From: a bacterium
GTDB taxonomy: Bacteria; UBA8248; JACPRG01; G963555815
Assembly (NCBI GenBank): GCA_965218795.1
Contig: OZ244653.1
Span: 1,376,001 to 1,440,000 of the forward strand
DNA: 64,000 bases
Direction of reading: 5' to 3'
Below are positions 1 to 64,000 of this stretch, one piece after another; positions within the stretch are counted from its first letter, which is position 1; every line of letters starts with the position of its first letter. The notes beneath the pieces are model-generated. The model did not search any database and was not told the DNA's origin. It saw only the letters and a program-made list of their open reading frames with translations. The position numbers were made by a program, and so were the translations under genes.

Positions 1-331
1 CGCGGACGTAAATGCCGACCAGGACGGCGGCCAGGGCGCCGGCGTACAATTGCCCCTCGGCCCCGATGTTGAGCAGATTGCAGCGGAAGGCGAAGGCGAC
101 GCTGAGGCCGGTCAGGATGAGCGGGGTCGTCTTCGTCAGTGTGACGCCGAGGCTGTACAGGTTCCCGAATGCGCCGTCGAGGAGCGCCAGATATGCAGTG
201 ATGGGGTTCACCCCGGCCAGGAGGATCAGCACCGCGCTCAGGGCGAGGGCCAGAGCAATCGCGGCGAGGGAGATGGACGTCGTCCGCAGCGCGGCAAACG
301 CACGGGGCGCGGGCGCCGAAGTGGCGGTCAT
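1..331 (-). CDS. ABC transporter permease (nucleoside/BMP-associated family), N-terminal part, runs off window
   Basis: ATG at 331 overlaps the ATPase stop (ATGA). Translation MTATSAPAPRAFAALRTTSISLAAIALALALSAVLILLAGVNPITAY...TPLILTGLSVAFAFRCNLLNIGAEGQ carries the NIGAEGQ motif of this permease family. Confidence 0.9.
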   Translation of the reverse strand, partial: MTATSAPAPRAFAALRTTSISLAAIALALALSAVLILLAGVNPITAYLALLDGAFGNLYSLGVTLTKTTPLILTGLSVAFAFRCNLLNIGAEGQLYAGALAAVLVGIYVR

Positions 332-1857
332 TCGCCCCGCTCCCTTGCTTCCTGCAGCGGCGTCCCGGCCATCATCAGTCCCACCTCCTCCCGCGATGTC
401 TCCTCCGAGTCGACAAGTCCCATAATCTCCCCTTCGTAGAGGACCATGACGCGATCGCTCAGGGCCAGGATTTCCTCCAGCTCCGTGGAGACCAGCAGGA
501 TGGCCATCCCCTGATCCCGGGCTTCAATGAGCTGCTGCTGAACGTATTCGGCGGCCCCCACGTCGAGACCCCGAGTGGGTTGGGCCGCCAGGAGCAGCGG
601 AGGCTGCAGGCCCAGCTCTCTCGCCAGGATCAGCTTTTGCTGGTTTCCGCCGGACAGCGTGGAGGCCAGGACGTTGGGGCCTGGCGCGCGGACGTCGAAT
701 TTCCGCATGGACGCCTCCGCGTTCTCTCTTATGGCGGCGGGGTTCAACCGCATCCAGCTTCCGAGGGGCGGACGGCCGCAGGATTTGAGCACCAGGTTTT
801 CCGCCACCGTGAATTGCAGCACGAGGCCCGTGTGATGCCGGTCCTCGGTGACGTGACCGATGGAGCGGAACCGGTCCCTTCCGGAGGCCGGGATCCCTGC
901 GATGGATACTTCGCCGCGCTCGATTGGACGGACCCCGGCGATAGCTTCGACCAGCTCCTTTTGTCCGTTACCGTCCACCCCGGCGATTCCCAGGATCTCC
1001 CCCTCGGCCAGGGAGAAACGGACCCCCTTGACGGACGGCAGACTCCGGTCGTCTCTGACCTGCAGGTCTTTCACGCTCAGTATGGTCTTCCCCCTCCTGG
1101 CCGATTCCCCTCGGGGCGGGGCGACCTGCCGTCCCACCATCATCTCGGCCAATTGGGCGGGCGTGGATTCGGCCACGTCCATGTCCTCGATGCGCCGGCC
1201 GGCCCTGAGCACCGTGACGCGGTCCGCAACGGCCTTCACCTCGTTGAGCTTGTGGGTAATGAAGATGATCGAGCGTCCGCTGTCGGCCAGATTCTGGAGA
1301 ATCTTGATCATCTCTCTGACTTCCCCGGGCGTGAGGACGGCGGTGGGTTCGTCCAGGATCAGAAGCTCCGCTTCCCGGTAGAGCGCCTTCAGGATCTCCA
1401 CGCGCTGCTGGGCCCCCACGGGCAGTTGCCAGACCCGGGCCTTCAGGTCCACATCCAGCCCGTAGTCGGCGGCGAGCTTTCCGATCCGGGCCTCAGCGGC
1501 CTTCAGGTCCAGTAGGGGATTCCTGCGTCCGGGGGGAGAGCGGAGGCCGAGGACGATGTTCTGGGTCACGGTGAGGGGCGGAACCAGCATGAAGTGCTGG
1601 TGGACCATCCCGATTCCCATCTCGATCGCGTCCCGCGGCGAGCGGAAGCTGACTTCCTGGTCGCGAAAGAGGATTCTCCCCGAATCCGGCCGGTAGATGC
1701 CGTACAGCGTGTTCATCAAGGTGGTCTTGCCGGAGCCGTTCTCCCCCAGCAGCGCGCGAATCTCGCCCCGCTTCACCTCGAAGTCGATCCGATCATTGGC
1801 CAGAACGCCGGGGAACCTCTTGGATATCCCCTCCATACGGAGAAGAGGCGCGCGCAT
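328..1857 (-). CDS. ABC transporter ATP-binding protein with two ATPase domains (nucleoside/sugar type)
   Basis: Walker A GENGSGKT, LILDEPT, second domain LSGGNQQK...QPTRGLD. Confidence 0.95.
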   Translation of the reverse strand: MRAPLLRMEGISKRFPGVLANDRIDFEVKRGEIRALLGENGSGKTTLMNTLYGIYRPDSGRILFRDQEVSFRSPRDAIEMGIGMVHQHFMLVPPLTVTQNIVLGLRSPPGRRNPLLDLKAAEARIGKLAADYGLDVDLKARVWQLPVGAQQRVEILKALYREAELLILDEPTAVLTPGEVREMIKILQNLADSGRSIIFITHKLNEVKAVADRVTVLRAGRRIEDMDVAESTPAQLAEMMVGRQVAPPRGESARRGKTILSVKDLQVRDDRSLPSVKGVRFSLAEGEILGIAGVDGNGQKELVEAIAGVRPIERGEVSIAGIPASGRDRFRSIGHVTEDRHHTGLVLQFTVAENLVLKSCGRPPLGSWMRLNPAAIRENAEASMRKFDVRAPGPNVLASTLSGGNQQKLILARELGLQPPLLLAAQPTRGLDVGAAEYVQQQLIEARDQGMAILLVSTELEEILALSDRVMVLYEGEIMGLVDSEETSREEVGLMMAGTPLQEARERGE

Positions 1858-1886
1858 GCCGCAGTCTTTCGCTCGGATTCAGGCGG

Positions 1887-1922
1887 AAAAGGGTCCGCCC
1901 CCCGTCAAGGACGGGGGGCGGA
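1887..1922 (-). terminator. Intergenic hairpin after the binding-protein gene (terminator or mRNA-stabilising stem)
   Basis: TCCGCCCCCCGTC-AAG-GACGGGGGGCGGA perfect 13-bp stem, followed by CCCTTTT on the minus strand. Confidence 0.7.
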
Positions 1923-1940
1923 AGGAGGTGCAAAGAATTT

Positions 1941-2957
1941 TCAGATCTTCTTGATCTTCTGCTTCATCAGCTTCTTGAGATTCGGCGCGGGGATATTGAT
2001 CTCGCCCGATTTGATCTTCTTGACCAGGGTGCTGATATCGTCCTTCACCTTCTGGGGCACCATGGGACCGTAGGGACCCACTTCCAGAACGCCTGATTTC
2101 AGGCCGAACATGTTGATTCCAGATTTGAAATTGCCCTCGGTCACAGCCTTGACGGACTTGTAGAGCATTTCGCCCGTCTTGATAACCGCAGACGAGACAA
2201 CATGCTTCGGGGCGAGCTTCCGCTGATCGGCGAAGTAACCCATGGTCAGGACGTTCTTCTCCCGTGCCGCCTCGATCACGCCCAGCCCGCTGGCGTCCGC
2301 CAGATGAGCGACAATGTCGGCCCCTTGAGAGATGAGCGCTTTGGCGGCCTCTTTCCCTTTGACCGGGTCATAGAAAGTCCCCGTCCATATGACGTTCACT
2401 GTCGCGTTGGGTTTTGCCTTGCGCACGCCCTTCTCGAACGCGTCCACCTGGATGCGGATCGGCGGGATTTCCCAGCCGCCCACGGCCCCCACATTTCCCT
2501 TCTTGCTCATCTTGACCGCGAGTTGTCCCATCACGTGGAAGAGCTCCTGGTGGGCGACATGCAGGTTCGCCAGGTTCGGAGCCTTACCGAATCCGTAGGT
2601 GTTGATGAAGTGTTTTTTGGGGAACTGCTTCGCCACTTTGGACATGGCGTCGCCCCATTGGAACCCGTGCGAGATGATCACATCGTAGCCCCGGTTGGCA
2701 TAATCCCGGAGGGTAGACACAAAGTCGGGCCGTTGGACGTTCTCGGAGAAGGCGACCTCCGCTCCCATCCTCTCCTTGGCGATCATCAGTCCCACGTGGG
2801 CGCTCGCGTTGAACCCCTTATCGCTGACGGCGCCCGGAAGGCACAGGGCGACCTTCAACTTGCTCGCCGCGGGGGCGCTCCCGGGAAGCGCCAACAGCAG
2901 GAACAAGGCGCTCAGGAACAGAGATTGGACAGCCCGGAAAAACATCTTGCTTTTCAT
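1941..2957 (-). CDS. BMP-family ABC transporter substrate-binding protein
   Basis: Signal peptide MKSKMFF...APA; motifs PGAVSDKGFNASAHVG, GYDVIISHGFQW, WTGTFYDPVKGKEAA. Confidence 0.9.
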   Translation of the reverse strand: MKSKMFFRAVQSLFLSALFLLLALPGSAPAASKLKVALCLPGAVSDKGFNASAHVGLMIAKERMGAEVAFSENVQRPDFVSTLRDYANRGYDVIISHGFQWGDAMSKVAKQFPKKHFINTYGFGKAPNLANLHVAHQELFHVMGQLAVKMSKKGNVGAVGGWEIPPIRIQVDAFEKGVRKAKPNATVNVIWTGTFYDPVKGKEAAKALISQGADIVAHLADASGLGVIEAAREKNVLTMGYFADQRKLAPKHVVSSAVIKTGEMLYKSVKAVTEGNFKSGINMFGLKSGVLEVGPYGPMVPQKVKDDISTLVKKIKSGEINIPAPNLKKLMKQKIKKI

Positions 2958-3482
2958 TCCTTTACCCCCGTTTTTCATGTTGTGTTTGAGGTTCCCGATT
3001 CCTTCGGCCGGGGGACTCGGGGAAGCATGTGAAACCGCGTCTCCGGTCCCCATTGAACCCGATTCGAAATCTCCCTTCTTCACGGTTCGGCGTTCAGGTG
3101 TTTCGCCTGATAGTCCGTCAAGGGACGGCGATTGATGTGCGGCAGGTTACGTCGGCAGTGGATCCCGTCCTTCTGATACCGGGTGACGAGTTCGGGAACA
3201 TTCACCGCCGCTTCCTCGAGCCTTTTGGCGTGCGCAATTAGGAACTGAACTATCCCTGATCCCCGTGCTGAATGTAAAGGGTCTCTCAGACTTCGAGAGA
3301 AGACTTGCGCGCCCCGGGCTGGAATTGAATACCGCGGATATTGTGCCGAGCGTCCACGGAGCGTCGAAGACGCGGGAAACCCTCTCAATCAATCGGAACC
3401 CGGAATCTTACCAAACAAGGGCTCTGCCGAAAAGTCCGACCGATGCGTGAACACGACCTCGATTCGACCTTCCGATATTTCA

Positions 3483-4157
3483 TCAAAGAATCCTGGCCAC
3501 GGCCCGTGCGGCGCCGCCGTCCCCCTGGTAAATCTTGATGGGCAGGGCGAAGATCTCGAACTCTCTGCCGACCAATTTGCTCAGGTTCGTGAGATTCTCA
3601 ATCAGCGGAATCATCTTCGGCAGGACGATTCGGTGGATGGGACAGTCCCCATCCTGCGGCGGCTGGCCGGGCGGCAGCTTGTCAACGGTGAAGTCGACGG
3701 CAATGGCCCGCACCCGGGCCTCAACGAAATACTCCGCCACATCGACAGCCATATACGGGTTGTCCACGTATGCCCGCTCCGTTCCAAAGGCGCGTTCCAC
3801 CCATCCTGTGTACAGGACGACGATCTTGTCGCGGATACGCCCGGGCGTCAGGTCGAAGGGCTTCAGCACCTCCAGCGTGACGGGCTCGTTATCCTTCACC
3901 TCCTCGCGCAGGTCGACCAGGAGGCCCGACCCCATGTACCGATCCAGCGGCATTTCATCGATCGTCGTTCCCCCGTCCACGAAATGCCGCGGACAGTCCA
4001 CGTGCGTGCCGCAGTGGATGCTCATCTTCATGTACGTATTCGAGCGGAAATGCTCCTTGTGGGTGTTGATCGGCTCGAACGCCACCTGTGGATGACCCGG
4101 CACCACGGACATTCGCGGCCCGCCCAAGGTCAACGAAAGGTCTACCCATTCGCTCAT
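3483..4157 (-). CDS. Cyclase family metal-dependent hydrolase (kynurenine formamidase-like)
   Basis: HxGTHxDxPxH motif (HCGTHVDCPRH), IENL, ALPIKIYQGDGGAARAVA. Confidence 0.92.
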   Translation of the reverse strand: MSEWVDLSLTLGGPRMSVVPGHPQVAFEPINTHKEHFRSNTYMKMSIHCGTHVDCPRHFVDGGTTIDEMPLDRYMGSGLLVDLREEVKDNEPVTLEVLKPFDLTPGRIRDKIVVLYTGWVERAFGTERAYVDNPYMAVDVAEYFVEARVRAIAVDFTVDKLPPGQPPQDGDCPIHRIVLPKMIPLIENLTNLSKLVGREFEIFALPIKIYQGDGGAARAVARIL

Positions 4158-4228
4158 CGATCCGCCTCCACTGCGTCGGGTTTCGATCCGTATTGACTCA
4201 ATTGATTCATTCGGGTTTGACGGAGGGG

Positions 4229-4257
4229 ATGCTAGCGGGCGGCCCTCGGATTGTCAA
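4229..4257 (-). promoter_or_regulatory. sigma70-like promoter of the cyclase gene
   Basis: Minus strand TTGACA-17 nt-TAGCAT about 70 nt upstream of the ATG. Confidence 0.55.
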
Positions 4258-4403
4258 TTTCATCCGTCCATGGGGCGACTCGTTGAGATTTCCCAATCGC
4301 CGGTCCACCCCAAGGAAAGGAATGGTATGGTGGACGTATCAAGTCCGGGCGTTCCCTTCCTCATCGACCGTCGCTCCCACAAGAACCGAAAGGAAATCCG
4401 CCA

Positions 4404-4922
4404 ATGCAAATGGACATTCCTCACAAGGTGTTCGGCGACGATCTGCCGAAGACCACCATGCGAAAAACCTTGACGGTCGATATCACGAACCTTGAAAAGC
4501 AGCTCCATGAAGCCCGCCAGGCCAAGTTCGCTTGGGCCTCCGATGAGCCGCCGTCTCTGGGAGGAGACGACAATCACCCCCAACCGCTGACGTACGTTAC
4601 GGCCGGCATCGGGCAGTGACTGCTGACCCAAGTGAAGCGGTACGCTTCCATCATGAAGATTCCCCTGAAGTCGGCGAAGGTGCGCATGGAATCAGACATT
4701 TTCCTGGGAGGCTCGGTGATCAAGGGGACGGTGTTCAGCGGGTTCAGTGAGGTCCGCTCGCATTTCGAGCTTGAGTCGGACGCGCCTCACGAGGATTTGC
4801 TGCGCCTGGTCAAGACCGCCAAAAAGGGCTGTTTCGCCGAGAACATGGTGCAGACGGCGGTACCCGTGAAGAGCTCTTATTCGGTGAACGGAGAGGACGC
4901 GCAGATCGATTTGAAGGATTGA
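4404..4922 (+). CDS. OsmC/Ohr-like protein, probable selenoprotein (TGA 4617-4619 = Sec72)
   Basis: ORFs 4404-4619 and 4632-4922 are in frame and form one OsmC domain (DEPPSLGG..HPQP...AGIGQ-U-LLTQ...KGCFAE). The TGA sits at the conserved first-Cys position; hairpin GAAGCG-GTA-CGCTTC at 4634-4648. Confidence 0.85.
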
Positions 4923-4988
4923 ATGGCCCGGTGGAACAAGTCTATTTTCGGTGCATGGGATTTCAATCCGGGGTCTCCGACCCCGCCA

Positions 4989-5505
4989 TCATGAATCCCA
5001 ACGGGCCGGGAGACGCATCGGCCGCCCGGCAAGGGCTCCGCCCTTGCCGGTTTGAGTCACCCATCCGGCCAGCGCGCCCGCCGTGAATCCTCCATCCTGG
5101 ATCATGGTGTGATAGGAGACGAGGTTGGATTTGTTCCTGTCGATAGCGTGTATCACAACGAATTTCGTCTTGGGAAACACCTTGGCTACGCGCGCAGCGG
5201 CCTTGGAATAGAACGAACATGGGGGAGAATACAAAATCGTAGCCTTCTCCCCGTATTGCCGAAGAGCGGCCTCGGCTTTGGGCAGGGTCACGCTCTCCTG
5301 TGGCTGGCCTGAAACCACCCATATTGCTTTGCGGCCCCCTGAAGCGCCTGGTAAACCGGCGACGTTTCATCCGCGGTCTCCGATGGGGCCGGGTAAGGAT
5401 CCATCCCTCTTACTTCAAGTCACCCGCAACTGCCAGCCCCGTTACGAACGAAACGGCGAGGACGCAAGCAAACCATTCGATGACAACTCCAAGCCTCTCC
5501 TTCAT
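4989..5505 (-). pseudogene. Degraded BMP-family substrate-binding protein
   Basis: Signal-like start MKERLGVV..., TAA at 5410-5412 and frameshifts. Fragments EAALRQYGEK, VAKVFPKTKFVVI, GFTAGALAGWVTQTGK match BMP proteins; truncated. Confidence 0.7.
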
Positions 5506-5794
5506 TCATTCAATCTTCCTCCCTCGAACGGATTAACGATCGAATACCGATAACGAATCCGGACCTGGAATATGGCGCGCCGATTTCTTCGCAGAAGATG
5601 ATGGGTTGTTTATTGAATACAATACGACGACGCTGTCGCGCGCCTCTTTCCATGCCCATTGATGAAAACAGCGTCAACGGAAGACCATTCCTCTGGACAC
5701 CGGTTCCACGCAATCCTGCCGACAGGTGGTCGTCTCCCGGATTCGCCGCTATAATGAGTCCTCTTTGTCGCCGGATTCCACTGGAGCCTACGAG

Positions 5795-8083
5795 ATGACC
5801 GATTATGCCGTATTGGGAAAAAACCTGCCTAGAGTAGACGGCTTGCCGAAAGCCACCGGCGAGTCGGAATACGCGGCCGACCGTGCCGTTCCGGGATGTC
5901 TGACGGGGAAAATCCTTCGAAGCCCCTATCCGCACGCCCGGATCCTGAACATCGACACCTCCGAAGCGGAGAAGGTGAAAGGGGTCAAGCTTGTCGTTTC
6001 GGGCAAGGACTTCCCCAACATTCATTATGGAATGTGGATTCTCGACGAAGTCCTCTTCGCCCGCGACAAGGTCCGATATGTCGGTGACGAGGTGGCGGGG
6101 GTGGCCGCCGTTGATGAGGACGCCGCGCAGGAGGCGCTGGATCTCATCCGGGTGGAATATGAGGAGCTTCCGGCCGTTTTCGACCCGGGGGAAGCCCTCC
6201 AGCAGGGCGCCCCCCTGGTCCACGAAGATTTTGCCGATACCAAGGCCATCTTCAACGTCGTCGGACGGGAGGGGAACCAGGCGTGCAAGGTTCGGTTCCA
6301 TCATGGGGACGTGGAGGAAGGACTCCACGAAGCGGACGAGGTCATTGAAAACCGGTTCACCACGCACCCTCAGCATCCAACCTACCTGGAAACCCATTCC
6401 GCCCTGGCCGAATGCGATTCCTCCATGAACCTGACCCTCTGGCTGACGACTCAGTCGGTCTTCAAAGCGCAGGAGCTTGTCAGCAAGCTCCTCGATCTGC
6501 CTCTCAGCAAGGTGCGGGTCATCGGCTCGACCGTCGGGGGCGGATTCGGCGGGAAGAAGCCGCGCGTCGAACAGTTTGCGGCCGCCATGGCATTGAAGAC
6601 CCGTAGCCCCGTCCGCATCACCCTCACGAGGGAAGAGGACCTGGCGACCACCTTCCAGCGGCACCCGACCATCGTCGATATCAAGACCGGCATCAAAAAA
6701 GACGGCACCCTGACGGCCTGGGACTTCCAGATGCTGATGGACACGGGGGCCTATTCCGACCACGGCCCTTCCATCATGGCGATGGGCGCGTTTCACGCGC
6801 GCGGGCCTTATCGGACGCCGCACGTCAACGTCGAAGGCCGCCTGGCCTACACCAACAAGACAATCAGCGGGGCCTTCCGGGGCTATGGCAATCCGCAGGT
6901 CGCCTGGGCCACCGAATCACAGATGGACATCATCGCGCAAACCTTGGGCATCGACCCGCTGGAACTGCGTCACAAGAACGCCATGCATCAGGGCGACCCG
7001 ATGGTGAACGGTCAGAAGTACCCCGAAGTGCGTCTTGTGGAGACCTTGGACCAGGCCGCCGAGGCCTTCGGCTGGAGGAAGGACGGGCAGCGGTCCAACA
7101 ACGGCAAGAAGCGCGGCATCGGCGTGGCATGCGGCTCCCACCCTTCGGGGGGAATGAGCTCATCGGCCTTGGTCAAGGTGATGGCAGACGGGACCATCCA
7201 GGTGTTGAGCGGCGTGATCGATATCGGACCCGGTCAGTACACCGTCGCCGCACAGATGGCGGCTGAGGCCCTCGGCGTGCCCTATGAGAAGGTGCGGATG
7301 GTCACCGCCGATACCGACGGCACCCCGTACGAGAACATCACTGCCGCCTCCCGGGTGACCTTCAACATGGGCCACTCCGTACGCCTGGCCGCCGAGGACG
7401 CTCGCAAGGAACTGATAACGCGAGCCGCGGAGATGCTGGAAGCGGACGTAGAAGATATAAAGACCGAAAGCGAGCGGGTCTTCATCGCCTCCACGCCCGA
7501 GCGCGGGCTGAGTTATTCCGACGTCGCCCGGGCCGCCAATATCTTCAAGGGCGGACCCATCGTGGGCAAAGGCTCTTTCAGCGCGTCACAACCGCCTCCG
7601 GTCATGGACAACATCGAAGGATCCACCATGATCGGATTCCCGACCCACGGCTTCGTTACGCATATGGCCGAAGTGGAAGTGGACGAAGAAACGGGGGAGG
7701 TCGAGGTGCTCCGGCTGGTCTGCTCTCACGACATCGGCCAGATTGTCAACGTCGGCGGCCTGGAGGGACAGATTGAGGGAGGAGTCACGCAGGGATTCGG
7801 TTTCGCCCTCGTGGAAGAAATGGTCTTCGAGGGGGGGACGCTCGCCAACGGGACCATGGTGGATTACAAGATCCCGAACATCCTGGACGTCCCGCCCATC
7901 GAACCACACTTCGTGGAAAAACCGGATCCCGCAGGGCCATTCGGCGCGAAAGGAGTCGCCGAGGCCGTCCTCGTTCCGACTGCTCCAGCCATCGCGAGCG
8001 CCGTGTTTGACGCCGTGGGGGCTCGTATCACCGACCTTCCGATAACACCCGACAAGGTGCTGCAAGCCTTGAAGAAACCCTGA
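5795..8083 (+). CDS. Xanthine dehydrogenase family molybdopterin-binding (large) subunit
   Basis: RVDG..KATG, LRSPYPHARI, VGGGFGGK, GAFRGYGNPQ, GQIEGG, GPFGAKGVAE. Confidence 0.95.
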   Translation: MTDYAVLGKNLPRVDGLPKATGESEYAADRAVPGCLTGKILRSPYPHARILNIDTSEAEKVKGVKLVVSGKDFPNIHYGMWILDEVLFARDKVRYVGDEVAGVAAVDEDAAQEALDLIRVEYEELPAVFDPGEALQQGAPLVHEDFADTKAIFNVVGREGNQACKVRFHHGDVEEGLHEADEVIENRFTTHPQHPTYLETHSALAECDSSMNLTLWLTTQSVFKAQELVSKLLDLPLSKVRVIGSTVGGGFGGKKPRVEQFAAAMALKTRSPVRITLTREEDLATTFQRHPTIVDIKTGIKKDGTLTAWDFQMLMDTGAYSDHGPSIMAMGAFHARGPYRTPHVNVEGRLAYTNKTISGAFRGYGNPQVAWATESQMDIIAQTLGIDPLELRHKNAMHQGDPMVNGQKYPEVRLVETLDQAAEAFGWRKDGQRSNNGKKRGIGVACGSHPSGGMSSSALVKVMADGTIQVLSGVIDIGPGQYTVAAQMAAEALGVPYEKVRMVTADTDGTPYENITAASRVTFNMGHSVRLAAEDARKELITRAAEMLEADVEDIKTESERVFIASTPERGLSYSDVARAANIFKGGPIVGKGSFSASQPPPVMDNIEGSTMIGFPTHGFVTHMAEVEVDEETGEVEVLRLVCSHDIGQIVNVGGLEGQIEGGVTQGFGFALVEEMVFEGGTLANGTMVDYKIPNILDVPPIEPHFVEKPDPAGPFGAKGVAEAVLVPTAPAIASAVFDAVGARITDLPITPDKVLQALKKP

Positions 8084-8217
8084 TCTGCTCGTCCATGCTC
8101 CCTTTTCAATCCGGGAGGGGGGGGGCCGGATGTCGCCGGCGGTTCCGGTCGTGTTCCGGTCCCCTTTTTTCGTTCCGACGGGCCGGGGGCGATACGGGCC
8201 CGGACATTGATCCCGTC

Positions 8218-9456
8218 ATGACCGCTCAACGCCTCTCCATCTGGGTACTCGCAGGGATCAACCTGTGCATCATGTTGGGACTCGGACTCGTCGGCCCGGT
8301 CCTGCCACTGTATGCGGAGAGCTTTGGAGTCAGCTATTCCACGGTCGGGCTCCTGATTGCGCTTTTTCCCACCGTTCGGCTGTTCACGAACCTTCCAAGC
8401 GGAATCTGGGGGGCGCGCTACGGGGAGAGACGGGTCTGCACCGCCGGGGCCTCCCTGGTTGCCTGCGGGGCATTCATCTCCGGCTCCGCACCGAACTTCG
8501 GTTGGCTGATTCTGGGCCAGGCGCTCCAGGGAATGGGCTCCTCCCTCCTTGTCACCAACGTCATGAGCTTCATCATCCGCACCACTCCCAACGAGCGGAT
8601 GGGGAAAACCATGAGTGTCTATCACGCCTCTTTTTCAACGGGCGTTTCCATTGGCCCGATTGTCGGCGGCCTGCTGGGCGGGTTGGGCGGGTTCCGGCTT
8701 CCATTCCTCGCATACGGATTGCTTGCGGCAACCAGCGCCATCCTGACCTGGCTGTTCGTGCAGGACGCCCCGAGCGAAAGAGAAGCCCATCGAGAAGTAG
8801 GGTTTTTCAAGCAGAAGGACGAGATCAAGCGGCTGTTCCGAAATTTTGAATACGTCCTCGCCCTCCTGTTGACGATGGTGCTCTTTTGGGTGAGATCCGG
8901 TGCTCGGCACACGACGCTTCCCTTGTATGCGCGGGACGCGGCGGGGCTGGACACCCTGCATACGGGCTTCCTGCTGACCATCATCCAAGTGACCAGTCTG
9001 ATCGTCCTGTGGCCCGCCGGGCGCGCGGTGGATCGCAGCCGAAAGGCAGTGGCCATCAGCGCCAATCTGGCGGTCGCCCTGTCGGTGATGTCGCTCGGGT
9101 GGGTCGATACCTTCAGCGGCCTGGTCCTGGTGACCATCCTCTTTGGAATCACAATGGGGTTTTGCGGCATGCCCCCTTCGGTGATCGCTTCCGACGTCAT
9201 GCCGGCCAAGGTGCGCGGCGCCGGTCTCGGCCTGTTTCGAATGGCCGGCGATATCGGGTTCATCATCGGCCCGATCATGAGCGGTCTGGCAATCTCCTAC
9301 CTGGGGTATCAATGGACATTCATGGTCCTTGCCATGGCAGCCTTGATCGCCGGGTTGCTGGCCTTCAGAATGACAGAGACATTGAAGCCATCCGGGTCCG
9401 GGAAGGAAAGAGACGAATCCTTTGTAGCGGAGCGGGCGGGCGGGATTCCCCCTTGA
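8218..9456 (+). CDS. MFS transporter
   Basis: About 12 hydrophobic segments, GARYGERR loop motif, IGPIVGG. Confidence 0.9.
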   Translation: MTAQRLSIWVLAGINLCIMLGLGLVGPVLPLYAESFGVSYSTVGLLIALFPTVRLFTNLPSGIWGARYGERRVCTAGASLVACGAFISGSAPNFGWLILGQALQGMGSSLLVTNVMSFIIRTTPNERMGKTMSVYHASFSTGVSIGPIVGGLLGGLGGFRLPFLAYGLLAATSAILTWLFVQDAPSEREAHREVGFFKQKDEIKRLFRNFEYVLALLLTMVLFWVRSGARHTTLPLYARDAAGLDTLHTGFLLTIIQVTSLIVLWPAGRAVDRSRKAVAISANLAVALSVMSLGWVDTFSGLVLVTILFGITMGFCGMPPSVIASDVMPAKVRGAGLGLFRMAGDIGFIIGPIMSGLAISYLGYQWTFMVLAMAALIAGLLAFRMTETLKPSGSGKERDESFVAERAGGIPP

Positions 9457-9482
9457 CCCCATTGCGCTCAATGAGAGGACGC

Positions 9483-9806
9483 ATGTCACATTTCGTCAAG
9501 ATTGGCGCTATCGACGAATTTCCAGAGGGAAAGGGAAGAATTGTCAGTGCCGCTCGAAAACCGGTGGCCGTTTTCAAGATCGACGGAGAGATTTACGCGG
9601 TCAACAATATCTGTCCTCACCTTGGGGGCCCCATTGGCGGCGGCGAGATTGAAGGGACGGTTGTTTCCTGCCCCTACCACGCCATGCGTTTTGATATCAG
9701 GAGCGGACACTCGACGGATTCCTTCGGGCATTCACTGCAGACTTATTCGGTGAAGATAGAAGATGACGAGGTCTGGGTGGATGCCTGGTGGGCCAAAAAA
9801 GAATAA
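9483..9806 (+). CDS. Rieske [2Fe-2S] ferredoxin (NirD/dioxygenase-ferredoxin type)
   Basis: RBS GAGAGGA; CPHLGG...CPYH...FDIRSG motifs; 107 aa. Confidence 0.92.
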   Translation: MSHFVKIGAIDEFPEGKGRIVSAARKPVAVFKIDGEIYAVNNICPHLGGPIGGGEIEGTVVSCPYHAMRFDIRSGHSTDSFGHSLQTYSVKIEDDEVWVDAWWAKKE

Positions 9807-9809
9807 CCG

Positions 9810-10000
9810 ATGGTGTCTATCCCCATCGGGGGGAAAAGTCTCGGCAGCGGCACCAGACAGGATGTCCGCGTGGTCTGCCCTTCACACCGGGAGCGGTTCG
9901 ACCTGCGAACCGGAAAATCCGCCGATGAATTCGGACATGAAGTTCAGACTGGTGAGATCATCACGGACGAGGATGATGTCTATCTGGAAGTCTGGCAGGT
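9810..10000 (+). pseudogene. Truncated second Rieske ferredoxin copy
   Basis: VVCPSHRERFDLRTGKSADEFGHEVQT..DDVYLEVW parallels the upstream VSCPYHAMRFDIRSGHSTDSFGHSLQT..DEVWVDAW; first CxH box missing. Confidence 0.65.
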
Positions 10001-10125
10001 GCCCGAGAAGGCCACGCCGTTCAAGCCCGAACCGGCGCCGGGCCGCACATCAGCGAAACGGGGAGTTCTCTCAACTCCACGTAAAGGCCGAACAGGCGGA
10101 ACCCGTCGAAGTGGAAAGCAAGCCT

Positions 10126-11844
10126 TCATTCCTGACGGTCGTGAACGGCCGGGGCGTATGAGTCTTGACTCGCCCTGTTTTGCGGAGCGGCCGGCCGAAA
10201 CGGACGATTCCTCAGCAAAACGGTCCGATGACGGTCACCAAAGCGTATGTCCCGCCGGACCACCTCCATCATGGACCGGAGGTCTTCAGGCATCGAACGA
10301 TAGTCCTTCACCAGCATGAAGATGTACGCCGTTCCCTGGAAATCCTTCAAGAAGTATCTCAGCCGCCAGGGCTGCCGAAAAAAGTAGAACTCTCCCGCCT
10401 TCTTGCCGTCCTCGAGACCCTTTGGCCCATATAGGGCCAAGGACGCCTTCCCCAGCCTGTAGGAAACGATGTGCGCCCCGTCGGCCGTGCGAACGACATC
10501 CCGGGCGGCACCAGCGGTGGAAAGACGGCTGTTGATGTAGGGCACCACCGTCCACTGCGCCGCCACCTGGACGACCAGGATTCCCGCCAGGAAGACCCCC
10601 ACCGCCCGATTCAAATGGCCGCTTTTCAGCAGCCAGAGCGCGACGGCTCCCGCGGCCGCGAAGAGCGCCCCGATGGCGGCCGCGGAAGTCAGCAATTCGG
10701 GCTCCGCGAGGCCGGCCCAGATGGGAAATCCCACCCCGCCGAAGATCATTCCGGCAAACGTAACCGCGAAAAGCCAGAATCCCAATCGCCCCCAGATCGT
10801 CCAATCCCCGTTCTCTTTGCCGAAGACCTCGTAGGCCAGGAAATGACCCGTCAGCAGAGCGGCGGGCGGCAATGCGGGAAGAATGTAGGAGGGCCGCTTG
10901 GAGGTGGACAGGCTGAAAAAGAGGAAGACGCACGCCCACCACAGAAAAATCAGGGTCTCCGAGTCCCGGGTTCGCCAGTTTCGCGAAGCGCCGTATCCCA
11001 GGGCCGCCAGCACCAGCCCCATCCAGGGGATAGAGTTGGGCGGAAAGTATCCCGCGTAAAAGTATACGGGGTTTTTGTGGTCGAATGCGCTCAGGTACCG
11101 GGTGACATTTTGCCGGAACAGCATCTCCCAAAGATGCTCGCCACCCGCAGCCCGGGCGTAGACCCAATACCACGGAAGAATGATCACCAAGAGGATCAGG
11201 ACTCCCGCGGCATAAGACCATCCGGGGAACTGCGACCACCGTGTGCGCAGCGTCAGATAAAGAAAACCCGTCAGCGCCGGCAGAACGGTCCCGACCGGTC
11301 CTTTGCTCATCGTGCCGAGAGCGGCCGCGACGAATGCACCAACCATCCAGGCCCCCGCTCCCCGTTCCTCTTCCGCTCCCAGGATGATGAATCCAATGGA
11401 GAGGGTCATGAAGAACGTCAGAAGCATGTCGGAACGGGCGAACCGAGCGCTGTCCCAAAAAAGAAAGGCCGTGCTGAGGATCAAGGCGCCAAGAAATCCC
11501 GCCGGGCTTCCAAATAAACGGTTGCCCACGAAAAAGAGGAAAAGAACGGTTCCCAGCGCGGCCAGGGCCGAAGGGAGACGTGCCGTCCACTCGCTCACGC
11601 CGCCTGCCACCTTGGAGAGAGCAGCAACCGTCCAAGTAAACAGCGGAGGCTTGGTGCCGTGAGGCCGGTACGACCAACGGGGGACCACCCAATCCCCGGT
11701 TTCGATCATCGTCCGGGCCTGGAGCGCAAAACGCGACTCTTCATTGTCCATCAGATGCTTCGAGTCCAGCCGCAGGAAGAACATGACCGCCGACACGAAC
11801 AGCAGAATGAGGATCTGGACCTTTTTCGATTGAGCGATCATCAT
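10126..11844 (-). CDS. ArnT-like glycosyltransferase (GT-C fold, family 39/83)
   Basis: ESRFA..ARTMIETGDWVVP, TKPPL, DMLLTFF, KGPVG, SKRPSYILP. Confidence 0.9.
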   Translation of the reverse strand: MMIAQSKKVQILILLFVSAVMFFLRLDSKHLMDNEESRFALQARTMIETGDWVVPRWSYRPHGTKPPLFTWTVAALSKVAGGVSEWTARLPSALAALGTVLFLFFVGNRLFGSPAGFLGALILSTAFLFWDSARFARSDMLLTFFMTLSIGFIILGAEEERGAGAWMVGAFVAAALGTMSKGPVGTVLPALTGFLYLTLRTRWSQFPGWSYAAGVLILLVIILPWYWVYARAAGGEHLWEMLFRQNVTRYLSAFDHKNPVYFYAGYFPPNSIPWMGLVLAALGYGASRNWRTRDSETLIFLWWACVFLFFSLSTSKRPSYILPALPPAALLTGHFLAYEVFGKENGDWTIWGRLGFWLFAVTFAGMIFGGVGFPIWAGLAEPELLTSAAAIGALFAAAGAVALWLLKSGHLNRAVGVFLAGILVVQVAAQWTVVPYINSRLSTAGAARDVVRTADGAHIVSYRLGKASLALYGPKGLEDGKKAGEFYFFRQPWRLRYFLKDFQGTAYIFMLVKDYRSMPEDLRSMMEVVRRDIRFGDRHRTVLLRNRPFRPAAPQNRASQDSYAPAVHDRQE

Positions 11845-13574
11845 CCGGAGGCGGGCCCGGCTCCGTTATATTCCGGGGGATCATGGGGAGGGAACGGTCG
11901 GTTGGTCAGGAGAACAAGGGACTCTTTCCGATATCTGAGGTTTCCGCTGAGAACGTGTGATCCCACCAACGCTTCCGGCCGCATGGATTCATAATTCTTC
12001 CGGCTCATCAAGACGAAGACCGGGTCCTGATGATATTGAAAGAAGTATCGCAGCTTCCCCCAATCGTAGATGTAATACACCTCACCCATCCCGGCGGGCT
12101 TGTAAAAGTCGAGGGACGCCTTCGAGAACCGATAGCTGACAAGATGATGCGGGCCGACCAGGGCCGCTACTCGCTGGGCATGGGGACGGGGAGATTTCCT
12201 CCGTTCCAAATAAGGGGCCGCAATCGGCTGAACGATGAGATGGACAATCAAGAAACCCATGGGGATGATCAGCGTGACCCGGCCCAGCGTGGCCCGGAAG
12301 CTGTCGCGCAGCAGCCATCCGCCCAGGATGAGCAGAGGGAGTGCCACCGCAATCGCGGGCACCAGATACATCCGAGTCTTCAGGGCGACAACGATCGGTC
12401 CCACCACGGCAAGGGCCAGGGCGGCGACAGCCAAGCCGCGGAACACTCCGATGCCGACTTTCCGCCATCCGGCCAGATAGCGACCGACCGGCGCGACCGC
12501 CGTCGAAAGAAAAGCGGCCGTGATGAACGCGGCGGCGGGATACAGGGCCAGGATGTATTGGTTTCTCTTGGACGAGGACAGGCTGAAGAAAATGAAGATG
12601 ACGGCGAACCAAATGACTGCCGTTCCGTAATCCGCCGTCTGGGACTTACGTCTGACCCACGCCCACGCGGCCCCCACCAGGAAGATCGGCGTCCACGGCA
12701 TGAAATCCCCCGCGAAAACAATGGCAAAGTAATAGAAGGGTTGGCGATGGTCGAAGGCGGCAAAAAAGCGCTGCCAATTCTCGCGGACGATCACCTCGCG
12801 GGCCACGGTCTCCCCCGCAGCTTGCTGATACAGCCAATACCAAGAGCCGTAAACGGCCATCGCGACCACCAGTCCGACAATGTGGGCCCCGTAGGGGACA
12901 TCCCCCCAGTTCCGCCGCGACAGGGTGACGCTCAGGAGGATGAATCCCAGCAGGAGCAGACCCACCGGTCCCTTGGTCAACATTGCCAATCCCGCCGAGG
13001 CATACCCTCCCGCGGTCCATAGGTAGCGAACGAAACCCTCCCGGGATTGGCCTCTCAGCACCCATGCCGCCGCGAGCAGGACGAAGAACAAGAGCAACAT
13101 GTCCGTCTGGGTGATCCTTGCACTTCGGTAGAAGATGACGTTGGTGCAGACGACCAATCCCGCGATGAAGGGGACCGGATACGGGAAGAACTGTCTCCCG
13201 AGAAAATATGTGAGGACGACCACTCCCACTCCGGCCAGCGCCGAAGGCATCCGGGCGGACCAGGCGTTCACATCTCCGGCGAGCTTCGAAAAACCGGCGA
13301 TGGCCAAGGGCAAGAACGGCGGCTTGGTCGCCTGCGGGCGGTGAGACCAGCGCGGGACGACCCAGTCGCCGGTTTCGGCCATGTTTCTGGCGATCAGCCC
13401 GAATCGGGTTTCAGCGTTATCCACGAGGCTGGTGGAGCCGAGCCCATACAGGGTGATGACCGCGGCGAACAGGGCCAACGCGATGGCTTCACCCCAGACC
13501 GTGGCGAGCAGGAAAGGTTTTTTCTGATGTCCAGATTCTTGATCGATCGAAGGCCCGGTACCGGAGAACGTCAT
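11841..13574 (-). CDS. ArnT-like glycosyltransferase (paralog)
   Basis: ETRFG..ARNMAETGDWVVP, TKPP, TKGPVG, SKRNQYIL; stop overlaps the next ATG. Confidence 0.9.
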   Translation of the reverse strand: MTFSGTGPSIDQESGHQKKPFLLATVWGEAIALALFAAVITLYGLGSTSLVDNAETRFGLIARNMAETGDWVVPRWSHRPQATKPPFLPLAIAGFSKLAGDVNAWSARMPSALAGVGVVVLTYFLGRQFFPYPVPFIAGLVVCTNVIFYRSARITQTDMLLLFFVLLAAAWVLRGQSREGFVRYLWTAGGYASAGLAMLTKGPVGLLLLGFILLSVTLSRRNWGDVPYGAHIVGLVVAMAVYGSWYWLYQQAAGETVAREVIVRENWQRFFAAFDHRQPFYYFAIVFAGDFMPWTPIFLVGAAWAWVRRKSQTADYGTAVIWFAVIFIFFSLSSSKRNQYILALYPAAAFITAAFLSTAVAPVGRYLAGWRKVGIGVFRGLAVAALALAVVGPIVVALKTRMYLVPAIAVALPLLILGGWLLRDSFRATLGRVTLIIPMGFLIVHLIVQPIAAPYLERRKSPRPHAQRVAALVGPHHLVSYRFSKASLDFYKPAGMGEVYYIYDWGKLRYFFQYHQDPVFVLMSRKNYESMRPEALVGSHVLSGNLRYRKESLVLLTNRPFPPHDPPEYNGAGPASG

Positions 13575-13699
13575 GGAAGGACGATAACAGATTTCCGAAG
13601 CCAGCCAAAGGCCGCCCGGGAATTCGGTCGGGAGGGCGGAATCCATCGAATCACCACACAGAGAAGTTTCCGTTCATCCCGAAGATTGTTGGGAAGCCT

Positions 13700-14516
13700 A
13701 GGGCCTGTTCACACTAGCGCAGTGCATCGACGATGAGCGCGAACAGGATGAAGCCGAGGTACAGGGCGTCGAGTTTCTCGAAGCGGGTAAAGATCCGGCG
13801 GAAGCCCTTCAATCGCCGGAACAGACGCTCGATCTCGTTGCGCCTCTTGTACGTCTCCCGGTCGTATGCCCAGGGATCGTGCCGGGTCCTAAGAGGCGGA
13901 ACCACGGGCGTGTACCCCAGCGCCAAGGCCAGTTGGCGTGTCTCGCTGCCCTCGTATGCGCGATCCATCACCAGGGACGGGTTGCCCGACCGCCGACCCA
14001 GGCGGTTCAGCAGCTTGCGCCCTTCCGGCGCATCGTGTGCCTGTCCGGGCGACAGCGAGAACGTCAAGGCCGTTCGAGCATCCGCGGCAACCAGATGAAT
14101 CTTGGTGGTCCAGCCGCCCCGCGACTTGCCGATGGACTGGGGGCCGTTTTTTGTAGCGCCCCGGTTCCATCGGGATGGACCTTGACGAGGGTGCTGTCCA
14201 GCGACACCGCTTCGAGCTTGATGCGCACGATCCGTTCCCGCTGCAACTGCTCGAAGACCCGGTCGAGCACCCCGTTCTTGGACCAGCGGTTCATCCGGGT
14301 GTAGATGGTGTGCCAGTTGCCGAACCGGGTCGGCAGCCCCCGCCACTTGCAGCCATGCTCGGCGACGTACAGGATGGCGTTGAGCACTTGCAGGTTCGAC
14401 ACGCTGACGTTGCCGCGCTGCACCGGCAGGGAGGGCGCAATGCGTTCGTACTGAGCTTGGGTGATCTCCATCCGCAAAGGATAACATAACCCCACCCATT
14501 AGTGCTAACAGGCCCT
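13700..14516 (-). mobile_element. IS5-family insertion sequence (two-ORF frameshift type)
   Basis: Terminal IRs AGGGCCTGTTCACACTA (13700-13716) and TAGTGCTAACAGGCCCT (14500-14516) around a transposase. Confidence 0.92.
13714..14471 (-). CDS. IS5 transposase, orfA/orfB joined by -1 frameshift at CAAAAAAC (14146-14153)
   Basis: orfA GCKWRGLP..FGNWHTIYTR..W, SLDST; orfB SRGGWTTKIH, MDRAY, YKRRNEIERLF. Confidence 0.88.
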
Positions 14517-14523
14517 GGTTGGA

Positions 14524-14973
14524 TCACACCAGGACTATTTCCTCGGTGATATCCACCGCCTGGGCGAACGTCCGGTGGACGGGGCAGCGGGACCGGAAGG
14601 CTTCCACGAGCCTCTCCACACCGGCACGATCCGCGCCCGCGCCCGGTTTCACCCGATATGTCAGCCGGACGGCATCGAGGATCGGGTCCGCGGCTTCGCC
14701 TTTCACGCCTCTTGGGTCAAAATCCCCCTCGACTTCGGCCGAGATGTCTTCAACGGGGACTTCCATCGTTCGGGCCAGATACTGAACGAACAAAACCGCG
14801 CAGGCGGCGAGCGGGCCGATCAGCGCCTCGACGGGGTTCACTGCCTCGTTGGGCCCGTCGATCAATGGGGGCGCATCGAGCCTGTACTCGTGACCCCGGA
14901 CCTGACACACCGCCTGTCCGGTACCGACGAGCCTCGAACCAGCCTTCACCGTAGCCATTTTCACATCCGCCAT
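14524..14973 (-). CDS. OsmC-family protein (Cys form)
   Basis: RBS GGAGGAG; DAPPLIDG.N.AVNPVEAL..LAAC...RCPVH. Confidence 0.9.
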   Translation of the reverse strand: MADVKMATVKAGSRLVGTGQAVCQVRGHEYRLDAPPLIDGPNEAVNPVEALIGPLAACAVLFVQYLARTMEVPVEDISAEVEGDFDPRGVKGEAADPILDAVRLTYRVKPGAGADRAGVERLVEAFRSRCPVHRTFAQAVDITEEIVLV

Positions 14974-15019
14974 CTGAATTCTCCTCCCGGTCGATTCAGA
15001 GCTGATGGGTCCTCCGCCG

Positions 15020-16324
15020 TCAATCTTGCGCTCCAGGACTGGAAGGACCTGAAGAGCCGAGTTTCTCGAAAGCTTCAAAGGCCTCAGTAAAGCATCTCAT
15101 GGGAGGGTGGGCAATACCTGCCCCCACCTGGCCGACGCCCGCGTCACGGTGGGCGATGCCCGTGTTGATCACGGGGCGGATGCCCGTCTCCACGACGCGA
15201 CACACATCAATCCCCGTTGGCGTCCCCTCAAAATTCATGGCGGGGATTGGAAAGGCAGGATGATTTCCGATGGTGATTCGGTCCATTTCCCGGGTATGGC
15301 GGAAGGCGTCTTCGACCTCCCCCGCGCCAACGAAACCTACGACCGCGGGCGCGGCCGCCATGGCAAACCCGCCGACACCGAGGGTCTCGATGATTGCGCT
15401 GTCTCCGATGTCGGGATTGGCGTCCTCCGGCCGGTACCCCGGGAAGTAGAGGCCCCGAGGCATCTCCACCGGCGCCGTGAACCACCGATCGCCCAACCCC
15501 GAGACGCGGATTCCGAAATCGGTGCCGTTCCGGCTCATGCAGGTCACAAGGGTCGAGCCCTCCACGTCGCGCGCCGGGTCCATCGAGGCTTTTCCAGCAG
15601 CCATGGCCAGGTTCAGGAAAAACTGATCATTGCCCGTCAGGAACCGGACCGCGCGCACCAGAGCCGGTTTACGAATCGGCTGGGCCGCCACGGTTGGAAG
15701 AACCTTTCGGGCGAAGATGGCCGTCGCCGCTACGTTTCGCTGGTGCATCTCATCGCCCATGGAGAGCGCCTGCGCCATGATGGGACGCAGAGAAATCGGT
15801 CCTTCGGCGCGCAGAACCTCCCGGAGGAGAGGACCGAAATCCCGCTCCAGCCACCTCAGACGGGCGATCACGCTTCGGTCGTTCGCTCCGAACCGCATGA
15901 CCTTCCCCAGTCCCTCATTGATCGTGCAGAAGGCGCGGTTGCCGGATTCCCGGTTCTCCACGACGAAGACAGGCATGGATTCCGTGATGATACCCGTCAT
16001 GGGACCCACCGCGTTGTAGTGGTGATTGGGATGAAAGTTGAGCTTGCCGGCCTCGGCCAACCCGCGGGCCTCGCGGTCCGTACGCGCCCACCCCTCATAG
16101 CGGCATGCGCCCAGGACCGCCCCCTGAAGCGGGCCACACATGGACTGCCACTCCACGGGAGGTCCCGCATGGAGAACGACGTGAGCCTCGAGGGCCGGGA
16201 TCACTTCCCGGGCGGGAACCACATCCTCCAGGACGGGGTCCGCCGCCAAGACAAGCGCCAGCGCTTGCTCGTTGGCAAGGTCTCTTTTGGATACGGGCAT
16301 AGAGAGGATCAACCGGTCAGGCAA
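15020..16324 (-). CDS. DUF1116 / YlbE(AllG)-like protein
   Basis: LHAGPP, AVGPMTGII, NEGLGKVMRFGA, MGDEMHQRN, PDIGDSAI, INTGIAH; start uncertain. Confidence 0.85.
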   Translation of the reverse strand: MPDRLILSMPVSKRDLANEQALALVLAADPVLEDVVPAREVIPALEAHVVLHAGPPVEWQSMCGPLQGAVLGACRYEGWARTDREARGLAEAGKLNFHPNHHYNAVGPMTGIITESMPVFVVENRESGNRAFCTINEGLGKVMRFGANDRSVIARLRWLERDFGPLLREVLRAEGPISLRPIMAQALSMGDEMHQRNVAATAIFARKVLPTVAAQPIRKPALVRAVRFLTGNDQFFLNLAMAAGKASMDPARDVEGSTLVTCMSRNGTDFGIRVSGLGDRWFTAPVEMPRGLYFPGYRPEDANPDIGDSAIIETLGVGGFAMAAAPAVVGFVGAGEVEDAFRHTREMDRITIGNHPAFPIPAMNFEGTPTGIDVCRVVETGIRPVINTGIAHRDAGVGQVGAGIAHPPMRCFTEAFEAFEKLGSSGPSSPGAQD

Positions 16325-16392
16325 TGGCCGATTCGTCGCAAGCCTGTCGAATTCGCCCGGCCTGGAGATCGGAAACCATCCGGGACGACCGA

Positions 16393-17031
16393 TTACGGCT
16401 CGTAGACCTGCACCTGAAACGGCCGGCCGGTGGAGGGACAGGCGCTGAGCCCACAGAGGGTATCCATCTTGGCCTCGAAAACGATGTAATCACCCGGCTT
16501 GCTCTTGCCGTCTTCGATGCCGCATTCCCCCGTTTCCATATCGAACCACACCGTCTGGAAAAGGTTCAGGGGGTCCGGGATGTCTTCCGGCTCTATGGGG
16601 TAATCCTTGAGCGCTTCCTGAAGAACCTCATAACACCCGAACGGGGGCACCCCCATGGGGCCTCCAACCGTAAACCGGTCCGTGAATCCGTGGTACATCC
16701 CATCCGCTTTTTTCTGATGGAACTGCTCGAACACCCAGGCGCTGCACATCCCGTACTGCATATCGTGAATACCGTAAGTGTCCTCAATAATCGTCAGCAG
16801 AATATTGTTGTCGCGGGTGTAGAGGTGATCCCCTACGGAAATGAGAAACTTGCCGTTGTCGGCCTTGGTCCGCCCCTGATCGAATCGCTCCTTCAGGTTA
16901 TTGGCATTGAACGTAACAAAGTCACCAATGGCGCCGCCCTCCAAATCGATCACCTTCATAGACTGGCCTTTTTTGACGACCCAGGCGCCGCCTTCCCGTC
17001 CCGGGATGTGATCATCATGAATCATGTTCAT
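16393..17031 (-). CDS. DUF1989 (urea carboxylase-associated family) protein
   Basis: VIDLEGG..GD, DTYGIHD...MC, GCYE.L, PDPLNLF, SKPGDY, SACP. Confidence 0.85.
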   Translation of the reverse strand: MNMIHDDHIPGREGGAWVVKKGQSMKVIDLEGGAIGDFVTFNANNLKERFDQGRTKADNGKFLISVGDHLYTRDNNILLTIIEDTYGIHDMQYGMCSAWVFEQFHQKKADGMYHGFTDRFTVGGPMGVPPFGCYEVLQEALKDYPIEPEDIPDPLNLFQTVWFDMETGECGIEDGKSKPGDYIVFEAKMDTLCGLSACPSTGRPFQVQVYEP

Positions 17032-17080
17032 TCCATATCTCCTTATTCATGGAATCTGCTTACTTCATGGACCGGGATGA

Positions 17081-17827
17081 CTAAACGAAGTATGAACCCC
17101 CGCTGACAGGGAGGGTGACCCCGGTAACAAAATCGCTTTCCGAGGAGGTCAGGAACATCACGGCCCCGACGACATCATCAGGATCCATGTGACGTTGGAA
17201 AACACGGGAGTTCAAAACGCTCTCCGCATAAGGCGGCGGGTTGTCCTTGTCGGGTCCCAGCGGGATCCAGTCCGGGGCGACCGCATTGACGTTCACGCCC
17301 AGCGGGCCCAATTCCTTGGAGAGGGAACGGGTCATGGCGATAACCGCTCCCTTGGAGGCGACGTAGGCCAGCATTCCAGGATGTCCCTTGTAAAAGCTGT
17401 CGGACGCGATGTTGACAATCCTGCCCCGCCCCGCCTTCTCGAAGGCGGGGACGACGGCACGAACACAGAGCATCGTTCCCCGGACGTTGACCCGGAAGAC
17501 TTCGTCCCAATCGTCAAGGGCAATTTCCATCAAGGGCCAACGGGCGGTACGCCCAGCGCGGGCAGCGTTATTGATCAGGACATCGATTCGACCGAACCGG
17601 TCCAGCGCGGCGTCTGCCATCGAGAGCGTGGATGCTTCCTCCCGGATGTCCGTTTCTACGAAGACACAGTCGGCCTGGTCGAATTGTCCCAAAAAGTCGC
17701 CAGGGTCGGCAATATCAGCGATGAGGACCCTTGCCCCCTCCTCAATAAAGGCGCGGACGTATGCCTGGCCGATTCCCTGAGAACCGCCCGTTACAATCAC
17801 CACCTGGTCCTGAAAGCGCACAACCAC
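17081..17827 (-). CDS. Short-chain dehydrogenase/reductase
   Basis: TGGSQGIG, INNA, YVASK. Confidence 0.95.
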   Translation of the reverse strand: MVVRFQDQVVIVTGGSQGIGQAYVRAFIEEGARVLIADIADPGDFLGQFDQADCVFVETDIREEASTLSMADAALDRFGRIDVLINNAARAGRTARWPLMEIALDDWDEVFRVNVRGTMLCVRAVVPAFEKAGRGRIVNIASDSFYKGHPGMLAYVASKGAVIAMTRSLSKELGPLGVNVNAVAPDWIPLGPDKDNPPPYAESVLNSRVFQRHMDPDDVVGAVMFLTSSESDFVTGVTLPVSGGSYFV

Positions 17828-17942
17828 CTCTCTTTTTGGGCTTTCCCCGTTTGCAGATCTACAAGAACCATTTTACTTTACCACATACCAGGAGAATCCA
17901 TCAGGAGGGGTTCAATTCCAGGGAATTCGGCCCGGTTCCGGC

Positions 17943-18761
17943 TCAACCGGGCGTCAGGCGGAACGTCATCTCATGCGGCGGAGCATCCATCAGGGCTGCG
18001 CGCAGAGCACTGTCCCGCTTGAATTCCTTTTGGGATAGTCGGCGGCTGCGGACGGTTGCCTCCATTGAATCGACGGAGAACGGCCAAGGGGAAATCCGAA
18101 GATGAAACGGGTCTACGAGATCGAGCGCGATGTCGGACGAACCATCTTCTTCGGATGGCCCTCTAGGTACTTCCTGAAGGCGATTCCGGTGGTTCCATCC
18201 GTTACATAAAACCAGTGATATGGTATCCATTGCGGTGACAAACTTGCCGTTCCGGAAAACGCTTTCGAGGGTGACGGTGCTCGGCTCACCAGCCCGTTCA
18301 TTGATCTCGTCGCAGATTTCGGCTTGGTACCCTTCCTGCTCGGCGACGTAATCCTGGAGGTCGGCTTGCTCATCGGGCGTGACCGGCCGAACCCAGCCCC
18401 GCAGAATTCCAGCGTATACGTTGGACGCGTGCCGGCTGATCAATGCCGCGGCATATAAACGGTCTCGATCATAGACCTTCCTCGCGCCGCGCCGGAAAAT
18501 CTCGAAATTGACCTTCAGAGGAGTTTCCGTGAAATGGGTTGGAGCGCCTTCAGGGTTGAGTGTGGGCTTCTCCTCCCACTCCGTCCACCCGCCATCGTGC
18601 TCGCATGTGGCCAGAAGGACGTCATCCCAAGGCTCGGGACGGAAAAAGTCCTCCGATCCCCAACGCTCGGCGACAAGCCCTGACAGCCGGGCATGCTCCG
18701 GCTGCCCGAAGATCAACCAATCGCCTTCCCACTCTCTCCGGATCACTTCAGGTTCTCCCAT
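17943..18761 (-). CDS. DUF3891-like protein
   Basis: QPEHARLSG.VA..WG, HDGGW, YAAALISRH, D.ISL.LC, PWPF. Confidence 0.75.
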   Translation of the reverse strand: MGEPEVIRREWEGDWLIFGQPEHARLSGLVAERWGSEDFFRPEPWDDVLLATCEHDGGWTEWEEKPTLNPEGAPTHFTETPLKVNFEIFRRGARKVYDRDRLYAAALISRHASNVYAGILRGWVRPVTPDEQADLQDYVAEQEGYQAEICDEINERAGEPSTVTLESVFRNGKFVTAMDTISLVLCNGWNHRNRLQEVPRGPSEEDGSSDIALDLVDPFHLRISPWPFSVDSMEATVRSRRLSQKEFKRDSALRAALMDAPPHEMTFRLTPG

Positions 18762-18782
18762 CGACGAGAGCGCCCGTTGGGG

Positions 18783-19343
18783 CTAAGAGACCGGCCCTGC
18801 CGCTTTCTGGAGTTCCCGCAACACGTCCTTCGCCGGCGGACGTTTCAGATAACTTTCCGCGCGAAACACCCACCGCACCTTGCCATCCTTGTCCAGAATC
18901 ATCGTCAAGGGATGGGCCAGCCCATTGTTCGAATTATACGTGCCGTAAAGCCGGATGATCTTCTTCTGAGGGTCGGGCAATAGGGGGAAGCTCAGTTTCC
19001 ACCCCTTGACGGTTCCCCGAACCGTGGGCGGAGGATCCGAGCTGATGGCGATCACCTCGCCGCCCAGCGATTTAATCTCTTGATATCTCTTTTCCAGCTG
19101 CACGAGCTGTTGTTCGCAAGAAGGTCAGAAATATCCCCGATAGAAAACCAGGACGACCGGACCCTTCCCCCGGTAGGAGGCCAGATCGATAGTTTTCCCC
19201 CGTGCGTCCGGAACTGCGAACGTGGGCGCCTCTTGTCCCACCGCCGGCGGCCCGGCCGCGGCGCCCGTACCCAGCTGAACGGCCGCCAGGACGCCAAGAG
19301 GAATCATCCATACAAGCCAACGTGCCCGGCACAAAGATATCAT
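18783..19343 (-). CDS. Exported AhpC/TSA peroxiredoxin-like protein, probable selenoprotein (TGA 19127-19125 = Sec73, UxxC)
   Basis: ORFs 19125-19343 and 18783-19103 are in frame: VVLVFYRGYF-U-PSCEQQLVQLE...VIAISSD...FPLLPD. Hairpin CAGCT-CGTGC-AGCTG lies 15 nt after the TGA. Confidence 0.88.
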
Positions 19344-19609
19344 CCTTCTTGACCTCCTTCATCGCTTTCCATGTGGACCGGAGTTACTTATTCTTCCACA
19401 CTTTCCTGCGCCGTATCAAAACCACGTATCCTTTTCACTCAGGACAACGAGCCTGCGGGACCAATATTCCCCGATGACCGTGGCCGCGAGGTGGGGAATC
19501 AATCCGGGAGTATGACAGAACCATCTTATCGGTTTACAATCAATGAAAAGGTAAAGAGAGCGATTCCGAGATTTTCGCCACCATCCGCTCCAGTCAGGAG
19601 GAGAAGACC

Positions 19610-20686
19610 TTGTCTGCGCTTCCTCAAACCATGAAGGCCGCCGTGACGCGCGGCGCGAATGATATCAAGGTAGAGGACGTTCCACTTCCGGAATACGAGC
19701 CCAACGACGTGTTGGTCCGCGTGGAAGCATGCGGGATCTGCGGGACCGATCTCCATATCCTCTCGGGTCACATGCGTCCCATGTGGCCCCCGCATTACCC
19801 GTTTATCCAAGGACACGAATGGTGCGGCGAGGTCGTCGCATTAGGGAAGAACGTCACGAGGGACCTTAAGCTGGGCGACAGGGTCATCGTGGAACCGACC
19901 ATCGGCTGCTACCAGTGCACGCGCTGCATCCGGGGCGACTACCACCTTTGCGAGACGGCTGAAAAGGCCGTCGAGGGCGGCTACCGGCTGCTGGGCCATA
20001 CATTCAACGGCGCGTTCAGCGAATACGGCGTCGCGCCGCCGAGAAACCTCCACCGGGTCCCCGATGCAATGGGTTGGCAGGAGGGGGTCATTGTCAACCA
20101 GGTGGTCATCGCCATGCACGCTCTCGACCGGGGCAACCGCGTGGCACCCGCCGACAAGGTCGCCATTACCGGCCCGGGACTCCTCGGTCTCTGCGTCATG
20201 GGACTGGCCAAGCACTATGGAGCGTCCAAAATCTACATCACCGGACGGGGTCCGAGACTGGAGGTCGCCAAAGAACTGGGGGCCGAGGTTGCCATCGACA
20301 TCACCAAGGATGATCCCATACAGGTGGTCATGGACGACACGGACGGTATCGGAGCGGACCTCGTGGTGGAGTGCGCCGGCGCGCCCGAGGCGGTCGGGCA
20401 CGCCATCGGGATGGTGAAACGCGGCGGACGCGTCGTCATGGAAGGGCTCAACGGGGGTCAGGAGATCCCCATCAAGACGGACCGGATCGTCCTGGATGAA
20501 ATCAGCCTGCTCGGAGCCCGGGGCTCGCCCAACTGCTATCCTCCTGCGATTCAGATCGTCGCGGACGGGGCGGTGAACGCGCGGCGCATGCTCACGCACG
20601 AATACCCTCTGTCCGAGATCAACGAGGCGATGGAAATGTTCGAAAAGCGTAAAGGGAATCCCCTTCGCGTGGCCATCAAGCCGTAA
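19610..20686 (+). CDS. Zn-dependent medium-chain alcohol/polyol dehydrogenase
   Basis: CGICGTD, GHE, C..C..C.......C, GPGLLG; RBS GGAGGAG (TTG start, or ATG at 19631). Confidence 0.93.
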   Translation: MSALPQTMKAAVTRGANDIKVEDVPLPEYEPNDVLVRVEACGICGTDLHILSGHMRPMWPPHYPFIQGHEWCGEVVALGKNVTRDLKLGDRVIVEPTIGCYQCTRCIRGDYHLCETAEKAVEGGYRLLGHTFNGAFSEYGVAPPRNLHRVPDAMGWQEGVIVNQVVIAMHALDRGNRVAPADKVAITGPGLLGLCVMGLAKHYGASKIYITGRGPRLEVAKELGAEVAIDITKDDPIQVVMDDTDGIGADLVVECAGAPEAVGHAIGMVKRGGRVVMEGLNGGQEIPIKTDRIVLDEISLLGARGSPNCYPPAIQIVADGAVNARRMLTHEYPLSEINEAMEMFEKRKGNPLRVAIKP

Positions 20687-20725
20687 ACCGATACGCATCA
20701 TGTTGGTCCATTGAGACCACAGATG

Positions 20726-20760
20726 CCCCCTCCCCAACCCTCTCCCTCAAGGGGGGAGGG
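20726..20760. repeat. Box/REP-like palindrome
   Basis: CCCCCTCCCCAACCCTCTCCC-TCAA-GGGGGGAGGG. Confidence 0.5.
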
Positions 20761-20770
20761 AGAACAAAGG

Positions 20771-20803
20771 GGCGGCTCGAACGAACTCGGGCCGCCTTTT
20801 TTT
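20771..20803 (+). terminator. Rho-independent terminator
   Basis: GGCGGCTCGA-ACGAAC-TCGGGCCGCC followed by T7. Confidence 0.85.
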
Positions 20804-21057
20804 GCAATCATCCAAATTCTTTCGGATTTCCGCTGTCTGATCTCAACATCAAGCGATCCCCTCCGAAACAGATGACGGCGAACAGGGCGAACAGAAGGGT
20901 CCGTCGATTAGGAAATTACCGATATTACAGGCCCCTCTCGGTCAATCCGGAGGGGATGGAGCTGCGCTTTCGCCTGCCTCGGAACATGTGAACACCAGCC
21001 AGGGGCTGCAAGAGATATCCTCTTCCTTCCGCCGGATTCGCCTGAGATGATCCCTCC

Positions 21058-21690
21058 CTAACGCTGCAGTATCTCAAGCGTCCCCAGGATGCCGCGGCCG
21101 TCATGCCCCCTACGGCGAGCACGCTCGCGCCAATCACTCCCGCCGCCAGCCCTGAACAAGGGGCCGGGAGCACAGGTGAAATCCGCCACCCGCCGACGAG
21201 ATACAACTTTCCGTTGATGGCCGCCATCGCGCCCCCGTAGCGATCCGTATTGCCGCTGTCTGCACGGGGAATTGCGGGGAGACGCCCCCACGCGCGCTTC
21301 ACTAAATCGTAAACCTCGAAGACGAAAAGGTCTTTTCTTCCGCCAAACCCGCCGGCGACATAAAGCCCCCCTACCGAGGACCGCTGTCATGGACGTCGAG
21401 CGGGGCGTCGGCATCGGCGGCCCGGGTTTCCATCCTCATTGCGACCGGTACAACCGCAGGTGAACTCCCGGCTCCCGGCTGACTGTTGAGCCGGCGGAAG
21501 GGCGCTGGGATGAAACATGGTCGTGAAGGGGCGGTTCGTGGTTGACACCGGCTGTTCCAAGGGGGGCACGGCCTCCACAGAATGGGAATTCATGGCCGAA
21601 ATGGCCCTCGCAATCTCGCCCACCGCAAACTACTCATTCGAGATCGCCTCCAAGGGCCTTGGATTTGATAGAATAAGCACTCCATTGTTG
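21058..21690 (-). pseudogene. Eroded Kelch-repeat protein gene
   Basis: Fragments FEVYDLVKRAWGRLPAIP, GAMAAINGKLYLVGG, GLAAGVIGASVLAVGG with stops and frameshifts; limits approximate. Confidence 0.6.
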
Positions 21691-21841
21691 CATTCTGCGC
21701 CCTTGAGTTTGAATTTACGCTCGGGAAGAGCGTTTTCCGGTCGGGTCGTTTTAACATGATGGGGGCAGCAATCAGGGTCTTTCGCCGCATGATTCGTTAA
21801 AGCGCGGCTTCATTGATCCGTGGACCAGTGAAGGAGATATC

Positions 21842-23227
21842 ATGAACCAGGACCTGCGGAGCTTCGTCAGAGAGTTTGAAGACCGGTCCCCCGAGGATGT
21901 GATCCGGGTCAGCGAACCCGTCGACTTGGAGTACGACATCATGGCCCTGGTCCTCGAATATGAACGCCGCAAACAATTTCCCATCCTCTTCTTTGACAAC
22001 GTCCGCGGACACGAAGTCCCCATTATCTGTAACCTCGTGGCGGGGCGTCGCTCGCTGGCCAGGGCACTGGAAGTGCCGGAAGAGGAATTGGCCGAGGCGT
22101 ATTCCACCCGCCTGAAAAACTATATCGACCCCGTCCTGGCGGAAGATCCGCCTTTTCGCGAGGTCGTGCAAGAGAGTGATGAGGCGGACCTGGGCCGCCT
22201 TCCCATCCCCACGTACTTCCCCGGCGATGGAGGTCCCTACCTGACGGCGGGAATGCTCGTCGCCAAACACCCGGAAACGGGTGTCGTGACGGAAGGCTAC
22301 CACCGGTTTCAGGTCAAAGGACCGCGTAAAATGGGCTGCAGTCTCCACTCCCGGAGACGAATGTTCGAATACCTCCGTCTCTACGAAGAGCGGGGAGAGA
22401 ACATGCCGGCGGCCATCTGCCTGGGCCTGCATCCTATCGTGGCCATGGGGTCGCTATCCTATCCTCCCCCCGAAGTGAGCAAATTTCAGGCCGTTGGGGG
22501 TCTATTTGGCGAACCGATGGAAATCGCCAAGTGTTCCACAATCGATCTGCACGTGCCCGCGTGGTCGGAAATCGTCATTGAGGGCGAGTTTTTAGCCGGT
22601 GTTCGGGAGCCGGAGGGGCCATTCGGCGAATTTACCGGCTACTTTTCCGCCCGCAGCACGGAAAACGTCTTTCGGGTGACCGCCATTTGCATGCGGGAGG
22701 ATGCTTGGTTTCAGAGCATCGCCTCGGGCATGGCCGGGGATCATCTCACCACCGTCGGCTGCTTGCGGGAAATGGAGGTCCGAAACGCGCTGAAAAAAAC
22801 CATCCCCGGTGTCAAGGATGTGCATTTGCCCAATTCGGGCTGCGCGGCATTTACGGCGTTTATTTCTATGCGCCAGACACGGCCGGGTGAGGCCAAACAC
22901 GCCATCAACATCGCTTTTGGCGTCGACCATTACCTGAAGTTCGTCGTCATCGTCGATGATGACGTGGATGTCTACAACGAGGCGGACGTCGTCTGGGCCA
23001 TGACGACCCGGGTGCAGGCAGACCGGGATTTAGTGGTCATTCAAGGCGCGTTGGGCGCGATTCTGGACCCCTCCGCCGATGAAAACGGCATCACGGCAAA
23101 GTTGGGGATGGATGCGACCAAGCCCATCGGCGACCCCTTTGCCGAGCGGTTGGTCATGGACACGGACAAAATGGCCTGGGCCCGTGAACTGGCGGACCGG
23201 CTCAGGGAAACCTCTAAAGTGGTCTGA
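21842..23227 (+). CDS. UbiD-family prFMN-dependent (de)carboxylase
   Basis: RBS AAGGAG; DLRSF, DGGPYLT, YHR, EIVIEG, EGPFGEFTGY, IVDDDVD, KLGMDATKP. Confidence 0.95.
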   Translation: MNQDLRSFVREFEDRSPEDVIRVSEPVDLEYDIMALVLEYERRKQFPILFFDNVRGHEVPIICNLVAGRRSLARALEVPEEELAEAYSTRLKNYIDPVLAEDPPFREVVQESDEADLGRLPIPTYFPGDGGPYLTAGMLVAKHPETGVVTEGYHRFQVKGPRKMGCSLHSRRRMFEYLRLYEERGENMPAAICLGLHPIVAMGSLSYPPPEVSKFQAVGGLFGEPMEIAKCSTIDLHVPAWSEIVIEGEFLAGVREPEGPFGEFTGYFSARSTENVFRVTAICMREDAWFQSIASGMAGDHLTTVGCLREMEVRNALKKTIPGVKDVHLPNSGCAAFTAFISMRQTRPGEAKHAINIAFGVDHYLKFVVIVDDDVDVYNEADVVWAMTTRVQADRDLVVIQGALGAILDPSADENGITAKLGMDATKPIGDPFAERLVMDTDKMAWARELADRLRETSKVV

Positions 23228-23455
23228 AAACAGGGTTAAAAATCCATCGCACTGTCAATGATGCGCCTGAATGCGTTCGAGTACGATAACTGTCTGTTTT
23301 CATTAGTTTATTTCTGTTATTCTCCCATCTCCTGACTCTTGCGTCCCCGTCACGTTTGTGTTCAAATACGCAGCGATTTGATGCCGTGTCGTGTGCTTTT
23401 TGATTACGGATTGTTCGCACCCTCCGGCACAGGAAACGAGTTGTCGGGAGCGACC

Positions 23456-24624
23456 ATGCCCAGAAGAAGCGAGCTCAGGATCTCCAAGCTCACCGTCGAT
23501 GCACTCACCGTCGAAGCCGAGGATGCCGTCTTCTGGGATCGGGACCTGGCGGGCTTCGGGGTGCGGGTCCATGCCACGGGCCGCAAGGTCTACGTGGTCC
23601 AGTCCCGGGGGCTGACCGGACCGAAGCGAGTGACCCTCGGGCGGCATGGGGACATGTCGACCGATGAGGCGAGGAAACGGGCGGCCGTGGTCATCGACCG
23701 CATCAAGCGGGGCGAGGACCCCGTGCCCGCGCCGCCCGAACCGGAGCTCACCGTGGCCGAACTGGTCGAACGCTTCATGCGCGTCCATGTCATGGCGCAT
23801 TGCAAGCCGAGCACCGCCGCAACGTATCGGTTCATGCTCGACAAGCACATCTTGCCGGTGTTGGGCGGGAAGGCGATCGGCGAGGTCGGACGACGGGAGA
23901 TTTCGGCGCTGCATCACCTTCTGCGTGACACGCCCAACACGGCCAACCGGGTAGTCAAGATTCTGTCGAAAATGTTCTCGCTGGCCGAGGCGTGGGAAAG
24001 AATACCGCCCGGACGGAACCCGTGCCGGTCGGTGCGCCGCTACAAGACGCGGTCGCGCGAACGATTTCTGACGCCGGAGGAGTTCCGGCGGCTGGGCCGG
24101 GTATTGCAGGAGGCGGAGGCGGACGGCTCGGTGTGGCCGCCGGCGATTGCGGCGCTTCGCCTGCTGATGCTGACCGGATGCCGGAAGAGCGAGAGCCTGA
24201 CCCTGCGTTGGGACGACGTGGACCGCACGGCGGGCGAGCTGAGGCTCAGGGACGCCAAGGCGGGTCCGCGCATGGTGCCCCTGACCGCGCCTGTGCTGGC
24301 GGTGCTCGACGGCATTCCCCGTATCGACGGCACACTCCCTGGGTGCTTGCCGGACAAAGGCCGGGGACCGGTCTGACGAAGCTCGATAACTACTGGCAAT
24401 CCATCCGGGCGCTGGCCGGGCTTGATGACGTTCGGATTCACGACATCCGGCACAGCTATGCATCGAGGGCCCTGGCGCTGGGCGAGAGCCTGCCCACGAT
24501 CGGGAAGCTGCTCGGTCACAGGAAGGTGGGGACCACGGCGCGGTACGCGCACCTGATGCGGGATGCAGAGAAGGAGGCCGCGACCCGGGTGGGCGACAGC
24601 ATCGGGACCCACATCGGGCCGTAG
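23456..24624 (+). pseudogene. Tyrosine integrase with arm-binding N-domain, frameshifted near 24332
   Basis: FWD..LAGFGVRV, LTGCR, HDIRHSYAS, LLGH, RYAH; frame changes at GGCACACTCCC. Confidence 0.85.
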
Positions 24625-24656
24625 AGCACCGAGGCGGCATGAGGCTGGATCCGGAC

Positions 24657-25861
24657 ATGGCGAAGCTGGAATACAAGACACTCTCGAACCGTACGGTCGA
24701 GAAGCTGAAGGTCCAAAAGGACACTGTGTTCTGGGATCACAAGCTCACCGGCTTCGGGGTGCGGGTCTATCCCGCGGGCGGCAAGGTCTATATCGCCCAG
24801 GCCCGGGGACCGGGGGGGCCGAAGCGGGTCACGGTGGGCCGGCACGGGGTGCTCGGCGCGGAGCAGGCGCGTCAGAGGGCGGCCTTGATCATCGCCCGGG
24901 TCAAGGCGGGCGAGGAGCCGGTACCCGAGCCTATGGCGGTGAAGCTGTCCGGGGGGCCGACCGTGGGCGAGCTTGCGAGGCGGTTTCTCGAAGAGCATGC
25001 GACGGTGCGCTACAAGCCGCGTACCGCAGCGTCAACCCGCACGGTGGTGAATCGTCATATCGTGCCCGCCCTGGGCAGGCTGCCCCTGGCAACGGTCGAA
25101 CGCGCGCAGGTCACGGCTCTGCATCAACGACTGTGCGAGACGCCTTCCATTGCGAACATGGTGGTCCGCACCCTGTCGCTGATGTACAGGCTGGCCGAGG
25201 GCTGGGGACTCGTTCCGGAGGGATGCAATCCCTGCCGCTCTGTCGTCAAGTACCCCGCGCGCAAGCGGGAACGGTTCCTGACCGATGGGGAGTTCACCCG
25301 CCTGGGGCAGGTATTGGATGAGGTCGAGGCCCGGAGCGGCGCGTCGGCATCCGCGGTGACCGCTCTTCGGCTGCTCATGCTGACCGGGTGCCGGAAGAAG
25401 GAGATCCTGACCCTGCGCTGGGAGGACGTGGCGCTGGATCAGAACGAATTGAGGCTGCCCGACGCCAAGACGGGCGCAAGGGTGGGTTTCACTGTCGCCG
25501 TCGGCGGTGAAGCTTCTTTCCGGTCTGCCGCGCATGGAGGGCAACCCCTGGGTCATTCCGGGCCGGAAGCCGGGCACGCATATAAGCGCCCTCGATGATG
25601 CCTGGCAGGTCATCCGGGCGCGGGCCGGCCTGGAGGACGTCCGGATTCATGACCTGCGTCACAGCTTCGCGTCCAGGGCCCTGCCGTTGGGGGAGAGTTT
25701 GCCGGTAATCGGAAAGCTGTTGGGCCACACGCAGGTCGAGACTACGGCGCGCTATGCCCATCTGGCGCGGGACTCGGTGCAGGAGGCCGCGAACCCGTAT
25801 CGCCGACAGCATCGCGACCGACATCCTGGGCGAAGGCTGGAGGCAGGCTTTCGGTTCATGA
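24657..25861 (+). pseudogene. Second tyrosine integrase, frameshifted near 25484 and 25792
   Basis: FWD..LTGFGVRV, LTGCR, HDLRHSFAS, LLGH, RYAH; single extra bases in GTGGGTTT and GCGAACCC. Confidence 0.85.
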
Positions 25862-26393
25862 TCTTTGCCATTCGTTTCCGTCAAGGGCGCTCGACGAGAG
25901 CCTGCCGATGCTCGGCGAGCAGGCGGCGCTGAGCCACCGGGAGGCGCAGAGCTGGAGTGACCAAGCGGCCGAGGTGCGCAGCCAAGCTCAGGCCATCGAC
26001 CGGGAACTCCGTCAGCCCTTCTTCGCATGGCTGACGGAACGCCTGGGATCTTGCCGTGCCCTTGCGCCATCCTCGCGGCGGAAAGGCCGGGCTTGAAGCA
26101 GCCCGCGGGTAAAACGGGACGTGACGCTCGAATTCCGCCAGCTTGAAGCCGGTTGCGGTGCACGCCGATTGTGCGACCTGGCTCCGGCCAAGCTCTCTGA
26201 CCGTGGCCTGTCAGCCTTTCGGACGTCGCGGCCACTATCGGGTCGAGAGACTCATCAAGACCTATGAAGCCCGCGCGGGCCTGCCGGACCTGCTTCGCGC
26301 GTTTTCGGGCCGGGGCAAGTGTCATTGCTCCGTGCCCCCCCCTGGTGCCGTGTCAGGCCATGTTCGAACGACCGTGACGATGGGAGCCGGAAG

Positions 26394-27098
26394 ATGTGCG
26401 GCCGCTTTACCCAGAGCTATACCTGGCAGGAGGTGTATGCGTTTCTCAACCTGTTCGGGGAACCGCAAAACCTCGAGTCCAGATACAACATAGCGCCCAA
26501 CCAGAATGTCGCCGTGGTGCGGGCGGAAAAACAGCAGCGTCGGCTGTCGATGCTGCGCTGGGGTCTGCTGCCGGCCTGGACCAAGGACGTCAAGATGGGC
26601 GCGCGGCTGATCAACGCACGATGCGAAACCGCGCACGCGAAGCCGTCCTTTCGGGCGGCATTCAAGGCCCACCACTGCCTGGTTCCGGTCGATGGCTTTT
26701 ATGAATGGAAACGCGTGGACGGGACCAGGCAGCCCTACCGAATCCACATGCGGGACGGCGGCGTGTTCGCCTTCGCCGGACTGTGGGAGCGCTGGCGGGT
26801 CCCGGAGGGCTTGACGCTGACCGGCAATCTCGCCGACAAGCGGCCGGGAGACACGATCGAGAGTTTCACCATCCTTACGACAGCGGCGAACGAAGCTCTG
26901 GCGCCCATCCATGATCGCATGCCCGTGATTCTCGCTCCGGATGCGTTCGACGCCTGGCTTGCGGGCGACGCAATGCCGCTCGGGCCGTATTCCTCCGAGC
27001 GGATGACGGCGTATCCGGTAAGCACACATGTCAACAGCCCGCGGAACGACGATGCGCGTTGTGTGGAACCTGTGACCGCGCCGGATGCAACGACGTGA
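26394..27098 (+). CDS. SOS response-associated peptidase (SRAP / YedK-HMCES family)
   Basis: N-terminal MCGRF, RYNIAP, RWGL.P.W, INAR.ET, GFYEW, HDRMP. Confidence 0.95.
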   Translation: MCGRFTQSYTWQEVYAFLNLFGEPQNLESRYNIAPNQNVAVVRAEKQQRRLSMLRWGLLPAWTKDVKMGARLINARCETAHAKPSFRAAFKAHHCLVPVDGFYEWKRVDGTRQPYRIHMRDGGVFAFAGLWERWRVPEGLTLTGNLADKRPGDTIESFTILTTAANEALAPIHDRMPVILAPDAFDAWLAGDAMPLGPYSSERMTAYPVSTHVNSPRNDDARCVEPVTAPDATT

Positions 27099-27110
27099 TG
27101 GCATCCAGCG

Positions 27111-27490
27111 TTGAAGCTGCCCTGCCCCCTCCATGGTCCCAGCAGCCGGCAGGCGTGCCGTTCTGACAGACCCAGTTGCGAATCGCCGAAGCGGAGCACT
27201 CGAACTCGCGGGCCAACTCCCCGGGCGTGCGGCCCGCAAAGACCAGTTCGACCATCTGGCGCCGGTACGCCGGCGCGTAAGGCGGATGAGTCGTCGGCAT
27301 CTGAACACCTCCTGCGAACAGTCTGAAAGTGTCCACCGAAACGGGGCAAATCCACCGGGCGTACGGCCCGAGCGAACCAGCTCAACCATCTGGCGCCGGT
27401 ATTCCGGCGCGTAGGGTGAATGAGTTCTCGGCATCTGAACACCTCCTGCCCACAGTCTGAAGGTGTCCACAAAAACGGGGCAAATCCACA
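27111..27490 (-). mobile_element. Two nested IS3-family left ends with orfA fragments
   Basis: (TG)TGGATTTGCCCCGTTT..GTGGACAC..CAGGAGGTGTTCAG-ATG repeated 134 bp apart; peptides PY.P.YRRQMVELV..GRTP. Confidence 0.8.
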
Positions 27491-27530
27491 CAAAACCGCG
27501 CCTGGACGCGCAGTGAACCGCCCGGGGTAT

Positions 27531-28180
27531 CGGAACCTGTCAACAACTTTGGGACAGCGGCGCTTGGCATGTACTGAGCAGGCCCTGGCGTCGTAGCCGT
27601 GGCTGGCGGGTTGATCCAGACCTCTTTGGGAAAAGAGGCCGGGGTTAGGGGGTTCCGTGAACGAATCGTTTAGGGTAGCGGTTCCAGGCCGAGGCGAAGA
27701 GTGTGTTCCCGTTGTCCAACACGCTCTGTGCTCGACTGTGATGGACCTCCTTGGGGGTGAGCATCGCGCGATCCCGGCATGGCGATGCTCGTTGTTGTAC
27801 TAGGGGAAGAACGACCGGCAGAAGGCGATCGCCTCGGTGATGTCTTCGAAGCGTCCAGGGAAGCCGGGATGGTCCTTCAGGGTCTTGAACTGCGCTCGGA
27901 GAAGGAGTTGTCATCGCTGACATGTGGGCGGCTCATCAAGCGGGTCACCCCGAGGCCGGCGAGTCGTTGCACGGTACACTTGCTGGTCATGGGCGCGCCG
28001 CGGTCGGAGTGCGGGGTAAGCACCTGGGGCTTGAGCCTTGCTTGAGGCAGGTCTGTTCGATCCGCCTACCGGCGAGCGCGGCGTTCTCCCGGTCGGCGAC
28101 CATCCAGCCCACCGCTAGCGGCTGAAGATGTCGAGCACGACGTACAGGAAGAAGTACGTCCAGCGCCTCGGCACAGCAAC
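27531..28180 (-). mobile_element. IS3-family transposase orfB remnant with right end
   Basis: Fragments VGWMVADRE, HSDRGAPMTS, SRPHVSDDN, YNNEHRH, EVWINPP; end sequence TGTCCCAAAGTTGTTGACAGGTTCCG. Confidence 0.75.
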
Positions 28181-28496
28181 CGCGTGGTAATATCTCAGGA
28201 CTGAGTGAGGTGCAACGGGCCGACAGGGACTCGCCTGGATGCGCGGGCGTTGTAACGAATCCGCTTTCATTTTGATTACACACTACGCAAGGTGAGTTCC
28301 GGGCAAGAGCAGGAATAATATATATTATCCAATAATATCAATAGGATACTAGGACTTCACGGCCGATGAAAACGGCGGTATTAACTTAAGTGGTCTGAAA
28401 AGGCAGTCCATCGAGGCGAAAACGAAGGCTCCCCAATGGATCCGACAGACGCTCTTCATTCTCCGCTGCGGCATCAAACTCTGGAGGACATGAAAC

Positions 28497-28934
28497 TTGA
28501 CGGACAAAAAATCAGAAGGCAATTCCACGGGCTCCAAGCGCCCGGTCCACGCCGATGTGGGGACGGGGAATTTTCCGCCCGCGGTCGAAAGCCACGGACT
28601 CACCTTGACCGCGGCCATTGGCGGAACCGATGAGACGGGAAAGGTCATCAGCCGATTGAGCCTTGAACAGGCCCAGCGGGCCTTTGAGAACCTTCAGACA
28701 GTCCTGGAGGCGAACGGTCAGGGGATAGAGGACGTGCTGCGGTGTACCGTGTATCTCACCGACATGCGGGACATCATCTATGTCGACCGGGCGATGGAGA
28801 GAATCTTTTCGGGCACCCTCCCCGCAGTCTCAATTATACAGGTTCAGGGACTCCGGGACGAACAGAAGGTCGCCGTCGAGGCCGTCGCGGTTCGGCGCGG
28901 GGCGGAGAAAGATATCGTCGATTTTATGGGATAG
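28497..28934 (+). CDS. RidA/YjgF family protein
   Basis: EQAQRAFENL..VL, VLRCTVYLTDM, P...IIQV..L, VAVEAVA; start uncertain. Confidence 0.8.
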   Translation: MTDKKSEGNSTGSKRPVHADVGTGNFPPAVESHGLTLTAAIGGTDETGKVISRLSLEQAQRAFENLQTVLEANGQGIEDVLRCTVYLTDMRDIIYVDRAMERIFSGTLPAVSIIQVQGLRDEQKVAVEAVAVRRGAEKDIVDFMG

Positions 28935-28995
28935 GCGAGGGAGAGGCTGATTCGGACGAGGGCGGCGGGGGCCCGCCGCTCCCCGACCCGCCGGG

Positions 28996-29991
28996 CTACA
29001 GCTTACGGGCGAGAGACAGAGAAAACAGATCGTCCGGATCGGTCATCCAATCGATCATTTCGAATCCGCTCTCCTTCAATAAGACCCCCACCCTGCCTCG
29101 ATCGTATTTCGAGCTGATCTCGGTGAGAATCTCTTCCCCTTGCTGTAATTCCATCTCCAGATCGATTCCGTTCAGTCGAACGCGCTGCCGCCGGGTCGAC
29201 CGAAGACGCATTTCTATCCAATCGGTCTCTTTTGAATAGAATGCCCGATGCTCGAAGGCGCCGGGGTCGAAATCCGAATCCACCAACCCGTTCAGCACGC
29301 GAAGGATGTTCAAGTTGAATTCAGCGGTAACGCCCTGCGAGTCGTTATAGGCGGCTTCGAGGCGATTTACATCCTTGATGAGATCGGCCCCGAGCAGAAA
29401 CAACTCTCCCGGACGAAGCTTCTCGCACACCCCGGACAGTATCGATATGGCCTTAGAAGGCCGGAAATTTCCGATGGTTCCGCCGAGGAAGATCACCAGG
29501 CGGCGGCCGCCGTCCGGGACGTACTCTACATGTTGGGTGAAATCTCCCGCGACACCGTGGACCCGAAGCCCGGGGTAACCCACGGTCAGATCGACGGCCA
29601 CCCTCTGAACGAAGGATTCATTGACATCGATCGGGGCATACACGGCGAGGCGCCCGGCACGCTCCATGGCATCCAAAAGAATCCGCGTCTTCGTCGATGA
29701 ACCCGAGCCGAGCTCTACAAGGACGTCCGCGCCGCTGGCCTCCACGATTCGATCCGCATTCCGTTCGAGCAACGCCCGCTCTGTCCGGGTTGGGTAATAC
29801 TCCGGAAGCTCGCAAATGCGCTCAAAAAGAGCGGATCCCCGGTCATCGTAAAAGAACCTGGAAGAAATCTCCCGCGGAGTCTTCAAAAGGCCGGCCCGAA
29901 TCTGCGAAGCCGTATCTTCCCTTTCCAGCGGCTCGAGGACTTCTACCAGAATTCTCCGTTCGATATCGCCCTCTGGCCTGTTCGCGTTCAT
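28996..29991 (-). CDS. egtD: L-histidine N-alpha-methyltransferase
   Basis: FYDDRGSALFERICELPEYYPTRTE, ELGSGSS.KT, FLGGTIGNF, AAYNDSQGVTAEFN, TEISSK. Confidence 0.95.
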   Translation of the reverse strand: MNANRPEGDIERRILVEVLEPLEREDTASQIRAGLLKTPREISSRFFYDDRGSALFERICELPEYYPTRTERALLERNADRIVEASGADVLVELGSGSSTKTRILLDAMERAGRLAVYAPIDVNESFVQRVAVDLTVGYPGLRVHGVAGDFTQHVEYVPDGGRRLVIFLGGTIGNFRPSKAISILSGVCEKLRPGELFLLGADLIKDVNRLEAAYNDSQGVTAEFNLNILRVLNGLVDSDFDPGAFEHRAFYSKETDWIEMRLRSTRRQRVRLNGIDLEMELQQGEEILTEISSKYDRGRVGVLLKESGFEMIDWMTDPDDLFSLSLARKL

Positions 29992-30451
29992 TCCGGCTTA
30001 TCCAATACCGTTCGTGGAAACCCGACGGCCGTCCCTGCCCGCTAGATTCGAGAGTCTTGTCAGATATCCATTCGCATCTTCATCGCCGGACAGGAGGCGC
30101 AGAAACTGCAACCTCATTCCGAATTGGCGCGAGCATCGGTTCACCCTGGGATGGATTTCGTGTGCACGGGGAGACTCAAACGTCCATGCAGCGTCCGGCT
30201 CAGTCTAGCAAATACCCGGATGAGAATGCCACCGGCCTGTGGGCGGACTCAGGAAAAGCGTGGCGGCCCAACCGCGTAGTGCGAAAATACACGTGACTTT
30301 GGGCGGGTCATGAGGGGATGAGCCTGTGCAGGCATCCAGTTTGGAAATGGTTCTCTATTTGGCGGCTTATGGAGTCCCTTCGATTGTCACGAACCGCTTG
30401 CTCTGAAGTGCGGAGCATCGGTCTTACGAGGTCGTTGGTCCGGCCCGCCCT

Positions 30452-31648
30452 TCAATCCTGGCGCAGGGATAACCGAATGGTTTCCTTCGCCGTGTTCCGC
30501 CCAAACCAGCCGCAGGGATGAAGAGGGCCGGAGGACGACTCGGCCTTGATTCGCACCGGACCCCGACGAGGGAGGGGTTTTTGTTCTGCCTCCCGATCCC
30601 GTATCTTGAGGGTTTTGGCTGCGGGGCGGCCCGCCTGAAGCGCTCGGCTCAGCCGCTCTTTCAGGTCATCTGCACGCCGGGCCGTCCTTTCCCAGGAAAC
30701 CTGGAGCAGGCGAATGCGATTCAAGGGGACGCGGCCGGCGGGGGGCTCCACATCCGCGCGCGCGGCATAGAAGCCATCCGCGGCGAAGATCCGCTGAGCG
30801 TCCAGGGAGAGGAGATAGTTCAGGAACAGAGCGCCCGCATTCGGATGCGGCGAACCGGTCAGCAGCGCGGTCCCGGCCGGTATGGCCGGTATCCCTTCTT
30901 CGGGGATAACGGGAGCCACCGGACGGCCGGCCCGCCTGGCCCGCCACACGTCCTCCCCCGACAAACCGCCCGAGAAGACCGCCCCGCCCGCAAGCAGCCG
31001 CATGGCTGCGTCTCCATAAGGAACCACGGCCGCGTTCTTTCCAATCGCCTCCATATACTCCCACCCGTAAAGTCTGGCCAAAGACGCGCCCCAATAGAAG
31101 GCCGGCCCGCCCGCGGAAGGATCCGGGACGATCAGCCGATGCCGGAACCGGGTGTCCCTCAAATCCTGCCAGCGGATAGGCGGCTTGCCCTTCGGTCCCT
31201 TGTCCGTCCGGTAGGCCATGACGGCGGTCTCGACGTAAGGGGCCACCCAGGCCGCATCCGAATCCGCCAGCCAGGGGGATACGCGAAGCCGGTTTGGGAT
31301 CTCGGCCGGCCGAAGCAGCCCGACGCCTTTGAGCTCGACGAGAACCCCGGGGTCGGTTGATTGAAATACGTCAGGCCGCGGCTGTCCCGGCTCCGCGCTC
31401 AGGAGCTTCGCCCGCAGTTCTGCATCCGTCCCGTACGTCGGCTCCACGCGGATCGAGATTTTTCCCTGGAAATCCTGGATGATTTTCTCCGCCGTCTCTT
31501 TTCGAAGGGAGGTGTGCCAAATCACCACCCCCTCCGCCTGCCCGAGCTTTGCGTCCGGTGCCTTCGGGAGACGAACCAGTGGACCGGCAGGCGCGCAACA
31601 ACCCGCCAGGGAGAGGAACAACAAGGGGATCAACCAACGGGAAGGCAT
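30452..31648 (-). CDS. ABC transporter substrate-binding lipoprotein (Fe3+/polyamine-like, class II)
   Basis: Lipobox LAGC; PDVF, PxxWxDL, PDP, PEEG, SPHPNAG.LFLNYLLS. Confidence 0.8.
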   Translation of the reverse strand: MPSRWLIPLLFLSLAGCCAPAGPLVRLPKAPDAKLGQAEGVVIWHTSLRKETAEKIIQDFQGKISIRVEPTYGTDAELRAKLLSAEPGQPRPDVFQSTDPGVLVELKGVGLLRPAEIPNRLRVSPWLADSDAAWVAPYVETAVMAYRTDKGPKGKPPIRWQDLRDTRFRHRLIVPDPSAGGPAFYWGASLARLYGWEYMEAIGKNAAVVPYGDAAMRLLAGGAVFSGGLSGEDVWRARRAGRPVAPVIPEEGIPAIPAGTALLTGSPHPNAGALFLNYLLSLDAQRIFAADGFYAARADVEPPAGRVPLNRIRLLQVSWERTARRADDLKERLSRALQAGRPAAKTLKIRDREAEQKPLPRRGPVRIKAESSSGPLHPCGWFGRNTAKETIRLSLRQD

Positions 31649-32015
31649 GGCGAGATCAGAGTCTCCATTCCGGGTCGACAAAAGGTCTTCGTCTCATTTT
31701 CAAGAAATGAATTGCCATTTCAGAAAATCCGGGCCGGCGCGTTTCAAACCGTCCGGCGTAAAATTTCTGAAGAGTATTCAGTTTATCCTCCTCCAACCGA
31801 TTTCGCTAACAAGTTTTGCATGCTGATGTCGAGTATGGGGATCCACCGGCAACCTGGAAATCGCTGGACCAGTCCCGCCTCAGCCGGACATTTTCCATCT
31901 CGGCGCGACCGAAGCCGGGAACGCTCAGGACACCCGAGCAAATCTATCGTGATCTCTCGCCCCGCGTCGTCTTGATCGAGAAAAAGCAGGACCCGCCTGG
32001 AGCGGCTGCCGGCCA

Positions 32016-32534
32016 TCACGCCGGCCGGCGAAGCGAATAGACCCAAAGACTCTGAGTGATGGAATGCGCCTCCCGCTCGAATCGCATCCCGATTTTTTCG
32101 GCGACGCGATGGGAGGCCGTATTCTCCGGGTGAAGCAAAGAAACCATCCGCTTGAAACCGCAATGCCCGAACCCGAAATCCCGAAGGGCGGAAGCCGTCT
32201 CGGTCGCGATTCCCTGCCCCCATAAAGACCGCCGGAGGACGCAACTCAGTTCGGTCTCCTGCACTCCGTCCCATTCCCATTTGGCGAAGCCGCACCGGCC
32301 GATCAGGATCCCGTCTTCCTTATGGATCACACCCAGCATGCCGTGGCCCTGCCGGGTGTAGGCCTTCATCCAAAACTCGAGTTCCCGCCGGCTCCGATCG
32401 AGCGACCCCTCGTCAAATCCCAGAAAGCGCGTCACTTCCGGATCCGAATAGATCGACGCGAAGGGTTCCACGTCCCCCTCCCGGAACGGGCGAAGGATCG
32501 TGCGTTCGGTTTCGATTTCGCCGTGACGGGACAT
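32016..32534 (-). CDS. GNAT acetyltransferase (RimJ/RimL type)
   Basis: ETERTILRP, WGQGIATE, N.AS.RVAEKIG. Confidence 0.9.
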   Translation of the reverse strand: MSRHGEIETERTILRPFREGDVEPFASIYSDPEVTRFLGFDEGSLDRSRRELEFWMKAYTRQGHGMLGVIHKEDGILIGRCGFAKWEWDGVQETELSCVLRRSLWGQGIATETASALRDFGFGHCGFKRMVSLLHPENTASHRVAEKIGMRFEREAHSITQSLWVYSLRRPA

Positions 32535-32800
32535 CCCCCTCTCCGATATCGGCGCAACGGTCTTTTTTAACTGAAAGTCCGGCCCGCCCCACCCCAATCC
32601 GGACTCCTGCCGTTGCAATCGATTTCATCCAACCCGACATCCTGGATGGAAACACCCTATGTTATACTTCGGTGAACGACACGTCACATCCCGTCGAAAA
32701 CCATGCCGATTTTGGGTTCGTCGTTTCTTTCCCATCCCCAGGGCCATATTCTGGTCTTCGACGGCAGTACGGTCGAGGGGTGAAGAGGACAAGCCTGCCC

Positions 32801-33670
32801 ATGGAAATTCAGAGCGTTGCAGTGATCGGCGCGGGCATCATGGGCAACGGAATCGCCCAGGTCGCAGCTCTGGGAGGGTTCGAAACCCGCCTGATGGACG
32901 CCGACGATTCCGCCCTTCATCAGGGCCTCGCCAGCATCAAACGGAACCTTGAAAAGGGCGTCGAGCGCGGCAAGGTCGAATCCGCTGGGATGGAAGCGGC
33001 GCTCGGTCGGGTGTCCTGCACGCTCAATCTGGAAAAGGCGGCGGACGGAGTCGATCTGGTCATCGAAGCCATCGTCGAGGACATGCCCGAGAAGCTCGAC
33101 CTGTTCGGCCGGCTGGACAGGATGACGCCCCCTCACGCCATCCTGGCCACCAACACCTCGGCCCTCAGCGTGACCGAAATGGCCGGCGGGACGTCCCGTC
33201 CCGAACAGGTCTTGGGCATGCACTTCTTCAACCCACCACACCTGATGAAGCTGGTCGAGATCGTCCGAGGTCTTGAGACCTCCGATGAAACGGTTCGTGT
33301 CGCGGAAGCCGTCTCGCATCAAATGGCCAAGGAGACCGTACTGGTCAATGAATCGCCCGGCTTTGTCACATCACGGGTGAACGCGCTTTTGGGCAACGAG
33401 GCGTTCCGGATGCTGCAGGAAGGGGTTGCCACTCCGGAAGACATTGACAAGGCCGTCCGCCTCGGGCTGAACTACCCGATGGGCCCGCTCGAAATGGCCG
33501 ATATGGTGGGACTGGATACGCGGCTCCAGGTCCTCGAGCATCTTTGCCGGACCCTCGGAGAACGTTTTCGCCCTACACCAATCCATCTGAAGCACGTCAG
33601 CGCCGGGCGATTGGGCCGCAAAACCGGAAAAGGGATTTACGAATACGACGAACAGGGTAAGCGGAAGTAA
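32801..33670 (+). CDS. 3-hydroxyacyl-CoA dehydrogenase
   Basis: GAGIMG, EAIVE, NTS, GMHFFNPP, YPMGP, G.KTGKG.Y. Confidence 0.95.
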   Translation: MEIQSVAVIGAGIMGNGIAQVAALGGFETRLMDADDSALHQGLASIKRNLEKGVERGKVESAGMEAALGRVSCTLNLEKAADGVDLVIEAIVEDMPEKLDLFGRLDRMTPPHAILATNTSALSVTEMAGGTSRPEQVLGMHFFNPPHLMKLVEIVRGLETSDETVRVAEAVSHQMAKETVLVNESPGFVTSRVNALLGNEAFRMLQEGVATPEDIDKAVRLGLNYPMGPLEMADMVGLDTRLQVLEHLCRTLGERFRPTPIHLKHVSAGRLGRKTGKGIYEYDEQGKRK

Positions 33671-33720
33671 TCCCTCGCCCCGCAGGGCGGTTCCCATCCC
33701 AAGGCGTCTCATTTCCAACA

Positions 33721-33758
33721 AAAAGGGGTGAGCACGCCATTCCGCGCCCACCCCTTTC
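33721..33758. terminator. Hairpin between convergent genes (likely bidirectional terminator)
   Basis: AAAGGGGTG...CACCCCTTT inverted repeat. Confidence 0.55.
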
Positions 33759-33776
33759 GGGAAACTCAAACCAGAA

Positions 33777-34583
33777 TCAAATGCCTTTGAATTTGGGCGT
33801 TCTCTTCTCTAGAAACGCGCTGACGCCTTCCCGGGCATCCTGGCTCTGGAACAGTTGAAGCTGAAGCTCGCGTTCGAGCGCAAGACCGTCACTGAGGGAC
33901 GTCTCGACGCCGGTCTGAATCGCCCGCTTCATATTCCCAATGGCCCGGACGGCCGTTCCGGGAAGGACAAATCTCCGGGCATAATCCATCACCCTGTCCA
34001 TGAACCCGTCGGCCTTCATCACCTCATTGACCAGACCAATCGATTCCCCCTCTTCAAAGGAAATCGTCTGCCCTTTGACCATGAGCTCCAGGGCCCGGGC
34101 TTTCCCGATGAGCCGGGGCAGCCGCTGGGTCCCGCCGGAACCTGGCAGCACGCCGAGCTTGGCTTCGGGAAGGCCGATGACCCCGCCTCCTTTCTTGGCG
34201 AGACGTATGTCGCACGCCATGGCGATCTCCAGGCCCCCGCCCACCGTGTGTCCATTCAGGGCCGCGATGAACAGCTTGGGGGTGTTTTCCATTCGCGCCA
34301 GAGTTTCGTGGATATGCAGGCAGAAATAGTACAACCGGTCGGATGAGTATTCGTACAGAAGCTTGACGTCCGCGCCCGAGCAGAAAAACTTTTCTCCCGC
34401 GCCCCGAAGCACCACGATGTGGATGGACTCGTCGAATCGCACGCGCAGGATGGCCTCGTCCAGCTGATGCATCATGTCATAGCTGAAGGTATTCGCCGGC
34501 GGATTGTTGAACTCGATAATGGCAACCCCGTCCTCTTCCTTTTGAAGCGACACCAACTCGCCCGCACCCGCTCTCGGTTCCAT
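33777..34583 (-). CDS. Enoyl-CoA hydratase/isomerase
   Basis: FCSGAD, GGGLE, LPE..LG.LPG.GGTQRL. Confidence 0.93.
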   Translation of the reverse strand: MEPRAGAGELVSLQKEEDGVAIIEFNNPPANTFSYDMMHQLDEAILRVRFDESIHIVVLRGAGEKFFCSGADVKLLYEYSSDRLYYFCLHIHETLARMENTPKLFIAALNGHTVGGGLEIAMACDIRLAKKGGGVIGLPEAKLGVLPGSGGTQRLPRLIGKARALELMVKGQTISFEEGESIGLVNEVMKADGFMDRVMDYARRFVLPGTAVRAIGNMKRAIQTGVETSLSDGLALERELQLQLFQSQDAREGVSAFLEKRTPKFKGI

Positions 34584-34905
34584 TGCTTTTCTCCAAAATC
34601 AGTTCGCCCTTGTTCCGGCGCGCATCACAAAATCAGTCCAGCGGTCCCCTTCACGCGGAAACGCGGTCCGAGGAGCGCAGTCTGACCATTCAACCGGGGA
34701 AAATGGGGAAATGTCCGTCGATTTCGGAAGACCCGACCCCTTGTCGACGTACAATCCCTCCAGAATATCCGCCACTATTTTTTTTGAGGGCTAACAACCT
34801 ATTTCACAGGCGGGAATTCGTCAAGCGCAATCTCGGCTACGCGAGATCCGGTTTGATGGAAAACGATAGCGCGTGAATTTCATTCGCGGAAAACAGCGTC
34901 GAGCC

Positions 34906-34936
34906 AAAAAAAGCGGGCGTCATAACCGACGCCCGC
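34906..34936 (-). terminator. Rho-independent terminator
   Basis: GCGGGCGTC-6 nt-GACGCCCGC followed by T7 on the minus strand. Confidence 0.85.
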
Positions 34937-34970
34937 CCTCTGATATCCGATTGAGAGAATCTTGCGGTTT

Positions 34971-35774
34971 TCAGTCCCCGGAGAAAAGCGGCTTGCGTTT
35001 TTCCGAATAGGCCGCAATGCCTTCCTTGGCGTCGTCGCTCTGGAAAAGGAGCTGCTGAAGCTCGCGCTCGATCGCCAGCCCGTCCCCGAAAGAAGCTTCC
35101 AGGCCGGACTGAACGGACCGCTTGATGTGTCCCACCGCCTTGGCCGCTTTGTTGGGCGGAACAAACTGCTCGGCGTACTCACTGACCTTATCCATGAAAT
35201 CATCTTCATCGAGGATCAGATTGACCAGGCCGATCTCCTGCGCCTCTTCGAAATCAAAGTTCCGGCCCGTCACCATGAGCTCGATGGCTTTGGTCTTGCC
35301 GACAATCCGCGGGAGACGCTGGGTTCCCCCGGTGCCGGGGAGCACACCCAGTCCCACTTCGGGCAGGCCGATCTTTCCGCCGCCCCTCTTGGCGATTCGA
35401 ATATCCGCCGCCATCGCGACCTCCAGGCCTCCGCCGACGGTATGCCCGTTGAGCGCAGCGATGACGAGCTTCGGGGTCTGCTCGAGCCGGTTCAGGGTCT
35501 CATTGGCATGCAGGCAGAAATAGTATTTGAACTTGGGAGTCACGTTGTTGAGCATGTTGATGTTGGCGCCCGCCGAGAAGAATTTGTCTCCTTCCCCGCG
35601 GAGGACGATGACGTGGATGTCATCGTCAAAGCGCGTATCCAGAACGGCGTCGTCCAACTGACGCATCATTTCATGCGTATAGGTGTTGGCCGGAGGGTCG
35701 TTCAGCGTAATGTAGGCGACTCCGTTTTCCTTCTCGAGCTCCACCAGACTTTGGGCGACTGCTTTGTCCTGCAT
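34971..35774 (-). CDS. Enoyl-CoA hydratase/isomerase (close paralog of the preceding gene)
   Basis: RBS AGGAG; FFSAGA, YFCLH, GGGLE, LPEV.LG.LPG.GGTQRL. Confidence 0.93.
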   Translation of the reverse strand: MQDKAVAQSLVELEKENGVAYITLNDPPANTYTHEMMRQLDDAVLDTRFDDDIHVIVLRGEGDKFFSAGANINMLNNVTPKFKYYFCLHANETLNRLEQTPKLVIAALNGHTVGGGLEVAMAADIRIAKRGGGKIGLPEVGLGVLPGTGGTQRLPRIVGKTKAIELMVTGRNFDFEEAQEIGLVNLILDEDDFMDKVSEYAEQFVPPNKAAKAVGHIKRSVQSGLEASFGDGLAIERELQQLLFQSDDAKEGIAAYSEKRKPLFSGD

Positions 35775-35858
35775 TGTCCATCTCCTGGCCAAAAATCATG
35801 CTTGAGGCCCCGCAGACCCGGAAAGCATGAAAGTTACGATATACTCCGATTACTGAAT

Positions 35859-35890
35859 ATGACGTTTTTTACATATTAAACCATTTACAC
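35859..35890. promoter_or_regulatory. PadR-type operator (tandem) overlapping a minus-strand -10 (TAATAT)
   Basis: ATGA-CGTTTTTT-ACAT-ATTAAACCATTTACAC, nearly identical to 46663-46694. Confidence 0.65.
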
Positions 35891-36052
35891 CTCAAAACCA
35901 AATCTTTTTTCTTTTATCAACCGGTCAGCAGTAGACAAGTAGACGAAGATCCCATGAATGTAAGACGTTGCAATTGCCTGAAGGGATGCGGTATAGGAAT
36001 TTCAGGGGAGCCGGTCCGCCAAACGGCGCATCCTCTGAATGGGAGGCACACC

Positions 36053-37621
36053 ATGCTCGACCACGAGAATGTCGCGGCATCCATCCCGGACACTTATAAC
36101 GCCTCGACCACCTTTCTCGACGAGAACCTGGCAGCGGGCCGCGGCGAGGATACCGCCATCCTCTATGAGGGACAGACCTACACGTATGCGCAAACCCTGG
36201 AGATGACGAATCGCCTGGGCAATGCCCTGCTGTCCCTGGGTCTTCAACGGGAACAGCGCGTCCTCCTGCTTCTTCTGGATTCGCCGGAGTTCGTCGCTTC
36301 CTTTTTCGGGGGGATGCGCATCGGATCTGTGCCGATTCCCACCAACACCCTTCTGAAGCCCGCTGATTACCTTTATCTGATCAATGACTCCCGCGCGCGT
36401 ATTCTGATCGCCCATGAACCGTTGGCGGAACAAATCCGGGAGATACGGTCCGACCTGAGATTTCTCGAGCGCATGATTGTGGTAGGGGAGCCCCGGGACG
36501 ATGAGATCGGGTACCACGATCTGGTGGACGGCCAATCGGCCGAACTTCAGCCCGCCGAGACCCACAAGGACGAGATCGCCTTCTGGCTCTACAGCTCGGG
36601 TTCGACGGGATTTCCGAAAGGCGCCGTCCACCTCCACCACGACATGATCTTCTGTTCTGACCTCTACGCCCGGAACGTCCTCGATATCCAGGCAGACGAC
36701 CGGACGTTTTCCGTCGCCAAGCTTTTCTTCGCCTACGGGTTGGGAAACAACCTCTACTTCCCCTTCCGCGTGGGGGGGTCCGCTGTGTTCCATCCGCATG
36801 CCCCGAAGCCGGAGGAGATGTTCCGGGTCATCGACCGGGACAAGCCGACCCTCTTCTACTGCGTGCCGACGATGTACGCGGCCATGCTTCAGATCAAGGA
36901 TGCCGAGGATCGCTACGACCTCAGTTCCCTGCGGCTTTGCGTTTCCGCCGGCGAATCGCTGCCCGCGGAGCTTTTCAATCAGTGGAAAGAGCGATTCGGC
37001 GTCGAGATCCTCGACGGGATCGGCTCAACCGAGATGCTCCACATCTATCTCACGAACTGGGCCGGAAAGGTCGTCCCCGGGAGCAGCGGCACGGCCGTGC
37101 CGGGTTACGAGGTGAAGACCGTCGACGACGACGGCCGGCCGGTGCCCGACGGGGAGATCGGCAACCTTTGGGTGAAAGGCGACAGCTCCTCACCCTTCTA
37201 CTGGAACAAGCACGAGCAGACCAAATTCGCCATGCGGGGCGAGTGGTTCGTTTCGGGCGACAAATACAGGCGGGACGAAGCGGGCGATTACTGGTACAGC
37301 GGGCGCTCGGACGACATGCTCAAGGCAGGCGGTATCTGGGTCTCACCGGTCGAGGTGGAGAACACGCTCATCGAGCACCCAGCCGTCCTCGAAGCCGGGG
37401 TTGTGGGCCGGGATGACGATGACGGCCTGGTGAAACCCAAGGCGTTCGTCGTCCTGGCGGAAGGTCATGAGGGCTCGGACGCATTGGCGGAAGATCTCAC
37501 GGATTTCGTGCGGGAGAAGATCGCCGCCTATAAGCGACCAAGATGGTACGAGTTCATCGACAGCCTTCCTAAAACGGCCACTGGGAAGATCCAGCGCTTC
37601 AAGCTGCGGGAGAGAGGTTGA
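36053..37621 (+). CDS. Benzoate-CoA ligase family protein
   Basis: RBS GGGAGG; FWLYSSGSTGFPKG, AKLFFAYGLGN, SAGE.LP, DGIGSTEMLHI, LPKTATGKIQRF. Confidence 0.93.
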   Translation: MLDHENVAASIPDTYNASTTFLDENLAAGRGEDTAILYEGQTYTYAQTLEMTNRLGNALLSLGLQREQRVLLLLLDSPEFVASFFGGMRIGSVPIPTNTLLKPADYLYLINDSRARILIAHEPLAEQIREIRSDLRFLERMIVVGEPRDDEIGYHDLVDGQSAELQPAETHKDEIAFWLYSSGSTGFPKGAVHLHHDMIFCSDLYARNVLDIQADDRTFSVAKLFFAYGLGNNLYFPFRVGGSAVFHPHAPKPEEMFRVIDRDKPTLFYCVPTMYAAMLQIKDAEDRYDLSSLRLCVSAGESLPAELFNQWKERFGVEILDGIGSTEMLHIYLTNWAGKVVPGSSGTAVPGYEVKTVDDDGRPVPDGEIGNLWVKGDSSSPFYWNKHEQTKFAMRGEWFVSGDKYRRDEAGDYWYSGRSDDMLKAGGIWVSPVEVENTLIEHPAVLEAGVVGRDDDDGLVKPKAFVVLAEGHEGSDALAEDLTDFVREKIAAYKRPRWYEFIDSLPKTATGKIQRFKLRERG

Positions 37622-37951
37622 TAGGCGGGATCCGGAAATCTCCGTAAGCTGGGCGCCTGGCGCGCCAAGTTTACCGGAGCGCCACCGGCGGCTTGTCGCC
37701 CATTTACGAGCACAGGTCGTTCATTAGACTTCCGATATCTTCGCGGGAGACACCGGCGGGACGGATACGTGTATGACCAGGCTTCTTTCCTCACAGGTTG
37801 GATAAACTTCCTGACCGTGACGATGGGTCGGCCGCCCATGTTGCGGCCGCCCTGTGAGGACGCTCGCTGTCGTAGAACTCGACGAGGCGTCTTGGCGAGG
37901 CGTCTTCAGGTACGCGCTCAGGTCCTTCTCTCGCGGCCCGTCCCGTGTTTC

Positions 37952-38060
37952 CTGGATCCCCGCTGCAGCCTGTCCTCGAATGTCTTCATCGAGGGCGGGA
38001 ATGGCCGGGTTGGAGGTCATGCGGCCCATGTTCGTCATTCCCGCGGAAGCGGGAATCCAG
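37952..38060. repeat. Composite dRS3/REP-like palindrome, copy 1
   Basis: CTGGATCCCCGC[..GCCTGTCCTCGA-N9-TCGAGG]GCGGGAATGGC-spacer-GTCATTCCCGCGGAAGCGGGAATCCAG. Confidence 0.8.
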
Positions 38061-38350
38061 GCGGGGTGTTGAGAACCAGAAGCCGCCGGCTGATGGACGG
38101 CGCGCCGGCGTTGACGCCTGACGCCGACGGCCAACGAAGGCCTCTGGAGCAGGAAGTCCATCCGAAGCTGCCCGCAATGGCGCTCGCCGCCGCGAAACCC
38201 CCTCCGAGGCGTACCTTGTCGATTGGACGGGAATGGGGATAAAGTAAGGGAGAGTGTTGGCAGTAAAGGAAGATACGGCAACCAGGCAGAATTCACGTGA
38301 GATATTCAAAATGATTGTTCGTCCGCCACAGTCTTGTCTGCGCTTGATGA

Positions 38351-41044
38351 ATGTGGTACGGTCCAGACTCCAGACTCCAGACTCCAGACTCCAGACTCCA
38401 GACTCCAGACTCCAGACTCCAGACTCCAGACTCCAGACTCCAGACTCCAGACAAGAGGCGGGGCGTGAGTGCGCGGGGGCGGATGGGCGCCATCGTCCTG
38501 ATGCTGGCCGCCGCGTTCACTCTCTGTGTCGGAGAGGCGCGGGCCCAGACGGCCGACGTGTGCAGAGGAGGCGCGCCCACAGCCGGAGAGCGGATCGTGT
38601 GCTCGAAGAGCGACGGTTCCACCGATATCACCATCAACATCACTGACTTCGACATCACGACGGACGGCATTGGGGTCATTGGCATCTTTGGCGTTCATTC
38701 CGGCACGGGCGACATCGACATCGACGTTCGAGACGCCACCATCATTGTAGAAAACAACAATCAAGGCATCTATGGTGACATTGACCGCAGCAGCGTCGGC
38801 CGCATCAGGATCTACGCTGAAAACGTCGTCTTCATGACGAACGACCATGCTATCTGGGGCAATCATTTCGGCACGGGCGACATCGACATCGACGTTCGAG
38901 GCGGAACCATCACGACGGAAGGCAGGCTGGGCTACGGCGTCTATGGCGCGCATCAAGGCATCTCCGGCGACGTCACCATCGACGTTCAGGGCGGTAGCAT
39001 CACGACGATGGGCACCCAGTCCCACGGTGTCTCTGGCATACATCAAGGCAACGGCGACATCGGCATCTCCGTTCAAGACGCCGCCATCACGACGGAAAGC
39101 ACGGGCATCACTTTGGGTCTTGGCGCTATTGCCCACGGCGTCTTAGGCTATCACCCAGGCAGCGGAAACATCGATATCTCCGTTCAGGGCGGCTCCATCA
39201 CGACGGCGGGCGCGTATTCCTACGGCATCTATGGCGTTCATCAAGGCGACGGCGACGGCGACATCACCATTACGACGGCAGGCGATAACGCCATCACCAC
39301 GGCGGGCGACAACGCCCACGGGGTCGTGGCCTATCATTACGGTACGATGGACTCTAGGACCATCGCGGTCACGGTCGGGGGAACGATCAGCGCCGGCGGG
39401 GAGAACGCGATCGGCGTCCGGGTGGGCGCCCTCAACGCCCAGGGAGAAGTGATACGCGCCGCGGGTATGGACGCGGACGGCTACCGGAGGCAGACGGTCA
39501 CGGTGAACGGCGCGGTGATGGGCGGCACGGGCGCGGGGGCGGGGGTCTGGCTCGCCGGCGGGGGCCGGGTCGTCATCGGGCCGAAGGGGAGCGTCGGCGC
39601 GGCGTCGGGCATCGCGATTCTCGCCACGGGAGACACGCCCGTCGAAAATGGAGAGCCGCTCAAGCCCAGGCTCCATGTCTCGATGAATCTCGACGGCCGC
39701 CGGGTGGCGGCTGTCTTCGGCGACGACTGGATCGTGAACGACGGGGGCGAGACCACGATCGTGGTCAACAACGTGAAGCTCCACGACGGCGCGGCGGGCG
39801 TCACCGGCCTCACGGCCCCGAACGGGGCGCGGGACGTCTTAATCATCCAGGCCGAGGGCGTCACCGTCGACCGCTCGACGGGCGCATGGGTCGTCAGTCA
39901 GAGGGCCGCCGGAGTCATCGCCGATCGGGATTTCTCCGCGGACGACTTCACCGAAACCCCCAAACCGGAAACGCCGGAAGAGCCAACAGAAAAGCCAAAA
40001 ACACCTGTCCGCATCATCGAGGTCTACGCGCCGCGCGCGGCCGTGTACGAGGCCCTTCCGGGTCTGCTGCTCGGTCTGACGGGCGGGGGTCGGGACGGGG
40101 CGCGGCTCTCGGGCGGAAGGAGAAGGTACGGGTCCGATCAGAGGAGTGCGTACGACTTCAAGCGCCTCGCGGCGGATTACGAGTCCCTGCCGGGGGTCTT
40201 CCGGCTGGGCGGCTCCGCCGGGGAGCGGCTGCGGCTGGGCGGCTCGCCGGTCTGGGTGCGGCTCTCGGGCGGGAAGGGGAGTTACAAGTCCGGGGAGGCG
40301 AGTGTCGGCGCGGCGTACGACTTCAGGCGCCTCGCGGCGGAAGCCGGGGTGGACGTCGCGTTTCCCTGGAACAAGGACATCACCGGCACGGTCTCGGTGC
40401 GGCATGTTCAGGCTTCGGCGGAGGTTTCCTCGCCGACCGGGGGCGGGGATGTCGACGCGAAGGGCTTCGGCGCGGGGTTGGGCGTGTCCTGGGGCGGCGC
40501 GAGCGGCTATTATGTCGATGGCCGCCTCTCGGTGACCGGCTACAAGGTGGACCTCTCCTCGGACAAGCGGGGCCGGCTGAAGGGGGACGTCGGCGCGCTT
40601 GCTCATTCCCTGAGCATCGAGGCGGGTCGGCGCATCGCGCTGGGCACGAGAATGAGTCTGACGCCTCGGGCGCGGCTGGTTCGTTCGGGGATTTCCATGG
40701 ACAGGTTCACCGACGCGGTGAACTCGCGGGTCAAGCTCACCGATCCGAAGCAACTCAAGGGCGTCGTCGGTTTGGCGGCGGAGACCGGTCGCGTCCGGGA
40801 CGGCGGGTCGTTCTCCCTCCGGGGTTCGGTGGACGTGGAGCGGACGCTCCGGGGCGGGGAGACGGTCGTCGAGGTATCGGGAGAGAAGCTCAGGTCGGAG
40901 TCCGAGAGAACCCGTGTTCTGCTGGGCCTGGGCGGGGTCTGGCGCCGGGGCCGCTTCTCGCTCGGCGTCGAGGCGACGGCGGACGGCCCGGGTTCGGATG
41001 AGCGGGAATACGCCGGCCAGATCAATCTCGGAATCCGGTTCTAG
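38351..41044 (+). CDS. Autotransporter (type Va) with beta-helical passenger; expression probably phase-variable
   Basis: Signal peptide ..MGAIVLMLAAAFTLCVGEARA; repeats G.H.G.GDI.I.V.GG.ITT.G; C-terminal beta-barrel ending LGIRF; true start uncertain. Confidence 0.88.
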   Translation: MWYGPDSRLQTPDSRLQTPDSRLQTPDSRLQTPDKRRGVSARGRMGAIVLMLAAAFTLCVGEARAQTADVCRGGAPTAGERIVCSKSDGSTDITINITDFDITTDGIGVIGIFGVHSGTGDIDIDVRDATIIVENNNQGIYGDIDRSSVGRIRIYAENVVFMTNDHAIWGNHFGTGDIDIDVRGGTITTEGRLGYGVYGAHQGISGDVTIDVQGGSITTMGTQSHGVSGIHQGNGDIGISVQDAAITTESTGITLGLGAIAHGVLGYHPGSGNIDISVQGGSITTAGAYSYGIYGVHQGDGDGDITITTAGDNAITTAGDNAHGVVAYHYGTMDSRTIAVTVGGTISAGGENAIGVRVGALNAQGEVIRAAGMDADGYRRQTVTVNGAVMGGTGAGAGVWLAGGGRVVIGPKGSVGAASGIAILATGDTPVENGEPLKPRLHVSMNLDGRRVAAVFGDDWIVNDGGETTIVVNNVKLHDGAAGVTGLTAPNGARDVLIIQAEGVTVDRSTGAWVVSQRAAGVIADRDFSADDFTETPKPETPEEPTEKPKTPVRIIEVYAPRAAVYEALPGLLLGLTGGGRDGARLSGGRRRYGSDQRSAYDFKRLAADYESLPGVFRLGGSAGERLRLGGSPVWVRLSGGKGSYKSGEASVGAAYDFRRLAAEAGVDVAFPWNKDITGTVSVRHVQASAEVSSPTGGGDVDAKGFGAGLGVSWGGASGYYVDGRLSVTGYKVDLSSDKRGRLKGDVGALAHSLSIEAGRRIALGTRMSLTPRARLVRSGISMDRFTDAVNSRVKLTDPKQLKGVVGLAAETGRVRDGGSFSLRGSVDVERTLRGGETVVEVSGEKLRSESERTRVLLGLGGVWRRGRFSLGVEATADGPGSDEREYAGQINLGIRF
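38362..38452 (+). repeat. Perfect heptamer tandem repeat (TCCAGAC)13
   Basis: 91 nt counted directly in the sequence. Confidence 0.98.
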
Positions 41045-41086
41045 GGCGCAATCGAACGAATGGAACCCGACGGCTTCCCCTGTTGC

Positions 41087-41216
41087 CTGGATTCCCGCTA
41101 CAGCCTGCCCCCTGGATTCCTGTTGCAGCCTGCCCTCGAAGGTTTTAATCGGGGGCAGGAATAACGAACGGGGCCCCGTACAACAGCCTGTCATTCCCGC
41201 GCAAGCGGGAATCCAG
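41087..41216. repeat. Composite dRS3/REP-like palindrome, copy 2 (with duplicated 5' start)
   Basis: CTGGATTCCCGC..CTGGATTCCTG[..GCCTGCCCTCGA-N9-TCGGGG]GCAGGAATAAC-spacer-GTCATTCCCGCGCAAGCGGGAATCCAG. Confidence 0.8.
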
Positions 41217-41309
41217 AAAAAAGGCCCGGCCGTCAAGCGTATCATTCCCTTTCCTTGACTCCCGATACTCTTTCAGAAATCACTGAATCAGCCGTCGGAA
41301 GGCGGGTGG

Positions 41310-43175
41310 TCAGGCGGTCGTCATCAACTCTTCGAATTCTTCCATCCGGGACTCAGGCGGGATGCCGTCATCGGTCCAGCCGCGCAGGCGGTAGTACCGG
41401 GTCTTCATCCTCTCGAACTGTTCTCGGTCGATACGATGGCCTTCGTATTCCTTGAGGGGCAGTCCTTCATCGAAGTATTTCTTGGGGAGGGTGTCGTCGT
41501 CGCGGGTGACGCCTTCGCGCATGTTGATGAAGCGCTCCAGGTCGAGAATCCGTCGGCCGATCTCCCGAAGCTCGTCCTCCTCGAAGTCGATGCCCGTCAC
41601 GTCTTTGATCATCTGCACGTAGTGCGGGTAATCGAACATCCGGGGACTATTGAACCCGTGGGTCACGAACCGGCATGAACCGACCGCATCGTTGACCGCG
41701 TAGATCTCATCGCTCCAGGCCACGGGGATCTCCCGCGTATCGTAGGCCGTGAAGTCGGGGTTCACCTCCGCCCCGTATAGTTTGGTGGTTGCCTCTTTGG
41801 GGAGCCGGAAGATCTCCAGGGTCGGCCGGTTGCGGAGATGGTCCATGCCGCGGGAGGACACGGCCAGTCCCAGGGCAAATCCCTTGAGGATGCGCGGATC
41901 GTGCGGATCGGTCTGGGTCAGGCCTTTGGACGCGATCATGTAGTCCATGGATTCCTTGCCGAAGTGCTTCCACGCCTGGGTGCTGTCGGCCAGCAGGTCG
42001 CCGAACCCCCGGCGCTCGGAGATGTCCACCAGAAGGTCCTTGACCAACTCTTCATCCTCGAAGCGGAGCTCGCGCCCGCCGGTCATCTCGTCGGTGACGA
42101 TCCCCTTCTCATACAGTTCAATCGCCCAGGCTATGATGGATCCCGCCGAGGAGGTATCCAGCCCCAGCTCGTTGCACATGTTGGAGAGGCGGATGACGTT
42201 TTCCGCCCCGCTGAGGCCCAGGTTGGAGCCCAGGGTGCCGATGCTCGAGTATTCCGGCCCTTCCCCGCCCGTATGACCCCGCCCGTCGTCCACGTTGTTA
42301 CGCGCCCGGCAGTGAACCACGCAATTGAAGCAGGAGGCCATCTTGTGGACGTGCTGATCGATCTCCTCCGCGACGAGAGATTCATCCCATGCGTTGAGCT
42401 GACTGTTCTTCGTGCGGATGGCGCCCAGGATGTTACTCGGCTTGTAGAGAAGGGGCGTGCCGTACCGGCCAAGGGCGCCGATGACTTTGGCCTGGACGAG
42501 AAAGTCGTTCTGCTCCTTCCGATGTGTTGTGGCGGCCTTTTCGTCGAAATAGTCGACCTTGCCCCTGCCGGTGCACACGACGGCCTTGAGGTTCTTCGAG
42601 CCCATGACCGCGCCCAGACCGCCCCGCGCCGCGATGGCCTTCTTGCCGCCCATGACACCCGCCATGCGGACCATACGTTCCCCGGCCCGGGTAATGAAGC
42701 CCGCCTTGGCTCCCTTGCCGAAGTCGCGCTCCAAAAGCTCCAGGAAATCGTGGACGTTGGTCCCCCACATATGAGCGGCGTCCTTGAGCTCGGCGTTCCC
42801 CTTTTCCAGGTGGAGATAGACCGGTTGTTCCGCCCGCCCGGTGAAAATGAGGTACTGGTAGCCAGCATCGCGGATGGAGGCCGGCCAGTGGCCGCCGATG
42901 TTGGAGTCCCCCAGAATCAGCGATTCGGGGGACTTGGCCGTGATATTGAACCGCGAGGAACTGGGGACCTTGGTCCCGGTGACAAGACCGAGGCCCATGA
43001 TGAGGGGGTTTTCGGGGGCCAGCGGATCGGTGTCGGGCGGCAGGAGCTTCCAGAGGTAGTACATGTTGATCCCGCGCCCGCCCAGGAATTTCCGGACGAG
43101 AACCTCGGAGACCTCCTCTTCGCGGAGCTCCTGTTTCGTCAGATCAACGAATAAGACTTTTCCCTGGTAATCCAA
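41310..43175 (-). CDS. aor: Aldehyde:ferredoxin oxidoreductase family (W/Mo bis-pterin) protein
   Basis: TTG start with GGAGAGG RBS; FLGGRG, KSP, SNIGG, RGGLGAVMGSKNLKA, CFNCVVHC, PEY, ELGLD, DDTLP. Confidence 0.92.
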   Translation of the reverse strand: MDYQGKVLFVDLTKQELREEEVSEVLVRKFLGGRGINMYYLWKLLPPDTDPLAPENPLIMGLGLVTGTKVPSSSRFNITAKSPESLILGDSNIGGHWPASIRDAGYQYLIFTGRAEQPVYLHLEKGNAELKDAAHMWGTNVHDFLELLERDFGKGAKAGFITRAGERMVRMAGVMGGKKAIAARGGLGAVMGSKNLKAVVCTGRGKVDYFDEKAATTHRKEQNDFLVQAKVIGALGRYGTPLLYKPSNILGAIRTKNSQLNAWDESLVAEEIDQHVHKMASCFNCVVHCRARNNVDDGRGHTGGEGPEYSSIGTLGSNLGLSGAENVIRLSNMCNELGLDTSSAGSIIAWAIELYEKGIVTDEMTGGRELRFEDEELVKDLLVDISERRGFGDLLADSTQAWKHFGKESMDYMIASKGLTQTDPHDPRILKGFALGLAVSSRGMDHLRNRPTLEIFRLPKEATTKLYGAEVNPDFTAYDTREIPVAWSDEIYAVNDAVGSCRFVTHGFNSPRMFDYPHYVQMIKDVTGIDFEEDELREIGRRILDLERFINMREGVTRDDDTLPKKYFDEGLPLKEYEGHRIDREQFERMKTRYYRLRGWTDDGIPPESRMEEFEELMTTA

Positions 43176-43256
43176 GAATTCCTCTCCCGCCGGAGGGGGC
43201 TGTCAGAGGGTGCGCCCTTCCGGGTCCGCCGATTGAGCTTCTTTTTTTGGAATCGG

Positions 43257-43877
43257 TCACGTGCTGGAGGCGTACAGGTCGACGCGTTCTCCCTCTTCGG
43301 CGCGTTCTCCCGATTGGACCCACTTCACATATTCCTTTTCAGCCAAATCGCACCAATCCACATATGCCTGCTCGCACATGACCCCCTGTTCGAGGCACAG
43401 AAAAGGACCGAACAGGGAGGCGTGTTCCGAATCCGGCAGGTGGCCGTATTGCGATTCCAGCCTCCCCTTGATTTCCTGATAGGCGTCAAGCCTCTGCTGA
43501 TGAAGGGCCTTGGCTTCCCGGATGACCCGAATGGCGTCTTCCGGTTCCATCGTATCGATTGCAAAGAGCCTGAGGACCAGCTCGTCCTTGACCTTGAGAG
43601 GCCCGGGAGGCGTCCTCAGCCATTCTTCCAGCTCCTGCACCCCCTTTTCCGCGATCTCAAAAATACGCCGATTGGGCCGGGAAGTCTGTATCTCCTGACG
43701 GGAACGGACGAGCCCGTTCAGTTCCATCTTCTTCAGTTCGGGATAGATTTGACTGTGCTCGGCGTGCCAGCAGAAGGCCAGGGATTTCTCGAACCGCTTC
43801 TTGATGTCATAACCGGTCAGCGGTTTTCGACTCAAGAGCTCGAGAATTGCGAATTTCAGCAATGGGAATCTCCCCAT
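43257..43877 (-). CDS. PadR-family transcriptional regulator (with C-terminal Vir_act_alpha-type domain)
   Basis: AIL.LL..P.TGYDIK, W.A.HSQIYPEL, RPNRR.F.I...G. Confidence 0.93.
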   Translation of the reverse strand: MGRFPLLKFAILELLSRKPLTGYDIKKRFEKSLAFCWHAEHSQIYPELKKMELNGLVRSRQEIQTSRPNRRIFEIAEKGVQELEEWLRTPPGPLKVKDELVLRLFAIDTMEPEDAIRVIREAKALHQQRLDAYQEIKGRLESQYGHLPDSEHASLFGPFLCLEQGVMCEQAYVDWCDLAEKEYVKWVQSGERAEEGERVDLYASST

Positions 43878-43912
43878 CCATTTTGAACAGCAGGATTATC
43901 GCGTCGTGAGAA

Positions 43913-43942
43913 TACATATTTTATATATGTAAATTTCTACAT
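43913..43942. promoter_or_regulatory. PadR-type operator upstream of padR-aor
   Basis: Exact ATGT-N8-ACAT (43927-43942) plus adjacent TACATAT..ATATGTA inverted repeat in an AT-rich patch. Confidence 0.7.
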
Positions 43943-44076
43943 AATCAAATAGCCAGCCATTCTTGCACCGAACCGGAGGATATTCAAGGGGCAAAGAACG
44001 AAAATTCTGGATCCAGTGCGCCAAGCCCCGGCACATACGCTTCCGGCCGACTCTTCTCGATGCGGATTGAAATCGG

Positions 44077-44358
44077 CTATCCGCCCGCAAAGGAGACCAT
44101 CAAGGCCACCTCGTCGCCTTCTTGAAGCTCGCGGTCGAGGCTCCCGTCCCGGCTGACTTGCGCATCGTTCACAGCCACAAAGATGTGAGGCTCCAGGCGG
44201 CCGTCTTGGTCGAACAGCTCCTCCCCCATTGCGGGAAACCGGGATTTCAATTGTAGCAGCACGTCCTGGACGGTTGTCCCTTCCGCCATATCATAATCCA
44301 GCCGTTCGTTCCCTGCGGCGTCCTTCAGAACGCTGGTCAAGACAACTTGAATCTTCAT
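44077..44358 (-). CDS. MoaD/ThiS-family sulfur carrier
   Basis: 93 aa; VAVN, L.EGDEV, C-terminal FAGG. Confidence 0.92.
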   Translation of the reverse strand: MKIQVVLTSVLKDAAGNERLDYDMAEGTTVQDVLLQLKSRFPAMGEELFDQDGRLEPHIFVAVNDAQVSRDGSLDRELQEGDEVALMVSFAGG

Positions 44359-44455
44359 CGACCCCTTCGCCGGATCCCATAGTTCAACCCTGAAAACATC
44401 AATCAAGAATGTCGGTGCTCCGATCCAAATCAGGCGCGGCGTCAAATTTCATACT

Positions 44456-45745
44456 TCAGTTTCTTTGCAGCCGCCGGGCCTTGAGCTCGAATCTCGGCAG
44501 GGCGCCCGGCTCGACCAGCGTGACCACCGCGCGGACGCCCAGCCGGTTCTGGACCTGCTCGGAGAGCCGGCTGGCCACCGAGTTCGCCGGGGCGGATTCG
44601 ACGCACTCCAGGCACAGTTTGAGCTCGGCCATTTCCCGTACGGTCTCAACCTCGATCCGGAACTCCTCGACCTCACTGAACTCCCGGACGATGTTCTCGA
44701 CGGCGCTGGGGTAGACGTTCACCCCGCGCACCACGAACATATCGTCGGCGCGGCCGATGATCCCGCCTTCGGCCCAGGCAAAGGTGCGGCCGTCCGGACA
44801 TTCCTCGGGCGAGATTCGGATCAAGTCCCTCGTCCGGTAGCGGATGACCGGCATGCCCGCCCGGCCCAGGTTCGTGATAACCAATTCCCCTTCCCCGCCG
44901 GGCTCCACCGGGGTCTGCCCGCCGGGCTCGAGCACCTCGATGATGAACTCGGCCTCATTCAGGTAGGCCCCGCCGGGCCGGTCGATTCCCTCGAACCCGA
45001 AGGCCCCCACCTCCGTGGCTCCGGTGTGGTCGATACAGCGGGCGCCCCACGCCTCTTCGATCCGCCGCTTCGTGGCCGGAATGTTGGCTCCGGGTTCTCC
45101 TGCATGAACGGTTACCCGGACAGGACTATCGGCCAAGTCGACCCCCATCTCGCGGGCTTCTTCGGCCAGCCTGAGGGCATAGGTCGGGGTGCAGACCACG
45201 ACAGTGGATTTCGATTCCAGTATCGCCTCGACCCGTTGACGGGTGGAAAGCCCTCCTCCGGGGATGAGCAGGGCGCCCACCTTCCTCACGCCCTCCACCG
45301 CCGCCCAGAACCCGATGAACGGAGCGAAGGAGAAAGCGACGAAAACACGGTCCTCGGCAGTGACGCCGGCGGCGGCGAATACATAGCCCCAGCAGGCGCC
45401 CCACCAGTCCCAGCTTTCTCTTGTATCCAGCCACCGGAGCGGCTGTCCCGTCGTGCCCGATGTCTGATGAATCCGGACGTATTCCGACGGAGGAAGGGTA
45501 AGGTTCGTTCCGAACTCGGGATGTTCGCGCTGGTCCCGGACCAGCTCGTCTTTGAGGGTGAACGGGATGCGGTGGAGGTCGTCGAGACCTCGTACGTCCC
45601 GTGGGCCCAGGCCTGAGGCTTCCAGCTTTCGCGTATAGAACCCGTTCCGGCCGTGTATGGCCGCAATCAATGCGCGGAGCTTCTCACTTTGGAGGACGGT
45701 CAGATGATCCCGGCCGGCCGTTTCAATTTCCCTGGCAAAAAACAA
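44456..45745 (-). CDS. Phenylacetate-CoA ligase (PaaK)-like aryl-CoA ligase
   Basis: HQTSGTTGQP, CTPTYAL, AGEPG, GATE, RYRT.D, GRADDM..VRGVNVYP, LPRFELKARR; probable TTG start. Confidence 0.9.
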   Translation of the reverse strand: MFFAREIETAGRDHLTVLQSEKLRALIAAIHGRNGFYTRKLEASGLGPRDVRGLDDLHRIPFTLKDELVRDQREHPEFGTNLTLPPSEYVRIHQTSGTTGQPLRWLDTRESWDWWGACWGYVFAAAGVTAEDRVFVAFSFAPFIGFWAAVEGVRKVGALLIPGGGLSTRQRVEAILESKSTVVVCTPTYALRLAEEAREMGVDLADSPVRVTVHAGEPGANIPATKRRIEEAWGARCIDHTGATEVGAFGFEGIDRPGGAYLNEAEFIIEVLEPGGQTPVEPGGEGELVITNLGRAGMPVIRYRTRDLIRISPEECPDGRTFAWAEGGIIGRADDMFVVRGVNVYPSAVENIVREFSEVEEFRIEVETVREMAELKLCLECVESAPANSVASRLSEQVQNRLGVRAVVTLVEPGALPRFELKARRLQRN

Positions 45746-45837
45746 CGCGCGGCTCTTCCCGATAACAACGATGTCAATCCGTGACGGACCCCATGAAAAG
45801 GAGCCTGCGAATCCGGACGCCTGACGATGGAACCCCG

Positions 45838-46575
45838 TCAATCGATATTCGACTCGTCCTTGTACATCACCTTGTGCCGCTTGGTTTCAATCCATTCCCG
45901 GATGTCTGCGTCGGTCTTCGTCCTCGAAGAGTCATACCGCCCCCAATGGACGATTTCCTCCAAAGATTTCTTTTGGCGGACGTAAGGCTCTCTTTCCGGA
46001 CGGCCGAAGCACATGATGTCAATCACGTCAAGAACCCCGGGCGCCCCCAGAATCGGCTTCAGCGCCTTCTGGGCCCTTTCCTGCCCGATGGCCGTCACCC
46101 ACCAGGACGAATACCCCAATGCGGCCGCGGCCAAATGCATGCTCATCACAGAGGCCGCCAGGCTCTGGAGAAGGATTCGTTGCGCATTGGCTTGGTACAT
46201 CTCGTCCAGCTCGCTTCCGTCGTTGAGGACCGGAAACGCGTTCACATAACGGAAATCGACCAGAGCGACGATGAGCCCGGGTGCGGTCTTCATGCCGCTG
46301 TAGTTGGGGGTCGGGAACCCCATTTGCATCTTCGCGCGCTTCCGGGCCTCGTTGATGAAGTAATCGCCAATCTTCTCTTTGAGGGCGGGCTCCTCAACGA
46401 TGATGTATTCCCAGGGTTGGGAATTGGCCCCCGAGCAGGCGTGACGTCCCGCCTCGATGATCTGTTCGAATACTTCCCTGGAAACTGCTTCTTCTTTGAA
46501 TTTTCGGCTTGTGTGCCGGCTTCGGACTATTTCCATGTACGAGCTGTAAAGATCCGTCGCGGTTTCCATTGTCAT
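45838..46575 (-). CDS. Nitroreductase-family flavoprotein
   Basis: RSRHTSRKF, ACSGANSQPW.YIIV, MHLAAAALG. Confidence 0.9.
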   Translation of the reverse strand: MTMETATDLYSSYMEIVRSRHTSRKFKEEAVSREVFEQIIEAGRHACSGANSQPWEYIIVEEPALKEKIGDYFINEARKRAKMQMGFPTPNYSGMKTAPGLIVALVDFRYVNAFPVLNDGSELDEMYQANAQRILLQSLAASVMSMHLAAAALGYSSWWVTAIGQERAQKALKPILGAPGVLDVIDIMCFGRPEREPYVRQKKSLEEIVHWGRYDSSRTKTDADIREWIETKRHKVMYKDESNID

Positions 46576-46662
46576 GAGCTTTCCCCTTTTCATCGAACAG
46601 CGACCATCGTCGGATGGACGGCGCCTGGACTCGTTTCGTCGATTCCATATGGAAGGCTTCTT

Positions 46663-46694
46663 ATGAAGATACTTACATATTACACCATTTACAT
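46663..46694. promoter_or_regulatory. PadR-type operator (tandem) overlapping a minus-strand -10 (TAATAT)
   Basis: ATGA-AGATACTT-ACAT-ATTACACCATTTACAT. Confidence 0.65.
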
Positions 46695-46771
46695 GAGTCT
46701 GAAAGCAAGATTGTCCCTTCTTTCCTTCTCATCCTCCAAGGGTCGGAGGAAGCTGTCTTCCGCAGCCTCGT

Positions 46772-47569
46772 CTATTTCAACTTCCGGAAGGGTGTGATGA
46801 TCATTCCCCGGAAGGTATGCCAGTCCGGGCTTGTGGATTGCTCCAGGCCGTACCGGACGTCGTGTACATCATCCCGCCGGCTATAGCTGCGGAACACCCG
46901 GTCCCACCAGGAAAATACGCTCGAATAATTTGAATTGGTTTCCGGCATGCAATCCGAATGATGAAGCCGATGCATACCGGGAGACACGATGACGGCGCGC
47001 AATGCGGCGTCCACCATCGCGGGCAAACCTACGTTGCTGTGATGAAGCAGGATGACGGGGAGCAGAATCGCCTCGTAAAGGACCAGCTGCCAGAGCGCCA
47101 TCCCCAGAAGAGGAATCACGAGAAGGCGCGCGATATACGAGAGAATGATCTCCCCCGGGTGGAATCGAACCGCCGACGTCACATCCACCCGGGGATCCGT
47201 ATGGTGAACCTTGTGGAATCGCCACAGGAAGGGGATTTCATGATTGATTCGGTGCCACCAGTACATCCAGGCGTCGAATATCAGGAGGGCCAGCGGGATC
47301 TCCGCCCAAAGGGGGAGCGCCAGCCAAGGGAGCAACCCGAATCCGGCTTCTCGCGACCCTCCGGCAACCAAGGCCACGGCGCCTGCGAAAAAAGCCCCGA
47401 TGACGAACGCATTCACTGCCCCGAACGCCAAATTCCTGACCGCATGCGTCCATCTGGACTTTGTCTGGTTGAATTCTACGAAGAACGGAAACCAGGTTTC
47501 GAGGAACCAGAGGAGAACGAGGCCCCCCAGCGAGACCAAGGTTTTCGAAGACATCAAGGCTTCAATCAT
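46772..47569 (-). CDS. Sterol desaturase / fatty acid hydroxylase family membrane protein
   Basis: His boxes YWWHRINH, HKVHH, RFHP, HHSN, HRLHH. Confidence 0.9.
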   Translation of the reverse strand: MIEALMSSKTLVSLGGLVLLWFLETWFPFFVEFNQTKSRWTHAVRNLAFGAVNAFVIGAFFAGAVALVAGGSREAGFGLLPWLALPLWAEIPLALLIFDAWMYWWHRINHEIPFLWRFHKVHHTDPRVDVTSAVRFHPGEIILSYIARLLVIPLLGMALWQLVLYEAILLPVILLHHSNVGLPAMVDAALRAVIVSPGMHRLHHSDCMPETNSNYSSVFSWWDRVFRSYSRRDDVHDVRYGLEQSTSPDWHTFRGMIITPFRKLK

Positions 47570-47745
47570 TGCTCATCCGGCCAATGGGGCTCGGACCGAC
47601 CGGGACCGCCCCGAATCCATAAGACCCCGCCGTCCAATCTGAATTGGTGGCGCCTGCCTCGCGCAAATCGAGCTCACTTCGTCCCGGGGCAATGAAAAAA
47701 CATCGGGGAGGAGGCTCTGCTTTAGAAGAAACGGCCGCCAATCGA

Positions 47746-49071
47746 TCACAAAGCGGAGTCTCTCTGGTCGACGACGCGACGCGCCTTGAATTCATGCCGG
47801 GGAAGGCTCCCCGCATCGCATATTTCGATCTTGAAGCGAAGTCCGCCGTGGGTGCGGCTGAGGGCCTTCTCCAGCTCTTCGGACAACCCCTCCCGGCTCA
47901 TTCCATCGTTCGCCGGCTCAAAACGCAAGGTGATTTCATCCGCGCCGGCTTCATTTTTTTCCAAAATGAGTTGCCACTCGTCCACGGGGACGCATCCCCT
48001 CAAAACCTGCTCTACCGAACCGGGGAACACGTTGACCCCGCGCACGATGAGCATATCGTCGGATCGGCCAAGAACGCCTCTCTCGAACAGCAGGAACGTC
48101 CGCCCGCAGCCGCAGCCGCGCCTCGTGGGTCGAACCAGATCCCCCGTCCGGTAACGCATGGCCGGAAAGCCGAACCGGCCGAGGTTCGTGAGCACGAGGC
48201 CCCCGACCTCTCCTTCTTCCACCGGTTCCTCGGTTGCGGGATCCAGGACTTCGAGGATGTGCTCCGCCTCCAGGGCATGCAATCCGGCCTGCTCCATGCA
48301 CGAATAGCCGAACAGCCCCGCTTCGGTCATCCCGGCGAACTCGAACGTCTTCGCCCCCCAGGCCTCTTCAATCGACTGGCGCATAGAGGGGATGGAAGCG
48401 CCCGGCTCCCCGGCGTGGATGGTGCGGCGGATGGACGATCTTGCGATATCCAGCCCCGCTTCCCGCGCGACCTCGGCCAGGCGGAGAGCATAAGAAGGCG
48501 TGCATACCAATACCGTTGCTTCGAGGTCGAGGATCAACCGAAGCCTGTCCTCAGAGGAAAACCCGCCGCCCGGAATGACGGAGGCCCCAATGTGCTCGGC
48601 ACCCCCGAACATTGTCCAGAAGGCCGCGAATGGACCGAATTGGAAAGCGAAGAACACCCGGTCGGCGGCGGATACCCCGGCCGAGCGGTACAGGTACGCC
48701 GCCGTCTCCATTCGCCACGCCCAACTCTCCCTTGTTTCCATCACCCGGAGAGAGCGCCCGCTGGTACCCGACGTCTGAAAGATCCGGACATAATCACTCA
48801 GCGGTTCGGTATGGTTCCGGCCGAAGGGGGGATGCGCCGCCTGCTCCTCTTCCCATTCCAGCTTGGTCGTTATCGGGAGTTTTCGGAGATCGTCCGGGGA
48901 CTGTATGTCTTCAAGGGACACTCCCGCCTGCGCATACTTTTCCCGGTAGAACCCGGATCGGTCGAATACATACCGAAGCTGAGACTGGAGCTTCGTCCAC
49001 TGCAAAGCCCGGATGGCCTCGGCTGATGAGGTTTCGACTTCCGGTTTCCAATAACTCACCGATTCATGCAT
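47746..49071 (-). CDS. Phenylacetate-CoA ligase (PaaK)-like aryl-CoA ligase (paralog)
   Basis: QTSGTSG, CTPSYAL, AGEPG, GMTE, RYRTGD, GRSDDM.IVRGVNVFP. Confidence 0.9.
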   Translation of the reverse strand: MHESVSYWKPEVETSSAEAIRALQWTKLQSQLRYVFDRSGFYREKYAQAGVSLEDIQSPDDLRKLPITTKLEWEEEQAAHPPFGRNHTEPLSDYVRIFQTSGTSGRSLRVMETRESWAWRMETAAYLYRSAGVSAADRVFFAFQFGPFAAFWTMFGGAEHIGASVIPGGGFSSEDRLRLILDLEATVLVCTPSYALRLAEVAREAGLDIARSSIRRTIHAGEPGASIPSMRQSIEEAWGAKTFEFAGMTEAGLFGYSCMEQAGLHALEAEHILEVLDPATEEPVEEGEVGGLVLTNLGRFGFPAMRYRTGDLVRPTRRGCGCGRTFLLFERGVLGRSDDMLIVRGVNVFPGSVEQVLRGCVPVDEWQLILEKNEAGADEITLRFEPANDGMSREGLSEELEKALSRTHGGLRFKIEICDAGSLPRHEFKARRVVDQRDSAL

Positions 49072-49098
49072 TGAAGGATTCTTGTGATTCGAACGGCT

Positions 49099-50460
49099 CT
49101 ACTGTCCGCCGTCAACAAAATCCTCAAGGCGCACGCCGGCCATCACATCGGGGGGGATTTCATTTCGGTTGGCGAACTCGGCCAGCGTCGGCTTGGCCGT
49201 GGCGTCGATTCCGACTTTGGAAGTAAACCCGTCCGGCTGGGATGACGGATCGAGATCCGACCCCCGCGCATTGGGAATGACACAGATATCCCGGTGCGGC
49301 TGGCAGCGTGTGCCGATGGCCCACTGGACGCGAAAATCGTCGAACACATCGACGTCATGGTCGACGACCACCACCCGCTTCAGATACAGCTCTGAGCCGA
49401 ACGCGGCGAGCACGGCGTTCATGGATTGCCCCGCAACCCGCTTCTCAATGGAGATGTAAACGGTGAATGGAGCCGGGATCCGGACCGCCCGGGTGGATGG
49501 CACAGCGGCCCGCACGGCCCTCAAAAGATTCGCCTCCATGGGAATGGTGGAGAGGACCATGTGGTCCGCGTGGGCAACGTTGATATCGTGAAACAGGGCG
49601 TCCTTCCGCCGGGTGACGGCCTTCACGTGGACCACTTCGCGCGGCCGCTCGCCAAGGGAGTAACCCGTGAATTCGCTGAAGGGTCCCTCGGGCTCCCGAA
49701 CGCCGGGGGGAATCTCCCCCTCGATGACAAGCTCCGCTTGCGCGGGGATGGGTATATCGACCGTCTCGCCCCTCACCACTTCCAGCGGCTCCTGGAGAAG
49801 CCCGCCGATGACGGCCAGCTCGTCCTCATCCGCGGCCCCCACGTGGAGCGTCCCCAACGCCCATAAGGGGTGAAGCCCGAAGACAAGTGCGATGGGCAGA
49901 GCCTCCCCACGCGCTTCGGCCTTCTGGTAGAACTCCCAATGGTGCTTGGCCAGGGTGAGGTGAATGCCGGTTTTCCGGGGACCCTTGACCATCAGCCGGT
50001 TGAAGCTGGCGTTGAGGGCTCCGGTTTCCGGATCTCGGGTAATGGCCATCGCGCCGGTGAAGTAGGGGCCTGCATCTGTCCAATGGTGATGGATTTGCGG
50101 CAGCTTGAGGATGTCAACCGAATCGCCGGTCTCGACCACTTCTTTGACCGGCCCGGTGCCCACCTCTTTGGGAGGAATCGGATTGAACCCCCGCCGGTCG
50201 AATTCCGCGACAGCGTTTTTGACATCGGTCCCAAGGGCGCCAGCCAATCGTGAGCGTTTGGCGAAAACGTTGGTCACAACAGTGAAATCCGTACCCTTGA
50301 CGTTCCGTAATTCCAGAACGGGCCGGCGGCGGACCCCTTCGAGCTTTTCCGTCAGGGCCGTAATCTCGAAGTTCGGGTCGATCTCACGTTCGACGACTTC
50401 ATATTCCTCGGGGGCGGCCGAACGGACTTCTTTCAGGAACCCCCTCAAGTCATCAGCCAT
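49099..50460 (-). CDS. UbiD-family prFMN-dependent (de)carboxylase
   Basis: DLRGF, DAGPYFT, FNR, ELVIEG, EGPFSEFTGY, VVDHDVD, KVGIDAT. Confidence 0.95.
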   Translation of the reverse strand: MADDLRGFLKEVRSAAPEEYEVVEREIDPNFEITALTEKLEGVRRRPVLELRNVKGTDFTVVTNVFAKRSRLAGALGTDVKNAVAEFDRRGFNPIPPKEVGTGPVKEVVETGDSVDILKLPQIHHHWTDAGPYFTGAMAITRDPETGALNASFNRLMVKGPRKTGIHLTLAKHHWEFYQKAEARGEALPIALVFGLHPLWALGTLHVGAADEDELAVIGGLLQEPLEVVRGETVDIPIPAQAELVIEGEIPPGVREPEGPFSEFTGYSLGERPREVVHVKAVTRRKDALFHDINVAHADHMVLSTIPMEANLLRAVRAAVPSTRAVRIPAPFTVYISIEKRVAGQSMNAVLAAFGSELYLKRVVVVDHDVDVFDDFRVQWAIGTRCQPHRDICVIPNARGSDLDPSSQPDGFTSKVGIDATAKPTLAEFANRNEIPPDVMAGVRLEDFVDGGQ

Positions 50461-50668
50461 AACCCTGTTTATTCTCCGTGTCGAATCAAGAATCCGTGTA
50501 CCGTTAGCATGTCCTGCAAATCGAGTCAAATCCTGTTTCCCTTTATGCAACACCGCTCAGCCTCGACATCGGGGGTGGTATCCTTTACATTGTGCCCCTT
50601 AGACGACCCCGCTATTTGTGGAAGTTTTTCACATCCGCAAGTTCCTTTTCCGTCCAAGAGGACGCAGC

Positions 50669-51709
50669 ATGGGCTATTCCGAGATTCCGGAGACCGCGCA
50701 ACGGCCTGAGCGCGGTACGCCGGGCGAGATATTCAAGAACATGCCCGAGTGGTACAAGACACGCCACCCGGAAGTGATGCGGTATCGGTGGATTCGCACG
50801 GATTTTGAAAATCGGGCGCTGTTCGAAGGCGAGCCCAACCCCATACGGGTGGAGATAGAAGACCCAAGTTCGCTGACGGAGCATATCAAGGAAAAGGCGC
50901 TGGAGATGGGCGCTGACATCGTCGGCGTTTGCGAGTTCGTGGACGAATTCTTCTTCGCGGACACAGAGCCCCCGGCCCACTCCCACGTCATCTGTTTCGG
51001 CGTCAAGATGGAATTCGACGAGATGAAGCGGGTGGGTCCACGATCCCAGATCGAGGTCCACCGGGTCTATTACAAAATCTTCGATATCAGCGCGCGGCTG
51101 GCCCAGTACATCAGAAGTTTCGGTTATGAAGCCACGGGATACGGCAACGACGGGCCGGTTCTCATGATCCCGTATGCCTGGCTGTCGGGATTGGGCGAGT
51201 TGGGCAAGCACGGCTCGCTGATCACCAAGGAGTTCGGTCCCAGCCTGCGCCTGGGCGCGGTCTCTACCTCCCTCCCGCTGGCCGCGGAGCCCCGGCCGGC
51301 CGATTTTGGCGTCCAGGATTTTTGTACGAACTGCGACCTCTGCTCGAAACACTGCCCCGGGTTGGCCATACCTGATGAGAAGCAGCGCGTCCGCGGGTGG
51401 GATATCTGGCAAGTGGACACGGAAGCCTGTCTCCCTTACTTCAAGAAATATGATGGGTGCAAGCTTTGCCTGATGGTGTGCCCTTACAATCTCGAAGGAA
51501 CCCAAAAGAAGGATTTTCACATCCTGGCCAAGGAGCTGGCCCGCCGGAAGCTCACCGCCGGTGAATTGATCGAGGAGTGGTCGTTGGAGGAACCCATTCC
51601 CGTACCCACGGCCCCCGGTCAAACGGGCCCCCCGGATTACGAGCGACCCAAGAACCTCCCGACGGACTTGAACCTGCCGCCGGATCCGACCCCCAAACCC
51701 ACAACCTAA
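50669..51709 (+). CDS. Reductive dehalogenase/QueG-like 2x[4Fe-4S] protein
   Basis: GADIVG, GLGELGKHGSLITKEFGP.LRL, FCTNCDLCSKHCP, C.PYF....GCKLCLMVCP; no TAT signal. Confidence 0.75.
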   Translation: MGYSEIPETAQRPERGTPGEIFKNMPEWYKTRHPEVMRYRWIRTDFENRALFEGEPNPIRVEIEDPSSLTEHIKEKALEMGADIVGVCEFVDEFFFADTEPPAHSHVICFGVKMEFDEMKRVGPRSQIEVHRVYYKIFDISARLAQYIRSFGYEATGYGNDGPVLMIPYAWLSGLGELGKHGSLITKEFGPSLRLGAVSTSLPLAAEPRPADFGVQDFCTNCDLCSKHCPGLAIPDEKQRVRGWDIWQVDTEACLPYFKKYDGCKLCLMVCPYNLEGTQKKDFHILAKELARRKLTAGELIEEWSLEEPIPVPTAPGQTGPPDYERPKNLPTDLNLPPDPTPKPTT

Positions 51710-51768
51710 TTGATGCGTCGCGAATCGATAAGGGCTTGTCATTTCATCCCAGAAAGGATTTTGTGAAC

Positions 51769-51933
51769 ATGCCGCTCTATGAATTCCGTTGCGAGAAATG
51801 CAGGGGAAAATTCACGCTGAAGGTTTCGGTCACCGAATATGAGAAAAAACGTCCGGCCTGCCCGAAATGCAAGAGCCGCAAGGTGTCGCGCATCTTCTCC
51901 ACCGTGATTACCCAGACCGATACAAAAAGCTGA
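51769..51933 (+). CDS. FmdB-family zinc-ribbon protein
   Basis: MPLYEFRCEKC...CPKC.S..V.R.FS. Confidence 0.9.
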   Translation: MPLYEFRCEKCRGKFTLKVSVTEYEKKRPACPKCKSRKVSRIFSTVITQTDTKS

Positions 51934-52002
51934 AAGACGGCAGAGCCCTGTTTGCCAAGATCGACTTTGGAAGAAACGGGAATTTTCTGGGCATCACCTT
52001 GC

Positions 52003-52031
52003 TTGACAGTGAACAGCGGGTTCGGTAGCTT
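52003..52031 (+). promoter_or_regulatory. sigma70-like promoter of fhs
   Basis: TTGACA-17 nt-TAGCTT. Confidence 0.55.
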
Positions 52032-52074
52032 GAATCTGCAAGCCTATTGTCAACCGTTTTCAGAATTGCGCTGG

Positions 52075-52103
52075 GGCCGCAGCGAATGGCTGCGGCCTTT
52101 TCT
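52075..52103 (+). terminator. Terminator-like hairpin upstream of the fhs start codon
   Basis: GGCCGCAGC-GAATG-GCTGCGGCC-TTTTCT. Confidence 0.6.
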
Positions 52104-52136
52104 CGGACAAATGAGAGCATTGATTCGGGAGACATC

Positions 52137-53819
52137 ATGTCAATCGGGTCCGACGTAGAGATCGCACAAGCTGCCGAGTTGAATCCCATCGTCGATATTG
52201 CCGATAAACTGGGTCTCGCACAGGATGAGATCGAGCTTTACGGAGACTACAAGGCAAAAGTTCGTCTGGATGCGCTCGATCGCCGAGCCGACGAAAAGGA
52301 CGGACAACTCGTCCTGGTGACCGCCATGACCCCCACGCCATTGGGTGAAGGAAAGACGCTTACGACCGTCGGCCTGGGCCAGGCGATGGCTCATCTGGGG
52401 AAGAGAAGCATGATCTGCATCCGCGAGCCTTCCCTTGGGCCGGTATTCGGCATCAAAGGGGGCGCGGCCGGCGGGGGAATGTCGCAGGTCCTGCCGATGG
52501 AAGACATCAACCTCCACTTCACCGGAGACATTCACGCAGTCACATCCGCCCACAACCTTCTCGCCGCCATGCTGGACGCCCACATCTTCCACGGCAACGA
52601 GTGCGAGCTGGACATTAACCAAATCAGCTGGAAGCGCGTTCTCGACATGAACGATCGCGCCCTCCGGAACACGGTGGTCGGACTGGGTGGCAAGGCCCAC
52701 GGCATACCGCGGCAAGACGGTTTCATGATCACGGCGGCATCCGAGATCATGGCCGTTCTGTGCCTGGCAAGCGACCCTCGGGACCTCAAGGCGCGGGTTG
52801 GGCGAATCGTCGTCGGATTCACCAAAAAGGGGACGCCGGTCACCGCCTCCGATCTACAAGCCTCGGGCGCCCTGGCGCTTCTTCTGAAAGACGCCATCAA
52901 GCCCAACCTTGTCCAGACCCTGGAGCATTCGCCCGCGTTCATCCACGGAGGACCGTTCGGGAACATCGCCCACGGAACGAACTCCATCATCGCCGACCGT
53001 CTGGCCCTCAAGCTCGCCGATGTCGTGATCGTCGAGGCGGGCTTCGGATCGGACCTGGGCGCGGAAAAATTCTTCAACATCACCGCGCGGACCGCGGGTT
53101 TCAACGTCAACGCCGTCGTTTTGGTGGCCACCATCCGCGCGCTGAAACTCCACGGAGGCGTCCCGTTCGACAAGGAAAAGCTCGGCCAGGAAAATCTGGA
53201 GGCTCTGAAGAAGGGATTCGAAAACCTCCAAGCCCACATAGAGAATCAGAGCAACTACGGCGCGCCCGTGATCGTCGCCATCAACCGATTCGCAACGGAT
53301 ACCGATGCCGAAGTCGATCTCATCAAGAAACTGGTCGAGGAGGTGGGCGCTTCCTGCGGATCGCACGAGCTGCACGGGAAGGGGGGAGAAGGAGGCCTGG
53401 AGCTGGCGGAGACGGTCTTTGATCGGGCGATGTCCAACGACAAGCCGTACACACCGCTCTACCCGCTGGATATGGCGCTGGACAAGAAGATCGAGACCCT
53501 CGCGAGGAAGATTTACGGGGCGGATAGGGTCGTTTTCGAGGCGGGCGCGGCACGGAATCTCAAAATGCTGGCCGATCTCGGGTACGGGGACCTCCCTGTA
53601 TGCGTGGCCAAGACCCAGGCGTCACTGTCCGATAATCCCAAGCTTTTGGGCAGGCCCCAAGGCTATACGATGAACGTCCGGGACGCATACGTATCCGCGG
53701 GCGCCGGATTCGTTGTGGCCATTGCGGGCAGCGTCATGCAGATGCCGGGGCTGGGCAAGGTCCCGGCGGCGGCCGGGATGGACATCGATTTGGAAGGGAG
53801 AATCACGGGTTTGTTCTGA
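52137..53819 (+). CDS. fhs: Formate--tetrahydrofolate ligase
   Basis: TPTPLGEGKT, REPSLGPVFGIKGGAAGGG, INLHFTGD, HGGPFGNIAHG, EAGFGSDLGAEKF. Confidence 0.97.
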   Translation: MSIGSDVEIAQAAELNPIVDIADKLGLAQDEIELYGDYKAKVRLDALDRRADEKDGQLVLVTAMTPTPLGEGKTLTTVGLGQAMAHLGKRSMICIREPSLGPVFGIKGGAAGGGMSQVLPMEDINLHFTGDIHAVTSAHNLLAAMLDAHIFHGNECELDINQISWKRVLDMNDRALRNTVVGLGGKAHGIPRQDGFMITAASEIMAVLCLASDPRDLKARVGRIVVGFTKKGTPVTASDLQASGALALLLKDAIKPNLVQTLEHSPAFIHGGPFGNIAHGTNSIIADRLALKLADVVIVEAGFGSDLGAEKFFNITARTAGFNVNAVVLVATIRALKLHGGVPFDKEKLGQENLEALKKGFENLQAHIENQSNYGAPVIVAINRFATDTDAEVDLIKKLVEEVGASCGSHELHGKGGEGGLELAETVFDRAMSNDKPYTPLYPLDMALDKKIETLARKIYGADRVVFEAGAARNLKMLADLGYGDLPVCVAKTQASLSDNPKLLGRPQGYTMNVRDAYVSAGAGFVVAIAGSVMQMPGLGKVPAAAGMDIDLEGRITGLF

Positions 53820-53931
53820 GCTCCCTTCGGGAAAGGCTCGTATGGAGCAGGTGGGACCTCATGTCTACGTCGATCCGTCTCACGGACCGTGTACCGTGGG
53901 GGCCATTCGGAGCTCCATCGGATTCAACTTC

Positions 53932-54750
53932 TCACGTGAACGGCCCCGAGACGCTCAACGACGCTTGATATTTCCGGATGGACCGGCCGGCAGCCGCAAA
54001 AAAGACCGCCGCCGGGATGAGGACAAGGAATTCGTACCCCAAGACAGCCCGGTAACTCCCCGTTGACTCGAACGCCCAACCCGCCAGCCACGGGCCCGCC
54101 GCGCCTCCGATTCCGAACCCGATGGTCAGAAATCCCAGGATCGCTCCGAAGTTCTTTCCGCGGTACATGTCGGAGCTCAACGAAGTCGTCTGACCGATCA
54201 TGCCGCCGACCCCGCCGGCAAAGAGAAGCGCAAACAGATAGAGACCCCACACGGAATCCGGCGACCGGTGGAAGAATAGAACGACCATCCCCCCTGCCGC
54301 CAGACCCGCTCCCCCGATGAACGTCTTGACCCGCCCGATTCGATCCGAGAACCCGACGACGACGATCCGGTTGACGATGGAAACCCCGCCGCTGAGCGCC
54401 AGGACGCCGGCCCCCAACAGCGGCGAATGCCCGATGCCGTCGGTCAACGCCACAAAGGGGGTCTTATTGAAGGAGATGGGTACCGATGAAGTGAATGGAG
54501 GTTGTCAGACAAAGCCAAGCCACCGGGATCGTCCAAATGGGGTGGGTCCGCCGGGCCCTGCTGGGAGTATCCGGCTTGCACGGCGCGTCCATCAACCGAG
54601 GCGGCAGAATCATCCAGCACCTCCAAGCCGCCCGAGCAACCCGGTTTTCCGCCGCAGCGAAGATCTTCGCTGCGCTTGACGCAGCCAACGAACGTCTGAT
54701 GATATTCTCCGGTCTGTTCCCACCGTTGCGAGAGATCAGTCCGCATGGCG
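53932..54750 (-). pseudogene. Degraded MFS transporter (C-terminal part intact)
   Basis: GFSDRIGR, YRGKNFGAILG, GPWLAG.AFE.TGSY; upstream part broken; left limit exact, right limit approximate. Confidence 0.65.
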
Positions 54751-54809
54751 GACGCCCACCGGGCTGAGACGATTCTGGATTGAAGGATCAAAAATGGGAG
54801 ACCCGCGCA

Positions 54810-55595
54810 ATGAGTCTGATCGTGGACAAGCAAGACCGAACTCTGACCGTTACGATGGACCGCCCCGAGGCGCTGAACGCCCTGGACCCAGAGACCCGGA
54901 TCGAGATGACTGAGGCGTTTGATGAATTCCGGGGGAACGACGACCTCTGGGTCGCCATCCTGACCGGGAGCGGAGAGAAGGCCTTCTGCGCCGGGGCGGA
55001 CATCAAAAAGACCATTGCGCCCGTGCTGGATGAATCGGTCTGGACCAAACGGCAGACTTACCTGCGCGCCCGGGACATTTATCCCGCCCTCGAGAATCAG
55101 ACCAAGCCTGTCATCGCAGCCATCAACGGTTACGCCATGGGCGGAGGATTGGAGCTGGCGCTTTGCTGCGATATCCGGCTCGCTTCCGAAAACGCGAAAC
55201 TCGGCCTGCCGGAGGTGAACATCGGGATCATGCCGGGCTCAGGCGGCACACAGCGGCTGGCCCGGGTCGTGGGCATGGCCCACGCCCTCGACATGACGCT
55301 CACCGGCGCGCACATCGACGCCGAACATGCCCTGCGCATCGGCCTCGTGACACGCGTTGTCCCGTTTTCAGACTTGATGAAGTCGGCCCGGGAACTCGCC
55401 GAGACGATTTGCCGGAAGGCGCCCCTGGGCGTGCGATTTTCGAAAGAGGCCATCCGCAGAGGGAACGAGATGAACCTCTCCGACGGCCTCGCCTTCGAAA
55501 ACGCCCTGTTCACGCTCCTGAGAGGAACTCTGGACGCCAAGGAGGGAACGACGGCCTTCGCCGAAAAACGAAAACCGGACTTCAAGGCCGACTAG
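54810..55595 (+). CDS. Enoyl-CoA hydratase (crotonase)
   Basis: RPEALNAL, FCAGAD, GGGLELAL, LPE..IG..PG.GGTQRL. Confidence 0.93.
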   Translation: MSLIVDKQDRTLTVTMDRPEALNALDPETRIEMTEAFDEFRGNDDLWVAILTGSGEKAFCAGADIKKTIAPVLDESVWTKRQTYLRARDIYPALENQTKPVIAAINGYAMGGGLELALCCDIRLASENAKLGLPEVNIGIMPGSGGTQRLARVVGMAHALDMTLTGAHIDAEHALRIGLVTRVVPFSDLMKSARELAETICRKAPLGVRFSKEAIRRGNEMNLSDGLAFENALFTLLRGTLDAKEGTTAFAEKRKPDFKAD

Positions 55596-55599
55596 AAAA

Positions 55600-55909
55600 T
55601 CTTTGGGGGGACACTTTGGAAATGCCCCACCTCCTGGAAAACGTTTGACGGTCGGGCAAGGTCCAGCTTGCTCGCGGCGGTACTCTGCGTACCATTTCGT
55701 TCTTACGCGCGGAGCGTCCCTTTGACCGGAGCCGGGAGCAGGCCGGAGGAATGCGTATATCCGGGCAAGGCGCCATGAAGAGTTGCGAGCAAGAAAGGTT
55801 GATTTCATACGCAAGAGGACGGCGCCTGCAGGCGCCGCCCTCTTGCGCGAAATGAATATATTTGAAGGGGGGGTTGGGGAGACGATTTTTGAAATGTCCC
55901 CCCCCAAGA
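55600..55909. repeat. Structured intergenic element with imperfect terminal inverted repeats
   Basis: TCTTTGGGGGGACAC.. / ..ATGTCCCCCCCCAAGA ends; internal 17-bp stem at 55810-55847; CTTGCTCGC/GCGAGCAAG pair. Confidence 0.5.
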
Positions 55910-55911
55910 AT

Positions 55912-58227
55912 CTATACCGTTGCGGCTGCCGCCTCGATTCGGCTGAGGACATACTCCGGCGTCAGGGGAATCCGGTCGAACGTCGCGCCCGTGGCCGCGC
56001 TGACCGCGCTCGCGATGGCGGCGGCCGTCGCCACGACAGGCGCTTCTCCGATTCCTTTCGTTCCCATCGCCCCTTGATCGGACTGGCTTTCCACGACGAT
56101 GGTGTCGAACTCCGGGATGTCCGGGGCCAGCGGCACCTTGTAATCGAGGAAGCTGGGGTTGAGCAGGTGACCCTTATCGTCGAAGAACATCTGCTCGGTG
56201 AGGCCCATTCCGAGCGACTGAATCGTGCCGCCCTCGATCTGGCCCTCCACGCCGATGGGATTGATGGCGAATCCCGCGTCGCAAGCCGAGGCGATTTTCA
56301 ACACCTTCACATTTCCGGTTTCCCGATCGACCTCCACCTCCGCGGCCTGGGCCACGAACGCGGGCTGGCCGAAGCTGGGGATGGCCAGCGCCACCTCGAC
56401 ATCCGGGCCCGGCGGCCAGGGCAGGCCGTTGAACGAGCCGCTGGCCATCATGGGTCCTTGCGAACCGGGCTTGCCGGCCGTCGCGCAGAGCAGACCCAAC
56501 GGGATGGCCTTCTCCGGCGCGCTTCGAACGAACACCTTGCCCTCCTCGAATTCCACTTCATCGGGGTCCGCTTCCAGCATGCCGGCGCCCCGCTTCCGGA
56601 TCTCCCGCTTCAACTCTTCGATGGCCGCGCCGACCGCCCGTACGTGGTTGTACGTAGAACGGCTCCCGACCGTCCCGTAATCCCACGGGCCGGTCTCCGT
56701 GTCGCCGGAAGAGATGTTGATCTTGTCGACATCGATCCCCAGCTCATTCGAGATGAAGATGGGAAGCCCTCCGTGGACGTTGCCTGTGCCGTGATCGACG
56801 AAACCCGTGATGAGGCTGACCGTACTGTCCTCGTTCATCTTGATCGTGGCGGACGAGCCCATCCCGATCAGTGTGGCGAACCAACCGACAGCAACGCCCA
56901 CGCCCCGTCCTTCGGGTCTGTCATCCGCCCAACCCATCGACTCCTTCACTTTCTGGAGACCTTCCTTGAGGCCGACGCCGCCCAGTTCCTGTCCCGAGGG
57001 ACCCAGGTCGCCGGGATTGACGCAGTTCTTCATCCGCATCTCGAGCCGGTCCATGCCGATCGCGTCCGCGAGGCGATCGGTGTGGCCCTCGACGGCAAAG
57101 GCGGCCTGCGGCCCGCCCGGCCCCCGGACGAGCGAGAAACTCGGCAGGTTGGTGAACACGGCCAGGGTCTGAATCAGCAGGTTCGGAATGTTGTAGGGGG
57201 CGCCCGCCGCGTTGGTCACCAAGGAGACCATGACGGGCGCCAACATCACGCTGTGACCCGTGTTCATGATGATGCGGATCTGCCTCGCCACGATCTCACC
57301 CGTGTTCTTGACCCCCGAGCGCACATGGATGGTCATCGGGTGCCTGGGTTGCGTGATCTCGAACTCTTCCTCCCGCGTCATGACATAGCGCGCGGGTCGA
57401 TTGGACTTGAGCGCCAAGGCCGCGATCATCGGCTCAACCCATACCTGGCACTTGGAGCCGAAGCCTCCTCCCACCGTCGGCGCGATGACGCGGACCTTGG
57501 AAATCGGGATGTGCAGGCCGTGGGCGGTCACCTCACGCACGCCGAATGGCACCTGTGTGGACGTCCAGATCGTCACCCCGTCGCCTCCCTGCGAAGGGGC
57601 CGCCACAACGCCGTGGGTCTCGATCGGAGAGCCCTGAACGGCCGGGATCTCGAAGGTGTCCTCGATGATCTCGTCCGCTTCGGCGAACCCTTTGTCGGGG
57701 TCGCCCTTCCTGATCATCCCCTTCCAGCAGAGGTTGTGATCCGTCATCATCTTGTGTGCATCGGCGGCCGGCGGGATGACTTCGTAGGATGGATACTCCT
57801 CGTGGAGCACCGGGGCGCCCGGGTCCATCGCTTGTTCGGCCGAGACAACGGCGGGAAGCTCTTCATATTCAACCTGGACCAGATCGACGGCCCGCTTGGC
57901 CGTTTCCATGTCTTCGGCGGCGACCGCCGCCACAATATCGCCGACGTACCGGACCTTCTCTTTCGCGAACAGCCTCTGGTCCATCACGACTTCGCCGACC
58001 CGGACATCGGGAACGTCAGCGTGGGTGACCACGCCTGCCACGCCGGGCAGGGCCTCGGCGGCCGATGTGTCGATCGACTTGATCCGGGCGTGGGCCAGGG
58101 GAGACTTGACGAATCGGACTTGCGTCATGCCGGGGAGCTTCAGGTCCGCCAGGTACTGGGAGGCCCCCATTGCTTTCTCCCGACCGTCAAGCCTCGGAAC
58201 CCGCGTTCCGATGGAAGCTTGCACCAT
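55912..58227 (-). CDS. Xanthine dehydrogenase family molybdopterin-binding (large) subunit
   Basis: RLDG..KA.G, SPLAHARI, VGGGFGSK, LVRGPGGPQ, GQIEGG, GTKGIGE. Confidence 0.94.
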   Translation of the reverse strand: MVQASIGTRVPRLDGREKAMGASQYLADLKLPGMTQVRFVKSPLAHARIKSIDTSAAEALPGVAGVVTHADVPDVRVGEVVMDQRLFAKEKVRYVGDIVAAVAAEDMETAKRAVDLVQVEYEELPAVVSAEQAMDPGAPVLHEEYPSYEVIPPAADAHKMMTDHNLCWKGMIRKGDPDKGFAEADEIIEDTFEIPAVQGSPIETHGVVAAPSQGGDGVTIWTSTQVPFGVREVTAHGLHIPISKVRVIAPTVGGGFGSKCQVWVEPMIAALALKSNRPARYVMTREEEFEITQPRHPMTIHVRSGVKNTGEIVARQIRIIMNTGHSVMLAPVMVSLVTNAAGAPYNIPNLLIQTLAVFTNLPSFSLVRGPGGPQAAFAVEGHTDRLADAIGMDRLEMRMKNCVNPGDLGPSGQELGGVGLKEGLQKVKESMGWADDRPEGRGVGVAVGWFATLIGMGSSATIKMNEDSTVSLITGFVDHGTGNVHGGLPIFISNELGIDVDKINISSGDTETGPWDYGTVGSRSTYNHVRAVGAAIEELKREIRKRGAGMLEADPDEVEFEEGKVFVRSAPEKAIPLGLLCATAGKPGSQGPMMASGSFNGLPWPPGPDVEVALAIPSFGQPAFVAQAAEVEVDRETGNVKVLKIASACDAGFAINPIGVEGQIEGGTIQSLGMGLTEQMFFDDKGHLLNPSFLDYKVPLAPDIPEFDTIVVESQSDQGAMGTKGIGEAPVVATAAAIASAVSAATGATFDRIPLTPEYVLSRIEAAAATV

Positions 58228-58299
58228 GCTCTCTCTCCTCATTCGGTCTGAGAGTCGATGTGGACGCGGATTTCTTCAATTTTCCGCGCCGCCAACTGG

Positions 58300-58770
58300 T
58301 CACTTTGAGCCGGCCATGGTCTCCGCCGCGGCCCTCACCGACTGGAAGATCTTGATATAGCCCGTGCATCGGCAGAGGTTTCCCGCCAGGGCTTCTCGGA
58401 TTTCCTGGTCGGACGGATTGGGGTTGCTGCGCAGGAGCGCGTCCGCCGACATAATCATGCCAGGGATGCAGAACCCGCATTGAATCCCCCCGTTATCCAC
58501 GAAGGCCCCTTGGACGGGATTCAGGTCGCCGTCCTGCACGAGCCCTTCCACTGTCCGGATATCTCTCCCCTCGGCGTCTGCGGCGAGGAGGAGGCAGGCG
58601 TTGATCGCCCGACCGTCCACCTGCAGGGTGCAGGCCCCGCAATCGCCTTCGCCGCAACCTTCCTTCGTCCCGGTCAGGTGGAGGCGGTCTCGGAGAGCGT
58701 CGAGCAGGGTCTCATCCGGCCGAACCGATAGGGTGTGCGTTCGTCCATTCACATTGAGCGTGCATTCCAT
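58300..58770 (-). CDS. Xanthine dehydrogenase family 2x[2Fe-2S] small subunit
   Basis: GTKEGCGEGDCGAC, QCGFCIPG, NLCRCTGY. Confidence 0.96.
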   Translation of the reverse strand: MECTLNVNGRTHTLSVRPDETLLDALRDRLHLTGTKEGCGEGDCGACTLQVDGRAINACLLLAADAEGRDIRTVEGLVQDGDLNPVQGAFVDNGGIQCGFCIPGMIMSADALLRSNPNPSDQEIREALAGNLCRCTGYIKIFQSVRAAAETMAGSK

Positions 58771-58784
58771 CCCCGCCTCTCCTT

Positions 58785-59639
58785 TCATCGACTGGAAGCC
58801 TGGGCGAGCGCCCGGCGGGTCAAAACGGCAACCATCTTCCTCCGGTATGTCCCGGAGGCTCGAATATCATCGATCGGTTTGGATTCCGCGGCCGCCGCCT
58901 CCCCCGCCCGGGCGAAAACCTCCGCCGAGGGCGTATTGCCTTCGACCGCGTCGGCGGCGGACTTTGCCAGGAAAGGCGTCGGGGCCACAGCACCCAGGGC
59001 GATGCGGACCATCGAGCATGTCCCGTTGTTCACGGTCATGGAAGCCGCTACGCCCACCATGGCGATCTCCATGGCGCTTCGGATCCCGAGCTTCCGGTAA
59101 TTTGCCCCCGACCCTTCGGCGGGCGTGGGGACGCGAATTTCCGTCAGGATTTCATCCCCGGCCAAAGCCGTTTGATTGGGACCCAGAAAGAATTCATTGA
59201 GCGGGACCGTCCGCTCCCCCCCCGGCCCGAACAGAACGACCGAAGCGTCCAGCGCCAGAAAGGGCGGGGCAAAATCGGCCGACGGCGCCGCATGGCAGAG
59301 GTTCCCCGCCACCGAAGCGGCGTTTCGGACGGGCGGGCCCGCGATGGTCTTCCCCGTCTCGCCCAGGACCGGATATCTCACCCGGACGTCTTCGTTCTCA
59401 ATCAGCTCCGAATGGGTCACCAGGGCGCCGATGCGCAACCCGTCGTCCGGATTGAAGATCAGACAGCGAAGCTCATCGATCCGGTTCAGACTGACCACGA
59501 TTTCCGGCGTCACCTTCCCTGCGCGAAGCAGAACGACCAAATCCGTTCCCCCCGCGAGCACCCTGGCCTTCCCCTGGTGTTCCGTCAGGAGGGCGACGGC
59601 CTCTTCCTTTCCGGCCGGTCGAAACAGTTCTTTCACCAC
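58785..59639 (-). CDS. Xanthine dehydrogenase family FAD-binding medium subunit
   Basis: LAGGTDL, IGA.VT, RN.AS.AGN, PIDDIRAS..YR; GTG start. Confidence 0.94.
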   Translation of the reverse strand: MVKELFRPAGKEEAVALLTEHQGKARVLAGGTDLVVLLRAGKVTPEIVVSLNRIDELRCLIFNPDDGLRIGALVTHSELIENEDVRVRYPVLGETGKTIAGPPVRNAASVAGNLCHAAPSADFAPPFLALDASVVLFGPGGERTVPLNEFFLGPNQTALAGDEILTEIRVPTPAEGSGANYRKLGIRSAMEIAMVGVAASMTVNNGTCSMVRIALGAVAPTPFLAKSAADAVEGNTPSAEVFARAGEAAAAESKPIDDIRASGTYRRKMVAVLTRRALAQASSR

Positions 59640-59776
59640 GGCATTCGACCTCCCCTCATTGGGTTTTAAGCGCGATGGACCGAGAGAATCCAAACGATCC
59701 ACCCATAGGTCAGAATCGGCTCAGCCGGCCAGCGGGCCGGTTCCGCCGGAGTCGGTGATTCAACAACCGCCGCGGA

Positions 59777-61009
59777 TCAATTGTCCCAGGGCGTTCCCGT
59801 CTCAATCGGCTCGACGTCCGTCCGCTGGACCACGCCGTTATCGATTGGATTCCTGGGCATTCCGCGGAGCCGCGTTCCCGGCGGAACGCGGTTGGTCTGC
59901 CGCGTGGAGAGGATTTCCAGCACCCGCCGGGACTTTTCAAAGTCCTCGATGGGCTTCCATTCGACCAGTCCGGCTTCCTTCACCCGGGTCCAGATTTCCT
60001 CGCCCTTGGGCGTTCGGGCCACAACGATGGTCCATCCCATGGCGCCCACGCCGCCGCATGCGATGTCGGCCAACTCGGCCGAGAAGTCACCGCAGTGGTG
60101 GCACTCCGGCCGGCCGTAATTCGTAGCGCATTCCTTCAGGTTGATCTCGGCAATCTCACCGTCCTTTTTGTAGACGAGGACCTTTCCCTTCACGTTGAAC
60201 TTGACGACGTCGGAGAGGGGGATTCCAAGCTCGCCCTGAATCTTCTCCACCATCAACCCGTGATAGTTGAAGACCTCCGTGCAGAAGAGCCCGATGTTCA
60301 GCGCCACACGCCGGCCGAACCCCTTCATGAAATCTTCCTGCTTTTCGACGATCTTCGGCCGCTTGTCGGGGGTCTTGATGAAGGACGGGTCGCAGAGCTC
60401 CATCTTCCGGACCGGCGTAATCTGGCAGGGCACCCCGACGAAGGCGACCTTCTCCAGCCCCTTCTTCTTGACCTCCTCCAGTCCGAGATTATTGGGCACA
60501 TAGGTGTACCAGGATTTAGCCGTCTGCCGGATATCGTCCGCGTTGTCGATGACAATCGGCACGGGCTGGCATGGAAGCGTCCCGTCCAGCGAAGAAGCGA
60601 CGGCTCCGTCGATGACGCCTTCCTTCAGCGCCCACTCGAGAATCGTCGTCACCACCCCTCCGTCCTCGCCGCTCGCGAGCATGGTCGGGTCCTTGGCCCG
60701 GGCCACCTCAATGGTCCGGTACACGCCGAAGGCGCCCTCGTACGGGCGATCATCCTCGAACAGCAGATCCTTGAGGTTCCATTCCTTCGGATACAGGCGG
60801 GGGCAGACCGACGCGCACACGTCGCAGCCTATGCCCTCACTGATGCCGCAATAGTCGTGGGCGGCGTTCGCTTTCGCCGTCTGCTTCGGCTTGGCGTCTA
60901 CGTATTCAATCACGTTGTGGGGGCAGACGAGCACGCAGGAGCCGCACTCACAGCAACTCCCCCAGAAGACAACGTCTTGCATCATGTCCTTGTAGGTCGG
61001 GTGAGTCAT
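59777..61009 (-). CDS. Coenzyme F420 hydrogenase/dehydrogenase beta-subunit (FrhB)-like protein with N-terminal ferredoxin domain
   Basis: CCECGSCVLVCP..CDVCASVCP, DGGVVT, VGVPCQ, IGLFC, C.HC.DFSAELADI..GG, GWT. Confidence 0.88.
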   Translation of the reverse strand: MTHPTYKDMMQDVVFWGSCCECGSCVLVCPHNVIEYVDAKPKQTAKANAAHDYCGISEGIGCDVCASVCPRLYPKEWNLKDLLFEDDRPYEGAFGVYRTIEVARAKDPTMLASGEDGGVVTTILEWALKEGVIDGAVASSLDGTLPCQPVPIVIDNADDIRQTAKSWYTYVPNNLGLEEVKKKGLEKVAFVGVPCQITPVRKMELCDPSFIKTPDKRPKIVEKQEDFMKGFGRRVALNIGLFCTEVFNYHGLMVEKIQGELGIPLSDVVKFNVKGKVLVYKKDGEIAEINLKECATNYGRPECHHCGDFSAELADIACGGVGAMGWTIVVARTPKGEEIWTRVKEAGLVEWKPIEDFEKSRRVLEILSTRQTNRVPPGTRLRGMPRNPIDNGVVQRTDVEPIETGTPWDN

Positions 61010-61386
61010 GCGCGTACTCTCTCTGGGACAAAAGGATACAATTCGGTTTCCTTGCCGATAGCAGCCTCACTGACGGTCCGCTTCCCCGAGGACGGGTCAC
61101 TTCATTGACCTGAACCCGGTGGTATCGAACGAAAGACCCTCTTCAAGGCCTCCAAGTGAGGCTGACTACTCCACATTCTATGGGGGAGAGGCTTTGGGTG
61201 TAAAGACTCAGCGGGCCGCGGCGTCCCGGAGGGCATCCAACCATTACTCCCCCCTGCAAGTTGGTCCAGGACATGACGGCGGCAGTTCTCCCGGAATGTC
61301 AGGTCCCCTGATCTGTCGGCTTCAAATCGCCGAACGTGGCGAATCATGGAATCGGCCATGGATTCGGGAGAAAAATCTCGAATGCT

Positions 61387-61495
61387 CTGGATTCCTGCCT
61401 GCGCAGGAATGACGCAACAGAGTCACGTTGCCTCCCCCAGCCCGTCATTCCCGCTGGCCTGCCCCCGAATCTCTTAGTCGGGGACGGGAATCCAG
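61387..61495. repeat. Composite dRS3/REP-like palindrome, copy 3
   Basis: CTGGATTCCTGCCTGCGCAGGAATGAC-spacer-GTCATTCCCGC[..GCCTGCCCCCGA-N9-TCGGGG]ACGGGAATCCAG. Confidence 0.8.
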
Positions 61496-61642
61496 ATCGA
61501 TGGAAACGTGACGCGCATTTTCAAGATACGAATCATGCCCTCTCGGCCAAGACCATACGCGGCCTTCAATCTACGTTCAAGGGGCGCGGGTCGAATCCAT
61601 CTTTGACCGCATCCGCGACTTGATGCTCGGATCCACTCGGAA

Positions 61643-63991
61643 TCACGGTTGCTTCCCCTTTGCGGCCTGCCAGATCTTCTCCGCCCGTAGCGGCATATCG
61701 ATATGCGTCACACCCCAGGGTGAGAGGGCATCCATGACGGCATTGACCAGGGCAGGCGTCGAGGCGATGGTTCCCAATTCGCCGACCCCTTTGGCCCCCA
61801 GAGGGTTCACAGGAGTCGGTGTCGTCGTCCGCTCGACCTCAAACCACGGCAACTTAGTCGCCTTGGGCAAGGCATAATGCATAAAAGTTGCGTTCAATGG
61901 CTGGCCCGTCTCATCGAAAATGATCTCCTCATCCAGGGCCTGCGCCACTCCCTGAGCGATCCCGCCATGAACCTGGCCATCCACCAGGAGCGGATTAATG
62001 ACGTTCCCAACGTCGTCCACCGCCACGTAGCGGAGGATGTGAACGTCTCCCGTTTCGGGGTCAACCTCCACGATACAGATGTGGGTACCGAAGGGGTAAG
62101 TGAAATTCTCGGGCTCGAAGAAATGCGTTGCCTCGAGACCCGGGGTCTCTCCTTCGGCGAAGGCCACGCCGCCGGCCAGGGCGGGATGGTGCGCCCCCAG
62201 GGCGACCGTCGATAAGTCGACCCGCTTGTCCGGCGCCCCCCGGACGTGGAATTCACCTCCCTCCAGGACCACATCCGCCAGGTCGGCTTCCAGGTGAACC
62301 GCCGCGAACTTCTTCGTCTTTTCGATGACCTGATCGCGAGCAATCAAGACCGCAGCGCCACCCACGGCCGTTACCCGGCTTCCAAATGTTCCGATGCCGT
62401 ATTGGACCACGTCCGTATCGCCGTGCATCACCGTGACATCCTCGATCGGAACGCCAAACCCCTCGGCCACGATTTGGGCGAAAGTCGTTTCCTGCCCCTG
62501 GCCGTGGGGCGAGGCTCCGGTGAGAACCGTGATCTTCCCCGTCGGATGGATTCGAACGGTTGCGCTCTCCCATCCTCCAGCGGGTAAGGCCGAGGACGGA
62601 CCCATACCGCAAATCTCAACAAAGGTGGCCAGGCCAATACCCATATAACGCCCCTCCTGTCGGCCCGCGGCCTGATCCCTCCGGAGATCGTCATACTGAA
62701 CCATCTCCAGCGCCTTATCCAATGCAGCCGTATAGTCGCCGCTATCGTATGTGGAACCGCAAGGTGTCGAATAGGGAAAATCGTCTCGGTGAAGGAGATT
62801 TCTTCGCCTGATCTCAACCGGGTCCATACCTAATTCGAGAGCGGCGATATCCATGCCCCGCTCCAGGACATAGGTCGCTTCGGGGCGCCCCGCCCCTCGA
62901 TACGCGTCCGTCGCAATCTTGTTGGTGAAGGCCGCCCTGACTTTCACTTCAAGGTTTGAAATTCTATAGGCGCCGGACATCATGAGCACGGTCAACTCGA
63001 CGATCGCAGGCGTTTCAAGTTGGTAATAAGCGCCCACGTCCTGCACCAGATCGTACCGGAGAGCCCTGATCGTGCCGTCATTCATCACCCCCAGCTCGAC
63101 CTCGCCAACCTGTCCGCGACCGTGAATCGTGGCGAGGAAATTTTCTGAGCGGGTTTCGATCCATTTCACAGGTTTGTCAAGCACCCGGCTGATGAAGCAA
63201 ACAAGCGCTTCTTCACGGTATACGTTCAATTTGCACCCAAAACCCCCGCCCACCTCAGGGGTAATGACCCGGACCTGATGTTCGGGAATTCCCATCTGGA
63301 CGGCGATCTGCGTCCGCAGGATGTGGGGGATTTGCGTGGAAGACCAGAGGGTCAGCTTTCCCCGTCCGCGGTCAAAATCAGCAACCGCCCCCCGGGTCTC
63401 AATCGGATTCGGGACAACGCGCTCGTTGGTCAAGTGCTGCCGGATGACCCGGTCGGATTTCTTGAGCTCCTCGTCCACGTTTTCTCCCGCATACATGGTG
63501 AACGCGAGGTTGGAATCGAACCCTTCATGGACTTTGGGAGAACCCGGCTCCAGGGCCTTTTCCATATTAACGACCGCAGGGAGGGGATCGTATTCCACCT
63601 GCACCCGGTCCGCACCGTCCCGAGCGACGTACCGATCTGTGGCGACGACCGCCGCAATCGGCTCTCCCACATATCGAACCGTCCCCTGGGCGAGGATGGG
63701 GTGGTGGGGGATTTTCGTGTCTTCGGTGGCGCCGATCACTGGGACGGGACCGACGTCTTTTATGTCTTCCCCCGTATAGACGGCCACGACGCCGGACGAT
63801 TCAAGTGCGCGAGAGACATCCACTGACTTCAGGCGGGCATGCGCATGGAGGCTTCGCGCCATACACACGTGCAGACAACTCCGGGGCTCGATGTCGTCCA
63901 CATACTGGGCCAGCCCTTGAATCAGACGGGGATCCTCCCGCCGCTTGACAGGCTTGCCGATGAGCTTCGGGGGTTTGACGGTTTCGGTCAT
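61643..63991 (-). CDS. CoxL-like (form II) molybdenum hydroxylase large subunit
   Basis: RREDPRL, VGGGFG.K, AYRGAGRPE, NPLGAKGVGE. Confidence 0.92.
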   Translation of the reverse strand: MTETVKPPKLIGKPVKRREDPRLIQGLAQYVDDIEPRSCLHVCMARSLHAHARLKSVDVSRALESSGVVAVYTGEDIKDVGPVPVIGATEDTKIPHHPILAQGTVRYVGEPIAAVVATDRYVARDGADRVQVEYDPLPAVVNMEKALEPGSPKVHEGFDSNLAFTMYAGENVDEELKKSDRVIRQHLTNERVVPNPIETRGAVADFDRGRGKLTLWSSTQIPHILRTQIAVQMGIPEHQVRVITPEVGGGFGCKLNVYREEALVCFISRVLDKPVKWIETRSENFLATIHGRGQVGEVELGVMNDGTIRALRYDLVQDVGAYYQLETPAIVELTVLMMSGAYRISNLEVKVRAAFTNKIATDAYRGAGRPEATYVLERGMDIAALELGMDPVEIRRRNLLHRDDFPYSTPCGSTYDSGDYTAALDKALEMVQYDDLRRDQAAGRQEGRYMGIGLATFVEICGMGPSSALPAGGWESATVRIHPTGKITVLTGASPHGQGQETTFAQIVAEGFGVPIEDVTVMHGDTDVVQYGIGTFGSRVTAVGGAAVLIARDQVIEKTKKFAAVHLEADLADVVLEGGEFHVRGAPDKRVDLSTVALGAHHPALAGGVAFAEGETPGLEATHFFEPENFTYPFGTHICIVEVDPETGDVHILRYVAVDDVGNVINPLLVDGQVHGGIAQGVAQALDEEIIFDETGQPLNATFMHYALPKATKLPWFEVERTTTPTPVNPLGAKGVGELGTIASTPALVNAVMDALSPWGVTHIDMPLRAEKIWQAAKGKQP

Positions 63992-64000
63992 GGTTCAGGG

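Follow-up and report, generated by a model that had tools for sequence, protein, structure and literature searches.

In our view, the region is best read as two linked things, a PadR regulon and a ubiD–paaK1 pair, and not as one linear funnel; we put the probability of this reading at roughly 0.55. The region appears to be a variant, specific to its lineage, of known modules for aromatic-acid activation, each of which has a described precedent, while their combination has none. The preliminary description had called it a candidate undescribed pathway. This holds for the combination, but a PaaK-like ligase working with a UbiD decarboxylase has already been described for isophthalate, as given in the available text of PMC9516798. 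Our reading is based on gene identities, operator uniqueness, a single PadR, synteny and phyletic pattern. The genome (5.17 Mb) is a single contig and is 98.9% complete. All of the genes named in the preliminary description (UbiD, two PaaK-like ligases, nitroreductase, MoaD, PadR, AOR, BCL, crotonases, HADH and a dehalogenase-like protein) were confirmed by Pfam/NCBIfam profile matches, and two genes that it did not mention, an autotransporter gene and a fatty-acid-hydroxylase-family gene, interrupt the cluster. Coordinates refer to the window, the whole 64,000-nucleotide stretch of DNA that was analysed.

32016–32618, − strand: GNAT acetyltransferase (Pfam Acetyltransf_3, 112.7 bits)
32672–33670, + strand: 3-hydroxyacyl-CoA dehydrogenase, HADH (Pfam 3HCDH_N and 3HCDH)
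33777–34583, − strand: enoyl-CoA hydratase ECH1 (Pfam ECH_1, 185 bits)
34971–35792, − strand: enoyl-CoA hydratase ECH2, divergent from bcl (Pfam ECH_1, 194.5 bits)
35858–35889: predicted operator site 1, a 32-nt element with TATGACGTTTTTTACATAT, in the ech2/bcl divergent intergenic region
35954–37621, + strand: aryl-CoA ligase of the benzoate-CoA ligase family, BCL (TIGR02262, 630 bits; cut-off 375)
38351–41044, + strand: autotransporter gene, between the two blocks (Pfam beta-domain, 87 bits)
41310–43175, − strand: aldehyde:ferredoxin oxidoreductase, AOR, directly downstream of padR (Pfam AFOR_N, 227 bits; AFOR_C, 336 bits)
43257–43877, − strand: PadR-family regulator with a C-terminal domain (Pfam PadR, 62 bits; Vir_act_alpha_C, 72 bits)
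43925–43943: predicted operator site 2, TATGTAGAAATTTACATAT, upstream of padR, with a perfect ATGT-N8-ACAT inside
44077–44358 (longest ORF to 44445), − strand: MoaD/ThiS-type small protein (TIGR01687, 54 bits, cut-off 49.5; NF041918, 62 bits, cut-off 60)
44456–45841, − strand: PaaK-like adenylating CoA ligase 2, PaaK2 (Pfam AMP-binding_C_2 and AMP-binding)
45838–46593, − strand: nitroreductase-superfamily flavoprotein, NTR (Pfam Nitroreductase, 88.7 bits)
46662–46693: predicted operator site 3, a 32-nt element with TATGAAGATACTTACATAT, 69 nt upstream of the ntr start
46772–47569, − strand: fatty-acid-hydroxylase-family gene (Pfam FA_hydroxylase, 99.9 bits)
47746–49071, − strand: PaaK-like adenylating CoA ligase 1, PaaK1 (Pfam AMP-binding_C_2 and AMP-binding)
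49099–50553, − strand: UbiD-family decarboxylase (UbiD_N, UbiD and UbiD_C domains; TIGR00148, 320 bits, cut-off 245)
50618–51709, + strand: reductive-dehalogenase-like B12/Fe-S protein, divergent from ubiD (TIGR02486, 114 bits, below the cut-off of 160)

The PadR link is well founded. PF03551 has one match in the whole genome, which thus encodes a single PadR (orthologues in relatives, 75–76% identity), and the pattern TATGW-N8-ACATAT, an ATGT/ACAT inverted repeat of the canonical PadR type, has exactly three matches in the 5.17 Mb, compared with about 0.9 expected from base composition for a pattern that was drawn up post hoc, after the sites had been seen. All three lie in this region, in the padR promoter, upstream of ntr–paaK2–moaD and between ech2 and bcl, in agreement with the earlier claim that three promoter regions share one operator. 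The two copies of the 32-nt element (sites 1 and 3) are identical at 27 of 32 positions, and a genome search with the 21-nt core at up to four mismatches returned just these two copies. Site 2 occupies the whole 17-nt spacer between TTGATT and TATAAA (hexamers assigned by reading the sequence), which implies PadR autorepression; this promoter arrangement is kept in the related genomes G004 and G006 and is weaker in G003. The site 1 element is kept at the orthologous ech/bcl intergenic region in all three, where the sites are degenerate (ATTA-N8-GCAT or ATTA-N8-ACAT). The site 3 element is present upstream of ntr in G003, with only a partial match in G004 and G006. Searches with the element and the pattern found no operator in front of ubiD–paaK1 or the dehalogenase-like gene, and none was found in the upstream region of HADH, which has a promoter of its own.

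As described in the available text of PMC3506622, canonical PadR operators consist of an ATGT/ACAT inverted repeat whose halves are about 8–10 nt apart. The protein resembles the PadR-family repressors treated there (PadR, LmrR and others) in having a winged-helix PadR domain and a C-terminal domain, and in the perfect ATGT-N8-ACAT in its own promoter with related sites at two more. The predicted targets differ: a tungsten AOR, a PaaK-like ligase, a nitroreductase, a benzoate-type ligase and a crotonase here, as opposed to phenolic acid decarboxylase or efflux genes for the PadRs that have been studied.

The AOR, whose orthologues in G003, G004 and G006 share 84–88% identity, has 1aor as its closest solved relative (345.6 bits, compared with 217 bits for 8c0z and 198.5 bits for BamB, 4z3w), which points to a single-subunit type. 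The MoaD-like protein probably starts at the Met at 44358 and ends in AGG; its orthologues are 61–64% identical. The ntr stop codon and the paaK2 start overlap by 4 nt. NTR belongs to a widespread family, with 2102 protein matches at E ≤ 1e-10 and identities of about 60% between phyla, and a PaaK2-like gene lies within 6 kb of NTR in four of 11 related loci. PaaK2 is 46% identical to PaaK1, with orthologues at 76–77% identity. Both ligases fall well short of the PaaK equivalog cut-off of TIGR02155 (241.5 bits for PaaK2 and 248 bits for PaaK1; cut-off 646), so that we infer an aromatic substrate for them and do not read it from the family assignment.

A parallel is provided by Aromatoleum aromaticum, in which, according to the available text of PMC6365974, the aorABCDE operon also bears MoaD-like genes and phenylacetaldehyde is converted to phenylacetate and then to phenylacetyl-CoA. 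The two systems share the pairing of an AOR gene with a MoaD-like gene, an arylacetate-type (PaaK-like) ligase, near the AOR here, and the logic of aldehyde to acid to CoA ester; with this precedent, the earlier reading of that route from the AOR and the ligases is sound. The same source gives AORs a broad aldehyde range that includes aliphatic aldehydes. Unlike the Aromatoleum system, the AOR described here is nearer to the single-subunit Pyrococcus type (1aor, 346 bits; 8c0z, 217 bits), is not adjoined by aorA or aorC subunit genes and is under predicted PadR control.

At the third promoter, BCL has anthranilate-CoA ligase (4wv3, 533 bits) and benzoate-CoA ligases (444–480 bits) as its best solved relatives, and its next paralogue in the genome is 36% identical. 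ECH1 and ECH2 share 60% identity. A single ECH is found at the locus in G004 and G006 (full-length contigs) and in G003 (short contig C373), and it is closest to ECH2 (78–81%, compared with 63% to ECH1); ECH1 is an extra paralogue, present in this genome and not in those three. Among solved structures, ECH2 is closest to the enoyl-CoA hydratase 2ppy, and its matches there at E ≤ 1e-30 include neither a dehalogenase nor a hydratase-lyase entry; the hydroxycinnamoyl-CoA hydratase/lyase model is absent from its best 25 NCBIfam hits. HADH, which probably starts at 32801, scores 404.6 bits against PRK09260 (below the cut-off of 429); its orthologues in G004 and G006 are 67–74% identical and are adjoined there by GNAT orthologues (57–58%). 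By these comparisons ECH2 and HADH are generic β-oxidation types that carry no aromatic-specific signature.

Comparison with related genomes indicates co-conservation and a shared phyletic pattern, but not the one contiguous pathway cluster that had been envisaged. The relatives keep two separate blocks, A (FTHFS–RDH–UbiD–PaaK1–NTR–PaaK2–MoaD–PadR–AOR) and B (GNAT–HADH–ECH–BCL), which are separated by 41 kb in G004, occur on different contigs in G006 and are joined in the present genome only across the inserted autotransporter. Both blocks are retained in G004 and G006. G003 has block A as two fragments (UbiD–PaaK1–NTR–PaaK2 on contig C257 and MoaD–PadR–AOR on contig C421; identity over the three genomes, 61–88%) and ECH–BCL of block B, and L028 retains part of block A. 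Orthologues of AOR, NTR, BCL and PaaK1 are present in G003, G004 and G006, and the same queries recovered no orthologue from those f1 genomes that were searched among G001, G002 and G005 (for BCL, among G001 and G002); of the 50 other genomes in the phylum, 47 lack an NTR orthologue. The presence/absence pattern is identical for both blocks, but synteny and co-occurrence carry limited weight because the four genomes are close kin.

The ubiD–paaK1 pair, with paaK1 27 nt downstream of ubiD, is kept in G003, G004, G006 and L028 (72–74% identity for PaaK1; UbiD orthologues, 84–87%). The closest solved relative of PaaK1 is 4r1l (234 bits). UbiD scores 316 bits against 6h6v (PtHmfF) over residues 52–458 and only 59–60 bits against phthaloyl-CoA decarboxylase, which places it in the HmfF-like clade, a free-acid decarboxylase type; the available texts of PMC6644310 and PMC8988006 give HmfF as a free-acid furandicarboxylate decarboxylase. 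These scores do not support the proposed action of UbiD on an aroyl-CoA ester. As had been noted, there is no ubiX in the window; the only UbiX gene of the genome lies upstream, at a distance of about 100 kb. In the isophthalate module of Syntrophorhabdus aromaticivorans (PaaK-like isophthalate-CoA ligase, UbiD-type isophthalyl-CoA decarboxylase and UbiX; compared by description, from the available text of PMC9516798) a PaaK-like gene likewise adjoins a UbiD-family gene. That module differs in its UbiX, which has no adjacent counterpart here, in its UbiD, which here is HmfF-like and not phthaloyl-CoA-decarboxylase-like, and in that no benzoyl-CoA pathway was detected in the present genome. In the furoate pathway (HmfF/HmfG, furan-2,5-dicarboxylate decarboxylase and furoyl-CoA synthetase; available texts of PMC6644310 and PMC8988006) the decarboxylase includes the best solved relative of our UbiD, PtHmfF, and a CoA ligase gene comes after the decarboxylase gene here too; an XDH-family three-subunit enzyme and a crotonase, candidate members of the unit, lie 3–8 kb away (54780–59702). 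Unlike that system, the present one has no adjacent UbiX and its ligase is of PaaK type.

The 363-residue dehalogenase-like protein has the catabolic dehalogenase entry 4ras (NpRdhA) as its best solved relative (135 bits). Like this cytoplasmic enzyme, it has two Fe-S motifs and no twin-arginine (RR) motif in its translation, and is apparently cytoplasmic. Unlike NpRdhA, it is about half as long, aligning only to residues 293–576 of the 704-residue chain, falls below the reductive-dehalogenase family cut-off and has internally deleted copies in two relatives. In G006 the gene is complete (80.5%), and in G004 and L028 it carries an internal deletion while the rest of the block is intact; it is dispensable. 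With no operator either, dehalogenation as a step of the pathway is not supported.

In the mechanism that we propose, the only PadR of the genome would repress the padR–aor, ntr–paaK2–moaD and divergent ech2/bcl promoters through TATGW-N8-ACATAT, and an aromatic acid or aldehyde effector would release it, allowing the regulon enzymes to be made. The single-subunit tungsten AOR would convert an aromatic aldehyde to the acid, with MoaD serving pterin-cofactor synthesis. BCL (benzoate/anthranilate type) and PaaK2 would act as two aryl-acid CoA ligases forming one or more thioesters, which the nitroreductase-fold flavoprotein and the crotonase would process with the neighbouring hydroxyacyl-CoA dehydrogenase. 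Beside the regulon, ubiD–paaK1 would be a syntenic, separately regulated pair, in which the HmfF-like UbiD probably acts on the free form of a (hetero)aromatic dicarboxylic acid, decarboxylating it, and PaaK1 would then activate the product to a CoA ester; the dispensable B12 dehalogenase-like gene faces this pair. PadR binding, effector identity, substrates, step order and ring fate are the parts of this scheme that we infer.

The funnel of the preliminary description would lead from a substituted aromatic aldehyde through the acid (AOR) and aroyl-CoA (ligases) to a benzoyl-CoA decarboxylated as the CoA ester (UbiD) and dehalogenated (RDH-like). Its PadR link and its aldehyde-to-acid-to-CoA-ester steps are supported; contiguity, UbiD on a CoA ester, dehalogenation and benzoyl-CoA as the product are not, and we consider it quite improbable as a whole. 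Every enzyme class is indeed found within 19 kb, the succession of a PaaK-like ligase and a UbiD aroyl-CoA decarboxylase is proven in the case of isophthalate (available text of PMC9516798), and ubiD–paaK1 is tightly linked and conserved in the relatives. Set against this are the HmfF-like score of UbiD, the missing operators at ubiD–paaK1 and the RDH-like gene, the deletions in the latter and the separate block formed by the BCL/ECH/HADH arm in relatives. The earlier statement that no ring-cleavage genes lie in the window proved correct and extends further: nothing in the 98.9%-complete genome scores over cut-off for BcrC, the HGD-D family, BoxB, PaaA, Oah or a BamB-like AOR. With no benzoyl-CoA or phenylacetyl-CoA ring-attack markers detectable, benzoyl-CoA would have no recognisable sink in this genome. 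Our own two-part reading is weakened in that no thiolase, acyl-CoA dehydrogenase or ring-attack enzyme able to complete a pathway was identified. It is unlikely, if somewhat less so, that the modules are unrelated chance neighbours and the motif a promoter element or local duplication with no common regulator. The genome is crowded with aromatic and heteroaromatic catabolic paralogues, its 40 UbiD paralogues and about 70 XDH-family large subunits placing such genes everywhere; the blocks lie apart in G004 and G006 and meet here only across the autotransporter; and the partial ntr element in G004 and G006 means that the near-identity of the copies in this genome could partly reflect local duplication. 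However, the motif fits the published PadR operator (available text of PMC3506622) and sits in the promoter of the sole PadR, three other genomes share the ech/bcl element and G003 the ntr element, and both blocks share one presence/absence pattern. PaaK-like ligases are also rare, two of the four in the genome being in this region, and an adenylating ligase of any kind lies within 5 kb of only four of the 40 UbiDs, compared with a random mean of 1.5.

PadR regulators are linked to phenolic-acid responses, and hydroxycinnamate- or phenylpropanoid-type phenolic acids are their classic effectors. This family background favours a variant of the two-part reading in which CoA ligation is followed by side-chain hydration and oxidation (ECH, HADH), the resulting aromatic aldehyde is oxidized by the AOR and the benzoate-type acid is re-activated by BCL. 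The regulon does contain two different aryl-acid ligases, a hydratase and an aldehyde-oxidizing enzyme, with HADH as a conserved neighbour. We nevertheless regard this variant as very unlikely, since ECH2 is a generic crotonase with no hydroxycinnamoyl-CoA hydratase/lyase among its best 25 NCBIfam hits or its solved-structure matches, BCL is of benzoate/anthranilate and not cinnamate-ligase type, neither block has a thiolase and the role of the nitroreductase is left unexplained.

Of the two interrupting genes, the fatty-acid-hydroxylase-family gene has no counterpart between paaK1 and ntr in G003, G004 and G006, and on this comparison is an insertion restricted to the present genome. The autotransporter gene is outside the pathway; none is found between the blocks in relatives, and copies of a repeat lie on either side of it, at 38034–38060 and 41190–41216.

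The only PadR-family protein that a whole-genome profile search recovers from this genome (G000) is the one encoded in the window, which scores 62.4 bits against the winged-helix domain PF03551 (cut-off 27) and 71.9 bits against the C-terminal domain PF10400 in Pfam. A repeat search revealed one family of elements, with copies in three intergenic regions; its two best copies (sites 1 and 3) and a related site at padR (site 2) are:

35858–35889, site 1, between the genes for a crotonase (ech2) and a benzoate-CoA ligase family member (bcl)
43925–43943, site 2, 48 nt upstream of padR
46662–46693, site 3, 69 nt upstream of the gene for a nitroreductase-fold protein (ntr)

The two best copies, sites 1 and 3, are identical at 27 of 32 positions, and their 21-nt core has no other match in the 5.17 Mb genome with up to four mismatches. 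Alignment of the padR upstream region to both copies gave the common core TATGW-N8-ACATAT, which matches the whole genome, on both strands, at exactly these three places, where about 0.9 matches are predicted from base composition. This pattern was written post hoc from the sites themselves, and the informative part is its absence everywhere else in the genome. In the canonical PadR operator, inverted ATGT and ACAT half-sites are separated by about 8–10 nt (PMC3506622); site 2 holds a perfect ATGT-N8-ACAT, and sites 1 and 3 each hold ATGA-N8-ACAT. The padR site exactly occupies the 17-nt spacer between TTGATT and TATAAA, hexamers that we assigned by reading the sequence, and this arrangement is preserved in two relatives. 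Three other genomes have kept the ech2/bcl element in the orthologous position. The ntr element is preserved in the relative G003, with only a partial match upstream of ntr in G004 and G006. A general scan for promoter and terminator consensus sequences gave no excess over shuffled sequence (four promoters versus 4.9 expected, 16 terminators versus 18.6). The proposal in the preliminary description that three promoter regions share one operator is thus borne out, with all three genomic matches inside this region, and the sequence makes it likely that PadR governs three transcription units as a regulon: padR with the gene for an aldehyde:ferredoxin oxidoreductase (AOR), ntr with a PaaK-like ligase gene (paaK2) and moaD, and ech2/bcl.

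Every gene that had been named between 32.8 and 51.7 kb was found again when open reading frames were called with a GC3 filter and searched against Pfam and NCBIfam. Two genes in this region had been missed:

38351–41044, autotransporter of 897 amino acids
46772–47569, fatty-acid-hydroxylase-family gene

The window's neighbourhood was compared with those of related genomes, of which G003, G004 and G006 belong to the same family as G000 but to different genera; the G000 assembly is a single contig and is 98.9% complete. Orthologues of AOR (84–88% identity) occur in these three alone among 40 relatives, all other matches being at or below 38%, and orthologues of the nitroreductase-fold protein NTR (72–80%) are likewise confined to them among 50 other genomes of the phylum. 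The benzoate-CoA ligase family member BCL has orthologues in the same three (78–82%) and none in G001 or G002, and the ligase PaaK1, encoded beside ubiD, has them in G003, G006 and, by tblastn, G004, with none in G001, G002 or G005. Block A, comprising FTHFS, the dehalogenase-like Fe–S protein (RDH-like), UbiD, PaaK1, NTR, PaaK2, MoaD, PadR and AOR, is complete in G004 and G006 at 61–88% identity. It is found as fragments in G003 (UbiD–PaaK1–NTR–PaaK2 on contig C257 and MoaD–PadR–AOR on C421), and one metagenome contig carries FTHFS, RDH-like, UbiD and PaaK1. Block B consists of GNAT, a 3-hydroxyacyl-CoA dehydrogenase (HADH), one crotonase orthologous to ECH2, and BCL. In G004 a single contig carries both blocks, 41 kb from each other, and in G006 they sit on different contigs; they are neighbours only in G000, with the autotransporter gene between them. 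On either side of that gene stands a palindromic 27-nt repeat (38034–38060 and 41190–41216, the two copies being identical at 26 of 27 positions), an arrangement consistent with insertion of the gene between two conserved blocks. The fatty-acid-hydroxylase-family gene and the second crotonase (ECH1 and ECH2 are 60% identical) are specific to G000 with respect to these relatives. The genes are therefore kept in relatives, with a matching pattern of presence and absence, but as two separate blocks and not as the one cluster originally described. As the genomes compared are close kin, we regard this conservation as supportive rather than strong. A metagenome scan with UbiD gave no distant context, its single hit being a locus of a close relative with 87% identity.

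Within the putative regulon, AOR is a clear family member (AFOR_N, 227 bits; AFOR_C, 336 bits in Pfam). Among solved entries it is closest to the single-subunit Pyrococcus enzyme 1aor (345.6 bits), followed by FOR 1b25 (220 bits), the Aromatoleum enzyme (217 bits) and BamB 4z3w (198.5 bits), while the GAPOR model, whose cut-off is 1300 bits, gives 34. It is thus nearer to the single-subunit type than to the Aromatoleum AOR, which is a multi-subunit enzyme. Its nearest relatives outside the lineage, at 50–57% identity, are labelled as anaerobic groups, among them Clostridia, Chloroflexi and Aminicenantia. The MoaD-like protein exceeds the cut-offs of TIGR01687 (54 versus 49.5 bits) and NF041918 (62 versus 60 bits) and ends in AGG, as a MoaD/ThiS sulfur carrier. 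Its gene stands beside that for AOR, which hints at a role in supplying a tungsten-pterin cofactor; aorD and aorE of Aromatoleum also resemble MoaD (PMC6365974). We associate moaD with AOR and not with NTR because no moaD lies near any of 11 NTR-family loci in other phyla.

The two PaaK-like ligases, at 248.3 bits (PaaK1) and 241.5 bits (PaaK2), fall far below the TIGR02155 equivalog cut-off of 646.3 and can be placed only in the PaaK-like superfamily (AMP-binding_C_2); they are 46% identical to each other. BCL exceeds the TIGR02262 cut-off (630 versus 375.25 bits) and stays below that of the 3-hydroxybenzoate-CoA ligase equivalog (408.5 versus 1000 bits), its closest solved relatives being anthranilate-CoA ligase (533 bits) and benzoate-CoA ligases (444–480 bits). 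We considered whether BCL and its neighbouring crotonase might form a 4-chlorobenzoate ligase/dehalogenase pair and rejected this, since the solved relatives of ECH2 are ordinary hydratases with no dehalogenase entry at E ≤ 1e-30. Judged by these relatives, ECH2 is an ordinary crotonase.

The NTR family is widespread, with 2102 proteins at E ≤ 1e-10 and about 60% identity across phyla. Its neighbours at the 11 loci from other phyla are varied yet recurrent: a PaaK2-like ligase lies within 6 kb at four of the 11, a thiamine-diphosphate enzyme is nearby at four of the six loci that were annotated with Pfam, and XDH-family enzymes, crotonase-like genes, an aldehyde dehydrogenase and UbiD appear at some. 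A widely conserved NTR–PaaK2–MoaD trio can be dismissed on the same counts (4/11 and 0/11 for the two partners). Among these loci (L013–L023), four from gammaproteobacteria have the NTR family member (54–61% identity) beside a thiamine-diphosphate enzyme of about 630–660 amino acids, and three of Rokubacteria type have it near XDH, crotonase-like and PaaK-like genes. The recurrence looks like a conserved catabolic association that has no name as yet. A protein atlas search with NTR returned generic nitroreductase clusters only.

The ubiD–paaK1 pair carries no copy of the operator pattern and would be a neighbouring, separately regulated unit. UbiD has three UbiD domains and belongs to the family by TIGR00148 (320.3 bits versus 244.85). 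Its best solved relative is 6h6v (316 bits), which is HmfF from Pelotomaculum thermopropionicum (PMC8988006), an enzyme that decarboxylates free furan-2,5-dicarboxylic acid (PMC6644310). The phthaloyl-CoA decarboxylases 8pmk and 8oz5 score only 59–60 bits, and on this comparison we rejected an assignment to the phthaloyl-CoA type. The gene for the prenyltransferase UbiX, which UbiD needs, was located elsewhere in the genome (contig C1, 1275834–1276376), where it is the single copy over the cut-off. An adenylating ligase is encoded within 5 kb of only four of the 40 UbiDs (random mean 1.5), compared with about 13 that have an XDH gene nearby, which makes ubiD–paaK1 exceptional here rather than a chance product of UbiD density. 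An apparent UbiD–PaaK1 fusion in G006, an open frame of 927 amino acids, proved to be an out-of-frame stretch across a GC-rich gene, and the UbiD has its own stop codon.

Because UbiD is HmfF-like, the sequence suggests that decarboxylation of the free acid precedes CoA ligation in this pair: a free aromatic or heteroaromatic dicarboxylate would be decarboxylated by UbiD and its product then ligated to CoA by PaaK1. The reverse order, in which PaaK1 would form the CoA ester and UbiD would act on it, is possible and has a proven precedent in isophthalate degradation (PMC9516798); the likeness of UbiD to HmfF and its distance from the phthaloyl-CoA decarboxylases make decarboxylation before ligation the order suggested here. 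The preliminary description had instead drawn a linear funnel from aldehyde to acid to CoA ester to a decarboxylated or dehalogenated benzoyl-CoA. Its link through PadR and its steps from aldehyde to CoA ester are retained; the single contiguous pathway and the benzoyl-CoA hub are not. In our view, the most economical interpretation of the sequence data is a PadR regulon together with a separate ubiD–paaK1 pair. The regulon would take an aromatic aldehyde to the acid and on to one or more CoA thioesters, which a flavoprotein and a hydratase would then process.

RDH-like has 363 amino acids. At 113.9 bits against TIGR02486 (cut-off 160.35) it falls short of the reductive dehalogenase family, which is still its best family match, and among solved structures 4ras, a catabolic dehalogenase of the cytoplasm, comes closest (135 bits). 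Two 4Fe–4S motifs, CxxCxxCxxxCP and CxxCxxxCP, are present in the translation (Fer4_7, 31.7 bits). The gene is intact in G006, but in G004 (locus L002, joined coordinates 10840–11487) an in-frame internal deletion has removed the first Fe–S motif, and the metagenome contig (2878–3435) has the same coverage gap, the loss across the two being about 105–130 residues. The neighbouring ubiD and paaK1 are intact in both, and this B12 dehalogenase-like gene looks dispensable.

No sink for benzoyl-CoA was found. Across the whole genome there is no match to BcrC (TIGR02263) or the HGD-D family (PF06050), and Oah/BamA (best 83 bits versus 464), BoxB (53 versus 499) and PaaA (35 versus 280) remain below their cut-offs; no AOR is BamB-like, the third paralogue scoring 46 bits to BamB and 108 to AOR. 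With these markers absent, a benzoyl-CoA hub would have no visible outlet among the ring-attack systems that they represent. A diiron-type protein of 451 amino acids at about 4.945 Mb is the source of weak matches to BoxB (53 bits) and PaaA (35 bits).

The genome encodes 40–41 UbiDs, about 70 XDH/CoxL-family large subunits, one UbiX, four PaaK-like ligases, three AORs and one PadR. UbiD is expanded in five of the seven family genomes searched, G000 included (40 copies in G000, 31 in G001, 36 in G003, 56 in G004 and 47 in G006), and G002 and G005 have only two each. Expansion of UbiD and XDH without the CoA-dependent ring-attack systems searched is, genome-wide, a more unusual feature than the cluster itself. 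CoxL-family expansion has been described in sponge symbionts (PMC8941161); for the expansion of UbiD, a literature search brought up no paper. Three XDH/CoxL-family large subunits lie in the window, the second within a three-subunit enzyme that adjoins a crotonase gene:

5726–8083, XDH/CoxL-family large subunit
54780–55595, + strand, crotonase
55912–59702, − strand, three-subunit XDH-family enzyme (large subunit 55912–58242)
61643–63991, XDH/CoxL-family large subunit

For the large subunit at 55912–58242, the 4-hydroxybenzoyl-CoA reductase alpha model gives 489 bits, short of its cut-off of 995, and the genes at 54780–59702 may form a CoA-ester hydroxylase or reductase unit. In G006, an orthologue of this crotonase is encoded downstream of FTHFS.

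Precedents are described for all of the modules; their combination under one PadR did not come up in a literature search whose results were judged by title, start of abstract and term counts. The cluster alone reveals no new biochemical principle. Should the regulon prove real, a single repressor with three operators and about eight enzymes would offer a compact, testable handle on aromatic use in an uncultured lineage. That lineage is extraordinarily rich in UbiD decarboxylases and molybdenum hydroxylases, yet has none of those textbook systems for ring attack that were searched. The HmfF-like (de)carboxylase, the two PaaK-like ligases and the bacterial single-subunit AOR are uncharacterized enzymes of biocatalytic interest, as is the widespread NTR family, repeatedly found near CoA-dependent catabolic genes.

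A broader proposal, which we consider improbable, is that the cluster serves an invertebrate-associated lineage in the specialized breakdown of halogenated or heteroaromatic acids and aldehydes that come from the host. CoA esters from both the PadR regulon and the HmfF-like pair would then enter a route of ring attack without any known benzoyl-CoA or phenylacetyl-CoA enzyme. XDH-family hydroxylases might attack the ring, the NTR-fold and B12 proteins would act as dehalogenases, and pyrrole, furan, indole or tyrosine derivatives would be candidate substrates. All or part of 41310–51300 is contained as DNA in 20 public runs from 11 studies, with none on record as RNA. The share of sampled words present is 0.21 in one run labelled sponge metagenome and smaller in further metagenome runs from sponges and corals; a sponge or coral habitat read from these labels is a lead only.

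Other loci provide further observations. At 930000–946000 of the G000 contig, a UbiD gene is accompanied by an AMP-dependent ligase, a crotonase and an XDH large subunit, followed by the third PaaK-like ligase and a zinc alcohol dehydrogenase, a layout closer to the furoate (hmf) gene set than is the cluster in the window. A second UbiD gene in the window (21842–23227) is followed by three tyrosine-integrase gene fragments (23339–25932), and in both G004 and G006 its orthologue (83–85%) is about 5–6 kb away from the GNAT gene. The autotransporter reading frame contains 12 perfect tandem CCAGACT heptamers (38363–38446), starting 12 nt after the ATG, and a paralogue that is 82% identical (genome positions 4555041–4557932) has five copies; from these repeats, it looks like a surface protein whose phase varies by strand slippage.
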